Positions 1 through 64,000 of a stretch of DNA of 64,000 bases are shown here, piece by piece. How positions within the stretch are numbered: position 1 is the first letter of the stretch; each line of letters starts with the position of its first letter. A program made the position numbers and the translations under genes. The DNA is taken from positions 1 to 64,000 of IMG/VR virus record IMGVR_UViG_2582581306_000002; one strand, given 5' to 3'. Origin of the DNA: a virus (lineage: Duplodnaviria; Caudoviricetes). Under the pieces are notes generated by a model, which saw only the letters and a list, made by a program, of their open reading frames with translations, searched no databases and was not told the DNA's origin.

Positions 1-1032
1 TTAGCGCACGACACTCTGGCGTTTGGCGTATTCGACGATGGAATTTGGCGTCAGCGGGTTCTGGTCGACGAGGATGGCGTCGAAAGCCGTCTCGGAATCG
101 CTCGCGCGCGCTTCGACATAGGCGGCCGCATAGGCCATGCTGCCATCGGGCAGCGGGATGTATTCGGGCCGCTCCCTCGGGATGGGTCCGATTTCCGGCA
201 GCATGGCAAACGCATCGAGTGCTGCCGAGGAAGCTGACGGCGTCTCGGTTTCGGCAAGGGCCGTCACCGGCACGCCCATTTCCATGTTCGATTTGGATGG
301 GATCGTCAGCGTGCCGAGATTGCCGGCCTGCCTGCGCAGCGGCTCGTTCGAAGCGACCATCACGCCAGTTGCGATCTGGCCTTCGGGGAATGCGTTCGGG
401 GTGCGGTCGCCCTTCTTGACATAGGAGGCCATCAGATAGGGCATGTCATTGCCCTCGAGTGGCGCCTTGCCGATATACTGTACGCGAACCTTGGCGCTGC
501 CCTTGCGCTTCATGTCAAGGAAATCGGCTGTCTTGGAGGAAACGTCGATGATGCGGCCATATTCATAAGGCCCGCGATCATTGACGCGCACGACGACCGA
601 AGAGCCGTTTTCGAGATTGGTGACGCGAGCGTAGCTCGGCAGCGGGAATGTCGGGTGGGCGGCGGACAGGTGATATTTGTCGTAGACCTCGCCGTTTGCC
701 GTCAGGCGGCCGTGAAACGCCGAGCCGTACCAGGACGACATACCGGTCTTGTTGTAGCCGAAGTCCTCTTTCGGCTGGTACCATTTGCCTTTGACCTGAT
801 AGGCCTTGCCGACCTGATAGCGGCCGCCGCCCTTGGGAATGTTCTTGCCATCGGCAACGCGCGGACTGGCCTTTACGCCATAGATCGACTCGGCGAAATA
901 TTCCTTGCTGCGCGGCTTGTCCTTTTTGACGCTGCCCGTCGATCCGCACGCCGTCAGCGCGGCGCAAAACATCGGAATGGCGGCAATACGCAATCCTTTG
1001 AACAGAAGAGCCGCAGTCTGATTGGATGTCAT
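1..1032 (-). CDS. rlpA: Septal ring lytic transglycosylase RlpA-family lipoprotein (host gene)
   Basis: Lipobox LTAC; DPBB motifs SWYG..FHGRLTANGE, SAAHPTFPLPS, VRVNDRGP, RIIDVS; start codon uncertain. Confidence 0.93.
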   Translation of the reverse strand: MTSNQTAALLFKGLRIAAIPMFCAALTACGSTGSVKKDKPRSKEYFAESIYGVKASPRVADGKNIPKGGGRYQVGKAYQVKGKWYQPKEDFGYNKTGMSSWYGSAFHGRLTANGEVYDKYHLSAAHPTFPLPSYARVTNLENGSSVVVRVNDRGPYEYGRIIDVSSKTADFLDMKRKGSAKVRVQYIGKAPLEGNDMPYLMASYVKKGDRTPNAFPEGQIATGVMVASNEPLRRQAGNLGTLTIPSKSNMEMGVPVTALAETETPSASSAALDAFAMLPEIGPIPRERPEYIPLPDGSMAYAAAYVEARASDSETAFDAILVDQNPLTPNSIVEYAKRQSVVR

Positions 1033-1462
1033 GTGCCCCACAATCGCAATTCGTAAAAGCCGTCGACGGGTTTCTCTTGCGCATGCCCCCACGCGAAAGA
1101 ACCGGTGTCACGAAACGTAACAGTCGATTAATCATGACAACAACGTGGCGAAATTGCGAATGGTTAACCGTGCCGGAACGGAACAATTGGAGTTATGGTT
1201 TATGAATGGTTAATATTGAGGCGAGATGTCCACGGCGGATTGATCCGTCTGCCTCTCGAAAACGCATCAATATAAGCCATGGAAGTGCTATAGCATCCAC
1301 TTAGCAAACATATTCGATAATGTTGCAGCTGATATCGACAACGGTCCCATCGGCATCGCGGATAAACACAGAAATATACTGCCGGTCTTGTGGCACGCAG
1401 ACGACACTATTGATCTCCCCAGCATCCGCATATGCGGCATCCTCTGGGACTGACTCATCCTT

Positions 1463-3394
1463 TTAGGGACTGCGGAAGCGGTTGACGTTCCCAATCCGCA
1501 AGCTATAAAGCGTGCCCTGACGGGGCTGACGACTAGATGCTCGCCGGGGAAAACCGCCTCCCCGCCGAAACGGTACTGCCGCACAGCCTGTCGTAGTGGA
1601 AGAGTGTCCGAGTGGTTTAAGGAACCGGTCTTGAAAACCGGCGTGCGGGAAACCGTACCGTGGGTTCGAATCCCACCTCTTCCGCCATCTGCGTACATAC
1701 CTACGAACCCCTGGACCAAAAGATTGTTCGGCAGCGGTTGTGTCCAAAATTGCTTTCCGCAAGTCTTCATCGCGGCCGCAAATCATTATAAATCGCTCTC
1801 CCACCACGATGCTTTCGACGATTGTTCCAATGTAGATTTTCGAGATCGCCGTATTTTCCCCAAATATGACATCCTCCATTTCCGCTCTGAAATACGCAAT
1901 GCGCTCAGGCGTAATCTCTTCGAATTCCGCGTCGTTGGAGAGGGCTTCGGATAAGAGGGTGCGCGTGGTGTCCAGTTTGGTGCATACACGAATTAGTTCT
2001 GCCTGAAAAACCGGTTGAGTGTTGATCAGCGGCGCAGTTTTTGCTGCCTCTAGCAACCCCCGCAACGCGGACTCCGCGGAGCTCACCTGGTCTCGAAGCT
2101 CTGGAACCTGGCCCGCCGCATCTTGGCGACGTAAAACCCACCTTTGTTGCAGCTTGGTCAACAATTCGGACAGCCGCTCTTCTTTAAGCACGGTATCTCG
2201 AATTGCTTCGCGAATGGTTTTGTCCAGTTCATCCTCTCGAATCCGAGGACCACTGCATTTTTGTTGGCCTCTCGATTCACTGCTGCATTTGTAGTAACGA
2301 TAGACGCGGCCACCCTTTCCAGTACCAGTACCCAAGGTCATAGATGCACCGCACTTGCACTTTGCTAAGCCGGTCAACAGCATCGGACTGCTCATCAGTC
2401 TGGACTCGCCCATCTTTGGGTTGCGAACTTCCAACGTTTGTTGAACGGCATCGAACTCTTCACGAGTAATTATTGGGGGCGCTTGGAGGGGAAGTGGGTC
2501 TTGCAGCTCTTGATAGTCCGTCTCCTGGGCGCTTACTCCCCAGTAGTAAACACCGTAGTAAACGGAGTTCGTAAGCATGCGATGGATAGCTTGGATACTC
2601 CATCGGGCACCATTTCTGGTCCTAAAGCCGCGATCATTTAACCATTTTGCGATTGCTTTGACTCCCATTGGAGCCGAGTTGCCATCGCCACAGCGCACAA
2701 ATGAGAAAATCTTCTCTACCAACTGGCTCTCGTCCGCAGCCAGGGCAAGAACCTTCCGCTGCGCGTGGTCGCTTGCTGGGATCAGCTTGTACCCGTAAGG
2801 AGGGGGACTTCCTGGCCAATACCCTTGCATGACCATTTTTCGGCGAGCACGTATTGAATCAACGGCTGAGCGTTTAGAATGGAATTCGTCGAATAACGTA
2901 GTGACCCTCTTTGCTATCCACCCGCCAACATCTTTGGTGAAAGTTTGTGAAACCGCGAGCACCTCGATATCTAGCTCATGCAGAATTTGCTCGCACCTTT
3001 GGTAATCAGATGACGAGCGCGCGAAGCGCGACGTGTTGTGGACGAGTATCTTATCAAACGGCTTCACCTCAGCCTGCGCATCCATCATCAGCCTTCGGAA
3101 CGCCGAACGAGCGGTGGATTTCGCAGAAACGCCAGGTTCAACGTATATCGCAGCCACCACCCAGTCTTTAGACGCGCAAAACTTCTCTAACTGCTCTTGC
3201 TGATCTGGGATGGAGAGATTGCTCTCAACGCTCTTCTCACCGGAAACGCGAAGATAAAACGCCGCCCTTTCCACGCGTGGCATCGGTGGACCAATGTCGG
3301 CGTCTGGCCTTGAGAGCCTCCTACGCCTCTCTGCGGTTGTTTCCCTATTTCTTTTTGGGGGGAAGATGTCTCCGTCGCTCAATTGTCTGGCCAT
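1463..3394 (-). CDS. Large serine recombinase (resolvase, recombinase, Zn-ribbon, coiled coil); ORF reads through att into the tRNA antisense strand
   Basis: YLRVS catalytic motif, PPYGY, LLTGLAKCKCG, YYKC; AGGAG SD before ATG 3394. Confidence 0.92.
   Translation of the reverse strand: MARQLSDGDIFPPKRNRETTAERRRRLSRPDADIGPPMPRVERAAFYLRVSGEKSVESNLSIPDQQEQLEKFCASKDWVVAAIYVEPGVSAKSTARSAFRRLMMDAQAEVKPFDKILVHNTSRFARSSSDYQRCEQILHELDIEVLAVSQTFTKDVGGWIAKRVTTLFDEFHSKRSAVDSIRARRKMVMQGYWPGSPPPYGYKLIPASDHAQRKVLALAADESQLVEKIFSFVRCGDGNSAPMGVKAIAKWLNDRGFRTRNGARWSIQAIHRMLTNSVYYGVYYWGVSAQETDYQELQDPLPLQAPPIITREEFDAVQQTLEVRNPKMGESRLMSSPMLLTGLAKCKCGASMTLGTGTGKGGRVYRYYKCSSESRGQQKCSGPRIREDELDKTIREAIRDTVLKEERLSELLTKLQQRWVLRRQDAAGQVPELRDQVSSAESALRGLLEAAKTAPLINTQPVFQAELIRVCTKLDTTRTLLSEALSNDAEFEEITPERIAYFRAEMEDVIFGENTAISKIYIGTIVESIVVGERFIMICGRDEDLRKAILDTTAAEQSFGPGVRRYVRRWRKRWDSNPRYGFPHAGFQDRFLKPLGHSSTTTGCAAVPFRRGGGFPRRASSRQPRQGTLYSLRIGNVNRFRSP
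1598..1687 (+). tRNA. tRNA-Ser (TGA), integration target
   Basis: GGAAGAG/CTCTTCC acceptor stem, anticodon loop CTTGAAA, long variable arm, GGTTCGAATCC T-arm, encoded CCA. Confidence 0.97.
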
Positions 3395-3504
3395 GGCGAA
3401 CACTCCTGAGAACTGGTAACCGGACCTCAATCGCTCACGAGGTCTCGGCAAGCTTTAATTGCTCGAACTTGCAGGCAATCATCGTGTGGATGCCGATCTT
3501 TGAA

Positions 3505-4233
3505 TTAAGGCTTTTCAATAATCTGTTGAACTTCGTCGAACTCTTCTCGAGTAATTGTCGGGGGAACGTGGAGGGGAAGCGGCTCTGTACTTACACACCA
3601 GTAATATATTCCGTAGTAAACGGAGTTTGTAAGCATGCGATGAATAGCTTGGCTGCTCCAGCGTGATTGATCTCTGTTTCGAAAACCATGGTCATTCAAC
3701 CAAACGGCAATCGCTTGGACACCCATTGGAGCCGAGCTGCCATCTCCGCAGCGCACAAATGAGAAAATCTTCTGAACCAACTGGCTCTCGTCCGCAGCGA
3801 GGGCAAGGACCTTGCGACGCGGGTTGTCATCCGCCGGGACCACCTTATACCCGTATGGAGGTCTGCCGCCTGGCCAATACCCTTCCATGACCATTCTGCG
3901 GCGGGCACGCATCGAGTCCACGGCTAATCGCTTAGAATGGTATTCATCGAACATCGTAATGACTTCATTTGGCAGCCAGCCTTTGTCCCTACAAAATTTC
4001 TCGAGCTGCGCTTGCTGGTCCGGGATGGACAGATCGCTTGCAGCGCTCATTTTACTTGAAACGCGAAAATAGAGTGCAGCTCTCTCTACACATCGCACAG
4101 GTTGACCGCTCTCAGTGTCTAGTTCCGACAGCCTTATCCGACGCTCCGGCGGTGCTCCCCTTTCTTTTCTTGGGGGAAAGATTGCTTCGTCTCGTTTGGA
4201 GCCAGCAGCTCCCTTGTTCACTTTCCTGGGCAT
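3505..4233 (-). pseudogene. Internally deleted, C-terminally truncated paralog of the adjacent serine recombinase
   Basis: Collinear high similarity (LSIPDQQ.QLEKFC, KVLALAADESQLV.KIFSFVRCGDG, QAIHRMLTNSVYYG) with in-frame gaps. Confidence 0.8.
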
Positions 4234-4586
4234 AAGAATCCTCCCGGTGGAACTGTTGTCATGGAGTTTTGGGTCGCTAGCATTCAGATGTCGACCATGC
4301 CTCACTGCCTCACGGCGGTGAAATCGTTACGGGGGGCGACGGCTACGACAGTGCGCCTCTTGGTCCATCGATTGGCCACTACTTCTGAATAACACCTCGA
4401 GCGCGTCGATTTCCGCGCGTAAGATACACGCCACCGCACGTCCTGAATGTACTTGGCGAAAGTCACGCATCCGAAGGGTGATCGCTTGCGCACGGGTCAC
4501 GCCTGCCGCGAACGAGACCTTGTTTTAGCAATGGTAGGTTTTGCGATGGGATGTCGGCCGAATGATTTCGTCTATTCGGAGGGCAA

Positions 4587-4770
4587 ATGGAGCGCAGGCT
4601 TGCCGCTGTGATGATTGCCGACGTGTCCGGCTATGGACTACACAGCCAAGCCGACGAGGAAGGCACGCGCGGCCGCTTTCAGGCCGATCTGCACGAGCTG
4701 TTCGAACCGAGGGTTGCCGCGCACGGTGGACGGTTGATCAAGACCATGGGCGACGGCCTCCTGGTCGATC
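4587..4770 (+). pseudogene. N-terminal fragment of class III adenylate/guanylate cyclase
   Basis: ERRLAAVMIADVSGY...GGRLIKTMGDGLLV, then similarity is lost. Confidence 0.75.
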
Positions 4771-5398
4771 CGTCGGTTTTGCAGACACCAGACTGGGGAG
4801 TTTGGCTTTCTGTCAGCCATCCGGGAGGTCAAAATGTCGAAATCACCCCAGTGTTCCTGCGAATCGTTCCGGCCAACGCTCGCGTTGGAAGACTTCCGTT
4901 ATGAAGTCAGAGCGGCGAGCTTATACGATTGATACCGGCGTGGTATGCCGATGCTGGCCCAATCTCGATCTACTACGCCAACCGTACCTTGCTACCGTCC
5001 AAGACAAGGGTGTTCATCGTTGCCGATCGCGTTGGCCGCGTCGGAAGAGGTTCTTTCCGGTAAAGCGCAGCGCCGGGCTGGTATGGACCTCTGGGGTCGA
5101 CACTACAACAAATATGACTTCGGTAGGATTTCAATTCTGTCGAAGTAGCCGTAGGAGTTCAGCATTCGGTTTGCGCCCATGTGGACGCGAATTGCTTCTT
5201 CGGTGGCCTCCAACTTCAACGATCAGAATGTGATCCGTAAGCGGTGTCTCGCTCGCACCTTGGCCACAATGCTTCAGCCGTTTCAAAGACTGCCGCGAGC
5301 ATCTTGCGGGAGATGTGCCTGAACTGCGGTTATTGCTGTACGGCAGTACGGCATGTGGTCCGACTCATAGCTCAGGATGACGCGATCCGGCGTATTCA

Positions 5399-6256
5399 TC
5401 AGTCCCTGCATCTCGGTTCGTCGCAATCTGATGTAACCCTTAGCGAGTAGTGAGGCAACGACCGACTTGGTTGATTATTCGCCAATGCCGCCGCGAACAT
5501 CGTCTTTCCGGTTCCCGGACGTCCGGAAAGCAAGACCCCGGTGTCGACAGCGCTCCACGGGAGGATGCCCGCCTTGTAGTCGGCGAGGTCCTTCGCAAGA
5601 TTGGTTCCCCATTCGAGCGCAGGTCCATAGCCATGCATGTCGGCAAGCGTCGGCCACGACGGCTTTGCGACCTCTGGGACGGGTTTCGCCGACCCGCGCG
5701 GATGACTCCGCAATCTCTCCAAGGCAAGCATGGGATGACGGCGATCCTGGAAAGCCTTTACCAGTCGTGGCCAGGGTTCCGAAAGGAGCATTTCAACGTC
5801 CCGGCCAGAAGGTGGCAAACCGGCACGACGAAGCGCAGCCTCGGCATGCCTTCTCGTTCGCGGCACTAAGTCGAGGACACCATCACAGAACAGTTTATCG
5901 TCGTCACTGAGAATGTATTCAGGCGGCGCGATGAAGATCGCTCTGTTATTTCTATGAGCCTCCATTTCATCGCGAAATGACCGATCCTTCCATTCGTAGG
6001 CGTAGGATGTGAACTCCCGGTGCATCCAGATACCTGCGGCGAAAGCCTCCACCGCTTCCGCATAGACCGGGTGGTAGAAATCATCCCGGGCCCGAAGGGT
6101 CACGATGAATTTTGAGTTCGGTTTATTCCAGACTCGGAGTGATGCCGCGACCCCGCAGTACGCCATGAAGACGGGCAACGTGACGGTCGTGTTGCGGACC
6201 TGCGACTCCGGCTTCCAAGGCACACGAATACGTTTGTTGCAACCTGTTGTCGGCAT
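5399..6256 (-). pseudogene. Truncated AAA+ ATPase (FtsH-like family) ending just after Walker A
   Basis: LADMHGYG...GVLLSGRPGTGKTMFAAALA; no Walker B follows. Confidence 0.7.
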
Positions 6257-6427
6257 CGCGCTCTCCTAGAATTTCAAGGTTCCGAACCGCAGCGATCGGA
6301 ACTGATGGCTCCGTGATTCGCCTCGGCCGCAAACTTTAAATACGTCGATTCGTACATTTTTCAGAGTCTTTTTTTCATACGGTACGTATTTATTGACTCA
6401 AATGACGGAAACCGGTCTGTCATCGGC

Positions 6428-6712
6428 ATGGCGACGTTGTTGACGGCTGATTTGATAAGGGCGGCCCGGGCTCTGCTCGGGTGGAGCCAGCTCGACCTCG
6501 CGCACCGGTCTGGCGTCTCGCAAAAGGCGCTTAGCGATTTCGAGCTGGAGAAGAAACCGGTAACCGCCAAGGCGAGCGAGAAGCTGCGGACGGCACTCGA
6601 ATCCCACAAGGTGCAGTTTATCGCCGTGAACGCCGCCGACAGCGGCGAGATCGTCGGGGGTGGCGTCCGCTGGCGTCCGGAGCCCCCCAGCTTGGACATT
6701 AAAATCCTCTAG
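6428..6712 (+). CDS. XRE-family HTH regulator
   Basis: IRAARALLGWSQLDLAHRSGVSQKALSDFE. Confidence 0.88.
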   Translation: MATLLTADLIRAARALLGWSQLDLAHRSGVSQKALSDFELEKKPVTAKASEKLRTALESHKVQFIAVNAADSGEIVGGGVRWRPEPPSLDIKIL

Positions 6713-6975
6713 CCAGCCACCGTGCGGAAACCGCGTCGTGGCGGATATGTCGCCACATTCCACGCGCAGGTGGACCTCACAGCCAAGGCAGTCGAACGTT
6801 CTGCGACGAAACCGGAACAAAGGAAGCCTGTGACCTGCGTCTGATAGCTCTCTGTCGTAGATAGAGCACTCTTGCCGGGGACGATGCCAGACCCGACAAA
6901 TGGGTTACCATCGCCTCTGGGTAAACGGTGGCTTCAGTCATGCCATCCCGGCATGCTCAAATGACCTGGCCGCCT

Positions 6976-7191
6976 TCATTTTTTATTGCCCAGTTTTAGT
7001 ACGCGATAAACTGAGGTTTTCCCAATGCCGAGCTTGCGGGCAATTTTCTTGCCGCTGATTCCTTTCTCATACATGGAAACAATCTCCTCATAACGAGCAT
7101 GAACTAGGCTTTTCTTTCCGAGGGAGCTCCGTAATATCTTGATATTCCACGATGTTCCAGGGTTCGTATTATTGTTCCGCTTCTCCCGCCA
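6976..7191 (-). other. Start-less reading frame encoding a Hin/resolvase-type HTH; predicted C-terminal part of the recombinase in the excised circle
   Basis: IVSMYEKGISGKKIARKLGIGKTSVYRVLK; begins with a TGG codon on the att CCA, as does recombinase codon 570 at the tRNA CCA. Confidence 0.65.
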
Positions 7192-7267
7192 GAACTTCAG
7201 CCTATCGCGTTGAAAATATTCGATGATATTTACTTCATAGGCGCCCTTCCCCACTTTTATCCCCACT
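7178..7267 (+). repeat. att junction (copy 1): degenerate tRNA 3' end, ~40-bp element left end, and tandem CCCCACT arm-type sites
   Basis: CCGCCAGAACTTCAGCCTATCG.GT(T)GAAAATATTCGATGATATTT recurs at about 16299-16343. Confidence 0.85.
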
Positions 7268-7478
7268 GCATTTTTTGCTGCTGCCGGCGGATTTCCAGCA
7301 GTTTTAGCGCTGCTCTCGGCTAGTCCACGTGACATCGTGCAACATGCCGACACGTGAGCCGTCTGGGAAAGCGGGGATAACCCCTGTGGATTTCCACTAC
7401 CGTCATCAAACGGTCGCTTTAGCCGTGGGCGAGTGGAGCAGTTTAGCTGCTTCGACAATCCATCGGAAAGAGGCGGCC

Positions 7479-8066
7479 ATGAACTTGCATTTTGCCCAGA
7501 ATGGAGCTCGCTCGGCCGAGCGTCTGCTATATCGCATGAAAAGGTCCGGCTATACGCTGTGCGGTCAGAAACTCTGGACCGATGAGGAAATCGAGGTGCT
7601 GCGGCGTCACTATCCAGACTATCGACGACTTCGCGAGCTGTTGCCCCATCGCACTCAGAAGGCACTTGAAAGGAAGTGCGAGAGCCTGAATATATCAAGC
7701 AAAAGAAAATCCTGGTCAGCATTGGAGATTTCGAAACTCCGTCGCCTCTACGGCCGGGCAGCATCCCGTGCAGAAATTGAGCAGACATTTCCCGATTGTT
7801 CATGGACGAGAATCACCGCAGCGGCTCGAAAAAGAGGGCTGAGACGGCCTCGCACTCCTTATATCCGGGTCAGAAGCGAGCAAATGAACGCGATCAGGGA
7901 TCGATGCTTCGAACTAGGCTATATAGTAAAGGATGTCGACGCGTTGGCTAGAACGCTCACCTACTTCGAAAACGGCGCCTCGTATCGCCCTCGACCCGAC
8001 ATGAGGAAAATTGATCGGGCCGTCAGGGCTCTCGACGGAAAGCTCGTCGTCATTTGGAATGACTAG
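7479..8066 (+). CDS. Hypothetical basic protein with repeated Myb/HTH-like segments
   Basis: WTDEEIEVLRRHY and WSALEISKLRRLY repeats; GAGG SD. Confidence 0.6.
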   Translation: MNLHFAQNGARSAERLLYRMKRSGYTLCGQKLWTDEEIEVLRRHYPDYRRLRELLPHRTQKALERKCESLNISSKRKSWSALEISKLRRLYGRAASRAEIEQTFPDCSWTRITAAARKRGLRRPRTPYIRVRSEQMNAIRDRCFELGYIVKDVDALARTLTYFENGASYRPRPDMRKIDRAVRALDGKLVVIWND

Positions 8067-8314
8067 TTAACGCCAGGGCCCGGGTAGAAGCCCGGTGTCT
8101 GCTCCTGCAGTCCGTCGACGTCGGCAATTCCATCTTCGGCCGCATCCAATTCGCGCTCGTCGTCGCCTTCACGATCGTCCATTAGCCGACTATCCCAGCC
8201 GGCAAGCTCGGGCTCTAGGTTCTCGTCGCCGTCGATCAGGTCGAGCAGTTCGATGAGTTCTTCTATCTTCGCCTCCAGCCGGCGCCGGGCGGTGACAATG
8301 GCGTGCTGGTTCAT
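8063..8314 (-). CDS. Small acidic phage/satellite hypothetical protein
   Basis: RRRLEAKIEELIELLDLIDGDENLE; GGAGG SD. Confidence 0.65.
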   Translation of the reverse strand: MNQHAIVTARRRLEAKIEELIELLDLIDGDENLEPELAGWDSRLMDDREGDDERELDAAEDGIADVDGLQEQTPGFYPGPGVN

Positions 8315-8624
8315 GACGGCTCCTCCCTTTCCGCATGCTGCCGAAGCCGGGAGAACCGCGCGCCGATAGCGAGGATCTCAGAAAGGATGTCCAGTTCATC
8401 GGGCGTCCGGTCGCGCTCGCCGGCCGCTTCCTGCTTGGTCTGGATCAACTCCAGGGCGTCGATCGTCGGCTCTAGATTTAGCTGCGCGCTGCCTAGAAGC
8501 CTGCCAAGCGCGCCGGCTGTCCGCGGGCTGATGGCCTCGGCGCCGTTCAGGATGGCCGTGGCGAGTCCATGACGGCGTTGGCATTATGGCGGGCGTCTAC
8601 GTGGGCGTCGGCAATCCGGGTCAT
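8311..8624 (-). pseudogene. Frameshifted hypothetical gene
   Basis: ATGA overlaps with both neighbours; frame break near 8567. Confidence 0.4.
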
Positions 8625-8863
8625 GCCAGTTCTCCCCGAATTTCATCGAGTTGGTCGCGCACGATCAGGAGCTTTTCCGCCTGCATATCGAGGACCGACT
8701 GAATGGCGTTTGTCTTGTCGCTGTCTTGAAGGTCGGCAGCGGCCATCCAAACGGCTTCGCCGAGATAACGCACGAGAGACAGAACATCGTCGACTTCGAG
8801 AAGACGGCGGATGAGGCTTTTCGGCATGGCTTCGCCAGCGGCCGGAACGGTGGTGTTCGGCAT
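8621..8863 (-). CDS. Hypothetical protein divergent from the XRE regulator
   Basis: MPNTTVPAAGEAMP N-terminus followed by a helical body. Confidence 0.6.
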   Translation of the reverse strand: MPNTTVPAAGEAMPKSLIRRLLEVDDVLSLVRYLGEAVWMAAADLQDSDKTNAIQSVLDMQAEKLLIVRDQLDEIRGELA

Positions 8864-8874
8864 TGGATTTGCTC

Positions 8875-8952
8875 TTAATGGTGATATTTGCACCATTAAC
8901 CATATTATTATCACCTATTTGCTGTCAAGCTAATTTGGTGATAAATTCACCA
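8875..8952. promoter_or_regulatory. Divergent promoter region with palindromic operators
   Basis: TTAATGGTG-N7-CACCATTAA (8875-8899) and TGGTGA-N5-TCACCA (8936-8952). Confidence 0.65.
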
Positions 8953-8953
8953 C

Positions 8954-9187
8954 ATGAAGCCAAATCAATGTCGCATGGGGCGCGCAGCCCTCAATTGGAG
9001 CACCCAAGAACTTGCCAAGAAGGCGAGCGTGGGCGCCAACACCGTAAACCGTTTTGAAGCTGGTCAGGATGCTCGCGTGAGCAGTGTCGACAAGATGCAG
9101 AAAGCCATGGAGGACGCGGGCGTCGTGTTTGTTGCCGATGGCGAGACCTCAACGGCCGGTGAAGGCGTGAGACTGGCCGGTCGATAA
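8954..9187 (+). CDS. XRE-family HTH regulator
   Basis: QCRMGRAALNWSTQELAKKASVGANTVNRFE. Confidence 0.88.
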   Translation: MKPNQCRMGRAALNWSTQELAKKASVGANTVNRFEAGQDARVSSVDKMQKAMEDAGVVFVADGETSTAGEGVRLAGR

Positions 9188-9615
9188 AGGCGCTCGATCA
9201 GAACTGACGCAGTTCCAAACCAAACTTGTCACCGTCACGATCGGGGCGTACATTGCCATCAGGCTGTCCCTCGCGCTGTTGACCACGGATGTACTGGCAG
9301 CGGCGCGAGGTGACCACGAGAGGTCGGGTTTGCCCGGCCTTTTTTGTTGCTGTGACTTCCGGCTAGATTTGACGAAACACCTCGTCACTTACTGCTGGCG
9401 TGGTTATGGATCACCTCGTGGATGGAGAACGAGCGGTTCCAAAGGAATACTTGGGGGTTCCTTCTGCGCCAAGTGGTCGGTTACTTGACATTGCTCCGGT
9501 GCGTATCAACATTCTGAAACAAAATAGTTGTTGTTGAGTCGGCAAACTTGGCTCAAAGCATGAGCTTTATATTCTGCGCTGAACGATGCGCCCTCGTCCA
9601 AAAGAAGGAAAGCAT

Positions 9616-10116
9616 ATGCGCGCTTTGGTTCTGATGTTTGTTCGTCTCGGCCCCGCCTTGGTCTATGCCGCCGGTATGCTATTTGCAGTGAGCATGATCC
9701 TGCTGGCGACGTTTCCGGCCAACCCGTCATCTTGGGCGCTATACCTGACATTACTGCCGGTCCTGCGCCTACCGGCGTTTGTACTGCTTGACCTTCCAGG
9801 AGTGGAGGTGTGGCACGTTATCGCTGCGCTGGCAGTCATCGCGGCGTGCGGATTATACTTTGCGTTGCGCCCCCAGCGGTTCATCAGGGCGCGGTTCATC
9901 CACGCCCATGTGGCTCTGCTAGTCCTTATATTCGCCAATACCGGGGCACACGCCCCCCACACAGTTGGCCTCGGACCAACCGTGCCGGGCGAATATCACT
10001 GGTCGCTTCCGATACCCACAACGCCGCTCGGGACCGCCCTGCTCACCCTGGCCGCCCTAGCCTGCCTTTCCACCCATGCCGAGATCATCCGGCGCATCCG
10101 CACCCGGCATAGTTAA
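9616..10116 (+). CDS. Multi-pass membrane protein
   Basis: Several hydrophobic segments; AAGGA SD. Confidence 0.6.
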   Translation: MRALVLMFVRLGPALVYAAGMLFAVSMILLATFPANPSSWALYLTLLPVLRLPAFVLLDLPGVEVWHVIAALAVIAACGLYFALRPQRFIRARFIHAHVALLVLIFANTGAHAPHTVGLGPTVPGEYHWSLPIPTTPLGTALLTLAALACLSTHAEIIRRIRTRHS

Positions 10117-10207
10117 TATTTGGTATTTACCAATTCGGACAGTTGCGGTTGATATCTACTGCAACCGTGCCAAGATGGCGCCCAATCAAATCCTGGGGGG
10201 GGCACCA

Positions 10208-10894
10208 ATGAACAGTAGATATCTGGCGATCGCCGACATCATCGGCAGGGTCTGCATCTGTCTCTACTTCATCCCAGCGATGATAACGCGGGTGACATTT
10301 ATCCAAGATACCTTTGCTGGTGACACATTGGCGTCCATCGACATCGTAACGGTAGTAGCCAAAGTGGCTTCCTTGCTTTTTCTTGGGATGATATGCGTTG
10401 CCGCGATAACACGTGTTCCGCCGATCCGCTCGGCTGAAAGCGCGGAAGGCTACGTTACCGCGATGGCGGGAACGTTCATCTTGGCTGCGCTGGTCGGGTA
10501 TTTACCATCGGCGGATATCTCCATTTCTACCCGCTTGATCGCACTGGCCTTAACAACCATCGGTCTTCTGGCATCAGCCTATGTGCTGCTGTTTTTAGGG
10601 CGCGCGTTCAGCATCATGCCTGAGGCACGAGTGCTGGTTACCAGTGGCCCCTACGCCATCGTGCGTCACCCGCTTTATCTCACAGAACAAATCATGATAA
10701 TTGGCTTCATCATCCTCAATCTGTCGATCTGGTCGGTGTTGCTCGGCGTCATCCAATTGCTTCTGCAATTCCGGCGCATGGTCAATGAGGAGCGCGTTCT
10801 CCGAGCCGCATTCCCCGAATACGACACCTACGCGGCAGCAGTGCCTCGCATCGTCCCGTTCATGACCTTCAGAAGACGGCAGCCCGCGGTGTGA
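10208..10894 (+). CDS. Isoprenylcysteine carboxyl/phospholipid methyltransferase family membrane protein
   Basis: LVTSGPYAIVRHPLY and EERVL..AFPEY..Y motifs. Confidence 0.85.
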   Translation: MNSRYLAIADIIGRVCICLYFIPAMITRVTFIQDTFAGDTLASIDIVTVVAKVASLLFLGMICVAAITRVPPIRSAESAEGYVTAMAGTFILAALVGYLPSADISISTRLIALALTTIGLLASAYVLLFLGRAFSIMPEARVLVTSGPYAIVRHPLYLTEQIMIIGFIILNLSIWSVLLGVIQLLLQFRRMVNEERVLRAAFPEYDTYAAAVPRIVPFMTFRRRQPAV

Positions 10895-13643
10895 ACCGGC
10901 TGGGCCTTTGGTCACGCACAGCCCCACAGACGCGCGTTAGGCCTTGGCCGGTACTCGACACCGGAAAATCGCCGTGGAAGTGGAAGGTCATAGGAGCGTG
11001 CACGGTGGTCTTTTCCTTCACGCCCGCACCGCCCCGACCATCAGAAACCCGGCTGTCGTCGACGATGATCACCCGCTCGGAGTTACGCTTGAAGAACTCG
11101 ACCTTCTGGTCCTCGCCCGGCATGATCTGGCCGCCGGTAGCGAAGCCGTTCAACCGGGCTTGCTGTTGCTGAAGGAATGTCCTGTAATCCCCGATGATGC
11201 TGGTCTCGATCGCGACGGCATAAGGGTTTTTGCTGACCTGCATCAGGTTGGCATAGTCGAACGCGCCGCTACCATTGAGGCTTCCTCGGTTGAAATTTCC
11301 CGATGCACCACCACCGCTATAGCCGCCACCCCTGCTGCCGCTGGAGGACGAACCGCCGGAACGAGACGCCACCGACAGGCTACCGATCGACGACTTGACC
11401 GCGTTCAGGCAGCCAATGATGGTCTGCGTATCGCTTTCCATCGTCGCCATGTAGGGGGTCTGGAGGCGCAACTCGGCAAGGATCGAATAGAGGTGATCCT
11501 CCATCAGGGACAGGGTATCCCGACCGCCCGACAGGATCGACGCGGTGGAGGTGGCATTGGTTACATGCCCAGAACCGGACATCGTGACCAGTTCGGCGCC
11601 CTTTTCACCAACGAGATAGGTTCCGCCACCAGAGACCGGGCCACCGGATGCGCGGGAGCCGTATAGCTCTCGAACCCAATCCGTGCCGCCGGTCCGGTTG
11701 TAAATGCGCTCACGGCTCTCAGCCGAAAGATTGGCCCACAGTTGCGCGGTCGGAAATACGCCGTTCATGCCGGTGACAGTGACCATCTTGCCGCCACCGA
11801 CGTCATACTGCTGCTGCGACATCATGGGGAGACCCCCATATTCCTGCGTGCCGGTCGAACCGCCGATCACGTTGACGTTGGCAGTGCCGCCGCCCGTCGC
11901 GCCGACCGTATACTGACGCACGCCAATATTCACCACCCTGTCGGGGATGGAAAGGATGGACTGCGAGAGCGAGTCGACGCCCATTTTCAAATCCATGGTC
12001 CGCAGGTAGCCGGCGATCATGGCGTTGATGTATTGATCGACAGAGCGCGCATCGCCGCCGACCCCCTTGAGGCTTTGGCGGACGAGTTCAAGGGCGGCAT
12101 GAGCTTGGGTAGCGGTCATGCCGCCACTGCCAAGAGCGGTCATAACCTTCTGGATACTGGTGGCCGCGTTGGCGATCGCGTCAGATGCGCCCTTGCCCAT
12201 GAAGTTATCGCCAAACACTTCGGCGACGGGCGTATTCGCTGCGTCGGCAAGTGCCTTCTGGATCTCCGACAACTCCGTTTTCATCGTGCGGAGGCGGCCA
12301 CTGGACTGCTGGAGCGCCATCAGCGCCTTGCCCTGGGCGTTCGCCGATTGCTGCGCGGTCTGCGATGCTGATTGCAGAGCTGAACCTAGTGAAGTGACGC
12401 CTTGCGTGGCTTCCGAAAGATCGATCGCTTTCAGCCTGTCCAGACTGCCGGCGCTTTCGTCGGCGGCAACCTTGGCGGCCTTCAGCATTGCGGGAAGCGT
12501 CCGCGCGGCCTTTTCGGCTTCGGCGTCGACCGCCCTCAATGAGTTTGCGAGCGCCTTCTGCGACTCCGTCGCCTCGTTGCTGACCGCGATCTTTGACAGC
12601 GCCTCGATGTATTGCAGCAGGCCGGGCTTGTTTGCCTTGGTGGCCTTGTCGAGTTCGAGGACCGCTGCCTTGAACTGATTGATAATGTTGATATTTCCAT
12701 CAAAAGCGGACGCAGGAAGATTCAGCGCCTCAGCAATTTCATTGCGCGCCGCGTTCACAACGACGTCAAGCGTCCCTTTCAACGTCTCCTGTGTGTTGGC
12801 GGCTAGCGTCGACCCGCTTGCCGCTGTGTACTCTGCCAGGCCGGTCGCTGCCTGACCATAGGCCCCCTTGAGGGCGCGGATGTTCTCCGCATGCTGTGCC
12901 AGGAGCGCATCGACATTCGCAGTGCCTTCACGCACGGATGAGAAATATTGGATCAGCGCCGCGGTGCCGGCGACCAGGCCAAGCGTCACGAGCGACACCG
13001 GGTTGATGATCGACAAGAACGCAGCGCCAAGGCCTCGCACGGCGCCGGCCGCGCCCATGGGGCCGAGCACGGCTGAAATCTGCGTTCCCTGCTGTAGCGC
13101 GATCTGGAGGGGCGACATGCCCATGGCAGACGTGACGGCAATGTCCTGGAACTGCGCTGCGAGGTTGGCGGTCCCGAATTGATCAGCACCGCCGCCATGA
13201 ACAGGGCTGCCGGCAATACCGCCGCGAAGCGTGCGACGGGCTGTGGCGGCTGAATTGAGCGCGGTGCTATAGCCCTTGATGGCCTCGATAGATGCCAATG
13301 CAGCCTGTCGCTCCCGGCCGAGCGCCGTGGCCATCTCATTGACAGACAGTGCACCGAGCCGGTGGGCTGATCGGATCTCTTCCTGTGTCTGCTTGTAGCG
13401 TTGAATGACTGCAAAGGTCGGATTGAATTTGGCGCGCAAGGCGTCCTGCTGCTGTACGAGGGCCTGGAAAGAGCCCTGCGCCGACTTGGCGGCCTGTGTC
13501 TGGGCATCGGTCAGATCCTTCATAACTGACTTGGCAGACGTGGCAGACTTCGCAATGTCGTCAATCGAGCGCGATACGACCCGACCGCCTGTCTGGGCTC
13601 CAGAGGGATCGATGACAATTTTCAGTGTCCTGGTGGTTTCCAT
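10869..13643 (-). CDS. Phage tail tape-measure-like protein; C-terminus possibly truncated
   Basis: NLAAQFQDIAV...SPLQIALQQGTQI (lambda-type TMP), RASGGPVSGGGTYLVGEKGAEL, GFATGG. Confidence 0.85.
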   Translation of the reverse strand: METTRTLKIVIDPSGAQTGGRVVSRSIDDIAKSATSAKSVMKDLTDAQTQAAKSAQGSFQALVQQQDALRAKFNPTFAVIQRYKQTQEEIRSAHRLGALSVNEMATALGRERQAALASIEAIKGYSTALNSAATARRTLRGGIAGSPVHGGGADQFGTANLAAQFQDIAVTSAMGMSPLQIALQQGTQISAVLGPMGAAGAVRGLGAAFLSIINPVSLVTLGLVAGTAALIQYFSSVREGTANVDALLAQHAENIRALKGAYGQAATGLAEYTAASGSTLAANTQETLKGTLDVVVNAARNEIAEALNLPASAFDGNINIINQFKAAVLELDKATKANKPGLLQYIEALSKIAVSNEATESQKALANSLRAVDAEAEKAARTLPAMLKAAKVAADESAGSLDRLKAIDLSEATQGVTSLGSALQSASQTAQQSANAQGKALMALQQSSGRLRTMKTELSEIQKALADAANTPVAEVFGDNFMGKGASDAIANAATSIQKVMTALGSGGMTATQAHAALELVRQSLKGVGGDARSVDQYINAMIAGYLRTMDLKMGVDSLSQSILSIPDRVVNIGVRQYTVGATGGGTANVNVIGGSTGTQEYGGLPMMSQQQYDVGGGKMVTVTGMNGVFPTAQLWANLSAESRERIYNRTGGTDWVRELYGSRASGGPVSGGGTYLVGEKGAELVTMSGSGHVTNATSTASILSGGRDTLSLMEDHLYSILAELRLQTPYMATMESDTQTIIGCLNAVKSSIGSLSVASRSGGSSSSGSRGGGYSGGGASGNFNRGSLNGSGAFDYANLMQVSKNPYAVAIETSIIGDYRTFLQQQQARLNGFATGGQIMPGEDQKVEFFKRNSERVIIVDDSRVSDGRGGAGVKEKTTVHAPMTFHFHGDFPVSSTGQGLTRVCGAVRDQRPSRFTPRAAVF

Positions 13644-13650
13644 CTGGGCC

Positions 13651-14039
13651 TCACATGATTGATTGGAGTTCGGCGAAGGTCAGGGAGACGACACCGGCCG
13701 GCGCCTGTTGGGACCATCCATTTTCGATACGGGGCCCGTACGGAAGTGCATTGGTGACCCAGACGGCGCGATACGGCGGCAGAGCCTCAATGGTGGCCTG
13801 GCCTTGGCGATGGTGGCGCCGCCGCTCTTATCGACTGCCTCGGTGACGGTCATGTCCGCGACGTTGACGGAAACATTCCAGTTGCCGCGGAACCGGCCGG
13901 ATTTGACAGGGCTCTTGAGAACAACGCCCCGCAAAGCGTGCATCGCCAGCTTCTGCACCACGGGCTTCACCATCTCGTCGGGGATGGATTCCGCGAACTG
14001 CCGGAGATCAAGCACGAATGTACCGAAGGCATCGACCAT
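13651..14039 (-). pseudogene. HK97 gp10-like tail completion protein with 1-nt frameshift near 13801
   Basis: SPVKSGRFRGNWNVS then, in the shifted frame, WVTNALPYGPRIENGWSQQAPAGVV. Confidence 0.75.
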
Positions 14040-14043
14040 GGCG

Positions 14044-14340
14044 TCAATCCCTGTACAGCGTGTCGAGGGCCTGCCGCATGTCGCGGTAGATCCCATCGAG
14101 GGTTGCGAGAGCGTGGTCAGCCACCTGACGGATTGCCAAGTGCTCCGGAGCCGCCCATGGCCGGCGGCTGAAGGCTTCCACCATGTTGGTGATTTCGGCT
14201 TTCCGGTTCCGGTAGTGCTTGACCATGTTCTTCCGGGCGGCTTTGTAGCCGGAGCCCGAGCGCACCAATTCGTCAGCTGCCGCATCGCCGAAGGCTTCAA
14301 CGCTGTGCTGAAATGTGCCCATGGCCTGGGTAGCGTCCAT
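14044..14340 (-). CDS. Hypothetical protein
   Basis: GGAGG SD, operonic position. Confidence 0.55.
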   Translation of the reverse strand: MDATQAMGTFQHSVEAFGDAAADELVRSGSGYKAARKNMVKHYRNRKAEITNMVEAFSRRPWAAPEHLAIRQVADHALATLDGIYRDMRQALDTLYRD

Positions 14341-14431
14341 GTCAAAACCCTCCCGAAAAGGGTGCGGTCCCCACCGCTGGGAAGCCACGACACATGGCAC
14401 TGAGACCGTGGAACGACGGGGACCGCATCTC

Positions 14432-14704
14432 TTAGGCCGCCTTGGCCGAAACGAGGGATTCGCAACGCGAGATTCGGAGGATTTCACGGGCGAATGCACG
14501 AGCCTCGTCAAAGGCTTTCCGGTCGCCGGCAGCGCTGCGGCCCGATTGCTCGATGTTGGCGACCTTCACCAGATAACGGTCGAAATGGCCGTCGATACGA
14601 TTGGCGATCTCCGCAGCCGGCAGGGTGGTGTTCGCGATATCCTCTATGGAGGCCATCAGCAGGCCGCGTGCGAGATCGGTGAGTTCAATGTCGGTCGTGT
14701 TCAT
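14432..14704 (-). CDS. Hypothetical protein
   Basis: AAGGA SD, operonic position. Confidence 0.55.
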   Translation of the reverse strand: MNTTDIELTDLARGLLMASIEDIANTTLPAAEIANRIDGHFDRYLVKVANIEQSGRSAAGDRKAFDEARAFAREILRISRCESLVSAKAA

Positions 14705-14706
14705 GT

Positions 14707-15603
14707 TCAGTCCTTTCCGACGTATTTGTCTTTGTAGAATTCCTTGGCGTAGTCCTCGCCTTGAAGGTGGGCGGTCTGCCGTTCCAAGGCGTAATCAACA
14801 AACAGGAGCCGCTCCTCGAAATTCATTGCCTTGATCGACCCGAATATGGCCGCAACATCGATGGGCGGGGGTGAGAAGGATGCTTTCTCAGCTTCCTTGT
14901 CGATCTGCTGCTCGATCGGCTTGAATTCAGCATCGAAGTCGTGGCGAAGCATTCCGAGGATCTCGCGAACGTCATCACGGGCGCCGTCGACGGCTCGCTC
15001 TACCGTCTTCACGGCTTCGTCGAGTTCATTCAGCCCCGCGATTTCATCGCCATAGCGCTGCTCGACAAGTATCCGGCTGAGATCGTCCCGCGTCGACGGG
15101 AGCAAGCCGGTGATTTCGACAGGAACGGATATCGCCGCTTCCACGATGAAAGGGTCACTGGCATGTCGGACGGCCTTGGTGCGCTCGTCAGGTGACAGGG
15201 TAAAAGCCAGCGCCTGACTTCCTGCCGGCGCATTTCACCGACGATGTCGGCCGGGTCATGGTCGGGAAATGGCTTGAAGGCAGCCCGGCGGCTATCGATC
15301 TCGCGACGGAACTTGCTGACCTGCTGGGCTGCAGCGCGGCGAATGTCTGGCACCGTCTCGTCAAGCGCGGTCTGCTTAAGCATGTCTTGGATGCCGGTCT
15401 TCGTGTACTTGCCCGTCTTCTCCAGTTCGGAGCGCCGGGTGCGTATCCGTTCGGGCGCGCTCTGGATCTCGCCGTAGAGCTTCTGCAGCGTGGGTAAACG
15501 GGCCGGTGTCGCCCTGATCACGCCACTGCGGCATCCACGGGCCGATCCACTTGCCCTTGTCCGAACGGTCCTTGCCGGGAAACTTCGAATCCTTATTGAG
15601 CAT
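14707..15603 (-). pseudogene. Hypothetical gene broken by two frameshifts
   Basis: Coding-like text runs through three successive frames (MLNKDSK.., LQKLYGEIQ.., EAAISVPVE..). Confidence 0.6.
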
Positions 15604-15605
15604 CG

Positions 15606-16151
15606 CTATTGCCTCCAAGCTTGAGCTTGCCTTCCGTGCTCGCCTTCGCCTTTCTGCCAAACAGGGGTGAGGACTTGGAGAACGTGCTCCGTGTCGATCT
15701 CTTGGACGGCGAGCTTGCGCAGCTTGACGCAATAGGCGTCTCCAAGCGTCAGTTCCCATTGAGCGATATGCTTGGGGTTCGACCAACTCGGTTTCATGAT
15801 AGCGATGAAAGCGTCGGCTACCGAGCCGAACGTTTCGAGCTTGATAGCGGCTCGGCGATCGGTGGCCTCCATGAATGGATCCCCTCGCCTTCCAAGGATA
15901 TCGCGGACCTCCTGCGCTTTGTGGCGCGCCTGCTTCAAGGAGATGGTCTCAGCCTTGCCGGCTTTCGCCGCGGAACCGAGCCCCATCTCGTACCGCTTTC
16001 CGCTGGTGACCCACATGAACAGCCAGGACTTTGCCCCGGTCTTGGAGACGTTGAGATAGAGCCCGCCGCCATCACTGTGCCGGCCGGCTGCGAGTTTGTC
16101 GGATGAGACGAATGAAGCCGATAGTTTGTTCAGGCCACGTGCCAAATCCAT
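15606..16151 (-). pseudogene. P4-like tyrosine integrase; arm-binding and core-binding parts only, catalytic domain deleted
   Basis: GRHSDGGGLYLNVSKTGAKSW..EMGLGS...ISLKQAR; WSNPKHIAQW; similarity stops at VLTPVWQK. Confidence 0.85.
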
Positions 16152-16290
16152 CCCCACTTCTTTCCCCACTTTGGGGCTAGGTTGAAGGCGAATTATAGCG
16201 GACGGCCATGAATTGGGAAAGACAGTTTGTTGTTTTAGTTCAATACGATAGCGGACATTCGCGGACGGCTGCGAACGGTAATTAGCCAGA

Positions 16291-16343
16291 CACCTCTTCC
16301 GCCAGAACTTCAGCCTATCGTGTGAAAATATTCGATGATATTT
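16291..16343 (+). repeat. att junction (copy 2): attR of element 2 plus left end of a related older element
   Basis: CACCTCTTCCGCCA is identical to 1674-1687; the following ~40 bp nearly match 7192-7231. Confidence 0.88.
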
Positions 16344-16582
16344 TCCGAGCAAGCCCCCTTCTCCAATTTTACCTTTACCGTTTTTTGGGTGAAATCGGAT
16401 ATTTTGCTCGCCATCGTGGATTCATCCCGCCCGTTCGCAGCATTGATCAGCGCCGTTCCTCCCCTGCCCTCATGATAACCAGTCAAGAGTAACCTTCTCC
16501 GGATGCCCGCAACCTTTTTGATGATGATGTCATTTGATTAGGGGGGTATAAAATACACGCAGGTGGTCGAAGGAGGTCTGCG

Positions 16583-16855
16583 ATGAAATCTGCAGTTTTC
16601 TTAGCGGCAGCGCTTGTGCTTGCCGCATGCACAGCAGTGGAACTCGAGCCCATCCCGGGCAGCATCACCTATGGTGGCCAGCCACGGACCAAACTGACCA
16701 AGTCGCCTGCCGGCAGCACCTTCACGCACACGTTCCACGACGAGCGCGGCGGATATTGGAGCGAGACCTATCAGATACAGCCTGACCGCTCGCTGAAGAT
16801 CATTTCGCGGCGCAGAGCCGAAGACTTCAGACTGAACGCAAACGGCGGATTGTAA
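16583..16855 (+). CDS. Small lipoprotein
   Basis: Signal peptide with LAAC lipobox; AGGAGG SD. Confidence 0.75.
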   Translation: MKSAVFLAAALVLAACTAVELEPIPGSITYGGQPRTKLTKSPAGSTFTHTFHDERGGYWSETYQIQPDRSLKIISRRRAEDFRLNANGGL

Positions 16856-17497
16856 GACGCTGGAATGGTCTCTTGCCCCGCCAAGGATGCCCGGACCATA
16901 TTCGTCAGATGAAGCAGATGGCCAACATCTTGATTTTCGCCATCTCGCTTTCATGACACCGATGAGGGCGCTCGCTGCGGATACATGCTCCATCCTGTCC
17001 GTGAATAGCTGTTGTCTAGCCCGCCATGTTACCGACGGTGGCGATGACCGTAGTCAGGGCGGGTGCGCTGGCGTGCGTCCAAAGCTGATACCCGACGACA
17101 CCGCCGAGAATAGCGGACCATATCGCAAAATCCCCGATCCGAAACAGTGGCTCTCTTTTCATCCCAGTCATCCTCACATCCAATGTGATTTCTTGAGAAC
17201 AATATTGCGCCGATCGTTCATTTTTAGAAGACGACGTTTAGTGAACACAGCATTTCACATTGAACAATCAAAACCTGTAACCGCGGGAACTGCCGCGACT
17301 GTGAGCAACACGGTGGCCAGGATGTCAACGCTGGGATGGGAGAGCGACGGGGAGTAACTCGCCGCAAGAATGATTCCCCCATTCGTCGAAACATGTTATC
17401 GTCCTGCCGGCACACTGCATCGAAGGTTGTGATGCTTATTGATGCCTTGTTGCATCATTTGTGCTATAGGTTGCTGAGTTCGTCGGAGGAGAAGGCA

Positions 17498-17716
17498 ATG
17501 CATTATAGCGTGCAGTTTTTCACTTGGACTCCGAAACAGGGCGTTCATCAGGTCGGATCGACGATTGAGATTGATGCGGTCAATCCGAAGCTTGCAGCCG
17601 TATCCCTGTTGGGGCTGAGGCTGGAGGAGACCGGCGCCGCCAAGAAACTCGCAGTGCGCGTCTGGAATGCGCCTGATGACAGCAAGGCTGATTGCGAGTG
17701 CTTCTACTACCATTGA
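17498..17716 (+). CDS. Hypothetical protein
   Basis: GGAGGAGAAGG SD, 72 aa. Confidence 0.55.
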   Translation: MHYSVQFFTWTPKQGVHQVGSTIEIDAVNPKLAAVSLLGLRLEETGAAKKLAVRVWNAPDDSKADCECFYYH

Positions 17717-17980
17717 CCAGTCGTCGCATTCAGCACCGTGAATCCTGCTGCTACCCAACGTGATAGGAACCCCTTTGCGGGGGCGAATGGGTCGTTTCAT
17801 CTATGATGGATTTGCCTGTCGCGTCGCCGCGAGACGGCGTTGACGTGGCGTTCAGGAAACGGCTTGCATTCTTGTCAGGGAGAACAATCTGTCAGCATCT
17901 GTTCAGAATGCCGAGAAAAAGCGTTCAGAACGGCGCGATCTCGAAACCGCACTACGTATTGTAATCATTGTGGGAAAATT

Positions 17981-18024
17981 TGGAGGCCTCGCCCGGAATT
18001 GAACCGGGGTGCAAGGATTTGCAG
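17981..18024 (-). repeat. 3' half of tRNA-Cys(GCA); prophage att site
   Basis: Reverse complement CTGCAAATCCTTGCACCCCGGTTCAATTCCGGGCGAGGCCTCCA spans anticodon loop to CCA; 5' half absent. Confidence 0.88.
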
Positions 18025-18142
18025 GCCTCGGAGCATTCAGGAAAATCAAGGCCCGTTATGAAGAAATAGCCCTTTTTCGGCTTTTTCCACCGATTTTTCA
18101 TCGTTGATTTTGTTCATAAAAATCGCGTCTTCATAACAGCTT

Positions 18143-18259
18143 TCACGCGATAATGGCCGTGAAAAACACGTAGACGACAACCATAACAACGGCCACAAGC
18201 AACGTCGGTATCTGCGGCTTCGCGGCCTGCTTCAGAACCTTTGTCTTCGACCTATTCAT
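18143..18259 (-). CDS. 38-aa membrane peptide at the end of the lysis cassette
   Basis: MNRSKTKVLKQAAKPQIPTLLVAVVMVVVYVFFTAIIA; overlaps holin stop; AGGAG SD. Confidence 0.5.
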   Translation of the reverse strand: MNRSKTKVLKQAAKPQIPTLLVAVVMVVVYVFFTAIIA

Positions 18260-18575
18260 GGGGCTGCTCCTTCAGTTGGCGACTGCGGATGCGGAATGCC
18301 TTGAGAATAATTTCGACGATGATGACGCCGCCGACACCGATGATGAAACCCCCGACACTGGCTGCTTGTTCCCCGATATCTATGGCGCCCAGCGCCCAGC
18401 GGAACATGGGGACGCCGATGGGACCGAGATAGTACGCCGTTACGGCACCAACGAACAGCTTCCGAATTGCGGGAAGGACACCAGTCCATTCCATCGCCAC
18501 GGACACTGCGGATCCTGCGATGCCCGCCAAGGCGAGCTCACCGTTCCTGCTGGAAAGCCAATCCCAGAAATTCAT
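18252..18575 (-). CDS. Putative holin
   Basis: Small multi-TM protein with basic C-tail in the lysis cassette. Confidence 0.65.
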   Translation of the reverse strand: MNFWDWLSSRNGELALAGIAGSAVSVAMEWTGVLPAIRKLFVGAVTAYYLGPIGVPMFRWALGAIDIGEQAASVGGFIIGVGGVIIVEIILKAFRIRSRQLKEQPHE

Positions 18576-18847
18576 TGCCCCTGCCCTTCCAATGCCGTCG
18601 CCGCTTCCGCCAGCGCTCGATGTCGTTTGCCGCAATTACCCAGCGCGATCCGATCCAGCGCCCAGGACCGCTGTGTCTCTTCGTCCTGCAGGGCGCGGTC
18701 CGGTAGTTCCACGGCTTGCGGGCACGGCTGTTTCAGCGCGGCAGGAATTTTCGCCGGTTCCGGGGTGTCAACGACCAAGGGGGGCGAGGAGATCGCGCAC
18801 CCGCTTAGAAACAGCAGGCCGGCACTTAGCGTTAGGATCTTGCGCAT
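18572..18847 (-). CDS. Putative o-spanin (Rz1-like lipoprotein)
   Basis: LSGC lipobox, Pro-rich, overlaps the i-spanin gene. Confidence 0.75.
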   Translation of the reverse strand: MRKILTLSAGLLFLSGCAISSPPLVVDTPEPAKIPAALKQPCPQAVELPDRALQDEETQRSWALDRIALGNCGKRHRALAEAATALEGQGQ

Positions 18848-19211
18848 TTTCGGCCCTTTCGGCTTCAAGTGCTTTTTCGAGCGAGGAGAGGTGCAGGGCT
18901 TGGCTGGTCTGCTCGGACCAGTATTCGGCCTCGATGCGGTCGATCTTCGCCTGTGTGGCGCGGCGATCGTCATCCAGCTTGATGCTGGCCCTGCGCTGCT
19001 TCTCCTGCCACGCCAGGCGCTCGGACAGCGCGCCGGCATCGAAGGCGCGATCGACGCGGCCGAACGCAAGATCGGAGACAACGGGCACGTATTCGATGTA
19101 CGGCACCGACTTCACCAGAGGGACGCCCTCATAGAAGACGATAACGGCAACGGCGATGATGCCGTGCCAGCCGAGAAATCGGAGCGCTGCGATAACGGTT
19201 GGCATCCACAT
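18768..19211 (-). CDS. Putative i-spanin (Rz-like)
   Basis: N-terminal TM, coiled coil, C-terminal Cys. Confidence 0.7.
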   Translation of the reverse strand: MWMPTVIAALRFLGWHGIIAVAVIVFYEGVPLVKSVPYIEYVPVVSDLAFGRVDRAFDAGALSERLAWQEKQRRASIKLDDDRRATQAKIDRIEAEYWSEQTSQALHLSSLEKALEAERAENAQDPNAKCRPAVSKRVRDLLAPLGR

Positions 19212-19221
19212 GGGAGCGACC

Positions 19222-19758
19222 TCAGACCTTGGCGATCTGCGCGGTGACTTCGTCCCGCAGTTTCTTGCCGCACATCGCGGCACCCAGTACCAGTGGAGCG
19301 AAGGCGAGCCGGGTGAAGTCCCATTTGCCGCGCTGCTGGATACCCAGCGTGCCCTGCACCTCGGCGTGGGAAAGAACGGTCTGAGGCGTCACCCCGATCT
19401 TGTAGCGCAGGCAGAGCTCGGCGACGACAATGATCATCTTGTCCCACTGCACCTTGGTCATGGGATGGTGGCCCGCATCGAACGGCTTTTCGGTTGCGCC
19501 CGCCATGCAGCACAGCGAAACACCGATGGAGCCGCCGTTGCAGTTCAGGGTGTGAGCGGCGTAGTCACCTTTGATCGGCCGTTCGTTCTGGGCGATGGTG
19601 TGGTCGCCCCGGATCAACTTACCGTCACCCTCGACGAGGATGTGATAATGCTCCTTGTCGACCGGGCCGGCCCTGCTGGCGCCGGCGGTCCAGTGACAGA
19701 TGACGCGGCTCATTTTCGCGTCGGGCATCCAGTCTTTGGGGATTACTTGCGTGATCAT
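19222..19758 (-). CDS. Endolysin, N-acetylmuramoyl-L-alanine amidase (Amidase_2)
   Basis: VICHWTAG, YHILV, AAHTLNCNGGSIGVSL, VLSHAE. Confidence 0.88.
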   Translation of the reverse strand: MITQVIPKDWMPDAKMSRVICHWTAGASRAGPVDKEHYHILVEGDGKLIRGDHTIAQNERPIKGDYAAHTLNCNGGSIGVSLCCMAGATEKPFDAGHHPMTKVQWDKMIIVVAELCLRYKIGVTPQTVLSHAEVQGTLGIQQRGKWDFTRLAFAPLVLGAAMCGKKLRDEVTAQIAKV

Positions 19759-19792
19759 GATGTCGGCTCCGTTGGAACCGCACCTCATGCGC
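19756..19792 (-). promoter_or_regulatory. Late-leader RNA switch, copy 1 (endolysin)
   Basis: GCGCAUGAGGUGC overlapping hairpin CGGUUCC-AAC-GGAGCCG that covers the SD. Confidence 0.7.
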
Positions 19793-19865
19793 AGGAAGAT
19801 GCCGTCTGAATATCACAACAAGCCTTATTGCAACAATCCCGCATTTGTCGTATTTAGAGGCAGTT

Positions 19866-19909
19866 GCGCATGACGTGCTGATGTCCCTTCCAGGAGATTG
19901 GCCCACATG
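19866..19909 (+). promoter_or_regulatory. Late-leader RNA switch, copy 2 (major capsid)
   Basis: GCGCAUGACGUGC; GCUGAU/AUUGGC plus UCC/GGA pairing covers AGGAG; upstream TTGCAA-N17-TATTTA. Confidence 0.7.
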
Positions 19910-21004
19910 ACCGCAACCACAATCGCATTTGGCGATCCCAAAGCCCAGAAAAAATGGTCTGGCTCCCTTTTCATCGACACCGTGAAGAAGTCCTACTGGG
20001 AACGCAAGTTCGTTTCCACGGATGACAACGCTATCATCCAGCGTCTCACGGATCTGGAATCGGCTGCGGGCGACCGTATCTCCTTCGATCTCTCGGTGCA
20101 GCTGCGCCAGAAGCCGACGTCCGGTGACAACCGGCTGGAAGGCAAGGAAGAAGGCCTGAAGTTCTTCACGGACGAGGTCAACATCGACCAGCTCCGTCAC
20201 GGTGTAAACACCGGCGGCAAGATGAGCCGGAAGCGCACCACGCACAATCTGCGCACCATCGGCCGCAACCGCCTCTCCGACTACTGGTCCAAGTACATCG
20301 ACGAGCTGAATTTCATTTACCTCTCCGGTTCCCGCGGTATCAACCAGGACTATACCGAAGAAGTCACCTATGCCGGTCACGCCAGCAACCCCATCCAGGC
20401 GCCGGACACCGCGCATCTCGTCTACGGCGGTGATGCGACGTCCAAGGCCTCGATCGACAGCACCGACACAATGTCGAAGGCAACGATCGAAAAGGCTGTG
20501 GTCAAGGGTCGCATGATGCGCTCGACCGATCCGACCACGGCAAACATGCTGCCGGTCATGATCAACGGCGAGGCCCACTACGTCTGCGTCATGTCGCCGT
20601 TCCAGGAGCACTCCCTGCGCACCGCCGACACCACGGGCTGGTTGGAAATCCAGAAGGCCGCGATTACGGCCGAAGGCAAGGCGAACCCGATCTTCAAGGG
20701 CGGCCTCGGCATGATCAACAACTGCGTGCTTCACAGCCATGAAAGCGTGATCCGTTTCTCGGACTATGGCGCCGGTACCAACCTTCCAGCGGCTCGCGCA
20801 CTGTTCATGGGCCGTCAGGCCGGTGTGGTCGCCTACGGTTCGTCCGGCGGCCTCCGCTTCACATGGACCGAAGAAGAGAAGGATCACGGCAACGAAAAGG
20901 TTATCGCTGCCGGCGTCATCATCGGTGTCAAGAAGTCCCGCTTCAACAGCAAGGATTTCGGCGTCACCGCCATCGACACCTATGCGGTCGATCCGAACGC
21001 CTAA
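19907..21004 (+). CDS. Major capsid protein, N4-gp56 family
   Basis: IIQRLTDLE..AGDRISFDL, GDNRLEGKEE.L, IDQLRHGV, ARALFMGRQA, KDFGV.AIDT. Confidence 0.92.
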   Translation: MTATTIAFGDPKAQKKWSGSLFIDTVKKSYWERKFVSTDDNAIIQRLTDLESAAGDRISFDLSVQLRQKPTSGDNRLEGKEEGLKFFTDEVNIDQLRHGVNTGGKMSRKRTTHNLRTIGRNRLSDYWSKYIDELNFIYLSGSRGINQDYTEEVTYAGHASNPIQAPDTAHLVYGGDATSKASIDSTDTMSKATIEKAVVKGRMMRSTDPTTANMLPVMINGEAHYVCVMSPFQEHSLRTADTTGWLEIQKAAITAEGKANPIFKGGLGMINNCVLHSHESVIRFSDYGAGTNLPAARALFMGRQAGVVAYGSSGGLRFTWTEEEKDHGNEKVIAAGVIIGVKKSRFNSKDFGVTAIDTYAVDPNA

Positions 21005-21017
21005 TCCGTAGCAGGAC

Positions 21018-21046
21018 GGTCCCGCTCCGGCGGGGCCAATTCTTTT
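21018..21046 (+). terminator. Probable intrinsic terminator after capsid gene
   Basis: GGTCCCGC-TCCG-GCGGGGCC followed by T-rich tract. Confidence 0.55.
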
Positions 21047-21071
21047 CACCCCGCCGTTAGGAGACGTTTCC

Positions 21072-21533
21072 ATGGCACTCATTCAGAGCAAAACCGCACA
21101 GGGCATCATTGGCATCCCGATCCCGGGTTTCGCTGGCGACGCTATCGGGGTCCGCTTCTCGCACACCCTTCTCGCCAACCCGTCGATCAACGACATCCTC
21201 GAGCTCGGCTGCATCCCGGCTGGCTGCCGCGTCCTCGACATGGTCATCGACAGTGATGACCTCGACACCAACGGCGCCCCGACGATCGCTTACGATGTCG
21301 GCGTGATGTCTGGCGATCATGGCGTCAACGATGCGGCCCGTACCTGCGGCGCAGAGTTCTTCGCAGCATCCGCAGCCAGCCAGGCCGGCACAGTTGTCCG
21401 CCCCACCATCAAGACGGCGTTCCGTACCGCCCCGACTGACAAAGATCGCTCGATCGGTGTGAAATTCACGGCCGCCGCCGCCACGTTTGCCTCCGGCACG
21501 ATCGGCATGACCGTATTCTACGCTACGGCCTGA
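21072..21533 (+). CDS. Virion structural (head decoration-like) protein
   Basis: Directly after capsid; SDDLDTNGAPT motif; strong SD. Confidence 0.7.
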   Translation: MALIQSKTAQGIIGIPIPGFAGDAIGVRFSHTLLANPSINDILELGCIPAGCRVLDMVIDSDDLDTNGAPTIAYDVGVMSGDHGVNDAARTCGAEFFAASAASQAGTVVRPTIKTAFRTAPTDKDRSIGVKFTAAAATFASGTIGMTVFYATA

Positions 21534-21558
21534 TCCTCCTTCCCAGCACTGATCCGGC

Positions 21559-21590
21559 AAGGGGGCAATTTATCTTTGCCCCCTTGTTTT
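21559..21590 (+). terminator. Probable intrinsic terminator
   Basis: AAGGGGGCAA...TTGCCCCCTT then GTTTT. Confidence 0.55.
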
Positions 21591-21613
21591 GTTTAAACCG
21601 AGGAGCCCCTGTT

Positions 21614-22225
21614 ATGCCTCTGATCGAATGCACCGCCGGCCCTGCTGAAACCCCTGTGGGCGGCACCGTCTACTCCTTCAATCGCGACAAGGCCGGCCGC
21701 TACGTCGCCGATGTCTACGACCTCAGCCACGCGATGTGCCTGCTCTCCGTCGTCTGGTACCGCGAGGTCAAGCCGATCTCCGACGGCGCCACCGAACAGA
21801 CCGAGCAGCCCTCGGAGGAAACTCCGGCTGCTCCGGTTGAGAAGCCCGTTGCCACAGCCCGCGCGAAAAAGGTGAAGACGGAAACGCCTTCCGGCTTCGG
21901 TCTGCTCGGCGTCGGTGGACCGACACCAACTGTGCCCGCCGTCGAGGCGGCCGCTGAAAACGCGGCTCCCGAGAACGACGTCGTCGAGGATGCCGTCGGC
22001 ACCGACGAATCGGGCGATGGCTCGGGTTCCGAGGATGACACTGGAGCCGACGATACCGGCGCCGGAGACGAAGGCTCCGACGACGGCAGCGACGAAACCG
22101 CCGAGGATGACACGGGCGGACAGGAACAGACCGAGCAGCCCTCCGAGGAAACTCCGGCTGCTCCGATCGTCTTGCCAACCGCAACACCTACCCGTCAGGG
22201 TCGCCGCCGCAATCGGAGGGGCTAA
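21614..22225 (+). CDS. Phage protein with acidic low-complexity tail and internal duplication
   Basis: EQTEQPSEETPAAP occurs twice; AGGAG SD. Confidence 0.7.
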   Translation: MPLIECTAGPAETPVGGTVYSFNRDKAGRYVADVYDLSHAMCLLSVVWYREVKPISDGATEQTEQPSEETPAAPVEKPVATARAKKVKTETPSGFGLLGVGGPTPTVPAVEAAAENAAPENDVVEDAVGTDESGDGSGSEDDTGADDTGAGDEGSDDGSDETAEDDTGGQEQTEQPSEETPAAPIVLPTATPTRQGRRRNRRG

Positions 22226-22228
22226 TCC

Positions 22229-22963
22229 GTGGCCGTTCTCGCGAGCGAACTGATGGTGAAGGCCGGTATACTCCTGCAGGACATCGACAACACCCGATGG
22301 CCGCTCGCAGAACTGGCGGGATGGATCAATGATGCGGTCCGCGCCATCGTTCTTGCCAAGCCCAACGCCGCCTCCAAGAGCATTGTTCTGGATCTCGCGG
22401 TCGGCACCCTTCAGAAGGTGCCCGTTTCCGGCAATCCTCTGCCATTGGCGCTGCTGCGCGTGATCAGGAACCTTGCGAGTTCGAGCGACCTCAATCGCAC
22501 CGCCGGTCGCTCCGTTCGGATGACTGCGCGCGACCTGCTCGATAGCCAGCAGCCCAATTGGCATGATGGGACTGTCACACCGTTCAAGAAGGAGGTTCGT
22601 AACGTCATCTTCGATGAAATGAACCCGCTTGAGTTTTACGTCTATCCGGGCAACGACGGCACCGGCTTCCTCGAGGCGGTGATTTCTTATTGCCCCGCCG
22701 CCGTTGCGCTCGCCGAAGGCGATGAGGCCAGCGACATCGAAAGCTGGGAGCAGGACATCGGCCTGCCGGAGCCATTTTCGGTTCCCGTGCTGGATTACAT
22801 CCTATACCGGGCGCAGCTGAAGGATGACACCTTCGCCAACACAGAGCGGGCAACGGTGCACTACCAGCAGTTCGCCAACGCGATCGGCATCAAGGTGCAG
22901 AACACGCGCAGCTATAGCCCGAACGCACCGAAGGCCGCCCCAGCACCTGAAGGCTCGGCATGA
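22229..22963 (+). CDS. Virion structural protein (head-tail adaptor-like)
   Basis: LQD...RW...EL..WINDA, FYVYP motifs; position. Confidence 0.7.
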   Translation: MAVLASELMVKAGILLQDIDNTRWPLAELAGWINDAVRAIVLAKPNAASKSIVLDLAVGTLQKVPVSGNPLPLALLRVIRNLASSSDLNRTAGRSVRMTARDLLDSQQPNWHDGTVTPFKKEVRNVIFDEMNPLEFYVYPGNDGTGFLEAVISYCPAAVALAEGDEASDIESWEQDIGLPEPFSVPVLDYILYRAQLKDDTFANTERATVHYQQFANAIGIKVQNTRSYSPNAPKAAPAPEGSA

Positions 22964-23583
22964 GCGATATCGACGATCTTCTGCCGGAAGTTCTACTTCA
23001 CGCGCCGAACTGCGCCGACGTCGTCGCGTATCGCTATCTGCGCGAGGCGGCGCGCGAGCTGTGCCAACGCTCCCGTGCGTGGCGTGTCACTGAAACCCTG
23101 TTGGTCACGACGCCGGAAAGCCAAGCCATCATCGCGACCGAGGATGCCAGCATCTTCGAGATAGCGAACGCTTTCCTAGACGAGTTCGAACTGACACCGG
23201 TAACGCCGGCATGGCTGGATAGCGAATATCCGGGCTGGCACGATTCGTACGCCGATACCGGCCCGGCCCGCTTCATCACCCAGATCGCGCCCAACACGGT
23301 CACCATCGTCCCGAAGGTCACCGGCACCCTGAAAATGCGTCTGGTGCTGGAACCGTCGCGCACAGCGATGACAGTCCCGGATTTCATCGTCGAGCAATAC
23401 GCCACTGAGATTGGCAAAGGCGCCGCCGGCCGCGTGCTCATGCTGCCGAGCAACACGGTCGGAAATCCAAACTACGGCACCAAGCTGCTCGCCGAATTTG
23501 AGGATCTGCTCGATACCGTCGCGGTGCAGGCCACCAAGGGACAGCAGGGCGCAAGGCTGCGTAGCAAGGGAGCGTATTTCTAA
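22960..23583 (+). CDS. Virion structural protein (adaptor-like)
   Basis: LREAARELCQRSRAWR; coupled to neighbours. Confidence 0.65.
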   Translation: MSDIDDLLPEVLLHAPNCADVVAYRYLREAARELCQRSRAWRVTETLLVTTPESQAIIATEDASIFEIANAFLDEFELTPVTPAWLDSEYPGWHDSYADTGPARFITQIAPNTVTIVPKVTGTLKMRLVLEPSRTAMTVPDFIVEQYATEIGKGAAGRVLMLPSNTVGNPNYGTKLLAEFEDLLDTVAVQATKGQQGARLRSKGAYF

Positions 23584-24620
23584 TGGCCGTTAAGCTCGCA
23601 AACAACGCCTCCTCGACCCTGCAGGGCTCAATCAACACGTCCGTGACGACGATCTCGGTTGACGCCGGTGATGCCTCGAAATTCCCGACACTTGGTGGCG
23701 GCGAGTGGTTCCCGGTGACGGTCATCGATGCCGGCGGCAACATGGAAATCATGCGGTGCACCGCGCGCACCGGTGCTACCCTGACTGTGACGCGAGCCCA
23801 GGAAGGTACGACGGCCAAATCCTTCGCAGCTGGTGCCATCGTCAGCCATCGCCTCACCAAGGCGGTCATTGATGAGATCATGGGCGCCGCTCATGACGCA
23901 TCCCTGCTGACAACAGGCACTTTGCCTTCCGGACGGCTGTCTGGAAGCTACAGTTTCGGCGGTCTGAGCCTCACCGGCACGCTGACCATTTCCAACACGG
24001 CGCCGCAGATCAAGATGATCGACACGACGTCGGGTCAATACAGTTCCCGCATGCGTCAGGACAGCAACAACGTCACGTTGGACGGCTCGACCGACGATGT
24101 GGTGTTTACCACCGTCTATCGGTTCGAGATGGACACCAGGCGCGGTTTCATCGACGGCGACCAGATCACGACGGCTGGCGCCGGTACGGGCTACGATTCG
24201 GCCCGGCTGGGGAACCAGCTTCCGGCCTTCTATGCCACGGCGGCCAGCAACGCGCTGAAAGCGCCTCTGGCCTCCCCCACATTTACCGGGACACCGGATG
24301 CGCCGACGCCACCTGCGGGCGATAATTCGACCCGGCTCGCGACCACTGAATTCGTCCAGACCGAACTGGAAGACTACGCACAGTTCTACAGCGGCTCGTC
24401 GGCGAGCAATACCGCGTTCCCGATCGGCTCGACCATCGATGTCTTCACGGACGGAGAAACGATCAACCGCAACGGAATTATCGTTCCCGCACTTTCCGAC
24501 ATCGATTCGATTTATTACCGGAGGAGCGGAAACGCGGGGGCCGGTGCGATCATTGCGGGAACGTGGCGTTCCTCCGGGATGATCGAGGACGACTATTGCA
24601 GACCTAGAAGGACGTTGTAA
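23583..24620 (+). CDS. Tail fiber protein
   Basis: ANNASSTL..EIMRCTAR..TVTRAQEGT head-binding N-terminus; KAPLASPTFTGTP.APT repeat. Confidence 0.8.
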   Translation: MAVKLANNASSTLQGSINTSVTTISVDAGDASKFPTLGGGEWFPVTVIDAGGNMEIMRCTARTGATLTVTRAQEGTTAKSFAAGAIVSHRLTKAVIDEIMGAAHDASLLTTGTLPSGRLSGSYSFGGLSLTGTLTISNTAPQIKMIDTTSGQYSSRMRQDSNNVTLDGSTDDVVFTTVYRFEMDTRRGFIDGDQITTAGAGTGYDSARLGNQLPAFYATAASNALKAPLASPTFTGTPDAPTPPAGDNSTRLATTEFVQTELEDYAQFYSGSSASNTAFPIGSTIDVFTDGETINRNGIIVPALSDIDSIYYRRSGNAGAGAIIAGTWRSSGMIEDDYCRPRRTL

Positions 24621-24850
24621 TGTTTGAGGCTCACTTGCTCAACGTGTTCTCGGTACAGGCAACAGCCGAAACCGATGTTCTCCTCTTCGACATTGAAACG
24701 GTCGACGGTTTCGGTGTCGTATCGCGTTCACTGTTTTGCAGCCGCCCGGACGATCCGTACGGTTTCGGTCCCGTTATCAGGACCTATCTGGCGGATAACC
24801 TCGCCGAGATCGAAATCATACCCTACCAGCCGCCCTCCGCTCCGGAATAG
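24620..24850 (+). CDS. Putative tail fiber chaperone
   Basis: Small ORF coupled to the fiber gene; PDDPYG..I.PY.PP. Confidence 0.55.
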   Translation: MFEAHLLNVFSVQATAETDVLLFDIETVDGFGVVSRSLFCSRPDDPYGFGPVIRTYLADNLAEIEIIPYQPPSAPE

Positions 24851-24859
24851 GATGTCCAC

Positions 24860-26611
24860 ATGGTGGCCCTGAAACTATCCGGATTCGGCGGGGAACGCCC
24901 TCTCCTCCTGCCGCGTCTCCTGCCGGACACTGCCGGCACCGCCGCCGTCAATGTGCGGATGAACGACGGCGCCCTGACGCCGATCAACATTTCGCTGCTT
25001 GCCGGCGAGGCCGGTGCTTCCAGCCACCAGACAATCTACTACTATCAGGGTGACTGGATTTCATGGTCTGGCGTCGTCAATGCGGTGCCTGGTCCCGTTG
25101 CCAGCGACCGGCTCTACTATACCGGCGATGGCGCCCCGAAGATGCGGATCGGCGCCACGGTCTACGGGCTGAAAATTGCGCGCCCCAGCGGCGACCTCAC
25201 AGGCACGCTTGTCGGGGTCGGCGCCGGCGATATCCAGAGCAGGACGTACGTTTACACCTGGGTGACGTCCTACGGCGAGGAATCGGAGCCGAGCCCTGCC
25301 GGCAACATTGTGGATTGGAAGCCGGGCCAGACAGTGACGGTGAGCGGGTTCGCGGCGACGCCGGGCGGCCGTTCCATCACGTTGCAGCGGATCTACCGCT
25401 CACAGACCGGCCGGTCCGGCACTTACCTCTATCTGATCGCGGAACGGGCGGCAACGAACGCGGACTTCAACGACAACATCGCCGTTGACGCCCTGCAGGA
25501 GCCGTTGCCGTCCGCTGACTGGAACGAACCGCCGGACGCGCTCGCGGGGCTCATCGCGATGCCAAACGGCATGATGGCGGCTTTTTCGGGCCGTGATGTC
25601 TATTTCTGCGAACCCTACCGCCCGCATGCCTGGCCTGAAAAATACGTGATGACCTGCGATTCGGACGTGGTCGGGCTCGGCGCGGTCGGCAACGTGCTCA
25701 TCGTGATGACGAAGGCGCACCCCTACATCATGTCGGGTTCGCATCCCGCATCGATGCAAGCCCTGAAACTGGAAACCAACGCACCGTGCCTCACCGCGCG
25801 CGGCATCGTCGATCTCGGCTATGCCATTGTCTACCCCAGCACCGAGGGCCTCATCGTTGCCCGTGCCGATGGTTCGATATCGCTAGCAACGGCTGACCTG
25901 TTAAGCCGCGAGGACTGGCTGCTGCTCTCCCCGAGCACGATCATCGGTGCGCAGATCGCCGGGGATTACGTCCTTTTCTACGACAACCTCGACGCGGCGG
26001 GGAACAAGGTATTCGGCGCCCTGTTCATCCGCATCAATGCGACGCCGTTTCTGGTGCGATCGAGCGAGCGGGCCTCGGCCGTCTATTACGATGTTCCGAC
26101 CGGTGCGCTGTATTTCAAGCGAACCGGCCAGAAAAGCATCATGCGGCTCGATTCGCCGGATGGCGAGCCGAGCACGCTGTATTGGCGATCGAAGGAGTTC
26201 TGGTTGACCACGCCGGACACGATGGGTGTTCTCCTGGTCGATCTCGGCGCACCCCGTTCGGCGCAGGATCAGGCCAACATCGAGGCGGAGATCGCGCGCA
26301 TCATGGCCGAGAACGCTGCCTTGTTCGCGACCGGGGCCTTGCTGGGTGATATCAACGATCATGAAATCAATCTCTACGCGATCGGCGGCGATGCCATGCA
26401 GGACGTTCCAACCGAAGCTGCGGATGGCAAGTTGTCAGTCAGCGTCTACGCCGACGGAAAACTTGTCCGGACCATCAACACGGGGGGCACGATCCACCGG
26501 CTGCCCGGCGGTTTCAAAGCCCGAAAATGGGAACTGGCGGTTTCCAGCAATATACAGGTGGCGCAGCTGATCCTTGCGAAAACCATGGACGAGCTCAAGA
26601 AGGTTATCTGA
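24860..26611 (+). CDS. Virion tail/nozzle-type structural protein
   Basis: F.GE.P.L.PRLLP, YVYTWVT.YGEESEPSP, FCEPYRPHAWP. Confidence 0.75.
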   Translation: MVALKLSGFGGERPLLLPRLLPDTAGTAAVNVRMNDGALTPINISLLAGEAGASSHQTIYYYQGDWISWSGVVNAVPGPVASDRLYYTGDGAPKMRIGATVYGLKIARPSGDLTGTLVGVGAGDIQSRTYVYTWVTSYGEESEPSPAGNIVDWKPGQTVTVSGFAATPGGRSITLQRIYRSQTGRSGTYLYLIAERAATNADFNDNIAVDALQEPLPSADWNEPPDALAGLIAMPNGMMAAFSGRDVYFCEPYRPHAWPEKYVMTCDSDVVGLGAVGNVLIVMTKAHPYIMSGSHPASMQALKLETNAPCLTARGIVDLGYAIVYPSTEGLIVARADGSISLATADLLSREDWLLLSPSTIIGAQIAGDYVLFYDNLDAAGNKVFGALFIRINATPFLVRSSERASAVYYDVPTGALYFKRTGQKSIMRLDSPDGEPSTLYWRSKEFWLTTPDTMGVLLVDLGAPRSAQDQANIEAEIARIMAENAALFATGALLGDINDHEINLYAIGGDAMQDVPTEAADGKLSVSVYADGKLVRTINTGGTIHRLPGGFKARKWELAVSSNIQVAQLILAKTMDELKKVI

Positions 26612-26880
26612 TGGCCGGCAATAAATTCGACCTCGCCATCTTGCAGGAAAAAACTGAAATCCTGCATGGCTCCCGCGCCGGCGGCACGACACCGGAAGCC
26701 GCGGTGCGGATCGAGGACGTCAACAGCATCCTACAGCTATCCCAGCAGTCGATGACGGCTGCCAAGGCTGTCGGGGCGGCCCCCACGAAGGCCGAGTACG
26801 ATGCTTTGCTTGCCGACGTCTCGCGTTTGAGGGAATGCCTCGTTACGATGGCCCAAGCCCTGCAGGAGCGGTTGCTGTGA
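26611..26880 (+). CDS. Phage hypothetical protein
   Basis: Coupled ORF; APTKAEYDAL motif. Confidence 0.6.
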   Translation: MAGNKFDLAILQEKTEILHGSRAGGTTPEAAVRIEDVNSILQLSQQSMTAAKAVGAAPTKAEYDALLADVSRLRECLVTMAQALQERLL

Positions 26881-27326
26881 AGCGCCTGGTCTATGGCGAG
26901 GACGAGCACTGCATCGCATGGGCAGAGGCGACGATGGAGGGCTGCAAGTTTCGCGAGGACGCGAAGTGCATCGCGATCGAGCGCGACGGTGCCCTTGCTG
27001 CAGCTGCGGTGTTCGACACCTTCTCCCGGACGTCCTGTTTTCTCCACCTCGTTTCAGACGGCTCGAAACAGTTCCTGAATCGGCAATTCATCGTCCACGT
27101 CTTCGCCTATCCGTTCATCCAGTGCGGATACCGGCGGGTGAGCGCAATGGTCGCCGAAAGCAATGAGAAATCCCTGCGCTTGGTAAAGCATTTCGGGTTC
27201 GTCGAGGAAGGCCGGCTGCGGCAGGACACCGACGACGGAAGCGATCTCATGGTGTTCGGGATGCTGCGATCGGAGTGCCGCTGGCTGCCTGCGGGAACTG
27301 GCTTCCTTCAGGGTTTTGCAGTATAG
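26877..27326 (+). CDS. GNAT-family acetyltransferase
   Basis: FAYPFIQ, N.KSLRL..HFGFVEEGRLR..GMLRSECRW. Confidence 0.8.
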   Translation: MKRLVYGEDEHCIAWAEATMEGCKFREDAKCIAIERDGALAAAAVFDTFSRTSCFLHLVSDGSKQFLNRQFIVHVFAYPFIQCGYRRVSAMVAESNEKSLRLVKHFGFVEEGRLRQDTDDGSDLMVFGMLRSECRWLPAGTGFLQGFAV

Positions 27327-27387
27327 AAGGTCATACCTGCGTGCGGGAGGGCAAGCGCCCTACGCCCAAAGCTTTTGAAACCTCACT

Positions 27388-27425
27388 GCGCATGATGTGC
27401 GGGCCAGATTAAGGCTCGTGAAATG
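27388..27425 (+). promoter_or_regulatory. Late-leader RNA switch, copy 3
   Basis: GCGCAUGAUGUGC; UGCGGGCC/GGCUCGUG hairpin over the AAGG SD. Confidence 0.65.
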
Positions 27426-28580
27426 GGTAAAGGTTCATCTTCGGCCCCATCGCCGGACCCTCAGATCGGAGAAGCCGCCTTAAAGCAAGCCGCCCTCGGT
27501 GAGGAGTGGCTGTCATTTGCCAAGGATTCGTTCAAGGTCTCGACCGAGCGCCAGAAGCAGATTGATGCGACGACACAGAAAATCGTCGACCAGCAGTTTG
27601 GCGTCGCGAAAGATCAGGCGGCGTGGGCTAAAGAAGATCGGGATAGGTACTCCAAGACCTTCAAGCCCATCGAAGACGACTTCATCAAGGAAGCGACCAA
27701 CTATGCGACGCCGGCCAAGCAGGCTGAGGCCGCAGCGGAGGCTCGGGCCGATGTTCAGACCGCTGCGGCCACTGCGCGCGCGACGGGCCAGCGCGAGGCG
27801 ATGGCCATGGGCATCAATCCCAATTCGGGGAGGTTTGCCGGTGTACAGCGTTCGGGTGAGCTCGGTACGACGCTGGCCGAGGCCGGTGCGGCCAACAATG
27901 CGCGTACCGCTGTGCGCGACAAAGGCCTCGCCCTTAAAGCCGATGTTTCCAATCTCGGGAAAGGGTTGCCGGCACAATCCGCTCAGGCGGCCGCTCTCGG
28001 TCTCAACGCCGGAAATTCCGTCACCGGCAATATCAATGCCGCCAACGGACAATACCTCGCATCGACCGGTATCATGGGGCAAGGATATTCCGGCGCCCAG
28101 CAGGGCTACGCCAGTCAGGCGAATATTTTACAGAACCAGTACAACAGCCAGCTTCGCGCCTGGGAGGTGGAGCAGAACAGCGCGAACGCTGGCGCTGCTG
28201 GCATCGGTTCTGCGCTGGGCAGCATCGCCGGCATGTTTCGGTTCACGTCCGATGAGAACGAGAAGGAAAACAAGCGCGCCCTCGCCGACGGCGAAGCGTT
28301 GGATGCCGTCAACAATATGCCTGTTGAGGAATGGGATTATAAGGAGGGGTCCGGCGACGGCGGGCGCCATGTAGGTACCTACGCTGCGGAGTTCGCCCGA
28401 GAGGTCGGGGGTGATGGCAAATCCATCGATGTCATCTCTGCACTCGGCGTCTCAATGGGCGCAATCAAGGATCTCAGCTCGAAGGTGGATAAGATCGCCC
28501 AGCAGGTCGGGCTTGGTGGCCGAAAGCCTGCAAACAGCAACAGTGACAGAGCATATGGCCTGTCCGCAGGGAGGGCGTAG
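27423..28580 (+). CDS. Internal virion/ejection protein with C-terminal Peptidase_S74-like domain
   Basis: MGKGSSSAPSPDP start, Ala/Gln-rich helices, TSDENEKEN..WDYK..HVG.YA. Confidence 0.7.
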   Translation: MGKGSSSAPSPDPQIGEAALKQAALGEEWLSFAKDSFKVSTERQKQIDATTQKIVDQQFGVAKDQAAWAKEDRDRYSKTFKPIEDDFIKEATNYATPAKQAEAAAEARADVQTAAATARATGQREAMAMGINPNSGRFAGVQRSGELGTTLAEAGAANNARTAVRDKGLALKADVSNLGKGLPAQSAQAAALGLNAGNSVTGNINAANGQYLASTGIMGQGYSGAQQGYASQANILQNQYNSQLRAWEVEQNSANAGAAGIGSALGSIAGMFRFTSDENEKENKRALADGEALDAVNNMPVEEWDYKEGSGDGGRHVGTYAAEFAREVGGDGKSIDVISALGVSMGAIKDLSSKVDKIAQQVGLGGRKPANSNSDRAYGLSAGRA

Positions 28581-28582
28581 AT

Positions 28583-29974
28583 TTGAGCAGCTTTGGAATT
28601 GGTTTAGGCGGGTTCGTTGAGGGTTATGCTAAATCCAGGCGGCTTCGCCTGGACGAGGAAGAGCAGGATCGTCGTGATAAGCGGCTGGAATTGCAGGACG
28701 CGAGGCAGGTCAAGCTGGACGCCCGGACCGATCTCGAAAACCAGCGTGCGGACGTCGAGTATGACCGAGCGGTTGGGCAGAGAAACCAACTTGATGCGAT
28801 TACGTCTGATACGAAAAACAAGTTCGATACTGCTGTCAAAGCCGGAACCGCACAACCAGATGAGTTTGACACGTTCTGGAATACAGAGGCTCTCCCCCGG
28901 TTGAAGCAAACATATCTGCTGCGAGGCGATACTGAAAACGCCAAGAAGGTGCAGGAGTGGGGTGATAGCGAAGGAGTAAAAGCAGGAGCAAAGCTCTTCG
29001 CAACCGCACTCACCAAATCGATGGCCGGTGATTGGGAAGGGTCGATCGCAGACGCCAATAAGGCGCTGCAGCAGCCAGGGTATTTCGGGGATGGCTACAG
29101 TCTTAACTTCGTTGATAAGCTGGTTGACCCGAGCGGAAAAGAGTTGGGATACCGCGTCCGGTTGGACCGTCCCAACGGCGAGCCTGTCATGCAAGATGTC
29201 AAATTCTCTGAGTTCCCATCGTTGATAGCCACTCTGGGCAACCCTCCTGAGGCCTACAAGCATCAACAGGCCGCGCTTTCCGAGGCGGCGAAGCGCGATC
29301 AGGAGTTGGAAACGTACACGAAGAAGAAAGAGATCGATAAATCATATGGCCTCGGAAGCGCCAACAAGGGACGAAGCTCGGCAATCACATCGCTGCGAAA
29401 ACGCATGGATGGCGGGCTCGATGGTTCCGGACCAAACTTCGATGCTCTTCCTGCAGATGAGAAGGAAAAATTGATTGCGGCCGAACTCGAGCTGCAGACC
29501 GGTGCGGCGGAGCAGCCAGGGCTCGCTGCGCCGGCGCAACGAAAGGTCATTGTTGATCAGACGACAGGTGAGCGGGTTGACCCGGCAGCGGCACGCAAGC
29601 CAACCCCACAGAAAGCAGTCGAGGCAACGCCGGAGCAGCCCCCAGCCGAATCGAACTCAATTCTCGGCAATATGGCGAGGCGAGCCAAGGCGGAGTTCAA
29701 CTATATGACAGGGCAAGGTCAAGCTCCGGCCCTGTTCATGACCGGGGGCGATAATTCTCCTGGCCGTCAGATCGCCGAACAAGGCCAGCAAGCCGAGCCC
29801 CAGAGCAAAAGCCAAATTATGATCGCGAATGCGATGAAGTGGGCCGCCGCAGGCGAGAACCCTCAGGTTATCGCCAAACAGCTGATTGACAATGGTATTC
29901 CACCGGAACAGTGGCCGCCCGAGCTGCGCCAAACACTCCAGCAAAATCGGGCTATTGGTCTAGGGGCTCGGTAG
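28583..29974 (+). CDS. Internal virion/ejection protein
   Basis: GIGLGGFVEG N-terminus, coiled coil, operon position. Confidence 0.65.
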   Translation: MSSFGIGLGGFVEGYAKSRRLRLDEEEQDRRDKRLELQDARQVKLDARTDLENQRADVEYDRAVGQRNQLDAITSDTKNKFDTAVKAGTAQPDEFDTFWNTEALPRLKQTYLLRGDTENAKKVQEWGDSEGVKAGAKLFATALTKSMAGDWEGSIADANKALQQPGYFGDGYSLNFVDKLVDPSGKELGYRVRLDRPNGEPVMQDVKFSEFPSLIATLGNPPEAYKHQQAALSEAAKRDQELETYTKKKEIDKSYGLGSANKGRSSAITSLRKRMDGGLDGSGPNFDALPADEKEKLIAAELELQTGAAEQPGLAAPAQRKVIVDQTTGERVDPAAARKPTPQKAVEATPEQPPAESNSILGNMARRAKAEFNYMTGQGQAPALFMTGGDNSPGRQIAEQGQQAEPQSKSQIMIANAMKWAAAGENPQVIAKQLIDNGIPPEQWPPELRQTLQQNRAIGLGAR

Positions 29975-30167
29975 CTTTAGCGGGCAATGTTTCCTTCGAG
30001 CCCGCACCTAGGAAAAATGTGACAGACCCAGTCCATCTGTCCAATTGATATGCGCCAGCCCGGTTTGACGTGTTGAACGTGCGGATATCATAACGAGCAA
30101 GCCACGCCACTACTACAATGCACGCGATCGCCAAAGTCATCCATGGGTTTTTCTTTGCAAACTCCAT
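29952..30167 (-). CDS. Small membrane-anchored protein (moron)
   Basis: N-terminal TM; LDRWTG motif. Confidence 0.6.
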   Translation of the reverse strand: MEFAKKNPWMTLAIACIVVVAWLARYDIRTFNTSNRAGAYQLDRWTGSVTFFLGAGSKETLPAKATEPLDQ

Positions 30168-30177
30168 AATGACACCT

Positions 30178-30390
30178 TTATGCGGGACGAACGGCAGGCG
30201 CGACTTCGTCCTGCGGCCACCTCTTGGTCGCTACAACCCAAAGGAAGATGATCGGGACAATGGGAATGAAGGCGAGCAGCGAAAGGGCTGGAGGAATGCC
30301 TGTTCGCTTGAATATTTTCCAAAAAGGAACGACCAAACAAACAGCATAAATACCGACAATCAGAAAATGGTAGACGCTAAAACTTCCCAT
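30178..30390 (-). CDS. Small two-TM membrane protein (moron)
   Basis: PFWKIFKRTG...LLAFIP...LWVVA..RWP. Confidence 0.65.
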   Translation of the reverse strand: MGSFSVYHFLIVGIYAVCLVVPFWKIFKRTGIPPALSLLAFIPIVPIIFLWVVATKRWPQDEVAPAVRPA

Positions 30391-30421
30391 TATGCCCCCT
30401 TAAGTTGAGCGTCATCATGCA

Positions 30422-30631
30422 TCATTTTTCCGGAGTGTCGAGATACCCATGTCCAACCAACCAATCCCGAAGGATTCGCCGAAGTGCTTCTGAACGCTCG
30501 ATCGGAGCATCCGCGTGAGCATCCCCATCGTTCATGTACCTGTCTAACGCGTCGAGCACTCGCCGTTCAACCCGCGATCTGACAAGTTCGCTATCAACTG
30601 GGGGTCTACCCATCTTACTTTCTGTGCTCAT
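30422..30631 (-). CDS. Ribbon-helix-helix regulator
   Basis: MGRPPVDSE.V..R...LDALD...RSEALRRIL.DWL..HGYL. Confidence 0.8.
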   Translation of the reverse strand: MSTESKMGRPPVDSELVRSRVERRVLDALDRYMNDGDAHADAPIERSEALRRILRDWLVGHGYLDTPEK

Positions 30632-30667
30632 TAAGTTTGACAATCCAGAGTATATGAGCATATAAAG
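30618..30667. promoter_or_regulatory. Sigma70 promoter flanked by an inverted-repeat operator
   Basis: CTTTCTGTGCTCAT...ATGAGCATATAAAG; TTGACA-N18-TATAAA. Confidence 0.65.
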
Positions 30668-30740
30668 TAGACGAGCCGAGCTGAGGGTGCAACCTCAATC
30701 TCGGCTCTAACCGAAACGACGATCCTAAGGAGATCCTCGA

Positions 30741-31139
30741 ATGGCTGCGCTTGCCAATAGCACCTCCGTGCCGATTTATGAACCGACACTTTCGGTCGAA
30801 ACGATCGAACATCACAGCGAACTCTACACGCTGATGGAAGCGTTGACGGCGCTGGGCGACTTCGCGGCCTCGCTGACCCATGCACCGCACTTTCGTGACC
30901 CCGCAAGGGGCGGCTACAATCCTGCCGGCGACGTCATGTATGGAACGATGGAGTTCCTTTGCATCCAGTCCACCCGCGTCGTAGAACGTGCCAAGGCCCT
31001 CCCCGCCACAACGCCCAGTGAGATGGCGATGCGTGCCCGGACCATCCTTTACTACGAGCTCCGCTGCGCCCACGATCTCAACGATGTCTCCGAGTTCGCC
31101 AACCTGGCCTTCTCTCTTGTCAGCGCGAGGCCGAACTGA
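30741..31139 (+). CDS. Hypothetical protein
   Basis: AAGGAG SD, operon head. Confidence 0.65.
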   Translation: MAALANSTSVPIYEPTLSVETIEHHSELYTLMEALTALGDFAASLTHAPHFRDPARGGYNPAGDVMYGTMEFLCIQSTRVVERAKALPATTPSEMAMRARTILYYELRCAHDLNDVSEFANLAFSLVSARPN

Positions 31140-31390
31140 TGGGAACCGATACCGACAACGCCCGCCGCAACTTCCTTCTGGCTGCTGCTGGTGTCCCGCT
31201 CATTGTTTCCGCGCCGGCGCCAGCAGTTGCGGCACCGGCCGGCAGCATCGACCTGGTCAACTACCATCTCCGCGAGTTGGTGAAGGCGATCGAGGCTGTG
31301 GACCCGACCGTCAACAGCTGGAAGATTTCGGATTTTACCGCCGGCAGCGATCGTGGCTGCGCGATCGCCCTCGCGGCATGGCGGGAGTGA
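31139..31390 (+). CDS. Small protein with twin-arginine-like signal (paralog A)
   Basis: ARRNFLLAAAG..AVAA; DPT..SW..GCAI. Confidence 0.65.
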   Translation: MGTDTDNARRNFLLAAAGVPLIVSAPAPAVAAPAGSIDLVNYHLRELVKAIEAVDPTVNSWKISDFTAGSDRGCAIALAAWRE

Positions 31391-31395
31391 TAAGC

Positions 31396-31557
31396 ATGGA
31401 GAAGGTCAAACGCATTCTCGACGAACTGAAATATGCGGTGCGGGAGGTTGACCCGACGATCAACGGATGGCTCATCACCCACGATCTTCACCGAAGTGGC
31501 GGAGCAGGTTGTGCGATCGTAATTACTGGTATTCGGGACAGGAAGCATGCCCAATAA
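31396..31557 (+). CDS. Small protein without signal peptide (paralog B)
   Basis: ELKYAVREVDPTINGW..GCAIVI. Confidence 0.5.
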   Translation: MEKVKRILDELKYAVREVDPTINGWLITHDLHRSGGAGCAIVITGIRDRKHAQ

Positions 31558-32356
31558 ATCATGCGCTGTTGAGGGGTGTGGCAAACCGCATAAAGCTAAG
31601 GGTTTATGCAGCACACATTACGTGTATTGGAAAAACCACGGCGTCGCCCAGTATATCCCTGTCGTCGTCATGAAAACCCCCATATCTTGCTCCGTCCCAG
31701 GGTGCGAGCGCCCGAAGGAAGCTCGTGGCTGGTGCAGTATGCACTGGAAGCGCTGGAGAGCGCATGGCGACCCGGTCCAACTCAAATTTGCGCCGGGCGC
31801 GTTGTGCTCCGTGGAAGGTTGCGAAAGATCGTTAAAGGCGCTTGGCTTTTGCCAGTTGCACTATCATCGGACGAGGCGCACGGGTGGTACACAGATCGAA
31901 GGGCCATCATCATCTGACAAACAGGATTTCATCGCCTCGGCGATCGCTCACAGCGGTGACAACTGTCTACCCTGGCCGTTCGCCATTTCACCGGAGGGCT
32001 ACGGAAGGATCAATAACGAATATGTTCACAGAATTGTGTGTGAGGGCGTCGATGGGCCGCCGCCTACACCAGACCACGAAGCCTCTCACTCATGCGGGAA
32101 CGGCCATCTTGCCTGTATCTCCGGCGGTCATCTTCGTTGGGCAACCAGGTTGGAGAACGCCAACGATATGGTCGCGCACGGAACCAGTACCAAAGGTGTG
32201 AAAAATGCGAGAGCGAAACTTACCAATCATCAGGTCAGACAAATTAGATCGCTAGCAACCAGCGGAACCCGACACGAGATTGGCCAGATGTTCGGCGTGT
32301 CCGGAGCCTGTATCACCGCCATCCTCACCGGCCGCACCTGGTCCTGGCTCAAATAG
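31547..32356 (+). CDS. HNH endonuclease with three N-terminal Zn-finger repeats
   Basis: C.V.GC......GxC..H three times; YVHRIVC, ASHSCGNG..C....HLRWAT..EN. Confidence 0.85.
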   Translation: MPNKSCAVEGCGKPHKAKGLCSTHYVYWKNHGVAQYIPVVVMKTPISCSVPGCERPKEARGWCSMHWKRWRAHGDPVQLKFAPGALCSVEGCERSLKALGFCQLHYHRTRRTGGTQIEGPSSSDKQDFIASAIAHSGDNCLPWPFAISPEGYGRINNEYVHRIVCEGVDGPPPTPDHEASHSCGNGHLACISGGHLRWATRLENANDMVAHGTSTKGVKNARAKLTNHQVRQIRSLATSGTRHEIGQMFGVSGACITAILTGRTWSWLK

Positions 32357-32374
32357 CCATCACCACAACCGCAA

Positions 32375-32405
32375 CAAAAAGCCCGCCGGAGCGGGCTTTC
32401 GTTTT
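32375..32405. terminator. Bidirectional intrinsic terminator
   Basis: AAAAAGCCCGC-CGGA-GCGGGCTTTCGTTTT between convergent genes. Confidence 0.8.
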
Positions 32406-33040
32406 CAAGCGGCGACGACACCGCCGCCATCGAATCCTTGTCGGTCCGACTTCTTATCGACCTTGTGATCCACCTTGGCGATGTAGCGCGAGACCTTGGC
32501 CACTGCAGCCATCTCCGCTCGTTCGTCGGTCATGAAGGCGGTGAACTCCTTGAACATCTTCGAGGTCTCCGGCCAGCGCAGTATGAGCGCCACCATGCCT
32601 GATCTCAGGGCGCGATCAATCTCTTCGATCATGTCCGGACGGCTACGGCGCAGAGCATCAAACTCCTTCTTGACGAAGTTTTTGTCACCGCTCTCGCGTT
32701 CGTTGGCCAACGATCCACGGACCAGTTCCTTGACGAAATATTTCGCGACGTCATGGTGGCCGATGGCGCGAGCCAAGGACATGACAAGTAGTTTCATCTC
32801 TTTGGAGACGGCCGGCTCGTTGATGATCTTGTCGTATGCGAGGGAAAACGTCTCGAGGCTGGCGCGCGCGATCTTCAGATCTCGCGCTCGATCCCGGTAT
32901 TTCTGCGCCCGCATTTTGAGGAACGTCGCCGCGATGCTACCGATGGCGATAGCAGTGAGCGCCGAAATGAGGATGTCAGTGTCGAATATCATCATGACAC
33001 CATACTCCGCGAGAGTTAAAATTGTTCCGATCCCGATCAC
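32405..33040 (-). CDS. Membrane-anchored hypothetical protein (moron)
   Basis: N-terminal TM then helical domain; overlaps upstream stop. Confidence 0.65.
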   Translation of the reverse strand: MIGIGTILTLAEYGVMMIFDTDILISALTAIAIGSIAATFLKMRAQKYRDRARDLKIARASLETFSLAYDKIINEPAVSKEMKLLVMSLARAIGHHDVAKYFVKELVRGSLANERESGDKNFVKKEFDALRRSRPDMIEEIDRALRSGMVALILRWPETSKMFKEFTAFMTDERAEMAAVAKVSRYIAKVDHKVDKKSDRQGFDGGGVVAA

Positions 33041-33327
33041 TTTATTCGTCCAACCTTGCTTCGGTCTAACGCGACTTTGGCAGCCAATTCGGCCCGCTTC
33101 GTGTCGAACGCCAGCTGGTTTTGCTTTGCTTCATGTTTGTCGCTTTCCTTTGCCCTGTACAGATAGAGCAGGTAAAGCGCCAGCGGAAACCCGAATGCGT
33201 ACATGTCGGTGGCGCCGGCCGCCTTCGCCGCAACGGAGACCAACCCCAACCCGAATATCAGTAACGCTTCTGCTTTGCCGGAAAGGCCTTTGGCGACTGA
33301 GTTTAAAACGTCCGACAGTTTGTCCAT
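33037..33327 (-). CDS. Two-TM hypothetical protein (moron)
   Basis: Two hydrophobic helices and charged tail. Confidence 0.6.
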   Translation of the reverse strand: MDKLSDVLNSVAKGLSGKAEALLIFGLGLVSVAAKAAGATDMYAFGFPLALYLLYLYRAKESDKHEAKQNQLAFDTKRAELAAKVALDRSKVGRIK

Positions 33328-33605
33328 TATTGCAACCGTTAAAAATGCAACTAGACAACTATTGGATTCCCTTTCTCATGTCACGCCCCGTTAAGGTTGT
33401 TCTTACCATATATCGTGCGTATCAAATAGCATTTCAATGTGACGTTTCGTCAGCCGCATTTCTGCTGACACTAATTGCGCCAGGATTGCGCCGCCATCAT
33501 CCATTTTGATGACTTCCGCATTGTTTCTGCCGCATTTCCGGAACGTTTTCATTCATCTATTGATTCTTGGCTCAAATAACCCCTGCCCTCGATATTTCGA
33601 TGGCC

Positions 33606-34442
33606 TTAGAAATAAGGTCGGGGGGTCCAGACGCCGTCCAGACTTGGGTAATAGACCCCGCCGGTGGACAAGCCTTCAAAGGTGATCTGCAATGGCCCGG
33701 CCGTTCCGAACTGCGCGTAGCAAACGACAGCAACAGCTGCGAGCGCATCCAACAACATTTCCACAGTCGCGCTTTTCAGGCATCCCTCTCGGTCATGTTT
33801 GACGGCGTTGTACGCCTTCCACCAGCTCGGCGTCTTCTTTGCAAAATCAGCGAAAGGCAGACGCTTTTCGATCAATGGAAATTGAGGAATGAAGATCCCG
33901 TACCGCGATAACCCCAGGAAGGGTTCGACCTTCTTGAAGTCTGTAATCGTCAAATTACCTTGCGCTTTGTAGCCATTTTCCTTCAGAGCGCTGGCGAGGT
34001 GACTTTCAACCTCCATCGAACACAGCATCAAAAGCTGGCGGATGCGATCTCCGTAGACCTTTAGGTTGTCCTGGTCTGGATAGATGACCTGAAAGACATC
34101 TTGGGTATCGGAAAAAAGCATGGTGAGGTGTCGCATCGCGTCTGCGCGAGCCGGTGGATTGAGGTCCGGCAGACCACTAGGCTGCGCGTCCCTATACACC
34201 CTCGGATGATATTCTCCCCGATCGAGCCTTTGCACCGTCGTTTCAATTTTACTTGGGCCGTAACCATGGTGAAAATGGAAACCAGAACTCATTTTTTCGA
34301 TCAATTCTTCAACGCTGCTCACGACCAGCGGTGCGAGGTTTTCGTCGGCTTCTGCAAGAGAATAGGCTTTCGTGCCGGTCAAATGCCAATCCGAGCTGTA
34401 TCGACTGCCGCCCGGCGCCGTTTCAGTAATCGTCACAATCAC
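33606..34442 (-). CDS. Hypothetical protein with possible HEPN-like domain
   Basis: IRQLLMLCSMEVE...WWKAYNAVKHDR. Confidence 0.6.
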   Translation of the reverse strand: MIVTITETAPGGSRYSSDWHLTGTKAYSLAEADENLAPLVVSSVEELIEKMSSGFHFHHGYGPSKIETTVQRLDRGEYHPRVYRDAQPSGLPDLNPPARADAMRHLTMLFSDTQDVFQVIYPDQDNLKVYGDRIRQLLMLCSMEVESHLASALKENGYKAQGNLTITDFKKVEPFLGLSRYGIFIPQFPLIEKRLPFADFAKKTPSWWKAYNAVKHDREGCLKSATVEMLLDALAAVAVVCYAQFGTAGPLQITFEGLSTGGVYYPSLDGVWTPRPYF

Positions 34443-34478
34443 GTTCTTCTCCCAATCCTCACAACCGCATCTGGCCCG

Positions 34479-35414
34479 TCATTCTTCGGGCTCGTAATCC
34501 TCGTTGGCTTCAGAGCGCTGATCAGGCAACTCTGTCATCCTGTCGAGGTCGGCCAGGAGACCATGCCCTTCTGGATCAGGAAAAAGCCGGCGAAAATTCC
34601 CTTCGAACTCCGCCCAGTTGTCCGAGACCCGCATCAGCGTGACGATCTGCAGGACGTGATCGCGCAGATCCTGCTGGCCGATATCCTCGCTGAGGAACTG
34701 ATGGTGCTTCCATTTCCGCCGGCCGCTACCCGGCGGGTTCGGAATCGTCGATCTCAGGCTTTCGTTTACGCCAGCCGTCATCTGCTTGAATATCAGCTTG
34801 TCCGTTATGCGGCCGACGGTCGGCAGCACGCTGTCTTCATCCACCCAGTCCAGTCCGCTGAGACGAAAGAGCTGACGATAATATTCGTCTGGCAGGCGGA
34901 GCGCCCAGGCCAACTGGTATTCCGGAAGTTCCGCAGCCAGGTACTCCTTGAGCACGCTGCGGCGCCTCTCATCCTGAAATCCCGTCGCTTCATCGATCAG
35001 CGCGATAAGCCCGACCCGGGCAAAGGATCTGATCAGCCGTTCCGCGAAATGCGCGTATCGGAGTTCTTGTGGTGTCCGAAGGTCCCCCGCTTCACGTGCA
35101 TCAAGAATGGCGGCACACAAATCGCTGAGAACGACGGCCTCGTATCCGGCAGTGGCGCGGGTACCGACACCGGAAAAAAAGATCGGTTTTTCCAAAGCGT
35201 CGGAAAGCTCCTCGGACAGATGCGACTGTAGCGATGGGTGGTTGAGTATCCTGCCGATACCGCTTCCCCGCCCCTTCATACCGATGGCAGCAGTCACACC
35301 TCGGCCAGAAATCACGCGGCGGCCGTCGCCCAGGATAAAGCAGGGCAACTCAATATCACCGACCACCAGCGTGCCGCTATGCGTCGCCACCGTCTCTGTT
35401 TCCCGTCCAATCAT
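34479..35414 (-). CDS. P63C-domain protein
   Basis: ELPCFILGDGRRVIS, FARVGLIALIDEATGFQ, KHHQFLS.DIG. Confidence 0.85.
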   Translation of the reverse strand: MIGRETETVATHSGTLVVGDIELPCFILGDGRRVISGRGVTAAIGMKGRGSGIGRILNHPSLQSHLSEELSDALEKPIFFSGVGTRATAGYEAVVLSDLCAAILDAREAGDLRTPQELRYAHFAERLIRSFARVGLIALIDEATGFQDERRRSVLKEYLAAELPEYQLAWALRLPDEYYRQLFRLSGLDWVDEDSVLPTVGRITDKLIFKQMTAGVNESLRSTIPNPPGSGRRKWKHHQFLSEDIGQQDLRDHVLQIVTLMRVSDNWAEFEGNFRRLFPDPEGHGLLADLDRMTELPDQRSEANEDYEPEE

Positions 35415-35533
35415 CCCGCCTCCAAGTCCTTATCCGCTCATCGCATTCTGGATGGCCATTAAACAAGCATTATTTGGCCATTCTGGTTTACAACCGGTAA
35501 TGCCGATGTTATCAAAAGTCGCAGAGCCGAGTA

Positions 35534-35827
35534 ATGACACAACCTCTGCTCCGAGAAAATCAATGGGGGTGCGGGGTGGCAGGACAGGCACAGAATTCCA
35601 GGCGCATATTTCTGCAAGCAGCCGCCGGTGTGGCGCTCTGTCCTGCCGTCGCAGCGGGCCGTCCGCGCGAGGAGGAACTGACGCCTGCCGAACGCATAGA
35701 ATACCACATCAGCGAATTGATCAAAGCAGCCGAGGAAGCTGATCCCAGCATCACATCCTGGCGGGTTACCGGCCTTGATAGCACTAGCCAACACGGCTGC
35801 GCCATCGTGATCGCGGCGTGGCGATAG
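35534..35827 (+). CDS. Small protein with twin-arginine-like signal (paralog C)
   Basis: SRRIFLQAAAG; YHISELIKA..DPSITSW..GCAIVIAAWR. Confidence 0.6.
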   Translation: MTQPLLRENQWGCGVAGQAQNSRRIFLQAAAGVALCPAVAAGRPREEELTPAERIEYHISELIKAAEEADPSITSWRVTGLDSTSQHGCAIVIAAWR

Positions 35828-35841
35828 TAGTATCGGCGCAA

Positions 35842-36027
35842 TCAGTGCGTTGTGATTGGTTCGCAGACACAGTTGCTTGCGGGGAGACCGCACCGGTTGC
35901 AAGCCAGAGACGGCTTCATATCGATGAACTTTACCAGGACTTCGCGCAGATCGTCGACGGTGGCGGCCTTCAGCGCGTCCTGACGCAGGGCTTTCAGGGT
36001 TTTCAGCGTCTTGTCGTCAGATGCCAT
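35842..36027 (-). CDS. Small helical protein with C-terminal Cys cluster (paralog of 52595-52798)
   Basis: LRQDALKAATVDDLREVLVKFID; CNRC..CVC. Confidence 0.6.
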   Translation of the reverse strand: MASDDKTLKTLKALRQDALKAATVDDLREVLVKFIDMKPSLACNRCGLPASNCVCEPITTH

Positions 36028-36117
36028 CGCGGCGGGCTCCCATGGTTCCATATAGGATATGCCAGCGGTAGCCCTACCGTAAATAGCAGTGTTGCGTTTT
36101 GTGCAACGGACCAATGA

Positions 36118-39100
36118 TCAACGATAGATTGGGTCCGGAAGCTTCTCGCGCAGTGATTTCCCGAGCGCGGGATTTCCGATAAGCACACCATCCTCACGCT
36201 TCGCCGCGTTCCTCGCCCGTGTTTTCAGTGAGCGCTTCAAGGTTTCCGCGGTGATGGCGAGCGGCCCGTTGACCGGCACAGCGTTGAACTTCTTGATATC
36301 GGCGATCGCCTCCTTCCGGGCCTCGTCATCCTTCATCGTAACGGCCATGGCGAACCGATTCATGAGCATCCTGCGCTTGTCGAGGATTGCCTGCTCCGCG
36401 TTCTTCAATGAGATGTTGCGATCCCAAGTCTCCGCGACCTTAGCCGGTGTGAAACCGAGGAATTGAGCGACGAGGTCATGATAGTCGATTTGGTTCGCCG
36501 GCAGGATTTCGTCGCCGCGAGCCGACGTCACACCCTCCTGGGCATAGCGATAGGTTTTCAGGAGATCGCGGATGAACTTGGGCGCGGCGACTTCCAGGCC
36601 GCGCGCTACGTTGCCTTCGTCCTTGATTACCGAGAACCCCTGCCAGAACTGGCCGATCATGCTGACACTGGCGCCGAGCGACTGAAGGGCCCAGTATTCA
36701 TATTCGGATTTGCCCTGGAGATCGCGTGACGGGGAACGGAACCAGAGATCCGGCATGCCGATACGCGATGTCAGATCAATACCGAGATAATGACCAGGCG
36801 CACCGTTGAGAACGATGCCACCGAGCTCGGGACCGAGAATGTCCTGTACGGATTTCCGGAACTGCTGCTCGAAATCCATGGGATCGTCGTCGTCGCCGAA
36901 AATCGCGGAGGCAAGCGCCATCACTAGATTGAAACCGATGGTTCCGGTGACACCGGCGAGCAGCGACATCATGCCGACCACACCGGCCAACTGGTACCGC
37001 GCCTCCTTGCGCACCGCAGCACTCTCGCCCTTCAGCGACTGGTGGATGTCGCGGAAGACACGATACAGATAGTTGATCTGGTACTGACGGAACACCAGCG
37101 CGACCTTGGCAAAATCATTTTGCATGATCGCTGGCCGGCTGGAGTTGGAATAGTCGAAGTGCGTTTTAAGGGTGAGCTCGTGCGCTGCGTCGATCGCGTC
37201 AGGCTCTGTCCTACCGGCGGCGCGCGCCATGCGGTAAGCAGCCAGCGCGGTGACGGACCGATTGACGACTTCTGCCTGCTGAAACGCCCACGAAATCACT
37301 TTCATCGTCTTGGCGCGAATGGAGGTCTGGTTGATGCCGTTCTGTCCGGCACCGGCGAGGTCATAACTCTGGGTACGGTCGATCAGGCCCGATTCGTAGA
37401 ATGCCTCCATGGCGCGTTTTTCATCGTCCGTGGTGCTGGAGCCCATCAGGCGCCCCTTACTGACGACAAAATCCTTGGAGGCGCGGAGCAGTGCCGCACT
37501 CGATTTGGCGACACCACCGTATTTCGCACCGAGGATCGGCACACCGAGCATGACGGTCTGGGTCAGATTGACCATGGCCGCGGCTGGGGAGGCGGCGAGA
37601 TAATAGACGAAGGCAACGGACGTCATCCATTGCGCCCATTCCGATCCTGTCGGGTTCATCACCCAGTCGTGACGTTTGGCGAGTTCGTTGGCCAGTGTCA
37701 TCGCCCGGGTCTGATCGTCAGCTTCCTCTGCCTGGTCCTTCGCCTTATTGGTCAGTTCTTGCAGCTCAAGCCCGTACTTAATTTTCCCCATCTGGTGTGC
37801 GCCGTGGAAGAGCGCATTGGCAAACACGCGCATCGCGTCCTCATGGTAGCCGGCCGTCCCTTTGCGGTGAATAAACCGCTTCCGTGCCGAAAGCTCAGGC
37901 ATACTTTCCAAATATCTTTGCCAGATGGCGTCTTGCAGTTCCGGAGCCGCGCCGGCGTCTCCGAGCAGAGTTTCGATCTCGGCGACAATGCGGGGGTCCA
38001 TTGCCTGGCGGAGCTCGGAGCTGTTTTCGGTGACCCCGACCTTCACCGTACCAGCCGGATAGGCCTTTTGAACTCTGGTGGCGGTCTGATCGCGCTCATG
38101 CGCGGTTTCATGCTTGGAGAAATACAGGGTCTCGCCGTCGACATCACGCACCGCGACGAAGTACCGCCCGAAACGGCCGAGCGGGAAATAGGGCGCCGGA
38201 ACGCGACTGTTCTCGAACGCGATGCGCATCTTCGTCATCCGCGCCTTCATCGTCCACTGCGCCCGGGTTTTCTGCTCTTTATATTGTGTCGCGAGTTCCG
38301 CCTCCTTCGCCTTCCGCGTCTTCGCGGTCAGGTTCTTCTTGTCGAGATCGGCGATATTCTTCTGATAGTCGGCCTCGGCACGGTCGAGCGCGATCTGCTG
38401 GGCTTTGCGGACATTGTCCAGGAGCAACTGATCCAGTTCCTCAGCCTGCTGACGATAGGTGTCACGGACCGTCGAGAAAAGCTCCCGCGCCTTCACCGGC
38501 AGCGCGAGGTACTGTTTGCGCAGGGCGTCATAGCCGGTCTTTGCGATGGTCTCCGCGTCGGTCAGGGACGGATCAACGCCAGCGAGGGTGGCGTCGTGCA
38601 TCAGGCTGGATATCTGTGCCGCGCGGGACTTATCCTTTCCGAGATAGCCGGTGCTGATGACCTTGCGCCACTGTTCTACAACCTCGCCAGCTTTTTCGTG
38701 CTTCTTGCCACGATAAGTGTCGAGGAGGCGTTTGACCCGCAGGTAATCGCCGACGGCCGTCATGTTCGGACGTGCAAGTTCCGGGAAATAATTAAGCGGG
38801 ATGGTTTTGAGCATAGCTGGCTGGATGTCTGTCAGTTTTCCGCTCAACGCCGAGGCGATGGCGCCCGGAGTGGGGATGAGACGGTCGCTGTCCTCGGCGA
38901 TCGAGAACTGTGTTGCCTCGACCTTCGGCTTCGAGACCGGCGTGCGCTGCGCGATCGCGCCCGACTTGGCACGGTCAAAGACGTCCTCTGCGGTCTGGAA
39001 GCCCCTGCCCTGCAAGAAATTCTGCACCTGACGGATAGCCTTCAGGATGCGGTCCCATGCCGCCCGCAACGCGGTGTGCGGCTTGATCGTCGATACGCCG

Positions 39101-42100
39101 GTAGCGTAGGCCGCAAAGGCTTCTGCCTCGACCTCGTGAGCCGTCATCTTCGCTGCCTGCTTCTCACGGCCGATCCGCTGCTGCACCATGCGTCGCAGAC
39201 GGCCAATTTCGGCCTTGAGGACAGCTTTCTCGGCATTTGACAGGAAGAGGTGCTGCAGGCGGTGGAAAGCCTCATGGTAGGCGTTCGTGGCGCTCGCCGT
39301 GTTTTCAGCGATGGCAATGACGTCCTGCCCGGGCGAGTAGAAGCCGCCGGCCGTCGTCGGCGTCGTCGTACCCCATGCTGCGGCGCCGTTCGGGAGGTCG
39401 ATGCGCTTCATCCACATCACATCGTTGAGGCCAGCGACCTTGCGGACGATGTCATTCACAGCTTGGATGTCAGCGGGGGAGCCGAGCCCTGTATCAGTGG
39501 AAGTATCGACATCTCCCCAGCCCATTGGGGCCGCGGCTTTGCGCTTTGGTGAGACAATTTTGACCCGGCTATCGTCGTAGATCACGTAATTGTAGGTGCC
39601 ATCTCCAGCATCGCGAGACGCGCCGTCGAGGAAACGGTGACCCGGGATGCCTGCCGCGCGCAATGCTTCGGAAGCCGCCTTGTCGGAGCCACGTTCCTTA
39701 ACGAGGCTTTCATAATAATCCTGAAAGGTTTGATCGAGGTTTAACCTGCCGGACAGCGCATTATTGAACTTTTCGCGAATACCTTCGAGCGTGGCACGCT
39801 GAGCCGGAGTGAGCTCGTACACAAGATCAAATTCTTCGTCTATGCCGAGGTCATCGCGAATGTAACGCTCTCCATGCTGTTGCCCTATTATATTGCCGGC
39901 AAGCGTGGAAAACCTTCTGATATCCGCTTTGGATGCCTTCCGAGCACCGGCTGGTGCCAACTTCTGAAGTATTTTCCGCACGCCCTCCGGCTGGTCCGAA
40001 ATATCACCATCCCACCATGCAAGTTCGCTATCCTCGGGAACATCGACCTCGAAAAGCTGCCCACCTCCCTCATGTTTGAGGTTTGCGCTTTTCAGCCAAT
40101 CCCGTCCGCCCTCGTAGAATGCCTTCATTCGGCCGGTGTCTGTTGCTGCAAACTGTTCGAGCTGCTCGATTGCCTCTGCAACACTCAGAACACCCAAGAG
40201 AGCATCCGTCCCGGCCTTCTCCTCGTTGGTCATTTTGGAGCGATCCAACGTTTTCACGTCGACGCCGTTGAGAAGGAAGCGACTGTTCCGGGTCAACATA
40301 CGCCTATAATGGTTCGCGACCTCCTTCTTGCCCGCAAAATAGAGGCCCCAACCGAACGACTGGTTGCCTTCGCCGGTACCAATCATCTCAGTGCTGAACT
40401 CATCGAAGTCTGAGCCTGTGCCATGGTAGGCCGCCTGAAACTCCGCATCTTCGGGCGGCTTTACATTCTCGGCAGCATCAACGTCTGCCGCAGACGACAT
40501 GCCGTCGAAGGCGGTGGCACGGGGATCGTATTTCACGCCCATGTACCAGGACTTCAAATAGGGCCGCGCGACGTCGCCGAGATCGGCCAGCATAGCCGTG
40601 GCAAATGCCGCGAAGGTGCGGGCGCCCTTTTCGATGTGATAACCGGCCAGCGTGACACCGGCCTGCAGGATTTCGGGATCGATGCCGCTGTTCAGCGTCG
40701 AGCCGGATAGTTTCTTGCGGAGCAGCGCGCGCGCCTTCTCCGCAGCGTCTTCGGTGAAAACGGTGTTTTCTGTCACCGGAAGTTTCTGCTTCGCTGGTGG
40801 CTTGGACGTCCGTGCCTCATGCTTCGCCTTCATGTCCGCGAGCGATTCCTTGAACTCCTTGCGGATCGCGTCGGCGAGCTGCTTGCCCTTGAGGACGATC
40901 CGGCGCTTGCCATCGTCCTTGTCGAGGATGAACGTGATGGCTGGCCCGGGGCGGGTCTCCACCATGTATTTGTTGCCACCGGCACCACCGGTACCGAATT
41001 TCTTCTCGACGAGCTCCAGCAGCTCCTTATCCTGCATTCCGGCTTTGACGGCTGCCGCGATGTCGTCATCGCCGCCATTGGTCTGGGTAAGGCGGCCAAG
41101 TGCATCGGAAATCGCATCATCTTCACTGCCCCAGACATCGTCCCAGGGATGATCGTCGGCGTTGAAGGCGCGCTTGACCTCTGGAACCGGCGTCTGCTCG
41201 ACGGTCGCCGCCTTTACCGACGGCGTGGCGTTAGTACCGCGCTTTCCTCCGACATCCCCGTTCCGAGGCGATAGTGAATCGTCGATGGGCACAGACCGAC
41301 CTGTTCCGCCCATGCTGTCAGGGTCTTGGTCTCCCCCCCGATCGTCATCATGTGGTTTTTCCGCATGTTGTGGGCTTGCTCCTTCTTTGTCGCCCAACGA
41401 AGGTTCCCCGGCTCGTAGTTTCCCTCGTTGTCTATCCGGTCCAGCTGATGTTTCGGTGTCGGCCTGTCCCCGACGATTTCCAGAAAGGTCGAGAACCTGC
41501 TCATCCTCGGATCTAGGGCGATCCCCCGCCCCCCGTAGTTGTGGTAGTACGGGCTCTTCGGGTTTTGCGTCCGGTCCAATATGTTGAGCCACGTCTTGTA
41601 CAGGGGATGCCTGCTCAGTCCGTGATATTCTCGCTGCCCCCTGGGGCGAGCGTGTTGCCTTGTCATCTTTGAGGAGTACCTTCAGGTCCTGGACCGACAT
41701 CTCAGTGATGTCGCCCATGCGGCGCGAAGCGGAGGCATCGGAAAAGCCCCGGCTGTAAATATCGACCGCGTCCGCACGATCTGATGCGCCAAGTATAACC
41801 TTCAACTCGTCGAAACGTCCAGTGTCCGGGTCGATCTGATCGACAACAAACGCAGGGTTCTCGTCGGAGATATCCGATGTTCCGGCTTTCACGTACAGAT
41901 CGACATGATCGCCATCGGCACCGGTGGTTCCCCTGAAATATCCGTAGTGCGCCGGCATCGTAACCGACCACGGTTTACCGTCTGGGCCTGTTCCCTTACG
42001 CTCCGAACCAACCGGATTTTCAATCGAAATATCCAGCCCACCCAGCCGAATGTGGCCCTTTTTGTAATTTCCTTCTTTTTGCTGTGCTTCCGTCGGCTCT

Positions 42101-45100
42101 GGAAGATCATTCAGTGGAGATGTCGCTGCAGCATGCGCCTCGGTGTCGACATTGGAGATCGCGTTAGCCGGTACCAAGGCGTTCAGTTTCTTCCTGACCC
42201 CGCCGGAATGACCGGCCCAATCCAGCTTTTCAGACCGTTTGATGCCGGCGGTATCGAGCACGACGCGACGCTCGTCCGGCGACATCGCATCCCACCAGAC
42301 CTGCGCCTCGTCGATCGGCGCCACTGGTTCGTCTATTGCGCCGCTGCGACGGTGCTCCGACTGCCACTCCTTCAGGCGCTTGTCGTTGACCGGCGGCATC
42401 TTGATCGCCAGTTTCGACCGGGCTTCCTTGGCGGCGCGCTCGACGCGGTACCGGAAGTCATCACTGAGCTGACCCAGTGCCTGCGAATCGATCTCGAACT
42501 CCTTGGCGAGCAGCCGCTGTTCCGCCGGCAGCGCCTCGTCCATGCCGAGTTGGCTGGTCCCCATGATCCGCTTGCTGGTCAGACGCTCCTTGCCGAGGTC
42601 GTAGAGGCGGGCATGCAAGGCGTCGGGCATGGACACCGTTTTGTCACCGAGACGGCGATCGGTGCCGGTCAGCACAGGCGTTTCCCGCTCGACCGGCGGA
42701 TTGCGCTTCAACTCCTGCTCTTCGACCTGCTTCGCATTGAGCTTGCTGACAAACAGCGCCGCGGCGGGCACCTGGTAGGATTGGCCTGCATCGTTGGTCA
42801 CGAGGACCTCGGTCGCGCCTTCCTCGTAGGAACCGACCTTGGCCGAAAACCTGCCGAGCTCCGGCGTATCGACGATGACGCGCTGACCCGGCTGCGGTGC
42901 CGACGGCAGTTTCTCAAGCGCAGGCATCTGCTCGCTACGTGGCGGCAATTCGCTGGTGATTTCACCGGCAACGGGCTCCTGCGGGCGCAGTGCCTCATCG
43001 TCCGAGGATTCGGGCAAAGCGTCGCGCGTCGGCAGCAACGAGCCCGACGGTGGTTTCGCGATCTCGGTCAACTGGCCCAGCGGGATCTGGTAGACCTCGC
43101 CGCTTCCGCTATCGACGACGACGGCCTCGTCGCCCTCGTAGCCTTCGACGGTCGCCATGAAGGGCTCGACACCGTCGGCATCGACGCGCACCGTGGCACC
43201 TTGAGCCGGACGGATGCCGCTCGAAGCTGCCGCAGCTGCTGCGACCTGCGCGCCGATACCATGCTCCTGCTGCTGCCGGACCGCTTGCGTTTCGCCGTGT
43301 TCCAGCGCTCGCGCAAGCGGCCCAGCCCGCCTTGCCCCCGCAGGCGGTGCCTGTTGGGTCGCTGGTGAAGCGACCTGTTCGTCGATTTCGTTGCTGATCT
43401 CGGCAGAGGCTGGGCTGATTGCCCCACCAGCACCACCCAGCCCGCCGCCCATGGCTGCGCCGGCAGCGAGCCCGCCCGCAGCTGCCTCCGCGACACCCTC
43501 GGTTAGATTTTGGCTTGGATCGACCGTCTGCACGGCCGCGTTTTCAGCGACCTTCTGCGATGCACTCTGTGGGAGTTCTTCGAGGATGCCCTCACCGGCC
43601 GCACCGCGACCGGCTCCAACCAGAAGACGTTTCGCGACGGTACCGCCGACGCCTTCCGCAATAATCTTGGCGAGAGCACGGTCACCAAGACCGCCGAATG
43701 CGCCGGTTGTTACACCGGCTACCAAAAAAGCTTGCGAGGCGGCGTCATCTGTTATCGAGGCAATAGCTTCGTCCGGCGACATTCCCTGAGAAATAAGTGC
43801 CTTGACGGAATCAGCCTCCAACAACTGATCGCGAGGTATCTCCGCGATACGATCGCGTACTTCTATCGCTGACTGTCCCCCTCCAAGGCCGCCCTCACCG
43901 ACGGCGCCAGCGACAAGCGCTGTCTTCGCGGCTGTTGCAGCTGCGGCCTTCTCGCCCAGGCCACCCACGATCGCTGCGGTGTAGGCACCCCGCGCCAAAA
44001 GCGCGCTTGGCCCCATCGTGGCCAGCGTGCTCGGTGCAGATTCGGCTATCGCGCCGAGGTAACTGTCAGGATCCGACCATGCAGGTCCAAGCGTACCCTT
44101 CTCGCTGTCCCACCACGTCTTGTTGTAGCTGACTTTGCCGGCCTCGGTGACAGATGCTCGGGCTGTCGTCGCGTAGTCACGGAGCCGCTGTTCAACAGGT
44201 TTTCCCGTTACCCACTCATCCACAGCGTCCAGACCGCCGACGATCGATGGACCGACCTTGGGTATCATTCCCACAACAGCGCGCACCGTTCGGCCCAGAT
44301 CTGCGTTCCCGGCACCAACCTTTCGGGCGAGGTCACCACCGCGACCAGTCGATCGGTTCTCTTTTTCCCATTCTGCCTTCCACGCCTCGTATTCCACCTC
44401 GGACATGGTGAGGTATTTTCCAGGCTCACGTGTATCTAGGGCTGCATGGGTCTCTTCTATCAGCTGATTTTCAGCAGCGACGCCTGCCCCAGCACCACCG
44501 GCGGCAGACCGAGCCTTTGCAGCCGCCTCGGCCTCTTTCACCGACTTGAAGCGCTCGAACGTCTGTCCGTTCGCCTGCTCATAGGCCTGCATTGTGCGAA
44601 GGATGTTGTCCTCGTCGCCGGCGTCGAACTGCACTGGCCCCTTTGGACCCATCCACAACGATGGGACGTTGACCCACTCGCCGCTTGGGAGCTGCCACGT
44701 GGTGGAAATCTCGGTCGAATAGCTGCCGTCCGCGTTCGGGCGCTGCTCGTCTGGCCTGAACGGTCGCAACTGGGCAGTAGATGCAGCCATTTCCTTGAAC
44801 GGATTGGCCTCACCGTACAGTTTCATGTCGTCTTTCGGCTGGAAGTCGCCGGAGACAGGGATACCGCCCTTTTCGGCGTTCGTCGTGCCTTCCGCCTGCG
44901 CGACTGCCTGCGGAGCCCCTCCTGCCGCGACATCCTGAAACCAGCGCGGAGCCTTGTTCATGTTCCTGTTGGTCTTGTCGTGCATGAACCAGGTGGAACC
45001 GTCTCCCTTCTGGTCCTTCAGATCGACGTGCAGCATGTCCGGTGAATCGGTATAGGTGATGAACCGCTTCGCACCGCGCGCGCGGAGATCCTGCACCAGT

Positions 45101-46131
45101 GCGGCCCGCTCCTGGTCGGACATGCCCTTCATGGAGATGTCGGACGCATCGCCGCGCGAATGTTCACCGGGGCCACCGGCCTTGGCAGCCTCAACACGGT
45201 GCTGCGGCGACCGGAAGCCGGAAAGCACGGTTAGATCGCGACCGAGCGCTTTGGACGAATCGACCAGGATGCTTTCGAACGCCGGCGCCAGCTTGTTCTG
45301 CTCCGGATGGCTGAAAAACAGTTTCCCGCCACTGCCGGCCGGCGCTTCCTCTTCGGGCCGCACCAGACGGGCAAGACCTTTCGCTGAAGGATTCGGCACA
45401 TAGCTGCTCGACTGGTCAGTTGCCGCCGCACGCGCCGCTGTCTCCTTGTCCACCGCCGCAAACGGGTCTTTGCCACCATAGAGCCCGAGGCCATCCTTGA
45501 CCTCGAACCCCTCGCCGATCGTCACGCCGCCCGCCGGCGCCGCAGCTTCCTGCCGCTTACCCGTGGACGAATAGTAGGTATGGCCGCCGATCTTCGTGGT
45601 CACCGGCATGGTCTTGGCCCAATCCGGCGACACATAGCCGGCATGGAAGTGATCAGCACCGCCGGTCGGGTCTTGCAGCGTGCCATCAAACACGCCCTGC
45701 ACGATCTTCTCCGCCTCGCTGCGGATCATGGGATTGCGCTGCGCTTCCCGGGAACCCTCACGCGGGTTTTCATAACCCTCGAACTGCGACGGCTGGCGAA
45801 CAACATCTGCTGGCGAGATACCGCGAGCTGCTGCCCGGTTCTTGATGACAGACGCGACGCCCACCATGCCCTGGGGACCGTCACCGGCCGCCTCGGCGAT
45901 GACGGTATCCACCATGTCGTTCCAATCCTTCGCGTCGAACGACGTGTTCTTGTTCACGACGCGGGATGGGAGCTCTTGTGTGTTGGTGCCAGGTGTCTGG
46001 GTGTTGACCGCGCGCGTCGTGCTCTCGGCAGGCTTCGGGTTCAGCCCGCCACCGCCATAGAGGCCGAGCGGGTCTTTGAACTCAGAAGCGTCCTTGGAAT
46101 TGCCGAGACCGATGACAATGGGGGGGGGCAT
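36118..46131 (-). CDS. Giant polyvalent virion protein (cell-wall hydrolase, M15-like peptidase, inorganic-pyrophosphatase-like, ART-PolyVal, metallopeptidase, PLxRFG domains)
   Basis: DPTGGADHFH; HSRGDASD..HVD; GNYKKGH..IENP..DGDHVD; AYHGT..GWGLYFA; HEAFH; YFPLGRFG. Confidence 0.9.
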   Translation of the reverse strand: MPPPIVIGLGNSKDASEFKDPLGLYGGGGLNPKPAESTTRAVNTQTPGTNTQELPSRVVNKNTSFDAKDWNDMVDTVIAEAAGDGPQGMVGVASVIKNRAAARGISPADVVRQPSQFEGYENPREGSREAQRNPMIRSEAEKIVQGVFDGTLQDPTGGADHFHAGYVSPDWAKTMPVTTKIGGHTYYSSTGKRQEAAAPAGGVTIGEGFEVKDGLGLYGGKDPFAAVDKETAARAAATDQSSSYVPNPSAKGLARLVRPEEEAPAGSGGKLFFSHPEQNKLAPAFESILVDSSKALGRDLTVLSGFRSPQHRVEAAKAGGPGEHSRGDASDISMKGMSDQERAALVQDLRARGAKRFITYTDSPDMLHVDLKDQKGDGSTWFMHDKTNRNMNKAPRWFQDVAAGGAPQAVAQAEGTTNAEKGGIPVSGDFQPKDDMKLYGEANPFKEMAASTAQLRPFRPDEQRPNADGSYSTEISTTWQLPSGEWVNVPSLWMGPKGPVQFDAGDEDNILRTMQAYEQANGQTFERFKSVKEAEAAAKARSAAGGAGAGVAAENQLIEETHAALDTREPGKYLTMSEVEYEAWKAEWEKENRSTGRGGDLARKVGAGNADLGRTVRAVVGMIPKVGPSIVGGLDAVDEWVTGKPVEQRLRDYATTARASVTEAGKVSYNKTWWDSEKGTLGPAWSDPDSYLGAIAESAPSTLATMGPSALLARGAYTAAIVGGLGEKAAAATAAKTALVAGAVGEGGLGGGQSAIEVRDRIAEIPRDQLLEADSVKALISQGMSPDEAIASITDDAASQAFLVAGVTTGAFGGLGDRALAKIIAEGVGGTVAKRLLVGAGRGAAGEGILEELPQSASQKVAENAAVQTVDPSQNLTEGVAEAAAGGLAAGAAMGGGLGGAGGAISPASAEISNEIDEQVASPATQQAPPAGARRAGPLARALEHGETQAVRQQQEHGIGAQVAAAAAASSGIRPAQGATVRVDADGVEPFMATVEGYEGDEAVVVDSGSGEVYQIPLGQLTEIAKPPSGSLLPTRDALPESSDDEALRPQEPVAGEITSELPPRSEQMPALEKLPSAPQPGQRVIVDTPELGRFSAKVGSYEEGATEVLVTNDAGQSYQVPAAALFVSKLNAKQVEEQELKRNPPVERETPVLTGTDRRLGDKTVSMPDALHARLYDLGKERLTSKRIMGTSQLGMDEALPAEQRLLAKEFEIDSQALGQLSDDFRYRVERAAKEARSKLAIKMPPVNDKRLKEWQSEHRRSGAIDEPVAPIDEAQVWWDAMSPDERRVVLDTAGIKRSEKLDWAGHSGGVRKKLNALVPANAISNVDTEAHAAATSPLNDLPEPTEAQQKEGNYKKGHIRLGGLDISIENPVGSERKGTGPDGKPWSVTMPAHYGYFRGTTGADGDHVDLYVKAGTSDISDENPAFVVDQIDPDTGRFDELKVILGASDRADAVDIYSRGFSDASASRRMGDITEMSVQDLKVLLKDDKATRSPQGAARISRTEQASPVQDVAQHIGPDAKPEEPVLPQLRGAGDRPRSEDEQVLDLSGNRRGQADTETSAGPDRQRGKLRAGEPSLGDKEGASPQHAEKPHDDDRGGDQDPDSMGGTGRSVPIDDSLSPRNGDVGGKRGTNATPSVKAATVEQTPVPEVKRAFNADDHPWDDVWGSEDDAISDALGRLTQTNGGDDDIAAAVKAGMQDKELLELVEKKFGTGGAGGNKYMVETRPGPAITFILDKDDGKRRIVLKGKQLADAIRKEFKESLADMKAKHEARTSKPPAKQKLPVTENTVFTEDAAEKARALLRKKLSGSTLNSGIDPEILQAGVTLAGYHIEKGARTFAAFATAMLADLGDVARPYLKSWYMGVKYDPRATAFDGMSSAADVDAAENVKPPEDAEFQAAYHGTGSDFDEFSTEMIGTGEGNQSFGWGLYFAGKKEVANHYRRMLTRNSRFLLNGVDVKTLDRSKMTNEEKAGTDALLGVLSVAEAIEQLEQFAATDTGRMKAFYEGGRDWLKSANLKHEGGGQLFEVDVPEDSELAWWDGDISDQPEGVRKILQKLAPAGARKASKADIRRFSTLAGNIIGQQHGERYIRDDLGIDEEFDLVYELTPAQRATLEGIREKFNNALSGRLNLDQTFQDYYESLVKERGSDKAASEALRAAGIPGHRFLDGASRDAGDGTYNYVIYDDSRVKIVSPKRKAAAPMGWGDVDTSTDTGLGSPADIQAVNDIVRKVAGLNDVMWMKRIDLPNGAAAWGTTTPTTAGGFYSPGQDVIAIAENTASATNAYHEAFHRLQHLFLSNAEKAVLKAEIGRLRRMVQQRIGREKQAAKMTAHEVEAEAFAAYATGVSTIKPHTALRAAWDRILKAIRQVQNFLQGRGFQTAEDVFDRAKSGAIAQRTPVSKPKVEATQFSIAEDSDRLIPTPGAIASALSGKLTDIQPAMLKTIPLNYFPELARPNMTAVGDYLRVKRLLDTYRGKKHEKAGEVVEQWRKVISTGYLGKDKSRAAQISSLMHDATLAGVDPSLTDAETIAKTGYDALRKQYLALPVKARELFSTVRDTYRQQAEELDQLLLDNVRKAQQIALDRAEADYQKNIADLDKKNLTAKTRKAKEAELATQYKEQKTRAQWTMKARMTKMRIAFENSRVPAPYFPLGRFGRYFVAVRDVDGETLYFSKHETAHERDQTATRVQKAYPAGTVKVGVTENSSELRQAMDPRIVAEIETLLGDAGAAPELQDAIWQRYLESMPELSARKRFIHRKGTAGYHEDAMRVFANALFHGAHQMGKIKYGLELQELTNKAKDQAEEADDQTRAMTLANELAKRHDWVMNPTGSEWAQWMTSVAFVYYLAASPAAAMVNLTQTVMLGVPILGAKYGGVAKSSAALLRASKDFVVSKGRLMGSSTTDDEKRAMEAFYESGLIDRTQSYDLAGAGQNGINQTSIRAKTMKVISWAFQQAEVVNRSVTALAAYRMARAAGRTEPDAIDAAHELTLKTHFDYSNSSRPAIMQNDFAKVALVFRQYQINYLYRVFRDIHQSLKGESAAVRKEARYQLAGVVGMMSLLAGVTGTIGFNLVMALASAIFGDDDDPMDFEQQFRKSVQDILGPELGGIVLNGAPGHYLGIDLTSRIGMPDLWFRSPSRDLQGKSEYEYWALQSLGASVSMIGQFWQGFSVIKDEGNVARGLEVAAPKFIRDLLKTYRYAQEGVTSARGDEILPANQIDYHDLVAQFLGFTPAKVAETWDRNISLKNAEQAILDKRRMLMNRFAMAVTMKDDEARKEAIADIKKFNAVPVNGPLAITAETLKRSLKTRARNAAKREDGVLIGNPALGKSLREKLPDPIYR
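41214..41666 (-). CDS. HNH homing endonuclease nested in the +1 frame of the giant gene
   Basis: HGLS..LYKTW...NP...YHNYGGRGI...F..F...GDRP...LDRIDNEGNYEPGNLRWAT..EQ..N...TLTAWAE..G. Confidence 0.8.
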   Translation of the reverse strand: MTRQHARPRGQREYHGLSRHPLYKTWLNILDRTQNPKSPYYHNYGGRGIALDPRMSRFSTFLEIVGDRPTPKHQLDRIDNEGNYEPGNLRWATKKEQAHNMRKNHMMTIGGETKTLTAWAEQVGLCPSTIHYRLGTGMSEESAVLTPRRR

Positions 46132-46169
46132 TTATGGCGGCTCCTGAGAAGAAGCCGCACGTCATGCGC
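46129..46169 (-). promoter_or_regulatory. Late-leader RNA switch, copy 4 (giant gene)
   Basis: GCGCAUGACGUGC; GCGGCUUCU-UCUC-AGGAGCCGC hairpin; upstream TTCCAA-N17-TATAAC. Confidence 0.75.
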
Positions 46170-46469
46170 GGTCGATGCGCAGTTATAGAATGAGCGGGAG
46201 CGATTTGGAAGCGCACGCCTTTGAACGATGTCAAATACGTGATGGTAACGTTAAAATTAACGATTGGTGCGCCGCTCGGCTCCGCCTATAGTGAGGGCAG
46301 GTCAGGGAAACGGAGTGCTGATAACACATCGATACCGTCCCCTGACCTTGGCGCTATGCCCGCAGTTGGCGAGAGGTGGATGCAACCATCTCTCGCCGAT
46401 TTGCTTGCTTAACATTATGCAGGCATTCCGACTGCGGCGCAAATGATATCATTGCCATTACATCGTGTG

Positions 46470-46504
46470 AAAAAGTGAAAGAGCCCGCCGTTGCTGACGG
46501 GCTC
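46470..46504 (-). terminator. Intrinsic terminator
   Basis: GAGCCCGTC..GGCGGGCTC then TTTCACTTTTT on minus strand. Confidence 0.7.
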
Positions 46505-46817
46505 ACCATCGGAACGTCCATCTGGCTCCCAGCTTTCCAGACGCCCAATAAGTCTCCGGAACGTGACCGCAACCACCCTTCACCGACGCCGGTTCGCCGT
46601 CCGATCGCAAAGCCAGCATTCCGAGCAGCCGATCGGCGCCGCTTCGAAACACTCCGGTTCTAGGCTCCGGTGCTATCCTTTGGGGCAGCTTCCGTCCCCA
46701 TACCTTCACACCTTCAACGCCCTCCCCGGCTCAGGGATCTCTGTTACTTCGGCGCCGGAGTGAAATCGACGTAGAACGTGTCGCCGACCTCGAACCTACC
46801 GGCCGCGTCGACCATCG

Positions 46818-47093
46818 CTAAACCCTCGGCGGCCAGTGCCACGTGCCGATTTCGCCGCCTTCCGAATACATCACCGAGCCACGGTGCGCGACGACACCAG
46901 CGTCGTTGCTGCCGTCCAGGAACAGCTGCAGGTTCGACATGCCGGAATGCGGATCGTCTTCGAGGATGTCACGGTATGCACGCGTGACGATGGCGGCGCG
47001 GATCTGACCCGTCGCCAGCACGTAATGCACAATGCGGCCAACTGTCACCGGCTGGTTGAACTTCGTGCCGAAATCCTGCTGTTGTTCAGCCAT
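46818..47093 (-). CDS. Phage hypothetical protein
   Basis: TVGRIVHY..AAIVT..NLQLF.DG..WHWPPRV. Confidence 0.75.
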   Translation of the reverse strand: MAEQQQDFGTKFNQPVTVGRIVHYVLATGQIRAAIVTRAYRDILEDDPHSGMSNLQLFLDGSNDAGVVAHRGSVMYSEGGEIGTWHWPPRV

Positions 47094-47526
47094 TGTAGCG
47101 CTCCTGCAAGGCTTTCCTGATGGTGCCCGAAAGGTCGCGGGCGGACGGGAAGCGGAGGCGTTCGTCGCCGGGGCCAAAACCGTGCTGCTGCTGCTCGCCC
47201 TTTGCAAGGGCAGTGGCAACGGCAAACGCCATTTCCTCGCTGTCATACTCGGCGCTGTCCGTGTACGCCGACGGCACGCTGTTCCCGGTCAGATCGAAGC
47301 GACGGGCGACGTAGCGCACGACGGCAACGACTTCATAAAGGACTTCGGGCTGAACCGCCTTTTCGCTGGCGCAATCCGTGTCCTGCATGGGCGGCGTCGG
47401 CGGCACGTTGCCGGTAACGTACTGTTCAAGAGTTTGCGCAGCGGCAACCCTTTCGTGAGCGCTCAACATTGGGTGGTTGACCAATTCGAGGATTTCAATG
47501 CGCTGATGTGGCTGCAGAGTTGACAT
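47086..47526 (-). CDS. Phage hypothetical protein
   Basis: GGAG SD; Y.V.AV.RY..RF motif. Confidence 0.55.
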   Translation of the reverse strand: MSTLQPHQRIEILELVNHPMLSAHERVAAAQTLEQYVTGNVPPTPPMQDTDCASEKAVQPEVLYEVVAVVRYVARRFDLTGNSVPSAYTDSAEYDSEEMAFAVATALAKGEQQQHGFGPGDERLRFPSARDLSGTIRKALQERYNG

Positions 47527-47621
47527 TTTGGGGCTCCTGTCACTGCCTCTGCCCTCGATCGAGCACAGGAAGAGACAGAAGCGGACCGGCGGGTCCGCTT
47601 CCATTGCAGTCCACTAAGGCG

Positions 47622-47933
47622 TCAGCAGCGCCGGCGGACTTCGATGAAGTTCAGTGCGTCCGTCGCCATCGCTTCCGCGTATTCCGGTTTCAGGATGTCG
47701 ATACTTCGGTAACTGCCCGGGCGGGTGACGTCCGGCTTTTCGACCGTCGCGACGGCCGTCTCGATCAGGCTGAAATCGTGCACCATGACGGCGATGTCGT
47801 CGAACGGCGACGCCTGGTAGATGCGGAGCACGTCGTTACCGACATAGGCGGAGGCCGGCGCGGCGAAGACGAACATCGCAGCGATCGCCGCGAAGCTGGA
47901 TAGGATGAAAATTCGGAGAGGCATGCGGTTCAT
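47622..47933 (-). CDS. Secreted hypothetical protein
   Basis: Signal peptide ending APASA. Confidence 0.6.
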   Translation of the reverse strand: MNRMPLRIFILSSFAAIAAMFVFAAPASAYVGNDVLRIYQASPFDDIAVMVHDFSLIETAVATVEKPDVTRPGSYRSIDILKPEYAEAMATDALNFIEVRRRC

Positions 47934-47956
47934 GCGAAAGCCTTTCTGTATGGGAA

Positions 47957-48033
47957 TGGTTGCGGGGGTAGGATTTGAACCTACGACCTTCAGGTTATGA
48001 GCCTGATGAGCTACCGAACTGCTCCACCCCACG
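47957..48033 (-). tRNA. tRNA-Met (CAT), initiator type
   Basis: CGTGGGGTGGAGCAG...TCAGG-CTCATAA-CCTGA...GGTTCAAATCC...GCAACCA; C1:A72 mismatch. Confidence 0.93.
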
Positions 48034-48071
48034 CACTGACCAGAATTCCACCGAGCGTTTTTGTCAACACG

Positions 48072-50045
48072 TCAGGTGATGAAGCACGCAGACACGAGAA
48101 ACCGCTTGTCCGTCCCGGCCGATGACGGAAAGTCAGTGATCTGAAGATCGGTTGTCGTCACCCCAGACCCCATTGCCTTGAAATTGAAGCGGTCCGCGCT
48201 TGGCCCGATACGAGGCACAAATTGCGTAAACCCGGCCTTCGTCAATCCGGCGAACTCGAACGATCCTGATATCTGCTGCATGTCGGGAAACCCGCTTTCC
48301 GGCATACCTTCCATGCGGACTGCCCCGGTCGCAGTGCTGTATTCAAGCTTGCCGATCCATTCAGCGGTGACAAACACCAGCCTGCCAACGCGGATTATGT
48401 ATCCTTTAGGCGTCCCCGTTGGTGTGAGCGCCAAATCCCCCAGCACCGCGCAGCTGATCGTTGGTGTCCAAAGCGTTACGGTATTCGCCCCTTCCGCCAG
48501 ATCGAGAAGCGCCACGCTTTCAGCCGCCAACGCAAGAAGAGGCACGCGCTCCGCCACCAATTCGGCCTTCGGCGCATTGATCAGCGCCGCAACGTCAACG
48601 CTTATCGTTCGCACTGCGGCCGCCCGTATCGCGGTTTCCTTGCCGTAGGCCATCAGGGCTTTGCCGCTGTCCGGATTGATGAACAGCGACGGGTAGCCCG
48701 AGCTATCTAACAGTTCAGGGACCAGCGATATCTCAGAGCCCCAATTCGTGGGAGCTGCGAGAGCAAGGGCTGCCGTGGTCCAGCGGGCGCAGATCGCGTC
48801 CGGTGTGGGTGGCGGGCTACTCAGAACACTGCGAGCCATGTAGGTCATGAAGACGTAACGCACGCCGTCAACATCGATCACGTTCAGTTCATGCGACTGA
48901 TAGCCGCCTGATGCGGGCAGGTTCGTTTCGGCCGGCACGGACCACGTCACGCCGCGGTCGGAAGTCTTCGCTGTGCGCATGCCGCTCACAGCAGCATCGA
49001 CGCGAAGCAATGTGAGCCAGTTGTTTTCGTCAATGATCGCTATCGCCTGCTCAGAGAGCCCAGGCGATGCAGAAGTGGCGATAAGGTGCGCCGTCCAGCT
49101 CGTCCCTTGCCAGTCGTCAGAGACCACGACGTAATTGTCATTGCCGGTGTATATGCTTGCGACCTGATCGCCAGACGGCAGGATCTTGATTTGCCCGTAC
49201 CAGGCTATTGCTACGCTGGGCAGTCCAGATATGGCCATGACCTGCAACGGCGTCCAATCATCCTTGCCGGTGAGCGACGTGGTCTGATACCTCGTACGAG
49301 CGCCCGTGGTAACATCGAGGGTCGAGAAGATCGCGATCAGCGAGCCATCCTTGCGCCGCCCGAGCGCTGGATAGTAGAAAATCGTCTGCCCGTCCGTCAT
49401 GCCGTCGCCCAGGATCACCTCGTTGGGGAACGTCGCGCCGCCGTTTTCGCTCCATGCGTAGACGATATCAGCGGCGATGCGGAGGAGACCAACAGTAACC
49501 GCGCCGGCCGGATTGCCATCGACCGTCACCGATGTAATCGAATTCGGATCAATGCTGCCGACCAGAGTGACCGTCGAAGCGTTGCCGCCAGCTCCACTGC
49601 GAACGACAGGCACGCCGTTGAGAGTGCCGGTCACCGTGAAGATACGGCCCGTGTCATTTCCGGCAGACGTGACTGTTACCTCAGTCGCACGCAGGACGCC
49701 CGTCACGACGCCAGCAGTCGTCTCGTTGCCGTTGATGACAAGAGACTGCACGCCGCCCGCCGCTGGCGTCTGTGAGGCGCAGATGGCCGCCGTGTCGGAT
49801 TGCCCGTGATTGCGCCCGCGATGGTACAGCACGCCGACCACATCGAAGCCAGCGGCCAGAACCGGGAAATGTGAATACAGCCCGTCATCGACCAGCGCCG
49901 CAGCGGCCGGCACTTGTGGCCATTCACGTTGCCGCTGCACGGCGACGTCTGCGGCCCGCCCTTGTTCCTGTGTGGCGAAGTAGCTTGTGGGTTTCTGAGT
50001 GTTGCTTGCGCCGTTATAGAGCCCCTGCATCACGCTGGCTCCCAT
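48072..50045 (-). CDS. Tailspike-like protein with sialidase/BNR-type propeller
   Basis: Asp-box motifs SENGGATF, SDDWQGTSW, TSDRGVTWS; SGYPS. Confidence 0.65.
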   Translation of the reverse strand: MGASVMQGLYNGASNTQKPTSYFATQEQGRAADVAVQRQREWPQVPAAAALVDDGLYSHFPVLAAGFDVVGVLYHRGRNHGQSDTAAICASQTPAAGGVQSLVINGNETTAGVVTGVLRATEVTVTSAGNDTGRIFTVTGTLNGVPVVRSGAGGNASTVTLVGSIDPNSITSVTVDGNPAGAVTVGLLRIAADIVYAWSENGGATFPNEVILGDGMTDGQTIFYYPALGRRKDGSLIAIFSTLDVTTGARTRYQTTSLTGKDDWTPLQVMAISGLPSVAIAWYGQIKILPSGDQVASIYTGNDNYVVVSDDWQGTSWTAHLIATSASPGLSEQAIAIIDENNWLTLLRVDAAVSGMRTAKTSDRGVTWSVPAETNLPASGGYQSHELNVIDVDGVRYVFMTYMARSVLSSPPPTPDAICARWTTAALALAAPTNWGSEISLVPELLDSSGYPSLFINPDSGKALMAYGKETAIRAAAVRTISVDVAALINAPKAELVAERVPLLALAAESVALLDLAEGANTVTLWTPTISCAVLGDLALTPTGTPKGYIIRVGRLVFVTAEWIGKLEYSTATGAVRMEGMPESGFPDMQQISGSFEFAGLTKAGFTQFVPRIGPSADRFNFKAMGSGVTTTDLQITDFPSSAGTDKRFLVSACFIT

Positions 50046-50344
50046 GCCAGGCGGTCGCCGGGTTGGGAGAAATAGTCGACCGTCTCCTCCCGTGGCAGGA
50101 ACATCCGGGGGCTGACACTGGAATCGGGGTCCTGCTTGATGGAGATCCAGGCATCGACACTGGATCTGACGCGGAAGATAGGCTGTCCGTGAACGTCGCC
50201 TTCCCTTGGCGCTTCGCTGGCGGTTTCGCCGGCTACCTCAAGGGTCTCCGACCACACCCGCTTTATCATCAGCGGCTGGATCGAATCCTTGTAACCGCGA
50301 GCGCCGGCAAATCCGACAACGACGTGAAGGCCAACAAGAGGCAT
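50030..50344 (-). CDS. Small virion-associated protein (paralog of 52086-52403)
   Basis: G.HV..GFAG.RG..D.IQ....KRVWSET. Confidence 0.7.
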   Translation of the reverse strand: MPLVGLHVVVGFAGARGYKDSIQPLMIKRVWSETLEVAGETASEAPREGDVHGQPIFRVRSSVDAWISIKQDPDSSVSPRMFLPREETVDYFSQPGDRLAWEPA

Positions 50345-50377
50345 GTGCTATCTCCGAAGGGACAGCACATCATGCGC
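50342..50377 (-). promoter_or_regulatory. Late-leader RNA switch, copy 5
   Basis: GCGCAUGAUGUGC; AUGUGCUGUC..UUCG..GAUAGCACAU hairpin hides SD and AUG; TAGCAA-N17-TAATGT upstream. Confidence 0.75.
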
Positions 50378-50455
50378 GGGAACAGGCGGACATTAGCGCG
50401 GTTCCGGGGATTTTGCTAGACGTCGCATCCCCGCAGATGATCTAGGGGCGCGGGG

Positions 50456-51907
50456 TTATGCTAGCGCCAAGAAAGCATTGGCGATCGGCGGCGCAAGCAC
50501 TGACGCCAGCATGTCCATGCCAGTCTGGCCGGGATGTGTTCCATCCGTTGAAGTGTAGCCAGACCCGCCGCCTGTCAGGGTATATGCACCCGTTGCACGG
50601 AAGTCATAGAAGGCTACGCGACTGGTATCGGATACAGCGGCATATCCAGCCGCAATAGCTGTCGTGCAAGCATTGGATGATGTCGTGTCCGCATATGGGC
50701 TTATCCCGACGATGCGAACCTTCGGCAAAGCGGACAGCAAATCATTGAGACGTGCTGTCACCTCGGCGGTCAACCCTGCCGCGCCCTCTCCTGCGACAAT
50801 TGAAGCCCACTGAAACATATCGTTGATGCCGAGCGCAAGAACGAGCATGTCTGGCGCCTGCGCGATGATCGATGCGATCTCGGCAGAAAAGAGGCTCGAT
50901 CCTCTGATGAAGCCTTGCCCACTCGTGCCATACTGAACGAACCTCTCTTGCAGCCCGAGCATATAGGCCGATTGGCGGGTCCAGTTTCCGAACGCGTAGG
51001 AGCCATGAAGATTTTCGATGAAGCTGTCGCCGGCCATCATCAACTTGGCTTTGTCCGTGTTTTCGGGCCAGGGCAGGACGCTGACACCGCCGCCCACATT
51101 CAAGCCTGCGAACTTTGTTCCGAACCCGAGGATCAGCTCGACGGTGCGCATTCTCTTGGTAGTGTGAAGCTTGCCGAGAGCCACCGTAAATGTCGCGCCG
51201 GTACCAGACCCCGACGTTGATCCTTGTGACATCGTCGCGGCCGAAGCGGAATAGACGCCCAGACGGCAGATCGCAACAGATGCAACAGCACTGCCGCTGA
51301 GCGATGTCACGCGGACCTGCGCAGCGGTCGTAAATGCACCCCCGGCCAGCGTGATGATCTCACCAAGGGCATAACCAGTGCCGCCGGCAAGGACCACCGC
51401 ATTCGCAAGCTCGTAGCTCAGCGTGTCCGCGCCAAATTCATAGAGAACGAAGTGCTCGGTGTCGTTGTTCATTCCTGGGCTATCGACAGAGAAGCGGCCT
51501 TTGGAGACCGGCTTGCCGTCAATCAGCACCGTGTGCTGGCTTTGCCCGAGATAGGACTTCAATTTCAGATCGAAGGTTCCGTCAACGAGCCAGCGATACC
51601 TGACGCCAGCTTTGGTGCCGGCCTTGTAGCCGCTGCTGTCAACAAATGCGCCACCGAGTTTTGTCAGGCGTGTATCGTCACGACCGACACCAACGGAGGT
51701 GTTCCCGCTGATTGTGCTGTTGCCGCCGGCAGCTCCGGACGTCACGACCGGCGGGGACGCCATCACATCGGGGAAAGCGCCGAAACCGTTCAAGCCCAGC
51801 TTCCATCGGTGGAACTTCGACAGGCCGACATATGCCGCCCGCTCGACGGAGATATCGCCGCCGCTGAGGACTGGCGCCACATCGGCAGCAGCAACGTAAT
51901 TTGGCAT
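50456..51907 (-). CDS. SGNH/GDSL hydrolase-domain tailspike-like protein
   Basis: AGDSF, LGIND, DGTHP catalytic blocks. Confidence 0.8.
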   Translation of the reverse strand: MPNYVAAADVAPVLSGGDISVERAAYVGLSKFHRWKLGLNGFGAFPDVMASPPVVTSGAAGGNSTISGNTSVGVGRDDTRLTKLGGAFVDSSGYKAGTKAGVRYRWLVDGTFDLKLKSYLGQSQHTVLIDGKPVSKGRFSVDSPGMNNDTEHFVLYEFGADTLSYELANAVVLAGGTGYALGEIITLAGGAFTTAAQVRVTSLSGSAVASVAICRLGVYSASAATMSQGSTSGSGTGATFTVALGKLHTTKRMRTVELILGFGTKFAGLNVGGGVSVLPWPENTDKAKLMMAGDSFIENLHGSYAFGNWTRQSAYMLGLQERFVQYGTSGQGFIRGSSLFSAEIASIIAQAPDMLVLALGINDMFQWASIVAGEGAAGLTAEVTARLNDLLSALPKVRIVGISPYADTTSSNACTTAIAAGYAAVSDTSRVAFYDFRATGAYTLTGGGSGYTSTDGTHPGQTGMDMLASVLAPPIANAFLALA

Positions 51908-52089
51908 TATGCAGCCCTCGCTGTGAATATCGCGCCGTTGTCACGGCTGACCAGTGGTTGATTGTTGGTTCTGCTGACGAGAGCGTTCGGGGGCACCCCC
52001 GCGCCCGCTAAACGGTTGGCATCGAGCCCGACCATGTCGATGCGCTTTGGGAGGTTGATCGCAAACGTCGCAAGCAACCCGGCCATCAC
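51907..52089 (-). CDS. Small phage protein
   Basis: Translationally coupled on both sides. Confidence 0.55.
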   Translation of the reverse strand: MMAGLLATFAINLPKRIDMVGLDANRLAGAGVPPNALVSRTNNQPLVSRDNGAIFTARAA

Positions 52090-52403
52090 GGCACCAGGAT
52101 GAACGCGACCTTATCGCCCGGCTCGCACGGCTCGTCGAGGCGTTCGCCTGCCCGGATCAGGATGCGGGGATTTGCCGCCGCATTCGGGTTGGCACCGATC
52201 GCGATGTAGGAATCGGCCTGGGCGCTGATACGCAGGATCATCTGGCCGGAGCCCTGACCGCTCTGCGGCGCGGAGCCGACCGTCGTGCCTGGTGCTGCCA
52301 CCGTTTCCGACCAGACGCGCTTTTGAAGGATGGATTGGATGGTGTCGTTGGCGCCGCGCACGCCGGCGAACCCGGCTTCGACGTGAATACCTGCAAAGGC
52401 CAT
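52086..52403 (-). CDS. Small virion-associated protein (paralog of 50030-50344)
   Basis: GIHVEAGFAGVRG..KRVWSET..PGDKVA. Confidence 0.7.
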   Translation of the reverse strand: MAFAGIHVEAGFAGVRGANDTIQSILQKRVWSETVAAPGTTVGSAPQSGQGSGQMILRISAQADSYIAIGANPNAAANPRILIRAGERLDEPCEPGDKVAFILVP

Positions 52404-52436
52404 GTGCTCTCTCCGAAAAGACAGCACATCATGCGC
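52401..52436 (-). promoter_or_regulatory. Late-leader RNA switch, copy 6
   Basis: GCGCAUGAUGUGC; AUGUGCU-G-UCUU-UUCG-GAGA-G-AGCACAU; TGGTAA-N17-TAATGT upstream. Confidence 0.75.
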
Positions 52437-52594
52437 GGGTAGAGCGCGACATTACCGCACGCTCATGGTTTTTACCAGACCGACAAACCTTGAGGCGTTA
52501 CGCGCTAGAATTCGTTGCATTAAATGCAACTATACTCTTTACGGCACTATCACAGGTGGATTATCGTGCCTCGGCACAATGGGGATTGGTTGCG

Positions 52595-52798
52595 GTGGCA
52601 TCTTACTACGAAAAGCTCGAAGGCCTGAGAGCCATGCGCCAGTCCGCGCTCCACGCGGCCAGCATCGACGAACTGCGTCAGATTGTCGTGAAGCTCATCG
52701 ATGGCGAGATCGACACCGTGAAGTCGATTGTCGGCCAGTGGTCAGACGATGACCTCCCCGAGGTGCCTACCGCTGCCTTGAGCGTTGCCGCCGGCTGA
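52595..52798 (+). CDS. Small helical protein (paralog of 35842-36027)
   Basis: GTG start; MRQSALHAASIDELRQIVVKLID. Confidence 0.55.
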   Translation: MASYYEKLEGLRAMRQSALHAASIDELRQIVVKLIDGEIDTVKSIVGQWSDDDLPEVPTAALSVAAG

Positions 52799-52943
52799 TC
52801 TCTTCACAGAGCTTCAACTCTTCCAAGTCCTTCTCCGTCGGGTGGCAACACGCGACGAAGTGCAGCAGCAAGCCACGGCTGCGATGGCATGCGCAGTGAC
52901 AGTCGCCGTATGCTGGCGGAGCTTCACGTCTATCATCATCCAT
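52767..52943 (-). CDS. Small Cys/His-rich protein
   Basis: CHCACH..HFVACCH. Confidence 0.4.
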   Translation of the reverse strand: MDDDRREAPPAYGDCHCACHRSRGLLLHFVACCHPTEKDLEELKLCEEISRRQRSRQR

Positions 52944-53003
52944 GTCGTCATCCTTCCAAACCGCCAACCTGCGCAAAACCGCAAACTGACCGAAATGCTT
53001 GCT

Positions 53004-53336
53004 TCAAGCCGCCCCGACGCGCAAGCCAGTGTTTATCTGCACCTGAATTGCGCGATCGTCCCACAGCTCGATCATGCCGAAATCCTTGATGTTGGTCACT
53101 TCGAGTATCGGAAGCCCGTTGGATGCGAGCCATGCGTGGATATGCGCGATCACTTCCGCTTTCTCCGGCTCAGCCACACTGACCCGGGCCGTGAAGATCT
53201 TCATATCACGCCCCTGCCTCTGCCATTCCCGGACGCGCTCCGTCATCAAGGGAATGGGCTCGCCTATGTGCTCGATCCCTTTCCATCCATCATATCGCGC
53301 TAATGTACCGTCTAGATCGATGCCGATCCATGCCAT
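53004..53336 (-). CDS. HAD-superfamily phosphatase-like phage protein
   Basis: WIGIDLDGTLA, IFTAR, LWDDRA. Confidence 0.8.
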   Translation of the reverse strand: MAWIGIDLDGTLARYDGWKGIEHIGEPIPLMTERVREWQRQGRDMKIFTARVSVAEPEKAEVIAHIHAWLASNGLPILEVTNIKDFGMIELWDDRAIQVQINTGLRVGAA

Positions 53337-53373
53337 CGTAGTTCCTTCCCCTTTAGGGCCTGACAAAACCCCG

Positions 53374-53598
53374 TCAGGCCTTCCGGACGTCGCGGAAGAA
53401 CGTCCGCTCCACCTCGGGTGCCAGACCCGATATGCCGGGCGTGAACTTCGCCGGGATCAAGCCGTTGGCCAAAACCTTGACCGCGTGCTTGGTGGCGATG
53501 ATCAGCCGGACCGATTGGCCCGACTTCCAGTCCACCTTGACGCAGGCGGCGTCCCCGATCTCAACCGCCTGCCCCACCTTCACTGACAGTGAAATCAT
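53374..53598 (-). CDS. CsrA/RsmA-like RNA-binding protein
   Basis: MISLSVKVGQAVEIGDAACVKVDWKSGQSVRLII fits the CsrA pattern ML.L.R.VG....IGD...V.V....G.QVR.GI; follows the scaffold gene. Confidence 0.7.
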   Translation of the reverse strand: MISLSVKVGQAVEIGDAACVKVDWKSGQSVRLIIATKHAVKVLANGLIPAKFTPGISGLAPEVERTFFRDVRKA

Positions 53599-53620
53599 CC
53601 CGTTGCGCTCCTTCGGGCGC

Positions 53621-54589
53621 TCAATTGGCAAGATATTGTTCACGTTCCGCCTCCGACATCTTTGCCAGTGCGTTTTCGTAAGCCAGGGCATCGGTGTCGG
53701 CGAGGCGATCCAGCCACGCAAACTTGCTGCCGTCGCTGTCGGCGTCGTTGATATCGGCTGCGGGGACATGCGCGAGTGACGGCACCACTTCCCGCTTCGC
53801 AGCGGGCTTGGCTGGCGTGGTCGGCTTTGGCGTCGGCGGCGTTTCCGCGCCGATGGATTTCCTGATCTGCGCGTCGATGACCTTGTGGGCCTGCTCCAGC
53901 AGACGCGGGTCAAGTGGGTTGGTGGCCGTTGCCTGGAGCTTCTTCACCTCATCATCAAGCGCCTTGTAGAGGATGGTTCCCGGCTCCGAATACTGGGTGT
54001 GTTTCGCGAAGAACGTCGGAACTGCAACGCTGCTCCAGTGCGTGACAGCCGCCTCCTGGGCGAGGACGGTCTTGAACCGCTCTTCGCGAAGATCCTCACG
54101 CTGATCGTTGAGCTTGCGGAACTGTGCCCGGTATTCTCCGCCGGTCAGATCGCCGTCGTCGAATTTCTGGGTGATCTCGTCGAGCTGCTTCTCGATCTCA
54201 TCGAGTTTGGTCGCGTTGTCAGCCGGCAACGCGCGCCAACCCGGTCCCGGTGCGATATCACTGGCATCGTCGTCGTCGGCGTCCGGCTCGGTGACGGCAG
54301 CCGCTGCCGCCTCGGCCGTGACATTTTCGGCCACGGCTGGTGTCGCTGCAGCCTCGGCACCTGAGACGGGCTCGACGACGGCGGGCGTGACTGCGGCGCC
54401 CTCAGCCGTCGTCGTCGCATCTGCTGCAGCCGCCGCTGCGGCTTCCTCGCCTTCTGCCGCAGCTGCAGCCTCCGCGCCTTCCGTGTCGTCGGCCCCTTCG
54501 TCGTCATTGTCGATATCCTCGAGGAGGCCTTCGCGCTCCTCGTCGGACAGGAGTTCTAGTTCTTCTTCACTGAATTTCGGGGCTGCCAT
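53621..54589 (-). CDS. Putative scaffolding protein
   Basis: Very acidic N-terminus, PSLAHVPAAD, position after portal. Confidence 0.7.
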   Translation of the reverse strand: MAAPKFSEEELELLSDEEREGLLEDIDNDDEGADDTEGAEAAAAAEGEEAAAAAAADATTTAEGAAVTPAVVEPVSGAEAAATPAVAENVTAEAAAAAVTEPDADDDDASDIAPGPGWRALPADNATKLDEIEKQLDEITQKFDDGDLTGGEYRAQFRKLNDQREDLREERFKTVLAQEAAVTHWSSVAVPTFFAKHTQYSEPGTILYKALDDEVKKLQATATNPLDPRLLEQAHKVIDAQIRKSIGAETPPTPKPTTPAKPAAKREVVPSLAHVPAADINDADSDGSKFAWLDRLADTDALAYENALAKMSEAEREQYLAN

Positions 54590-54610
54590 ATCAGGCGTCC
54601 TTTCTGGGGC

Positions 54611-56878
54611 TTAAGGAGTTGCCGGCGCAAGGCCGAACTGTGGGGTTTGCGGGGGTTGGGCCTGCGGGGCGGGTTGCTGTGCTGCTGCGGCCTCCTGCTG
54701 CTGTGCCAGTCCGATGGCCTGCGCCATCGTCTCTTCTCGCTCGGAGCGAGACTGGAAGCCGCTTTCATGCAGAATAACGTCAGCGACGTGGGCGGCGGCA
54801 GGGATTGCAATGGCGGACTGCGCGGCGGTGAGAGCGTTCTGCTGGCTTGTGACGTTCGTCGATGCGATCTTCGACGCCAGTTCCTCAACCTTGGCGGCGG
54901 CGAGCTTCGCCTCCTCCTGTGTCTTGGCGGCTTTTGCCGTGGCTTCGGCCAGCTGCGCCTGCATCATCTGCTGCTGCATCTGCTGCTGTATCTGCTGGTT
55001 CTGCTCCTTGCCCTGCTCTTCCGGGGTGAGCTCCTCGGCATCCGGATCGCGCATGCCGGTGACCTGCCTGATGCGCTTCACCAGTTCCTCGCGCTGCGGG
55101 ATGTCCATGCCCTCGACGATGAGATCGAGCATGACCATGGCGAGTTGCGGGGCGCCTGGTGCAAGCTTCATGAGGAGATCGAGCAATGCCTCGGTTTGTG
55201 CCTGGCGCACGCTGGCCCGCCAATCCTCCTCGGAAATGACGAAATCTGCCTTCGATCGAACGATATCGTTTTCCGGAAGGCCGTCGTTGACCTCGATATA
55301 TTCGGGCGTGCCGCGCATGTTCGTGATGCGAAACTGCTTCGGTTCCGACATGAACTGCTCGACGTTGGCGAGCTGCTTTTCGCCGCGCACCTGTGATGCG
55401 TAGCGCAGGTTGTCGAAGTAGATCGATGACGTCAACGAGCCCTGATCCTGACGGCGCTCGATCGCGATGCCGCTGCGGGCATTGGTCTGGCGCCCGAGGT
55501 TTTCGTCGGTAACGCCGGAAGCGGATTGAATGAGGCTGATCGAACGTGCCATCAGATCGAGATGGCCCTGCTCCAGGCCGCGATCCGCGTCGAGCTTCAG
55601 TTCCTTGCCGGTATTGACGACGATGACAGCATCGGAGCGCGAGTTTTCCTCGATAAACTCGTCCAGATCGTCAACGGCGCCCTTCTCCATGATGGTCTTG
55701 TTCGTGGAAAGGATGTGCAGCGCCTTTGACGCGCGCTTGTTGACGTCGATCTGGATGTCCTTCAAGCCGCGGATCATGCCGTACGGCATCCCGTCGCGGC
55801 CGCGCCGCTTGCCCCAGATCGGCGTGAAGGGAAACCGATTGTGGCGATAGGGTGACGGCGAATACCAGAGCATGCCGGCCGTCGTGAAAATGGCCACGTT
55901 CATCCGCATCGTCGGCTTGGTGACAAGTTCGGCCTTACCGCTCTCTACCTCGTCGCGGTGGCCCGGCGAGAAGGGATCGTATATCTCACCGGAGAACACC
56001 CCGCCTGTGACCTTTTCCGCCTTCGCCGGCATGCGGATCCAGCCTTCGATGACGCGGACCCGTTTGCGCTGGTAGCCGGTGATGTTGTCGGAGCGCCCGT
56101 TGGAGTTCTGCTCCAGTTCCAGTTCCTGCTGGTCAAGCACCTCGTCGCCATAGGCATCCATGCCGAGGAAATTATCGGAATCGGCGGCGGCACGCTCCAG
56201 GAGCGCCTTCCGCTTCGGGAACATGGCGCAGGCGATGTCGAGGTCGAGCCATTTATGCCGGAAGATGTAACGTCCATCGGACAGGTCCATCTCGGTGGCC
56301 GCGCTGTCCCAGAGGATGTTGCGCCAGCTTTCGTAGCGGGTGTACAGCGGCTCTTCGAGGTCGCTATCCTCGTAACCGTCTTCGACCCATCCGAGCCCTA
56401 CTTTCGTGGCATCGGTGAACGCGCGTGAAACGTCGAACGGCGTCCGGTTGACGTCGGAGAGATATTTCAGGAGCTGGGTTTTCCGCTCCGCCGGCTTGCC
56501 GTCTTCCTTGCGGCGCGGCAGGATCTTGAAATCCGCCCTGCTGCGCTTCTCGGTGCCAAGAACCCAGTCGACCGACGCGGATATGACGTTGTAGACTAGC
56601 GGTATCTGGCCGCGATCGCGCAGGATCTGCGCATCCTCTTCCGGCCACTGGTCATTGTCGTACATGTCCTCGTCATGCGCCATCTCCATGCGGTTCGGCA
56701 GCTGGCGGTCCATTTCGCGGGTGAAGAGATCGAGGAGACGATGATGGATTTCGACCATGCCGCTGCTGTCGAGCTTGTTGCCCGTGACGGCCCGCTCGGC
56801 ACGGACGTCGCCGACGGGTACCGGAGATTTCATCTCCTTCCGTCGGACCGATCCATCTGTCGCCTGAAGATCAAACAT
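54611..56878 (-). CDS. Portal protein
   Basis: RGQIPLVYNVI, PYRHNRFPFTP, SGIAIERRQDQG, Gln-rich tail. Confidence 0.88.
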   Translation of the reverse strand: MFDLQATDGSVRRKEMKSPVPVGDVRAERAVTGNKLDSSGMVEIHHRLLDLFTREMDRQLPNRMEMAHDEDMYDNDQWPEEDAQILRDRGQIPLVYNVISASVDWVLGTEKRSRADFKILPRRKEDGKPAERKTQLLKYLSDVNRTPFDVSRAFTDATKVGLGWVEDGYEDSDLEEPLYTRYESWRNILWDSAATEMDLSDGRYIFRHKWLDLDIACAMFPKRKALLERAAADSDNFLGMDAYGDEVLDQQELELEQNSNGRSDNITGYQRKRVRVIEGWIRMPAKAEKVTGGVFSGEIYDPFSPGHRDEVESGKAELVTKPTMRMNVAIFTTAGMLWYSPSPYRHNRFPFTPIWGKRRGRDGMPYGMIRGLKDIQIDVNKRASKALHILSTNKTIMEKGAVDDLDEFIEENSRSDAVIVVNTGKELKLDADRGLEQGHLDLMARSISLIQSASGVTDENLGRQTNARSGIAIERRQDQGSLTSSIYFDNLRYASQVRGEKQLANVEQFMSEPKQFRITNMRGTPEYIEVNDGLPENDIVRSKADFVISEEDWRASVRQAQTEALLDLLMKLAPGAPQLAMVMLDLIVEGMDIPQREELVKRIRQVTGMRDPDAEELTPEEQGKEQNQQIQQQMQQQMMQAQLAEATAKAAKTQEEAKLAAAKVEELASKIASTNVTSQQNALTAAQSAIAIPAAAHVADVILHESGFQSRSEREETMAQAIGLAQQQEAAAAQQPAPQAQPPQTPQFGLAPATP

Positions 56879-57305
56879 CTGCACGTATCTCCGTCTCTGT
56901 TACCCGCCCCGTCGCCAGATCGACGAGGGTGGCCTCGCCGACAACCTCTCCCTTTTCGGATTGGTACGGCTTGATGGTCAGCAGGTCGCCGAGATGATCG
57001 TGGATGATCGTGGTGATACGGATGCAGTTTTGCGGGGTGATATCGAAGCCCATGTGCTCCGCGAACGATGCGGAGGTTCGGGCTGATAGCCGGGGGTCCC
57101 CAATTCCAACTGCCTCTGACCATACCCACGCCTTGTCCACCGTGACCACGCACGGGACCAGCCTGTCAGAATATTCCCCGCCCGTTGGAATAAGCACCAG
57201 GCACGGTCTGAATTGCCCCTCGGACCGTAACCAAGTTCCGATAGCGGTAATGGGACCGTGCGTTTTTGTCCATGCCCGTTTATTAAGGTCGAGTGCCTGT
57301 GTCAT
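56871..57305 (-). CDS. Phage hypothetical protein
   Basis: Coupled between terL and portal; IHDHLGDLL. Confidence 0.7.
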   Translation of the reverse strand: MTQALDLNKRAWTKTHGPITAIGTWLRSEGQFRPCLVLIPTGGEYSDRLVPCVVTVDKAWVWSEAVGIGDPRLSARTSASFAEHMGFDITPQNCIRITTIIHDHLGDLLTIKPYQSEKGEVVGEATLVDLATGRVTETEIRADV

Positions 57306-58834
57306 GCTGCCAATCCTGATCTTGATTTGCGTTTTGGAGTGGTGGGGGTACCACCGTTGCGGACCTCGTCGGCCATCTGCGCGTGCTGGCGCAGGGCATC
57401 GGCGGCGTGCTGGTGACCGTTCTTCTGAGGCTCTTCGGACCAGTTCTGGTTCCGGACGTTCCACTGCTTCCGGTAACCTTCGAGATGCTTGAGGCCGGCA
57501 TCGCAGTTCACCGCGTCGAAATAGTAGGTCGAAAACTGCTCGCGCAGCGCGGGGATGCCGACGCCATTCAGATCGGGCGTCCTGGGGACGATGACGATGT
57601 TGCGCAGCTTGAGCTCTTCCAGCATGTCCGCCGGTGTCTTCAACTGCTTCGCGTCGGGCCGTCTCTGGTTGCCGTCGTGCGGCAGGAAATGGCGGCCCCA
57701 GATGTAACCCATCGCCTCCATCTGCTTCACGAAGTAGGAATAGGCCTCGCCGGATCCTTCAATGAAGTTGATGAAGCAGTTCGCCTGCCCGACCTGCTGG
57801 TGAAACCAGATCGCGATGTCATCGCTGATACCAAGGTCCCAGAACGTGTTGACTGGCAGATCGGTGCGGTGTGGCACCAGCGTGATGCGGTTCTGCTTCC
57901 GGGCCAACACCAGCTGGTCGCGCAGATAGGTGCCCTCGGTGGAAATCTGAAACGCCTCGTCGAGATGCGTCGGATATTCCGTCCACATCTTCTCTTCGGC
58001 GCCTGAAAACGTGTTCTCCCGAGTGGCGACGTACCAGGCCCGCTTCGGAAGGCTGATCTCCGTCTTGATGATCGTTTCCATGCGGTCGAAATAGTCGTGA
58101 TCCTTCTTCGACATGACCACATAGGCGGGATCGACCTCGTACTCGTCGGCGTCCCACCAGGACGCGAAGTGCAGCCGGTAATCCTGCTTCGAAAGCTGTT
58201 TGCCTGAATCCTGCCTCTTCTTGGCGATCTGCACCATGTCGTAGTAGGCGCCGTCGCGACCCTTGGCGGTCGATTCGATGATCGTGATGCCGTTCTCGGC
58301 CGCCGGCAGGGCGCCGGTGATGATCTCCTCGGCCTTATCCGGCGAGTTGGCGCAGATCGCGCCGAACTCGGAGACATGGAGCCAGCTCAAGGTGTCGCCG
58401 CGCGCCGAGGTGGAAACCGTGATCGACGAGCCGTTGCCGAACGTCATTTCGTGGACGTTGTTGATCACATACGGCACCGCCTTGCGGATGAAGGCGGGGA
58501 GCTTGAAATAGGCGAACTTGATCTTCTGCCGCATGATCTTCGCGGCAATGGTCTGGTCCTGGGCGATGACGGCACCGATCGTGTTCACAACGAAGAGGCA
58601 GGCGTCCAGGATGACAAGTTGCGCCACGGTGGAGAAGCCGCGCTGGCGGGCCTTCGGGATGATGTTCCGGTACCAGAGGTCCTCTAGGAATTTCTCCTGC
58701 GCCTCGTTGGGCACGAACAGGACGGTCTGCTTGTCCTTGTCGAGGATGTAGTAGAGGTTCCTGATCCGCCACATAGGGTTTTTCAGGTTCTCTTTCAGCG
58801 CGGCTTCCGTCATGCCTCGGAGGTGCTCGTACAT
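57302..58834 (-). CDS. terL: Terminase large subunit
   Basis: KARQRGFST Walker A, LHVSEFG Walker B, IESTA, FWDLG, HAADALR. Confidence 0.93.
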   Translation of the reverse strand: MYEHLRGMTEAALKENLKNPMWRIRNLYYILDKDKQTVLFVPNEAQEKFLEDLWYRNIIPKARQRGFSTVAQLVILDACLFVVNTIGAVIAQDQTIAAKIMRQKIKFAYFKLPAFIRKAVPYVINNVHEMTFGNGSSITVSTSARGDTLSWLHVSEFGAICANSPDKAEEIITGALPAAENGITIIESTAKGRDGAYYDMVQIAKKRQDSGKQLSKQDYRLHFASWWDADEYEVDPAYVVMSKKDHDYFDRMETIIKTEISLPKRAWYVATRENTFSGAEEKMWTEYPTHLDEAFQISTEGTYLRDQLVLARKQNRITLVPHRTDLPVNTFWDLGISDDIAIWFHQQVGQANCFINFIEGSGEAYSYFVKQMEAMGYIWGRHFLPHDGNQRRPDAKQLKTPADMLEELKLRNIVIVPRTPDLNGVGIPALREQFSTYYFDAVNCDAGLKHLEGYRKQWNVRNQNWSEEPQKNGHQHAADALRQHAQMADEVRNGGTPTTPKRKSRSGLAA

Positions 58835-59382
58835 CAGGCCCCCTTCGGCTTGATGCTGTGGCCGGAGATTTCGGACATGAAATCTGCGAGCGGGCTATCG
58901 GGCTCGACGTCGTGCTTGATGTTCTTGGTGTCGCGCCACTGGTCCGGCATCCGGTTCTTCAGCCAGAAGATGCCAGCGGCGGCGTTCGGCGGGACGTGCT
59001 CGATGACGGGCACATGCTCCGGCACACCGTCGACGATCATCACCTTGACCGAATCGAAGCTGTAACCGGTTGCCAGCTTGTACAGGCTGTCCTGAACCTT
59101 GGTGTCGGCCTCGGTCTTGCCGATCTTCAGGGCGTCGGCAAATTCCGGGTGCTCCAGCTTCCAGCGGTAGATGGTGCGGATATCGACAACCAGCGCATCA
59201 GCAACTTCGAGATCAGTGGCACCGAGCTTTGCCAGCGCCTTGGCGATCTGGATGAAACGATCTTCCCACAACGTGGGGCGGCCGACACGGGGGCGCTGTC
59301 TCTGCGGCTTCCGTTTCGCCTTTGCCTTCGTCTTCGGTTTGGCCGCCGGCTTTTTCGCGGGTGTCGCCTTGTCGACTGCCAT
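58834..59382 (-). CDS. terS: Terminase small subunit
   Basis: GRPT..LGATD.E.AD...TIYRW..EHPEF; AGIFWLKNR.PDQWRD. Confidence 0.85.
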   Translation of the reverse strand: MAVDKATPAKKPAAKPKTKAKAKRKPQRQRPRVGRPTLWEDRFIQIAKALAKLGATDLEVADALVVDIRTIYRWKLEHPEFADALKIGKTEADTKVQDSLYKLATGYSFDSVKVMIVDGVPEHVPVIEHVPPNAAAGIFWLKNRMPDQWRDTKNIKHDVEPDSPLADFMSEISGHSIKPKGA

Positions 59383-59972
59383 CAGTGCGGTTTTCTCCGC
59401 AATGCACCGGCGACAGAGGCGTAACGCTGCCCTGCAGGCTGGCGCCTATCCAGCACTTCGACGAGGTGAGAATTATCGGCAGAGCGTTGAACCTCTCCCT
59501 GCCCTGTTTCCCCGGTCTCTGAACTATCAGTATTATTTAAGTTTGGTTCTGGCTTTGGAATTACAGCGCTTATGCGTTGCATTTGCTCGGCACCGGCATT
59601 GTTTTTATTTACAGATTTCGAATGGTCAGTGACTTTTGGCTTTGGTTTCGTAGCGTTTTCAGCGCGTTTTCGGCTGATTTCCAGCGATTTCCCCATCTCC
59701 TCTTCGCAGCGGTGGTTGCTGATTTTCCCAGCCGAAGTGATATAAATTTTGCGAAGCGTAAGCAGTTCGGAGACCATCGCGCGGCACTTCCGGATGCTGC
59801 AATTCATTTGCCCGGCAAGCCACCGATCGTTGTTCTCGATCGGGCCGAACTCGTCATAGATGAGGTCCTGAATGGTCTGGTAGGCGCCTCGCTGTTCGAG
59901 CGTCATGGTGCGGTAGCCGTTCATGGCGTCCTGCTGATAGCGCCGGTGATACGGCATGGAGCGTCTACTCAT
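59382..59972 (-). CDS. YdaU/DUF1376-like replication protein
   Basis: PYHRRY..D...TMTLEQRGAY..I.DLIY; ISNHRC..E. Confidence 0.75.
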   Translation of the reverse strand: MSRRSMPYHRRYQQDAMNGYRTMTLEQRGAYQTIQDLIYDEFGPIENNDRWLAGQMNCSIRKCRAMVSELLTLRKIYITSAGKISNHRCEEEMGKSLEISRKRAENATKPKPKVTDHSKSVNKNNAGAEQMQRISAVIPKPEPNLNNTDSSETGETGQGEVQRSADNSHLVEVLDRRQPAGQRYASVAGALRRKPH

Positions 59973-60561
59973 CGGACACTCCTCCCTTCCAAAATTTACC
60001 CAAGACGATGCCACTCACGTGCGCTTGAGAGATGCCGAATAGCTTGGCGATCTCGACTTGACGCACTGTTCCCGCCATCTGGCGGATGGCGTCCACCTGA
60101 TGTTTTCTGAGTTTTGAAACCGGGGATTGTTCTCCTTGGAGGTATGTCCCGTGCCTCTTTCGGTCCGCCTGATTTTCGGATGGGCTTCCCCAGTAGATGT
60201 TGGTCAACCGGCAGTTCTTTGGAACGCCATTTCGGTGGCAAGCCAACTTTCCAGGCGGGCGTTCGCCAAGGAACGCATCTGCCACCAGCGTGTGGACGGA
60301 CCGCTGACGCTTTTCGTGCTCACGCCATAAGGTGACGCTGAGATAGCCCTTTGCGCTCGCTGTTGGGGTTAAGATTGTCTCTTTGAGATTGATGTAGCAT
60401 CCGTCCGGATTTCGGGACGATGGCTGACGCCAGACACGCCTACCGAGACTGCGGACACGCCCCATGTCCGAGACCTCGTAAAGCCCCTCAAACCCGGCGA
60501 TAGCCAGCCATCGCTCTTTCTTCAGTTCTTTGGCGGTCAACAGTATGGAGCGACGGCTCAT
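59965..60561 (-). CDS. NUMOD4-HNH homing endonuclease
   Basis: ERW..IAGFEGLYEVSDMGRVRS; VH.LVA.AFLG; CHRNG...N..LTNI.W....EN. Confidence 0.9.
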   Translation of the reverse strand: MSRRSILLTAKELKKERWLAIAGFEGLYEVSDMGRVRSLGRRVWRQPSSRNPDGCYINLKETILTPTASAKGYLSVTLWREHEKRQRSVHTLVADAFLGERPPGKLACHRNGVPKNCRLTNIYWGSPSENQADRKRHGTYLQGEQSPVSKLRKHQVDAIRQMAGTVRQVEIAKLFGISQAHVSGIVLGKFWKGGVSDE

Positions 60562-61241
60562 AGCATCGCCTCCTGCATCCTAACCGGTCGTATCGCCGGG
60601 TCGGCCTCGGCGAAGGTCCGGCCGCGCAATTGCCTGCAGACGGCATCGCGCACCTCCCTGCCAGTCATGAGCAGCGACATCTCTTGGATCATGAACCCGC
60701 GTGTGGCGCGTGACCCAGCTGAGATCTTGTATCTGGCGCACTCCGCCTGCAACTCGTTGGCCCACAGCATTTCGAGCATGTCGGAGCTGCGTAGTGGGTA
60801 TTTCTCCGAGATATCCCGCAGGTCGAACGTCCAAATCTGGCGATGGTTGGCGTCAGGGTCCGGGCGAGGGAAACGCCAGACATGCCTGCGCTTTGTGTAT
60901 TTTCCGAAGAACAGGGGATGGTTGAGATCAATGTACGGCGGAACGTCGTCACGCCAGCAAGCTTCGCGATATGGCGCGAAGTGTTTTTCGTGAGCCGCGA
61001 CAATGAGATAATGGCAGCACTTGCTGAACGCCTTCCACTGATCGTCGAGCCGCTTGAGCACGTCCTTCTTCGACTTGATCTCGACGCCGACGATGGCGGA
61101 TTCGGTAATAGCTGCCACGTCGATGCGGTTGGTACCTTGCCCGGCGCAATTCAATTCGTGCACGATGCGCGCCGACGGCAGGAGCTCCCGCAGTCTGGTC
61201 ACGACGGCGTCGCGCAACTCGCGTTCGTCTGGTGAGCTCAT
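60558..61241 (-). CDS. PD-(D/E)xK nuclease-like protein
   Basis: IVHE...RIDVAA...GVEIKS..D.L.RL..Q. Confidence 0.7.
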   Translation of the reverse strand: MSSPDERELRDAVVTRLRELLPSARIVHELNCAGQGTNRIDVAAITESAIVGVEIKSKKDVLKRLDDQWKAFSKCCHYLIVAAHEKHFAPYREACWRDDVPPYIDLNHPLFFGKYTKRRHVWRFPRPDPDANHRQIWTFDLRDISEKYPLRSSDMLEMLWANELQAECARYKISAGSRATRGFMIQEMSLLMTGREVRDAVCRQLRGRTFAEADPAIRPVRMQEAML

Positions 61242-61486
61242 GGCGCCCCCTTCTGTTCCAACTGGGCGGCCTCAAGGAACAGCCGGAAGCGATCGGCGAC
61301 GGCGCCCTTGGCGGTCTCCTCGCTGCCACTCCTGCCCGATGACGCCGCCAGAAAATTGCCGTTCAGCCAGAACCGCCATCGCCAGTGCTTCTCGCGACCG
61401 GCGGGCGGGAACACGGCGCCCATGTCGATCGCGCCTGTGCGGGCGATGCGACGATCCAGCGGGTATTGAGGTGTCGACCAGATCAA
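61238..61486 (-). CDS. Phage hypothetical protein
   Basis: GAVFPP..WRWRFW..SEE.AK; coupled ORF. Confidence 0.6.
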   Translation of the reverse strand: MIWSTPQYPLDRRIARTGAIDMGAVFPPAGREKHWRWRFWLNGNFLAASSGRSGSEETAKGAVADRFRLFLEAAQLEQKGAP

Positions 61487-61625
61487 GCGGCCTCCTCACT
61501 CGGGAGACGCCGACGGGTCGCGTCTGGCTGTCCCTCGACGATGTCGCGGATGATCTGGTCCGACGTGTCATCGCAGGCCGGAAGCCTGACGAGAACGACG
61601 TTCGGAGAACGGATGGCGCGGCGTC

Positions 61626-62693
61626 TCATGCTGCCTCCGCTCGGCGATCGCGATCAGCGATCAGTTCGGCATATCGTCCATGAATGCTGGATCTGTCGGT
61701 AAACGTGGGTTTGAAACCCAAGACGTGCGCGATGGCGCCACGGACGGTGCCGAGAATGTCTGCCTCTTGATCCGTGAGCATTCGGACCGGCCAACCTTTG
61801 ACGTAGAGCATGTCCTTCGTGATCGCCTTCTCGAAGCGGACACGCTCCTGCGCCTTGACCTTTGTTTCGGCAAGGCGGCGCTGCATCGAGGCATCGAGAA
61901 GATCGGGAGCGACGTCACCGAGCCATCTGGCGCCCTGGAAAGCGAATGTGCTTCTGCATTCCAGGTCGACCATGCTCCGGAAGAGATCGTGCGCTTCTGG
62001 CTGGGCAGCCGCGGCCGCAAGATCGCTCTGGTTCGACATAATGCAAAACCGGCAAGAAACACGGCTCATATTGAACTGGCGATAGGCCGGGTGCGGCTGC
62101 AGACCACTATCGTCGATCGATGCGAACACATCCTCGACGCTCCAGTCGAGAATTGGCCGCCAGTTCCACACCCTGCCCTCTCGATCGCTGTCGGCGATGG
62201 TGGCTTTCGCGCGCTTCGAACTCTCTGCCCGGCGGATACCGGTCACATTGATGACCGTCTGACCTTTGAAGCGACGCTTCAACTCGGCCAGGATGACATG
62301 CGTTTTCAGCTCCGAGGTGCAGAACCGCATTTCAGGGGTAGACCAGCACGGTATGACGGTGACGGTACTGAGCTTTTCATATCGGTCGGTGCTGAGCTCG
62401 AACCGGCGCTCCCAGCGCTGCATCAAGCCACCGGCTTTGCGACGCACCACAACGAGATCGCAGCCAAGATGCGCCGCAAGGGCTTCGCATACCGACAGCG
62501 AATCGTTCCACTCGACGGAGCCGAGGTCGCTGTGGATCAATATTCTAGGGCCGGTGTGCCCAATGCTATCGAGATGTGCGAACGTCGCCAAAGCGCAGGC
62601 TTGACTGTCTTTACCGCCTGAGACGCCAACAGCCACCGGCGCGCCGCCCCTGAGCAGCTCGGATATCTCCGGAATGATGGCGATCTGCATCAA
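61626..62693 (-). CDS. Phosphoadenosine phosphosulfate reductase family protein
   Basis: [11 protein letters not shown]-loop, [29 protein letters not shown]. Confidence 0.85.
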
Positions 62694-63067
62694 TCCGCCT
62701 CCGGCGCGTCGATCATGCCCAGGGCGGCGAGATAGGTGTCGAGGATCGCCTCCTGCTCCATCCGCTCGTCCTTGTCCTGCTTCCGGATCGCGATGACCTT
62801 TTTCAGAACCTTGGTGTCGAACCCGGTACCCTTGGCCTCGCCGTAGACGTCCTTGATGTCCTCGGCGATCGTCTTCTTTTCCTCTTCGAGCCGCTCGATG
62901 CGCTCGATGAACGAACGGAGCTGGGTGCGGGCGACCGTATGAGCGTCAGAGCTGCCGGTTTCCTTCGGTGAAAACGCCTCGATCTGGCGGGTATCGGTTT
63001 TCAGGGGGCGGCCCGCGGCCTCGGCGGTGACGGCTTTCGCGGCACCCGGTATGACTTTCATATTCAT
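62690..63067 (-). CDS. gapR: GapR/DUF2312 nucleoid-associated protein homolog
   Basis: [36 protein letters not shown]...[15 protein letters not shown]. Confidence 0.9.
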
Positions 63068-63510
63068 GACGCATCCTCGGTTTCGGTTTGAAAAACGGCG
63101 AGCCGCACCGCCTGCCCGCCAAGGGGCCGGCGTTTCAGCTTCCGGTGAATTTTCTTGATCTTCTGTTTCAGCTCGAACTCGGAGAGCTGCCGCATCCGCC
63201 GATGCGATCGGATGAAACCGAGGCGCACCGTTGTGATGACGCCGTTGCTGGGATCGATCTTCACGAAGAAGCGGCCGTTGCCGACATAGGGAACGCCGAA
63301 CGAAACCGCCAAGGCGATGCCGGGCGTATAGATGACGCGCTGGACATCAAGGATGGTGTAGCCCGCTGCCTTGCAGTGTGCCGCGGCGCAGGCGTACTCA
63401 GTCGGATAACCGCCGGGAGGTTCCGGCAGTTCGATCTCCAGGAGCCGCTGCACATAGCGGGTTACGGCATGGTAGCTGACATGCCTGGCGCATTCGGGAG
63501 GTCTGGCCAT
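63064..63510 (-). CDS. Phage hypothetical protein
   Basis: [12 protein letters not shown]; coupled to gapR. Confidence 0.6.
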
Positions 63511-63515
63511 TGCGG

Positions 63516-63728
63516 CTATCCCTCAACCGGGTCGCGAGCGTTCGCCTTGCCCTGAAAATGGTTGGCTGCCTGATGCAGCACCGCGAGGTTGCGCCGCTGC
63601 TGCTCGATTTCCGCCGCCGGGCGCGGTTTGCTGCCGGTGGAGAAGTTCGTAATCCAAGTTCGTTTGGAATCGGCCATACGGCGGAGGCCGTCGGCCATCT
63701 CTTGATGCGATAGATTATCGTGCCCCAT
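63516..63728 (-). CDS. Phage hypothetical protein
   Basis: AGGA SD, operon position. Confidence 0.55.
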   Translation of the reverse strand: MGHDNLSHQEMADGLRRMADSKRTWITNFSTGSKPRPAAEIEQQRRNLAVLHQAANHFQGKANARDPVEG

Positions 63729-64000
63729 GACTTCCTGCGCCCCAGAGGCGGCTAGGAAGCCGCCCGCATTAAATCTCGCTCCTGCTGGAGCCTCTGTATT
63801 TCGGCGTCGAGAGAGCGCCCCCGCTCAAGTTCGACAGCCGATTCAATCCATTCCGGCGACTGCCGCAGGCATGCACGGACCAGCGAAGGTCCGAATACCG
63901 ACAGAAGAACGCTGAAATGCTCCACGGATGGACGCGACCGCCGGTGCAGCCAGTTTTCGACGGATGCCGCCGAAATGCCGGTGCGGGACTGGACGTGATA

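What the first reader, a model, noticed from the sequence alone, without database searches (positions are those of the whole stretch)
1463..7191. Serine integrase split by its att site: excision would swap in a C-terminal HTH domain
Seen: the recombinase has no stop inside the element. Codon 570 (TGG) is the tRNA CCA (1685-1687), and the ORF continues 74 aa through the tRNA antisense strand. At the other boundary the CCA of the degenerate att (7189-7191) is also an in-frame TGG, opening a start-less 71-aa frame (WREKRNNN...GISGKKIARKLGIGKTSVYRVLK) with a Hin-type HTH. Circularisation within CCGCCA would give a 640-aa integrase-HTH fusion. Known: att-within-gene switches exist in SSV1 integrase and the mycobacteriophage BPs repressor. 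Inference: integrated and excised states encode different integrase isoforms, possibly controlling directionality without a separate RDF.
Basis: partly seen in the sequence, partly recalled or inferred. Interest (0 to 1): 0.8.

Follow-up and report, generated by a model that had tools for sequence, protein, structure and literature searches.

The report
Serine integrase gene split by integration
A mobile element sitting at the end of a serine tRNA gene carries an integrase gene that contains its own recombination site, so inserting into the chromosome cuts off the enzyme's last DNA-binding domain and leaving the chromosome would put it back.

Summary
The large serine recombinase (LSR, 3394 to 1688, minus strand) has no stop of its own. 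Codon 570 is the tRNA-Ser CCA read as TGG, and the frame runs on to 1463. This is a family rule: 63 of 80 related loci lie next to a tRNA (Ser 51, Arg 9, Glu 3), all 63 have CCA in frame, and none has an earlier stop. At 7160-7191 lies the other att arm. The same arm (32 of 32 bases in one genome) occurs 16-71 kb upstream of the LSR, on the same contig and strand, in seven other Rhizobiales genomes. In 9 of 11 members of this clade it opens, in frame from TGG, a 70-89 aa resolvase-type HTH frame. That frame is under purifying selection (median dN/dS 0.28). In 5 of 9 it has no possible start codon. Circularisation would therefore give a 640-aa Int-HTH protein. Excision itself was not seen: there was no circle junction, no fused protein in the libraries and no empty site. 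What the HTH does, including any role in directionality, is untested. Earlier notes of this scan describe att-inside-integrase layouts on other DNA, but not this family or an HTH swap.

The parts
1598..1687 (+). tRNA-Ser(TGA), intact. Its 3' part is the B arm of attL.
   Evidence: ARAGORN. The tRNA is 100% identical in several relatives.
1682..1687 (+). Shared att core CCGCCA at attL (C71, C72, G73, CCA of the tRNA). The crossover lies somewhere inside it.
   Evidence: The identical hexamer lies at 7186-7191. The symmetry centre of the deduced attP falls on base 7187, equivalent to 1683 (my count).
1688..1717 (+). P' arm of the att site, lying inside the last codons of the LSR (GVRRYVRR).
   Evidence: V563, Y566 and W570 are invariant in 18 sequences. 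The arm is an inverted match to 7153-7169.
1688..3394 (-). LSR core, codons 1-569: resolvase catalytic domain, recombinase domain and zinc ribbon.
   Evidence: Pfam PF00239 (1.8e-18), PF07508 (8e-20), PF13408 (2.7e-13). 130 homologues at E<=1e-10.
1463..1687 (-). C-terminus in the integrated state: W570 (the CCA) plus 73 read-through codons and a stop. 30 codons are antisense tRNA and 44 are its 5' flank.
   Evidence: In relatives this read-through is 4 to 595 codons long, median 35, so it is unconstrained.
3505..4305 (-). Second, broken LSR copy. It has an internal deletion of about residues 80-157 and no zinc ribbon.
   Evidence: 75% and 55% identity to the LSR. Homologous DNA lies upstream of the LSR in L004 too.
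4306..6975 (.). Cargo of the 5.5-kb element: short or broken frames, among them an XRE-type HTH gene (6428-6712, +) and a frame that ends in the first 22 positions of an AAA ATPase domain (5399-6256, -).
   Evidence: Pfam. No DNA match to the cargo of the other elements.
6976..7191 (-). Detached C-terminal exon: 71 codons from the core TGG (7189-7191) to the stop (6976-6978). It has a long helix followed by a three-helix resolvase-type HTH.
   Evidence: Pfam HTH_7. Conserved in 9 of 11 clade members. dN/dS 0.28. Model pLDDT 80-91 over the HTH.
7160..7191 (+). P arm plus core of attR (GGGTTCGTA...CCGCCA).
   Evidence: 32 of 32 bases identical at G001:C13:61180-61211. The same layout is seen in G002 and G003 and in G104-G107.
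7192..7274 (+). Sequence that followed the tRNA's CCA before the LSR element arrived. It is homologous to 16305-16386.
   Evidence: Repeat families D3 and D4, 73-88% identity. An exact 16-mer occurs at both places.
16291..16304 (+). 14-base exact repeat of the tRNA 3' end. It is the outer end of the whole island complex and belongs to a tyrosine-integrase prophage remnant, not to the LSR.
   Evidence: The neighbouring frame 15606-16142 (-) has Arm-DNA-bind_3 and Phage_int_M only, and 10869-13643 (-) is a tape-measure protein. A relative's tRNA flank matches 16640-16797.

Best explanation
This is a 5.5-kb integrative element (1688-7191) of an alphaproteobacterial LSR family whose attachment site lies inside the integrase reading frame.

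In the free circular form the integrase gene reads core (569 codons), then the att core (TGG CGG, the reverse of CCGCCA), then the P arm, then a resolvase-type HTH domain. That makes 640 codons in all.

Recombination with the last bases of a tRNA-Ser gene (C72, G73, CCA) splits this gene:
- The core stays at attL and reads on into antisense tRNA until a chance stop.
- The HTH exon lands at attR, at the other end of the element, without a promoter-proximal start.

Excision would rejoin the two.

Shown: the anatomy, its conservation, the frame agreement on both sides, and selection on the tail.

Inferred: that the fused protein is made, and that it is the form that integrates. My most likely reading is that the HTH adds DNA binding that helps attP x attB recombination, and that its loss on integration weakens or changes the enzyme and so stabilises the integrated state, as reported for Mx8. 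I give that part low odds, about 0.35. The confidence given below is for the anatomy only.
For: LSR side:
- 63 of 80 related loci abut a tRNA. CCA is an in-frame TGG in all 63, and none has a stop before it.
- The last codons before TGG (GVRRYVRRW) are conserved down to 36% identity.

Distal side:
- The P arm is identical (32 of 32 bases) in G001 and has the same layout in G002, G003 and G104-G107.
- An HTH tail in frame from TGG is present in 9 of 11 clade members. In 8 of those 9 it is on the LSR's contig and strand. Element lengths are 5.5 to 71.2 kb.
- Upstream of TGG the sequences are unrelated. In 5 of 9 a stop lies 0-5 codons upstream with no start codon between.
- In the protein library, predicted proteins with this tail all begin their homology at WR behind unrelated leaders.
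- Median dN/dS is 0.28 over codons 15-69 (25 of 36 pairs usable). The other two frames carry 0-8 stops.
- DNA homology between the window and G001 ends within the tail's last codons, 197 of 213 bases.

Mobility: the elements sit at three tRNA-Ser isoacceptors, TGA, GCT and GGA.
Against: - No direct sign of excision. The Logan contigs of four runs show only the integrated form, and contigs cannot show rare circles.
- No fused LSR-HTH protein turned up. None of the 120 listed LSR homologues carries HTH_7. The ten long hits of the tail profile that were scanned, of the many long hits among the 150 listed, showed no recombinase domain and mostly many HTH families. The 'longer' search found only one 176-aa junction ORF.
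- A motif scan of metagenome contigs for an intact attP gave 77 hits, none of them real.
- No empty site was found for the G002 flank in 60 relatives.
- Two clade members (G046, G109) showed no tail. In both, the LSR is cut by a contig end.
- 24 genomes of more distant clades lack the tail, so the core enzyme evidently works without it.
- This copy is small and full of broken genes, so it may no longer move.
Confidence: 0.82

Rival explanations
1. The HTH frame is an independent small regulator gene at the element's edge. It is translated from its own start in the integrated state, and its frame agreement with the LSR is a by-product of the fixed spacing of the att arm.
For: In this window the frame is open 169 codons upstream with 7 possible starts. 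Gene callers predict stand-alone proteins: P0122 (96 aa) and P0123 (176 aa, named helix-turn-helix domain-containing protein). G104 and G106 also have upstream starts.
Against: 5 of 9 elements have a stop 0-5 codons before TGG and no ATG, GTG or TTG between. Homology starts at TGG, and the leaders are unrelated and of any length. No internal Met is conserved (alignment).
Confidence: 0.08
2. The anatomy is real, but this copy is a dead relic. The element no longer excises, so in this strain only the read-through form of the integrase exists.
For: The element is 5.5 kb, against 16-71 kb in relatives. Its cargo is mostly short or broken frames and it holds a broken second LSR. Only the integrated form appears in the contigs.
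Against: The LSR frame is whole, with all three domains and the conserved RVS catalytic motif. The P arm is identical to that of a 34.6-kb relative. The tail frame is intact.
Confidence: 0.4
3. 7191 is not this integrase's attR. The HTH would then be debris of an unrelated small resolvase, and the true element end would lie elsewhere, for example at the 14-base repeat at 16304.
For: The match of 7181-7191 to the tRNA end is weak. 16291-16304 is an exact 14-base repeat. The inverted-repeat score at 7191 is only just the best in the window.
Against: The same arm and tail travel with the LSR in 8 other genomes, in different chromosomal contexts. 16304 sits beside a truncated tyrosine integrase and phage tail genes, and its left side has no P-arm match (score 14).
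Confidence: 0.03

Closest known systems
Myxophage Mx8 integrase (IntP, IntX after integration)
   Same: attP lies inside the int coding sequence. Integration creates a recombinant gene with a new 3' end, and the enzyme is altered rather than destroyed (review PMC6070905; I read passages only).
   Different: Mx8 Int is a tyrosine recombinase, whereas this is a large serine recombinase. Here the detached piece is a folded HTH domain that survives as a selected, start-less exon at the far end of the element.
Archaeal 'suicidal' (SSV1-type) integrases
   Same: The att site lies within the integrase gene, which is partitioned on integration. The review argues that this acts like a built-in directionality control and makes a compact, exchangeable module (PMC8371274; passages read).
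   Different: They are tyrosine recombinases, said there to be exclusive to archaea. The split cuts the enzyme itself, whereas here the whole catalytic and DNA-binding core stays in one piece.
phiRSM1/phiRSM3 Int/attP unit of Ralstonia filamentous phages
   Same: It is a serine recombinase that integrates at the 3' end of a tRNA-Ser gene. Its core TGGCGGAGAGGGT is in the reverse orientation next to int (PMC3816273; passages read). The core here is TGGCGG.
   Different: It is a small resolvase/invertase-type enzyme. Its attP is described as lying between ORF14 and ORF15, not inside int, and no change of isoform is described.
Canonical large serine integrases (phiC31, Bxb1, A118/LI)
   Same: Same domain order (Pfam) and short, imperfectly symmetric att sites. 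The arm motif lies about 6 bp nearer the centre in the tRNA arm than in the P arms, which recalls the attB/attP offset that I recall from the LI integrase structures; that comparison comes from memory, not from a call.
   Different: Those enzymes have their own stop codon, an attP outside the gene, and protein-coding or intergenic targets. The Islander paper (PMC4383910; passages read) stated in 2014 that serine integrases were not known to target tRNA genes.

Membership tests
Large serine recombinase (serine integrase) | N-terminal resolvase catalytic domain with the active-site serine | tested here: met
   PF00239, E 1.8e-18, residues 63-207 of the long ORF. R49, V50 and S51 are nearly invariant in 18 sequences.
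Large serine recombinase (serine integrase) | Recombinase domain followed by a zinc ribbon domain | tested here: met
   PF07508, E 8e-20, and PF13408, E 2.7e-13. The cysteines C346, C348, C370 and C380 are invariant.
Large serine recombinase (serine integrase) | Short att sites with imperfect dyad symmetry and a small shared core | tested here: inconclusive
   The P and P' arms share an inverted TCCAGGG(G)TTCGTA motif, and the shared core is 6 bp. The crossover dinucleotide and the minimal site size cannot be determined from sequence.
Large serine recombinase (serine integrase) | Directionality set by a separate RDF | not testable with these tools
   No RDF candidate is conserved next to the LSR or the tail. 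Homology between the window and G001 ends within the tail's last codons.
att-inside-integrase elements (Mx8, SSV1 type) | attP inside the integrase reading frame, so that integration changes or splits the product | tested here: met
   There is no stop before the core in 63 of 63 loci. An in-frame conserved tail follows the core at attR in 9 of 11. attP itself is deduced, not observed.
att-inside-integrase elements (Mx8, SSV1 type) | The integrase is a tyrosine recombinase | tested here: not met
   The domains are those of a serine recombinase. It works like these systems but is not a member of them.
phiRSM Int/attP unit | Small resolvase/invertase-type recombinase with attP outside the gene | tested here: not met
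   The core is 569 aa with recombinase and zinc-ribbon domains, and attP is inside the frame. The tRNA-Ser 3'-end target is shared (PMC3816273).
Resolvase-type HTH (Pfam HTH_7) | Three-helix HTH matching PF02796 above its cut-off | tested here: met
   37.6 bits against a cut-off of 23.8. The model has helices 34-42, 47-54 and 58-70 with pLDDT 80-91. The best Foldseek rows are Sin, Tn3 and gamma-delta/Hin resolvases, but all have E > 0.1, so the fold search alone is not decisive.

The most novel reading that the evidence does not exclude
The detachable HTH is a built-in directionality switch for a serine integrase. The 640-aa form, made only from the circle, would carry out attP x attB. The clipped form, made only from the chromosome, would be inert or would carry out attL x attR, so the element would need no separate RDF. 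This would be a natural counterpart of engineered integrase-RDF fusions and of the archaeal 'all in one' suicidal integrases.
Probability: 0.15. Interest if true: 0.9.

Novelty: new variant of a known kind. Interest (0 to 1): 0.72.

Why it matters
Large serine integrases are the main tools for inserting large DNA, and control of their direction is a central question. Three points make this family unusual:
- It targets tRNA 3' ends, which textbook accounts reserve for tyrosine integrases.
- Its attP is written into the last codons of the integrase gene itself.
- In one clade it carries a whole DNA-binding domain that is present only when the element is free.

That gives a simple natural experiment, two isoforms and four att sites, to ask whether a C-terminal domain can set direction or efficiency.

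It also matters for annotation. In integrated copies the integrase is called with a meaningless tail of 4 to 595 codons, and the HTH exon is called as a stand-alone 'helix-turn-helix protein' with an arbitrary leader.

My six literature searches found no description of this layout for a serine integrase. Subscription journals and supplementary files were not searched.

Tried and rejected
- Read mining. One run search and one lay of four runs gave Logan contigs only. They show the integrated form in the probable source run and low-depth fragments in three soil runs. There were no joints at 1687, 7191 or 16304. This says nothing about rare circles.
- Direct repeats of the tRNA end within 10 kb upstream in the 80 loci: almost none. 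The elements are longer than that, and the shared core is only 6 bp.
- First inverted-repeat scan for P arms inside the 80 loci: noisy, with 13 loci hit. I trusted none of them.
- Degenerate P-arm pattern for the distant clade: hundreds of chance hits in GC-rich genomes. Discarded.
- attP motif scan of metagenome contigs: 77 hits, none next to an LSR or an HTH tail.
- Viral contigs: 24 loci at 24-35% identity, all distant LSRs. Not analysed further.
- Plasmids: best match 34% identity. In the Enterobacter and Klebsiella plasmids the HTH gene lies upstream of the recombinase as a separate gene, so they are not this layout.
- Tail profile against 1.84 billion representatives. The long hits are led by proteins with many matched stretches. 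The ten that I scanned of them showed no recombinase domain, so no LSR fusion was found among them.
- Empty site for the G002 flank in 60 relatives: not found in those searched.
- Downstream flanks of tRNA-Ser in 12 relatives: all different. Only one helped, by placing the chromosome's return near 16640.
- Earlier notes of this scan by sequence and by place: nothing on this family.
- Not tried: predicting a complex of core and tail, because I make no binding claim. I also did not fold the fused 640-aa protein, because that needs a joined sequence.
Full report
OBSERVATION

ARAGORN finds one tRNA in the first 12 kb, tRNA-Ser(TGA) at 1598-1687 on the + strand. On the minus strand an ORF runs from 3451 to 1463. 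From the ATG at 3394 it gives 643 residues. Residue 570 is W, encoded by TGG at 1685-1687, which is the tRNA's CCA. Pfam finds Resolvase, Recombinase and Zn_ribbon_recom domains, so this is a large serine recombinase (LSR). There is no stop inside the element. The frame runs 74 codons from the TGG: 30 are antisense tRNA and 44 are the tRNA's 5' flank.

At 7189-7191 another CCA is an in-frame TGG on the minus strand. It opens 71 codons that end in an HTH_7 domain. Both ends carry CCGCCA. One detail of the finding is wrong for this window. The HTH frame is open for 169 codons upstream of 7191 with seven possible starts, and a gene caller has made a 96-aa protein of it.

THE LSR SIDE IS A FAMILY RULE

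An alignment of the LSR with 17 homologues (36-89% identity) shows that the C-terminus GVRRYVRRW-RRxWDSNPR is conserved in all of them, with W570 and D575 invariant. WDSNPR is the antisense reading of a tRNA T-arm.

Results for the 80 related loci from species-representative genomes:
- 63 lie directly next to a tRNA on the opposite strand: Ser 51 (TGA 16, GGA 16, CGA 12, GCT 7), Arg 9, Glu 3.
- In 63 of 63 the CCA is an in-frame TGG.
- In 0 of 63 does the LSR stop before the tRNA.
- The read-through is 4 to 595 codons long, median 35.

The remaining 17 loci have no tRNA called next to the LSR. They include contig ends, partial tRNA fragments (L056 has a 35-base fragment 2.5 kb from the whole tRNA) and six loci in non-tRNA contexts. 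I did not resolve these.

The codons just before TGG contain GGGGTTCG, the mirror image of the tRNA's T-loop GGGTTCGAA. The conserved peptide is therefore at the same time an att half-site.

WHERE THE ELEMENT ENDS

Two candidates exist.

16291-16304 is an exact 14-base repeat of the tRNA's 3' end. Three results argue that it is the outer end of an older prophage remnant and not the LSR's site:
- It sits beside a frame with only the arm-binding and central domains of a P4-type tyrosine integrase (15606-16142), and a tape-measure gene lies at 10869-13643.
- Its left side has no match to the LSR arm (score 14).
- One relative's tRNA-Ser flank matches 16640-16797, so the chromosome resumes about there.

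The sequence right of 7191 (7192-7274) is homologous to the sequence right of 16304. This shows that 7191/7192 is a junction of the type 'CCA | what followed the tRNA'.

Left of 7191, the bases TTCCAGGGTTCGTA are an inverted copy of TACGAACCCCTGGA at 1702-1715. Among 324 windows ending in CGCCA on both strands this is the best score, though only just (24 against 23 and 22). Among 8,509 tiled windows, 0.13% reach that score. On its own this is weak.

THE DECISIVE COMPARISON

A motif search, TGGCG-N12-26-(A/T)ACGAACCC, in the genomes that hold the closest LSRs gave three hits:
- G001:C13:61180-61211, identical to the window's 32 bases.
- G002:C18:30750-30781, with the same layout.
- G003:C6:803-834, one base different from G002.

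The first two are on the same contigs as the LSR and tRNA-Ser of loci L004 and L006.

Reading from the TGG gives:
- G001, 71 aa: WREKRNNNTNPETSWFFRVLRYSLAKAAKVHPRYEEIVSLHSQGLGGKPIARKLGIGKNPVYRVLNSIKNK
- G002, 83 aa: WRIGENINTNPETMW...IAKTLGIGSSSVSRIV...

These are clear relatives of the window's tail (65% and 48% identity), with stops 3 and 4 codons upstream of the TGG.

A profile of such tails (A3) found full-length matches (E 1e-24 to 1e-28) in five more genomes: G104, G105, G106, G107 and G108. These are exactly the five of the 29 genomes searched whose LSR is 45-51% identical. The other 24, with 31-35% identical LSRs, gave only weak generic HTH hits.

All five tails lie on the LSR's own contig, checked by sequence identity of the LSR start. 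They are on the same strand and upstream of the LSR.

Element lengths measured between the two TGGs are 5,504 (window), 16,337, 21,169, 21,758, 24,878, 34,593, 39,404 and 71,156 bases. G108 has a variant arm. G046 and G109, where the LSR is cut by a contig end, showed no tail.

Tally:
- The tail is present in 9 of 11 clade members.
- It is on the LSR's contig and strand in 8 of those 9.
- The sequence upstream of TGG is unrelated in all nine.
- In 5 of 9 a stop lies 0-5 codons upstream with no ATG, GTG or TTG between.

IS THE TAIL A REAL CODING SEQUENCE?

- Mismatches between copies fall mostly on third codon positions, for example 27 against 19 and 13 between the window and G001.
- Nei-Gojobori dN/dS over codons 15-69 has a median of 0.28. 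25 of 36 pairs were usable; the rest were saturated, and many dS values exceed 1.5, so the figure is rough.
- The frame is open in all nine, while the other two frames carry 0 to 8 stops.
- DNA homology between the window and G001 runs from the TGG to within the tail's last codons and no further. LSR, core, arm and tail therefore form one module, and the cargo differs.
- In the library of 1.84 billion representatives, the single-stretch hits that cover the whole profile begin their homology at WR behind unrelated leaders of 1 to 106 residues (P0123, P0132, P0141, P0162, P0172, P0205, P0226). Others are cut shorter by the gene caller.
- An AlphaFold model of the tail gives a long helix (11-32, low confidence) followed by a three-helix bundle (34-70, pLDDT 80-91). 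The best Foldseek rows are serine recombinases with a C-terminal HTH (Sin 2r0q, Tn3 5cy1/5cy2, gamma-delta/Hin 2gm4), but all have E above 0.1.

WHAT IT IS

The attachment site lies inside the integrase reading frame, between a complete LSR core and an extra resolvase-type HTH domain.

The deduced attP is P' arm, then TGGCGG, then P arm. The two arms are inverted copies of CATA(A/T)(A/G)T(A/G)CGAACCC separated by about 25 bases. By my count, the symmetry centre falls on the C of CG in CCGCCA, that is on C72/G73 of the tRNA. The same motif in the tRNA arm lies about 6 bases nearer the centre. This recalls the attB/attP offset known for LSRs, but that comparison is from memory.

Integration leaves the core at attL with an arbitrary read-through and strands the HTH exon at attR. 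Excision would restore a 640-aa protein.

WHAT IS NOT SHOWN

- I found no circle junction. Only contigs were available, and they show the integrated form.
- I found no fused protein in any library.
- I found no intact attP in metagenome contigs.
- I found no empty site.
- The function of the HTH is unknown.

Distant clades of the family lack the tail, so the core is presumably a working integrase by itself and the HTH is an accessory gained in one clade. An RDF-like role is illogical for a domain that is present only when there is nothing to excise. I think extra DNA binding during integration is most likely, with loss on integration damping the enzyme as described for Mx8. That is inference only.

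This window's copy is the smallest of the eight measured. It carries a broken second LSR (3505-4305) and mostly short or broken frames, so it may be inactive, although its LSR, arm and tail are all intact.

COMPARISON WITH WHAT IS KNOWN

For each paper I read passages only.
- Mx8: attP is within int, and integration gives a new 3' end and altered specificity (PMC6070905).
- phiRSM: a small serine recombinase whose attP is a 13-base tRNA-Ser 3' end, TGGCGGAGAGGGT, lying between ORF14 and ORF15 (PMC3816273).
- Islander: serine integrases were not known to target tRNA genes as of 2014 (PMC4383910).

Six full-text searches gave no paper describing a serine integrase with attP in its own frame or with a detachable domain. 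Subscription journals and supplementary tables, for example those of large LSR surveys, were not visible to me.

Earlier AI notes of this scan report serine integrase genes spanning their attP at tRNA ends, mostly in Patescibacteria. None matches this family by sequence, and none of the listed notes mentions an HTH domain. They gave me the Mx8 and phiRSM leads.

No claim in this report rests on the genome flagged as unpublished (G081).

VERDICT

The directionality idea remains open. This is a new variant of a known kind.

Noticed in passing
window 3505-4305 (-), and L004 10232-10760: A second LSR copy, with an internal deletion and no zinc ribbon, lies directly upstream of the intact one. Homologous DNA lies in the same place in the 72%-identical element of L004. 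It is therefore inherited rather than a recent accident. It could be a pseudogene or a truncated paralogue with a role of its own.
   Followed up: partly
window 7192-7274 and 16305-16386: About 95 bases that follow a CCA are present twice (73-88% identity), once after the LSR element and once after the 14-base tRNA repeat. This fits a tyrosine-integrase prophage whose attP carried tRNA-downstream sequence, with the LSR element inserting later. The order of events was not proven.
   Followed up: partly
window 10869-16304: A prophage remnant: a tape-measure gene (10869-13643, -), then a P4-type tyrosine integrase reduced to its arm-binding and central domains (15606-16142, -), ending at an exact 14-base repeat of the tRNA-Ser 3' end.
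   Followed up: partly
L015, L068, L074, L076, L078, L082: Six family members have no tRNA within 10 kb downstream, and their frames end 10-60 codons after the TGG. They may be secondary sites, tandem junctions or attP-like states of the clades that lack the HTH tail. L074 shares the breakpoint 14 bases into the tRNA end and the next four bases with window 16291-16304.
   Followed up: no
L031 and L044: Here the LSR reads into WRPRRDSNPRPQD..., a T-arm-like sequence that ARAGORN in tRNA mode did not call. It may be a tmRNA or an odd tRNA target.
   Followed up: no
window 5031-5201 and 9270-9344: In the probable source run, contigs break at these two short stretches and the summed word depth rises to about 190-201 against about 94 beside them. 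Second contigs differ there by a few bases. They look like short repeats present elsewhere in the genome.
   Followed up: no
window 1-1600: The record is classed as a provirus, but its first 1.6 kb hold a chromosomal gene that lies next to tRNA-Ser in many Rhizobiaceae genomes (70-82% DNA identity). The provirus boundary therefore reaches into the chromosome.
   Followed up: partly

Follow-up and report, generated by a model that had tools for sequence, protein, structure and literature searches.

The stretch of DNA analyzed here (64,000 nucleotides, referred to as the window) belongs to a Bcep22/PBC5-like temperate podophage in which six late units are preceded by one and the same 13-nucleotide motif. 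An exact search for GCGCATGANGTGC resulted in six matches in the window (100 shuffles gave 0.00 on average), at the places and on the strands that the original prediction had named, and the whole record of 79,725 bases contained the same six copies and no further ones. The reversed control pattern had 0 matches in the 79,725-base record, copies with one mismatch were not found, and the 14 copies with two mismatches were at chance level (13.24 expected). All six copies are in sense orientation, and the distances from the motif end to the ATG are 21, 28, 22, 25, 20, and 20 nt in map order, in agreement with the previously noted position some 20-30 nt before the starts.

On the minus strand, the first motif (19780-19792) is located in the leader (19756-19795; SD GGAG, ATG at 19758-19756) of the endolysin gene (19222-19758; phrog_5867, E 1.9e-42). 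The plus-strand leader at 19863-19909 (motif 19866-19878, SD AGGAG, ATG at 19907) precedes the major head protein gene (19907-21004; phrog_334, E 1.1e-127), which is the first gene of the plus-strand virion operon, and a further plus-strand leader with a weak SD, AAGG (27385-27425; motif 27388-27400, ATG at 27423), belongs to a gene for a virion structural protein (27423-28580; phrog_8003, E 3.1e-144). The other three leaders are on the minus strand. One of them (46129-46172; motif 46157-46169, ATG at 46131-46129) belongs to a giant gene that encodes 3337 aa according to the ORF list (36118-46131), and the remaining two introduce tail cassettes. Cassette 2 (leader 50342-50380; motif 50365-50377, ATG at 50344-50342) is headed by a 104-aa gene (50030-50344) that is followed by a 657-aa protein (48072-50045), and cassette 1, the leader of which has the same design (52401-52439; motif 52424-52436, ATG at 52403-52401), is headed by a 105-aa gene (52086-52403), behind which lie a 60-aa ORF and a GDSL-domain protein of 483 aa (50456-51907). 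The two heading genes are paralogues with 41% identity. With PHROGs and Pfam, the earlier labels endolysin and capsid were recovered, whereas "ejection protein" and "tailspike" are plausible designations of the respective motif-led genes; the tail cassettes encode one GDSL-esterase protein and one weak BNR-like protein.

We surveyed the motif in 23 genomes of the Bcep22/PBC5-like group (1.38 Mb), counting the starts of ORFs of at least 60 codons. For 73 of the 78 copies of the strict form, GCGCA-D-GA-(N)-GUGY, a start codon follows after 19-46 nt, and every one of these leader copies is in sense (73/73). The recurring motif-led gene classes are the capsid gene (21 genomes), the giant gene (13), and the virion protein gene (12), and in 76 of 80 related loci the motif precedes the capsid ATG by no more than 75 nt, at the same place as in the window. 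These data support the conclusion that the motif marks a late regulon that comprises several operons and has been conserved throughout a large group of phages. The second loop base is U, G, or A even inside single genomes, and therefore a co-evolution of protein and loop is not visible. Covariance-model searches of the window with Rfam gave only two tRNAs at gathering thresholds and, at E up to 5 over 19700-52500, no match at any of the six leaders, and our literature search found no paper describing the element. The leader element is thus real, conserved, and probably new, whereas the mechanism discussed below is one that we infer.

The original prediction had also placed sigma70-like boxes upstream of at least four copies, but this was not confirmed in that form: a sigma70 consensus scan found no promoter upstream of the six window copies, and by our own scoring the best -10 hexamers of the six leaders are weak, with one matching at 5/6, three at 4/6, and two at 3/6 positions. 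The top -10-like box in the window is TATAAC, 12 nt upstream of the motif of the giant gene. Among the relatives, such elements are strongly enriched: 38 of the 73 leaders have a -10-like hexamer (at least 5/6) 5-22 nt before the motif, as compared with 52 of 2000 random positions. The motif follows -10-like boxes at a distance of 8-22 bp, at which a roadblock repressor could act, and a temperate phage has six late promoters to silence, so that the motif could be conceived as an operator at the DNA level, just downstream of the late promoters, to which a repressor or activator would bind. We regard this as extremely improbable, as the motif is not palindromic, its distance from the -10 box spans a range of 14 bp, and a covarying complementary strand near the AUG would be unexplained at the DNA level. 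The exclusive sense orientation of the leader copies, the coexistence of 12- and 13-nt versions side by side within one genome, and the covariation of the partner strand all support that the element acts at the RNA level.

At this level, the leaders are predicted to adopt a closed fold that buries the RBS. The 73 leaders had a mean MFE of -19.8 kcal/mol, and the z values relative to shuffled spacers were below 0 in all 73 (mean -2.79) and below -2 in 52. The 3' arm of the motif was paired downstream with a probability of 0.87 (0.41 in shuffles), the RBS was unpaired with 0.28 (0.49 in shuffles), and the AUG was paired in 82 of 98 distinct leaders. In the window, the accessibility of the six RBSs was 0.29, as compared with 0.45 at 25 other gene starts (p 6e-4). 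The individual MFEs (kcal/mol) were -16.8 for the endolysin leader (z -2.31), -17.0 for the capsid leader (z -1.25, the weakest among the six), -17.0 for the virion structural protein leader (z -2.57), -19.5 for the giant-gene leader (z -3.77, with 0 of 100 shuffles equally stable), -16.5 for cassette 2 (z -2.45), and -15.6 for cassette 1 (z -1.55). All five alternative hairpins that had been drawn as pairing with the SD were present in these minimum-energy folds: in the giant-gene leader, for example, the anti-SD GCGGCUUCU pairs with AGGAGCCGC, and in the leader of cassette 2 the hairpin AUGUGCUGUC/GAUAGCACAU masks the SD together with the AU of the start codon AUG. The partner strand follows the motif variants, as the variable base N9 was complementary in 13 of 14 cases with a flank-defined partner. 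Native combinations of 5' and 3' leader halves exceeded chimeras in stability in 69 of the 73 leaders; for the six leaders of the window, this effect was small (z -0.19 to -0.67). A covariance model made from the full-complement capsid leaders had 0 matches among the six leaders of the window, indicating that no single architecture of the closed fold is conserved.

The competing structure, which we term P1, is a small hairpin of 4-6 bp with covarying flanking pairs. Over 89 distinct sites, 88.8% of the cells were paired (81.5% in shuffles), the number of double-change cells was 44 (20.9 in shuffles), and the covariation score was 0.209 (0.102 in shuffles); these values were reached by 0 of 500 shuffles and were lower in all slid registers, but the leader sequences are mutually related and the shuffle tests therefore inflated. 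As the core pairs of P1 hardly vary, most of its covariation comes from the two flanking pairs, for which off-register controls paired equally often (58 and 57 of 91 vs 57 and 62). RNAalifold chose P1 with its flanks in two orthologous leader sets. At equilibrium, P1 had a predicted mean probability of 0.009 and exceeded 0.05 in only 3 of 73 leaders; as it would be essentially unpopulated, its formation would require either a factor or co-transcriptional kinetics. The dominance of the closed fold in the predicted ensemble could also mean that no trans-acting factor is involved, with the structured 5' ends setting mRNA stability or a fixed low translation and the motif being kept for transcription initiation or folding; 5'-terminal structures do stabilize mRNAs. 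We consider this quite unlikely, since 12-13 nt do not vary between phages of alpha-, beta-, and gamma-proteobacteria, with a partner strand that changes freely, and since a passive structure would not preserve a competing P1 with covarying flanks.

Constrained folding of the leaders supports the view that P1 and the closed fold are mutually exclusive. When P1 was forced, the predicted accessibility of the RBS increased in 71 of 73 leaders and about doubled, from 0.28 to 0.57. In the leaders of the window, forcing the extended P1 raised the unpaired probability of the AUG from 0.01-0.27 to 0.37-0.99 (from 0.01 to 0.87 in the endolysin leader), which cost 4.3-10.9 kcal/mol. When the constraint was limited to the four core pairs, an inner SD hairpin remained in five of the six window leaders, and thus what would be freed is mainly the AUG along with the base of the SD hairpin. 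The lock-and-release reading of the original prediction is partly supported: the exclusive folds, the RNA-level element, and the late regulon are retained, whereas the low predicted population of P1 and the incomplete opening of the SD hairpin are weaker points.

With moderate confidence, we propose that the 13-mer forms the core of an RNA operator that acts in cis from the 5' ends of six late transcription units, and that a CsrA-like protein captures P1 and activates translation. The nascent leader would fold P1 first, with the stem GCGC/GUGC including a conserved G.U pair, the loop A-U-G-A-N, and often one or two flanking pairs that extend the stem. P1 alone would give way to the much more stable closed fold, in which the loop CAUG would pair with the CAUG of the start codon, and the 3' arm with the following bases would pair with the SD region, burying the RBS. 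A phage factor would read the invariant P1 nucleotides and capture P1, most plausibly during RNA synthesis, and this capture would block the closed fold, so that capsid, lysis, injection, and tail proteins could be translated together. We infer that transcription starts just upstream of the motif, that the protein binds, and that binding activates.

The factor would most likely be the diverged CsrA-like protein encoded at 53374-53598 (minus strand, 74 aa), the last gene of the terminase-portal operon, which matched the PHROG "CsrA-like regulator" with E 5.1e-5. Against Pfam CsrA (PF02599), it scored 22 bits, which is under the 27-bit cut-off; 17 of 23 phage homologues matched this family at E up to 0.01, and in a genome scan the cut-off was exceeded in 4 of 31 records. 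As a single query against solved structures, the protein of the window reached E 0.1 only, and a profile of the 23 phage homologues found 9 CsrA/RsmE sequences among 10 matches (E 1.2e-10 to 7.6e-5). The C-terminal half gave no alignment to CsrA. The CsrA fold is an intertwined homodimer with five strands and a C-terminal helix. An AlphaFold2 monomer model (pLDDT 80) had five strands followed by a short helix, and Foldseek found no CsrA match with this model, which as a monomer cannot display the swapped dimer of CsrA. The ORF, which had already been pointed out in the original prediction, is a relative of the CsrA family with counterparts in all 23 genomes. The CsrA-like gene of many relatives is immediately adjacent to the first leader with the motif, and Bcep22, Klebsiella phage LASTA, and Pseudomonas phage Itty13 carry the motif directly 3' of their CsrA-like genes. 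From these sequence relationships, the CsrA-like protein appears to be the most likely reader of the motif, although co-occurrence within one phage lineage is not independent evidence. In the literature consulted, the csrA-like genes of Bcep22-like phages are labelled "moron", with unassigned role, or are seen as possible manipulators of the host or of CRISPR (PMC9144972, PMC8450108, PMC7366521), and one of these papers reports that chromosomal csrA is missing from B. cepacia, B. cenocepacia, and S. meliloti (PMC7366521).

The RNA switch could instead be read by another phage protein, by a host factor, or by a sequence-specific endoribonuclease, the cut of which would detach the 5' strand from the RBS. 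This would be compatible with the invariant motif nucleotides, which neither fold taken singly explains, with window loops that lack GGA, with a window protein that lacks the C-terminal RNA-binding region of CsrA, and with the shared descent that confounds the co-occurrence of gene and motif. Such a reader is nevertheless unlikely, as the annotated genes include no other RNA-binding candidate and no Com homologue (the Com zinc-ribbon, PF10122, had no match across the 79.7-kb record), the AGGA version of the hairpin in relatives is of the CsrA site type, and it is a CsrA-like gene that in many relatives adjoins the first motif-bearing leader.

More weight has to be given to the view that the same operator and CsrA-like reader repress translation, with a dimer that would connect the loop of the hairpin to the GGA in the SD and block the ribosome. 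CsrA-repressed leaders have a hairpin site and then an SD with GGA 10-25 nt downstream. The layout found here is of this type, with a second GGA at the SD in five of the six window leaders, the exception being the 27388 leader with AAGG only. In PBC5-like relatives, the motif encloses the start codon of the integrase, which can only mean repression there. Furthermore, a study on phage JC1 mentions a possible detection of the CsrA protein in virions by one peptide (PMC9144972), and the protein might therefore act early in infection. Repression could mean that late protein synthesis is delayed or capped, or that leaky late transcripts are kept silent. We nonetheless regard it as doubtful for the late leaders, because the predicted folds and accessibilities indicate that the RBS is buried even without protein, which would make a repressor redundant. 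Translation of the capsid gene has to be very high although a -17 kcal/mol fold encloses its SD and AUG; this calls for an opener, and the conserved competition of P1 with the closed fold would be purposeless in pure repression.

With respect to known systems, Bcep22 gp54, JC1 gp47, and LASTA gp20 belong to the same gene family and have the same place after the portal gene, and in the literature searched no cognate phage RNA site was described for these Bcep22-like regulators. CsrA-family operators occur in mRNA leaders, such as RsmE-hcnA (PDB 2jpp) and glgC, and in the repeats of CsrB-type sRNAs. The leaders analyzed here resemble the CsrA/RsmA/RsmE operators in the short hairpin near the SD, in the A(N)GGA-type loop of relatives (AGGA in, e.g., G002, G014, G027, and Bcep22), and in the CsrA-family gene alongside. 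The Bcep22 motif reads GCGC-AGGAU-GUGC and thus contains CAGGAUG, which we take to be the CsrB repeat consensus. Canonical CsrA requires GGA in its RNA site, whereas all six window loops are AUGA(N) and lack GGA. Further differences are that the candidate reader is phage-encoded, below the Pfam cut-off, and diverged in its C-terminal half, that the phage would control its own late mRNAs, and that the RBS is closed by default, which suggests activation and not the usual repression by CsrA. E. coli CsrA is known to activate the translation of ymdA and moaA, where its binding stops the formation of an SD-sequestering structure, but each of these is a single case of a host gene with GGA sites, in contrast to a late regulon spanning a phage. 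In phage Mu, the small RNA-binding protein Com binds just 5' of the RBS-sequestering stem of mom and opens this late gene. The predicted competition of an inhibitory RBS stem with an upstream hairpin is similar here, but Mu has one such gene as compared with up to six operons, and operator sequence and protein family are unrelated. Finally, in the RAT hairpins of BglG/SacY a weak 5' hairpin likewise has one arm in common with a stronger structure downstream and prevails only if it is held by the protein; there, the protein family is unrelated and the outcome is read-through of a terminator, whereas in the phage leaders it would be the opening of the RBS.

In the window, the motif GCGCATGANGTGC is matched exactly six times, at the positions and on the strands originally given, and no match occurred in 100 dinucleotide-preserving shuffles. 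All six copies are in the sense orientation, with an ATG 20–28 nt downstream. A pattern scan of the whole 79,725-base provirus record returned the same six copies and no other, and the backwards control pattern gave zero matches. There were no copies with one mismatch, and copies with two mismatches were at chance level (14 found versus 13.24 expected). The motif precedes the genes for the endolysin (phrog_5867, E 1.9e-42), the major head protein (E 1.1e-127) and a virion structural protein (E 3.1e-144), a 3337-aa ORF (the giant gene), and two paralogous 104/105-aa genes that are 41% identical to each other. These paralogs head two tail cassettes, one with a GDSL-domain protein and the other with a weakly BNR-like protein. 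The window is part of a temperate podophage of the Bcep22/PBC5/Atu_ph08 kind. A tRNA-Met (CAT) at 47957-48033 (-) lies inside the late region between cassette genes, and the mechanically called ORF 47622-48032 is doubtful because it overlaps this tRNA. The capsid coding region contains a sequence close to the motif (GCGCATGATGCGC or similar; window 20509-20521, and in relatives, e.g. at position 17718 of genome G002). It occupies the same codon positions in many relatives and represents a conserved peptide and not a leader, which makes it a decoy for motif scans.

Of 80 IMG/VR loci retrieved with the capsid protein, 23 contain the exact 13-mer. In 76, which together have 45 different leader sequences, a match to the motif family lies in the 75 nt before the capsid ATG. 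In place of the motif, two of the other four, both distant capsid relatives (L082:9956-9971 and L076:4000-4015), carry GGTGC-ATGGA(C/T)-GCGCC. This forms a 5-bp hairpin that differs in sequence and has GGA in its loop, and CACC directly precedes the ATG; a single copy of this type was seen within a 21-kb locus. Only three distant loci were found via the protein neighboring the CsrA-like gene, and these were left out of the analysis. We then scanned the window together with 22 complete or near-complete relatives (1.38 Mb) for the pattern GCGCA[ATG]GA[N]?GTG[CT], which covers 12-mer and 13-mer versions. Of 78 matches, 73 precede the start of an ORF of 60 codons or more by 19–46 nt, each in the sense orientation, two include the start codon of an integrase-like gene, and three are without explanation. 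Recurrent gene classes were the capsid (21 genomes), the giant gene (13) and an "MGKG" virion protein (12), to which 27 other leaders add. There are one to six copies per genome, with the window having the most. In the named phages Bcep22, LASTA and Itty13 (a Pseudomonas phage), the motif is located directly 3' of an annotated or homologous CsrA-like gene; the Bcep22 motif is GCGCAGGATGTGC, and GCACATCC adjoins the capsid ATG.

The 73 leaders were folded from 3 nt 5' of the motif to 9 nt inside the gene. The mean minimum free energy was -19.8 kcal/mol, and in comparison to 100 spacer shuffles per leader, z was below 0 in all 73 (mean -2.79) and below -2 in 52, with at most 5% of the shuffles matching the native stability in 55. 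The 3' arm of the motif had a downstream pairing probability of 0.87 versus 0.41 in shuffles, and the region from -14 to +3 around the start was unpaired with a probability of 0.28 versus 0.49. In 98 distinct leaders, motif positions 4–13 were paired downstream in 64–90% of cases, and in 82 the AUG had two or all three of its bases paired. The partner of G7 was the base immediately 5' of the AUG in 52 of these 98, which means that the CAUG of the motif pairs with the CAUG of the start codon. The six leaders of the window had energies of -15.6 to -19.5 kcal/mol (z -1.25 to -3.77), and all hairpins that had been proposed for them were recovered. Their ribosome binding sites were less accessible than 25 other gene starts in the window, some of which are uncertain (0.29 versus 0.45, Mann-Whitney p 6e-4).

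The strand that pairs with the motif changes along with it. The 12-mers face a gapless complement and the 13-mers a complement that is one base longer, and the base opposite the variable N9 was complementary in 13 of 14 13-mer leaders, 14 of 61 being the number in which the partner strand could be located by its flanks only. Native 5' and 3' halves folded better than chimeras with halves from other genomes in 69 of the 73 leaders, with a small effect in the six of the window (z -0.19 to -0.67). The closed fold does not have a single architecture: some leaders contain the full complement of the motif, and in others the 3' arm is extended into an anti-SD hairpin. A covariance model trained on 11 full-complement capsid leaders, in which the helix is 90% paired and hardly varies, recovered capsid leaders of relatives as well as some giant-gene leaders and missed all six leaders of the window; the alignment made with it entered no count. 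An MAFFT alignment of 21 capsid leaders was dropped, as it put the partner strands of 12-mers and 13-mers out of register.

The small hairpin formed by the motif itself, P1 (stem GCGC/GUGC with an A-U-G-A-N loop), is predicted to be essentially absent at equilibrium (mean probability 0.009). Despite this near-zero population, P1 looks selected. At 89 distinct motif sites with 4-nt flanks, we scored six pairs, four of the core and two flanking. The cells were paired in 88.8% versus 81.5 ± 1.1% in shuffles, with 44 versus 20.9 ± 3.5 double changes and a covariation score of 0.209 versus 0.102, values that were reached in none of 500 shuffles and by none of the slid registers, although the sequences are related and most of the variation is confined to the two flanking pairs. 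The flanking pairs formed about equally often in off-register controls because the flanks are C-rich and G-rich. Within the core, the outermost pair shows rare full compensations (C..G, A..U), two others show one compatible single-sided change each (G-C for G.U; U.G for C-G), and the remaining pair is invariant. RNAalifold, applied to orthologous giant-gene and virion-protein leaders, returned exactly P1 with its flanks. A mini-ORF starting at the AUG within the motif was rejected, as no stop codon is conserved and versions with AGGA or AAGA lack the AUG.

Forcing the four core pairs of P1 cost a mean of 7.9 kcal/mol and raised the accessibility of the ribosome binding site from 0.28 to 0.57, with an increase in 71 of the 73 leaders. 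When the flanking pairs were forced as well, at a cost of 4.3–10.9 kcal/mol, the AUGs of the window went from 0.01–0.27 to 0.37–0.99 unpaired and the SD regions from 0.10–0.52 to 0.36–0.72. The original prediction that the motif hairpin frees the SD was therefore only partly right: forced P1 opens the AUG and in part the SD, but an inner SD hairpin persisted in five of the six window leaders when only the core was forced. For the most abundant late protein, SD and AUG are both covered by a fold of about -17 kcal/mol. An opener is therefore needed, and the invariant nucleotides of P1 are the obvious handle for it. That no trans-acting factor exists, and that the leaders work by themselves, is in our view very unlikely.

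The motif is an RNA-level operator, as indicated by the sense-only copies in leaders, the variation of loop length within single genomes, the covariation of the partner strand, and the competing folds. The first three of these aspects speak directly against a DNA operator, an explanation that we consider extremely improbable. With regard to transcription, sigma70-like boxes had been proposed upstream of at least four copies, but a consensus scan found none upstream of any of the six. In our own scoring, -10 hexamers matched at five of six positions at one copy, at four of six at three copies, and at three of six at two copies. Hexamers with at least five of six matches occurred 5–22 nt upstream in 38 of the 73 leaders versus 52 of 2000 random window positions, and Klebsiella phage LASTA has a TTTGCA-N17-GATAAT box 14 nt upstream of its motif. 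Given the variable -10 spacing, the motif would lie at about +2 to +10 of the predicted transcript. The stretch 46443-46504 (-), some 270 nt upstream of the giant-gene motif, contains a terminator-like hairpin and, after it, TTCACA-17-TATCAT with TG, which is the best sigma70-type match in the region; these signals may belong to a small transcription unit of their own that precedes the giant-gene leader. No Rfam family matches the leader element. Sub-threshold Rfam matches to rsmX (a CsrA-sponge sRNA; 24.9 bits versus 56) and istR at 32375-32469 (-) were rejected as most likely due to chance, since this stretch consists of a gene end and a strong intrinsic terminator.

The candidate for reading the switch is the 74-aa CsrA-like protein encoded by ORF 53374-53598 (-). 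Its gene is the last of a minus-strand run (terS, terL, portal, a gene of unknown function, and the CsrA-like gene) that ends at 53374, and in many relatives it adjoins the first motif-bearing leader. The ORF matched the PHROG "CsrA-like regulator" with an E of 5.1e-5 and Pfam CsrA with 22 bits, which is under the 27-bit cut-off, and by itself aligned to RsmE over residues 1–40 with an E of 0.1. A profile of 23 phage proteins, in contrast to this single sequence, retrieved CsrA/RsmE structures in nine of ten hits (E 1.2e-10 to 7.6e-5), and Pfam CsrA matched 17 of these 23. With the protein as query, 21 of 30 relatives yielded a homolog, and the Pfam model detected one in 26 of 31 records. As a family-specific HMM recovered the two homologs missed among the fetched genomes, the protein is present in all 23 analyzed genomes. 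In a public phage collection, the family occurs in 62 records, of 55–64 kb each among the matches listed, with Ralstonia, Burkholderia, Pseudomonas, Klebsiella, Erwinia and Serratia as hosts and one Bacillus record. The monomer is predicted to have five strands followed by a short helix, and a Foldseek search with this model gave no meaningful match.

In the literature, the CsrA-like gene is listed as a moron with a single virion peptide reported (PMC9144972), mobile elements are suggested to exploit RsmA for CRISPR-Cas repression (PMC8450108), and B. cepacia, B. cenocepacia and S. meliloti are described as having no chromosomal csrA (PMC7366521). The paper on Lessievirus phage JC1 mentions neither promoters nor hairpins. 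The "morons" of this phage are the csrA gene, an acyl-CoA N-acyltransferase gene (26835-27326 (+) in the window) and a PAPS-reductase-like gene (61626-62693 (-)). All three are syntenic here, an argument for counting them among the core genes of the phage group.

Hairpin versions with AGGA represent the CsrA type of site, which makes the CsrA-like protein the best candidate reader. A loop that reads AUGA, a C-terminal half that has diverged, and common descent of gene and motif limit this role to an inference. Co-evolution of loop type and CsrA-like protein was rejected, since clades and even single genomes mix U, G and A in the second position of the loop. That the protein binds P1 and thereby activates translation has, in our estimation, an even chance of being correct. 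Repression by the same protein would likewise fit a CsrA-type site, but is rather unlikely. It is also unlikely that another factor reads the switch. No Com homolog was found in the 79.7-kb record.

If the CsrA-like protein is an activator, it would capture the nascent A-D-G-A(N) hairpin of 4–6 bp with which up to six late messages begin and so prevent formation of the fold that buries the ribosome binding site, by which all virion and lysis proteins would be timed post-transcriptionally. The two integrase-type copies extend this idea. In the PBC5-like genomes G003 (L117:961-972) and G004 (position 285), the integrase-like ORF MSALTDKQIKNAKK... starts at an ATG inside the 12-mer GCGCATGAGTGC, and this start codon would sit in the loop of the same hairpin. 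A single factor may control integrase and virion genes in opposite directions, with one protein that would turn virion genes on and the integrase off. The complete reading, in which the CsrA-like protein is no moron but a dedicated late translational activator that has abandoned GGA recognition and acts by these steps, is put forward tentatively and would be somewhat surprising to see confirmed in every part.

Neither the motif nor a phage CsrA with phage leaders as its targets is described in the literature covered by our searches. If true, the proposed function would provide a concrete role and a cognate RNA target for the CsrA-like genes of Bcep22-like, PBC5-like, Lastavirus, Ittyvirus and related phages, which the searchable part of the literature classes as morons of unknown role. 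It would also represent a compact, orthogonal protein–RNA ON switch of translation that is kept in phages of alpha-, beta- and gamma-proteobacteria and, being short, modular and apparently host-independent, would be useful as an orthogonal translational switch. Known phage timing devices are mostly late sigma factors, activators and antiterminators. A post-transcriptional "late switch" would join them, with a CsrA-family protein that would act as a regulon-wide activator on a GGA-free site.
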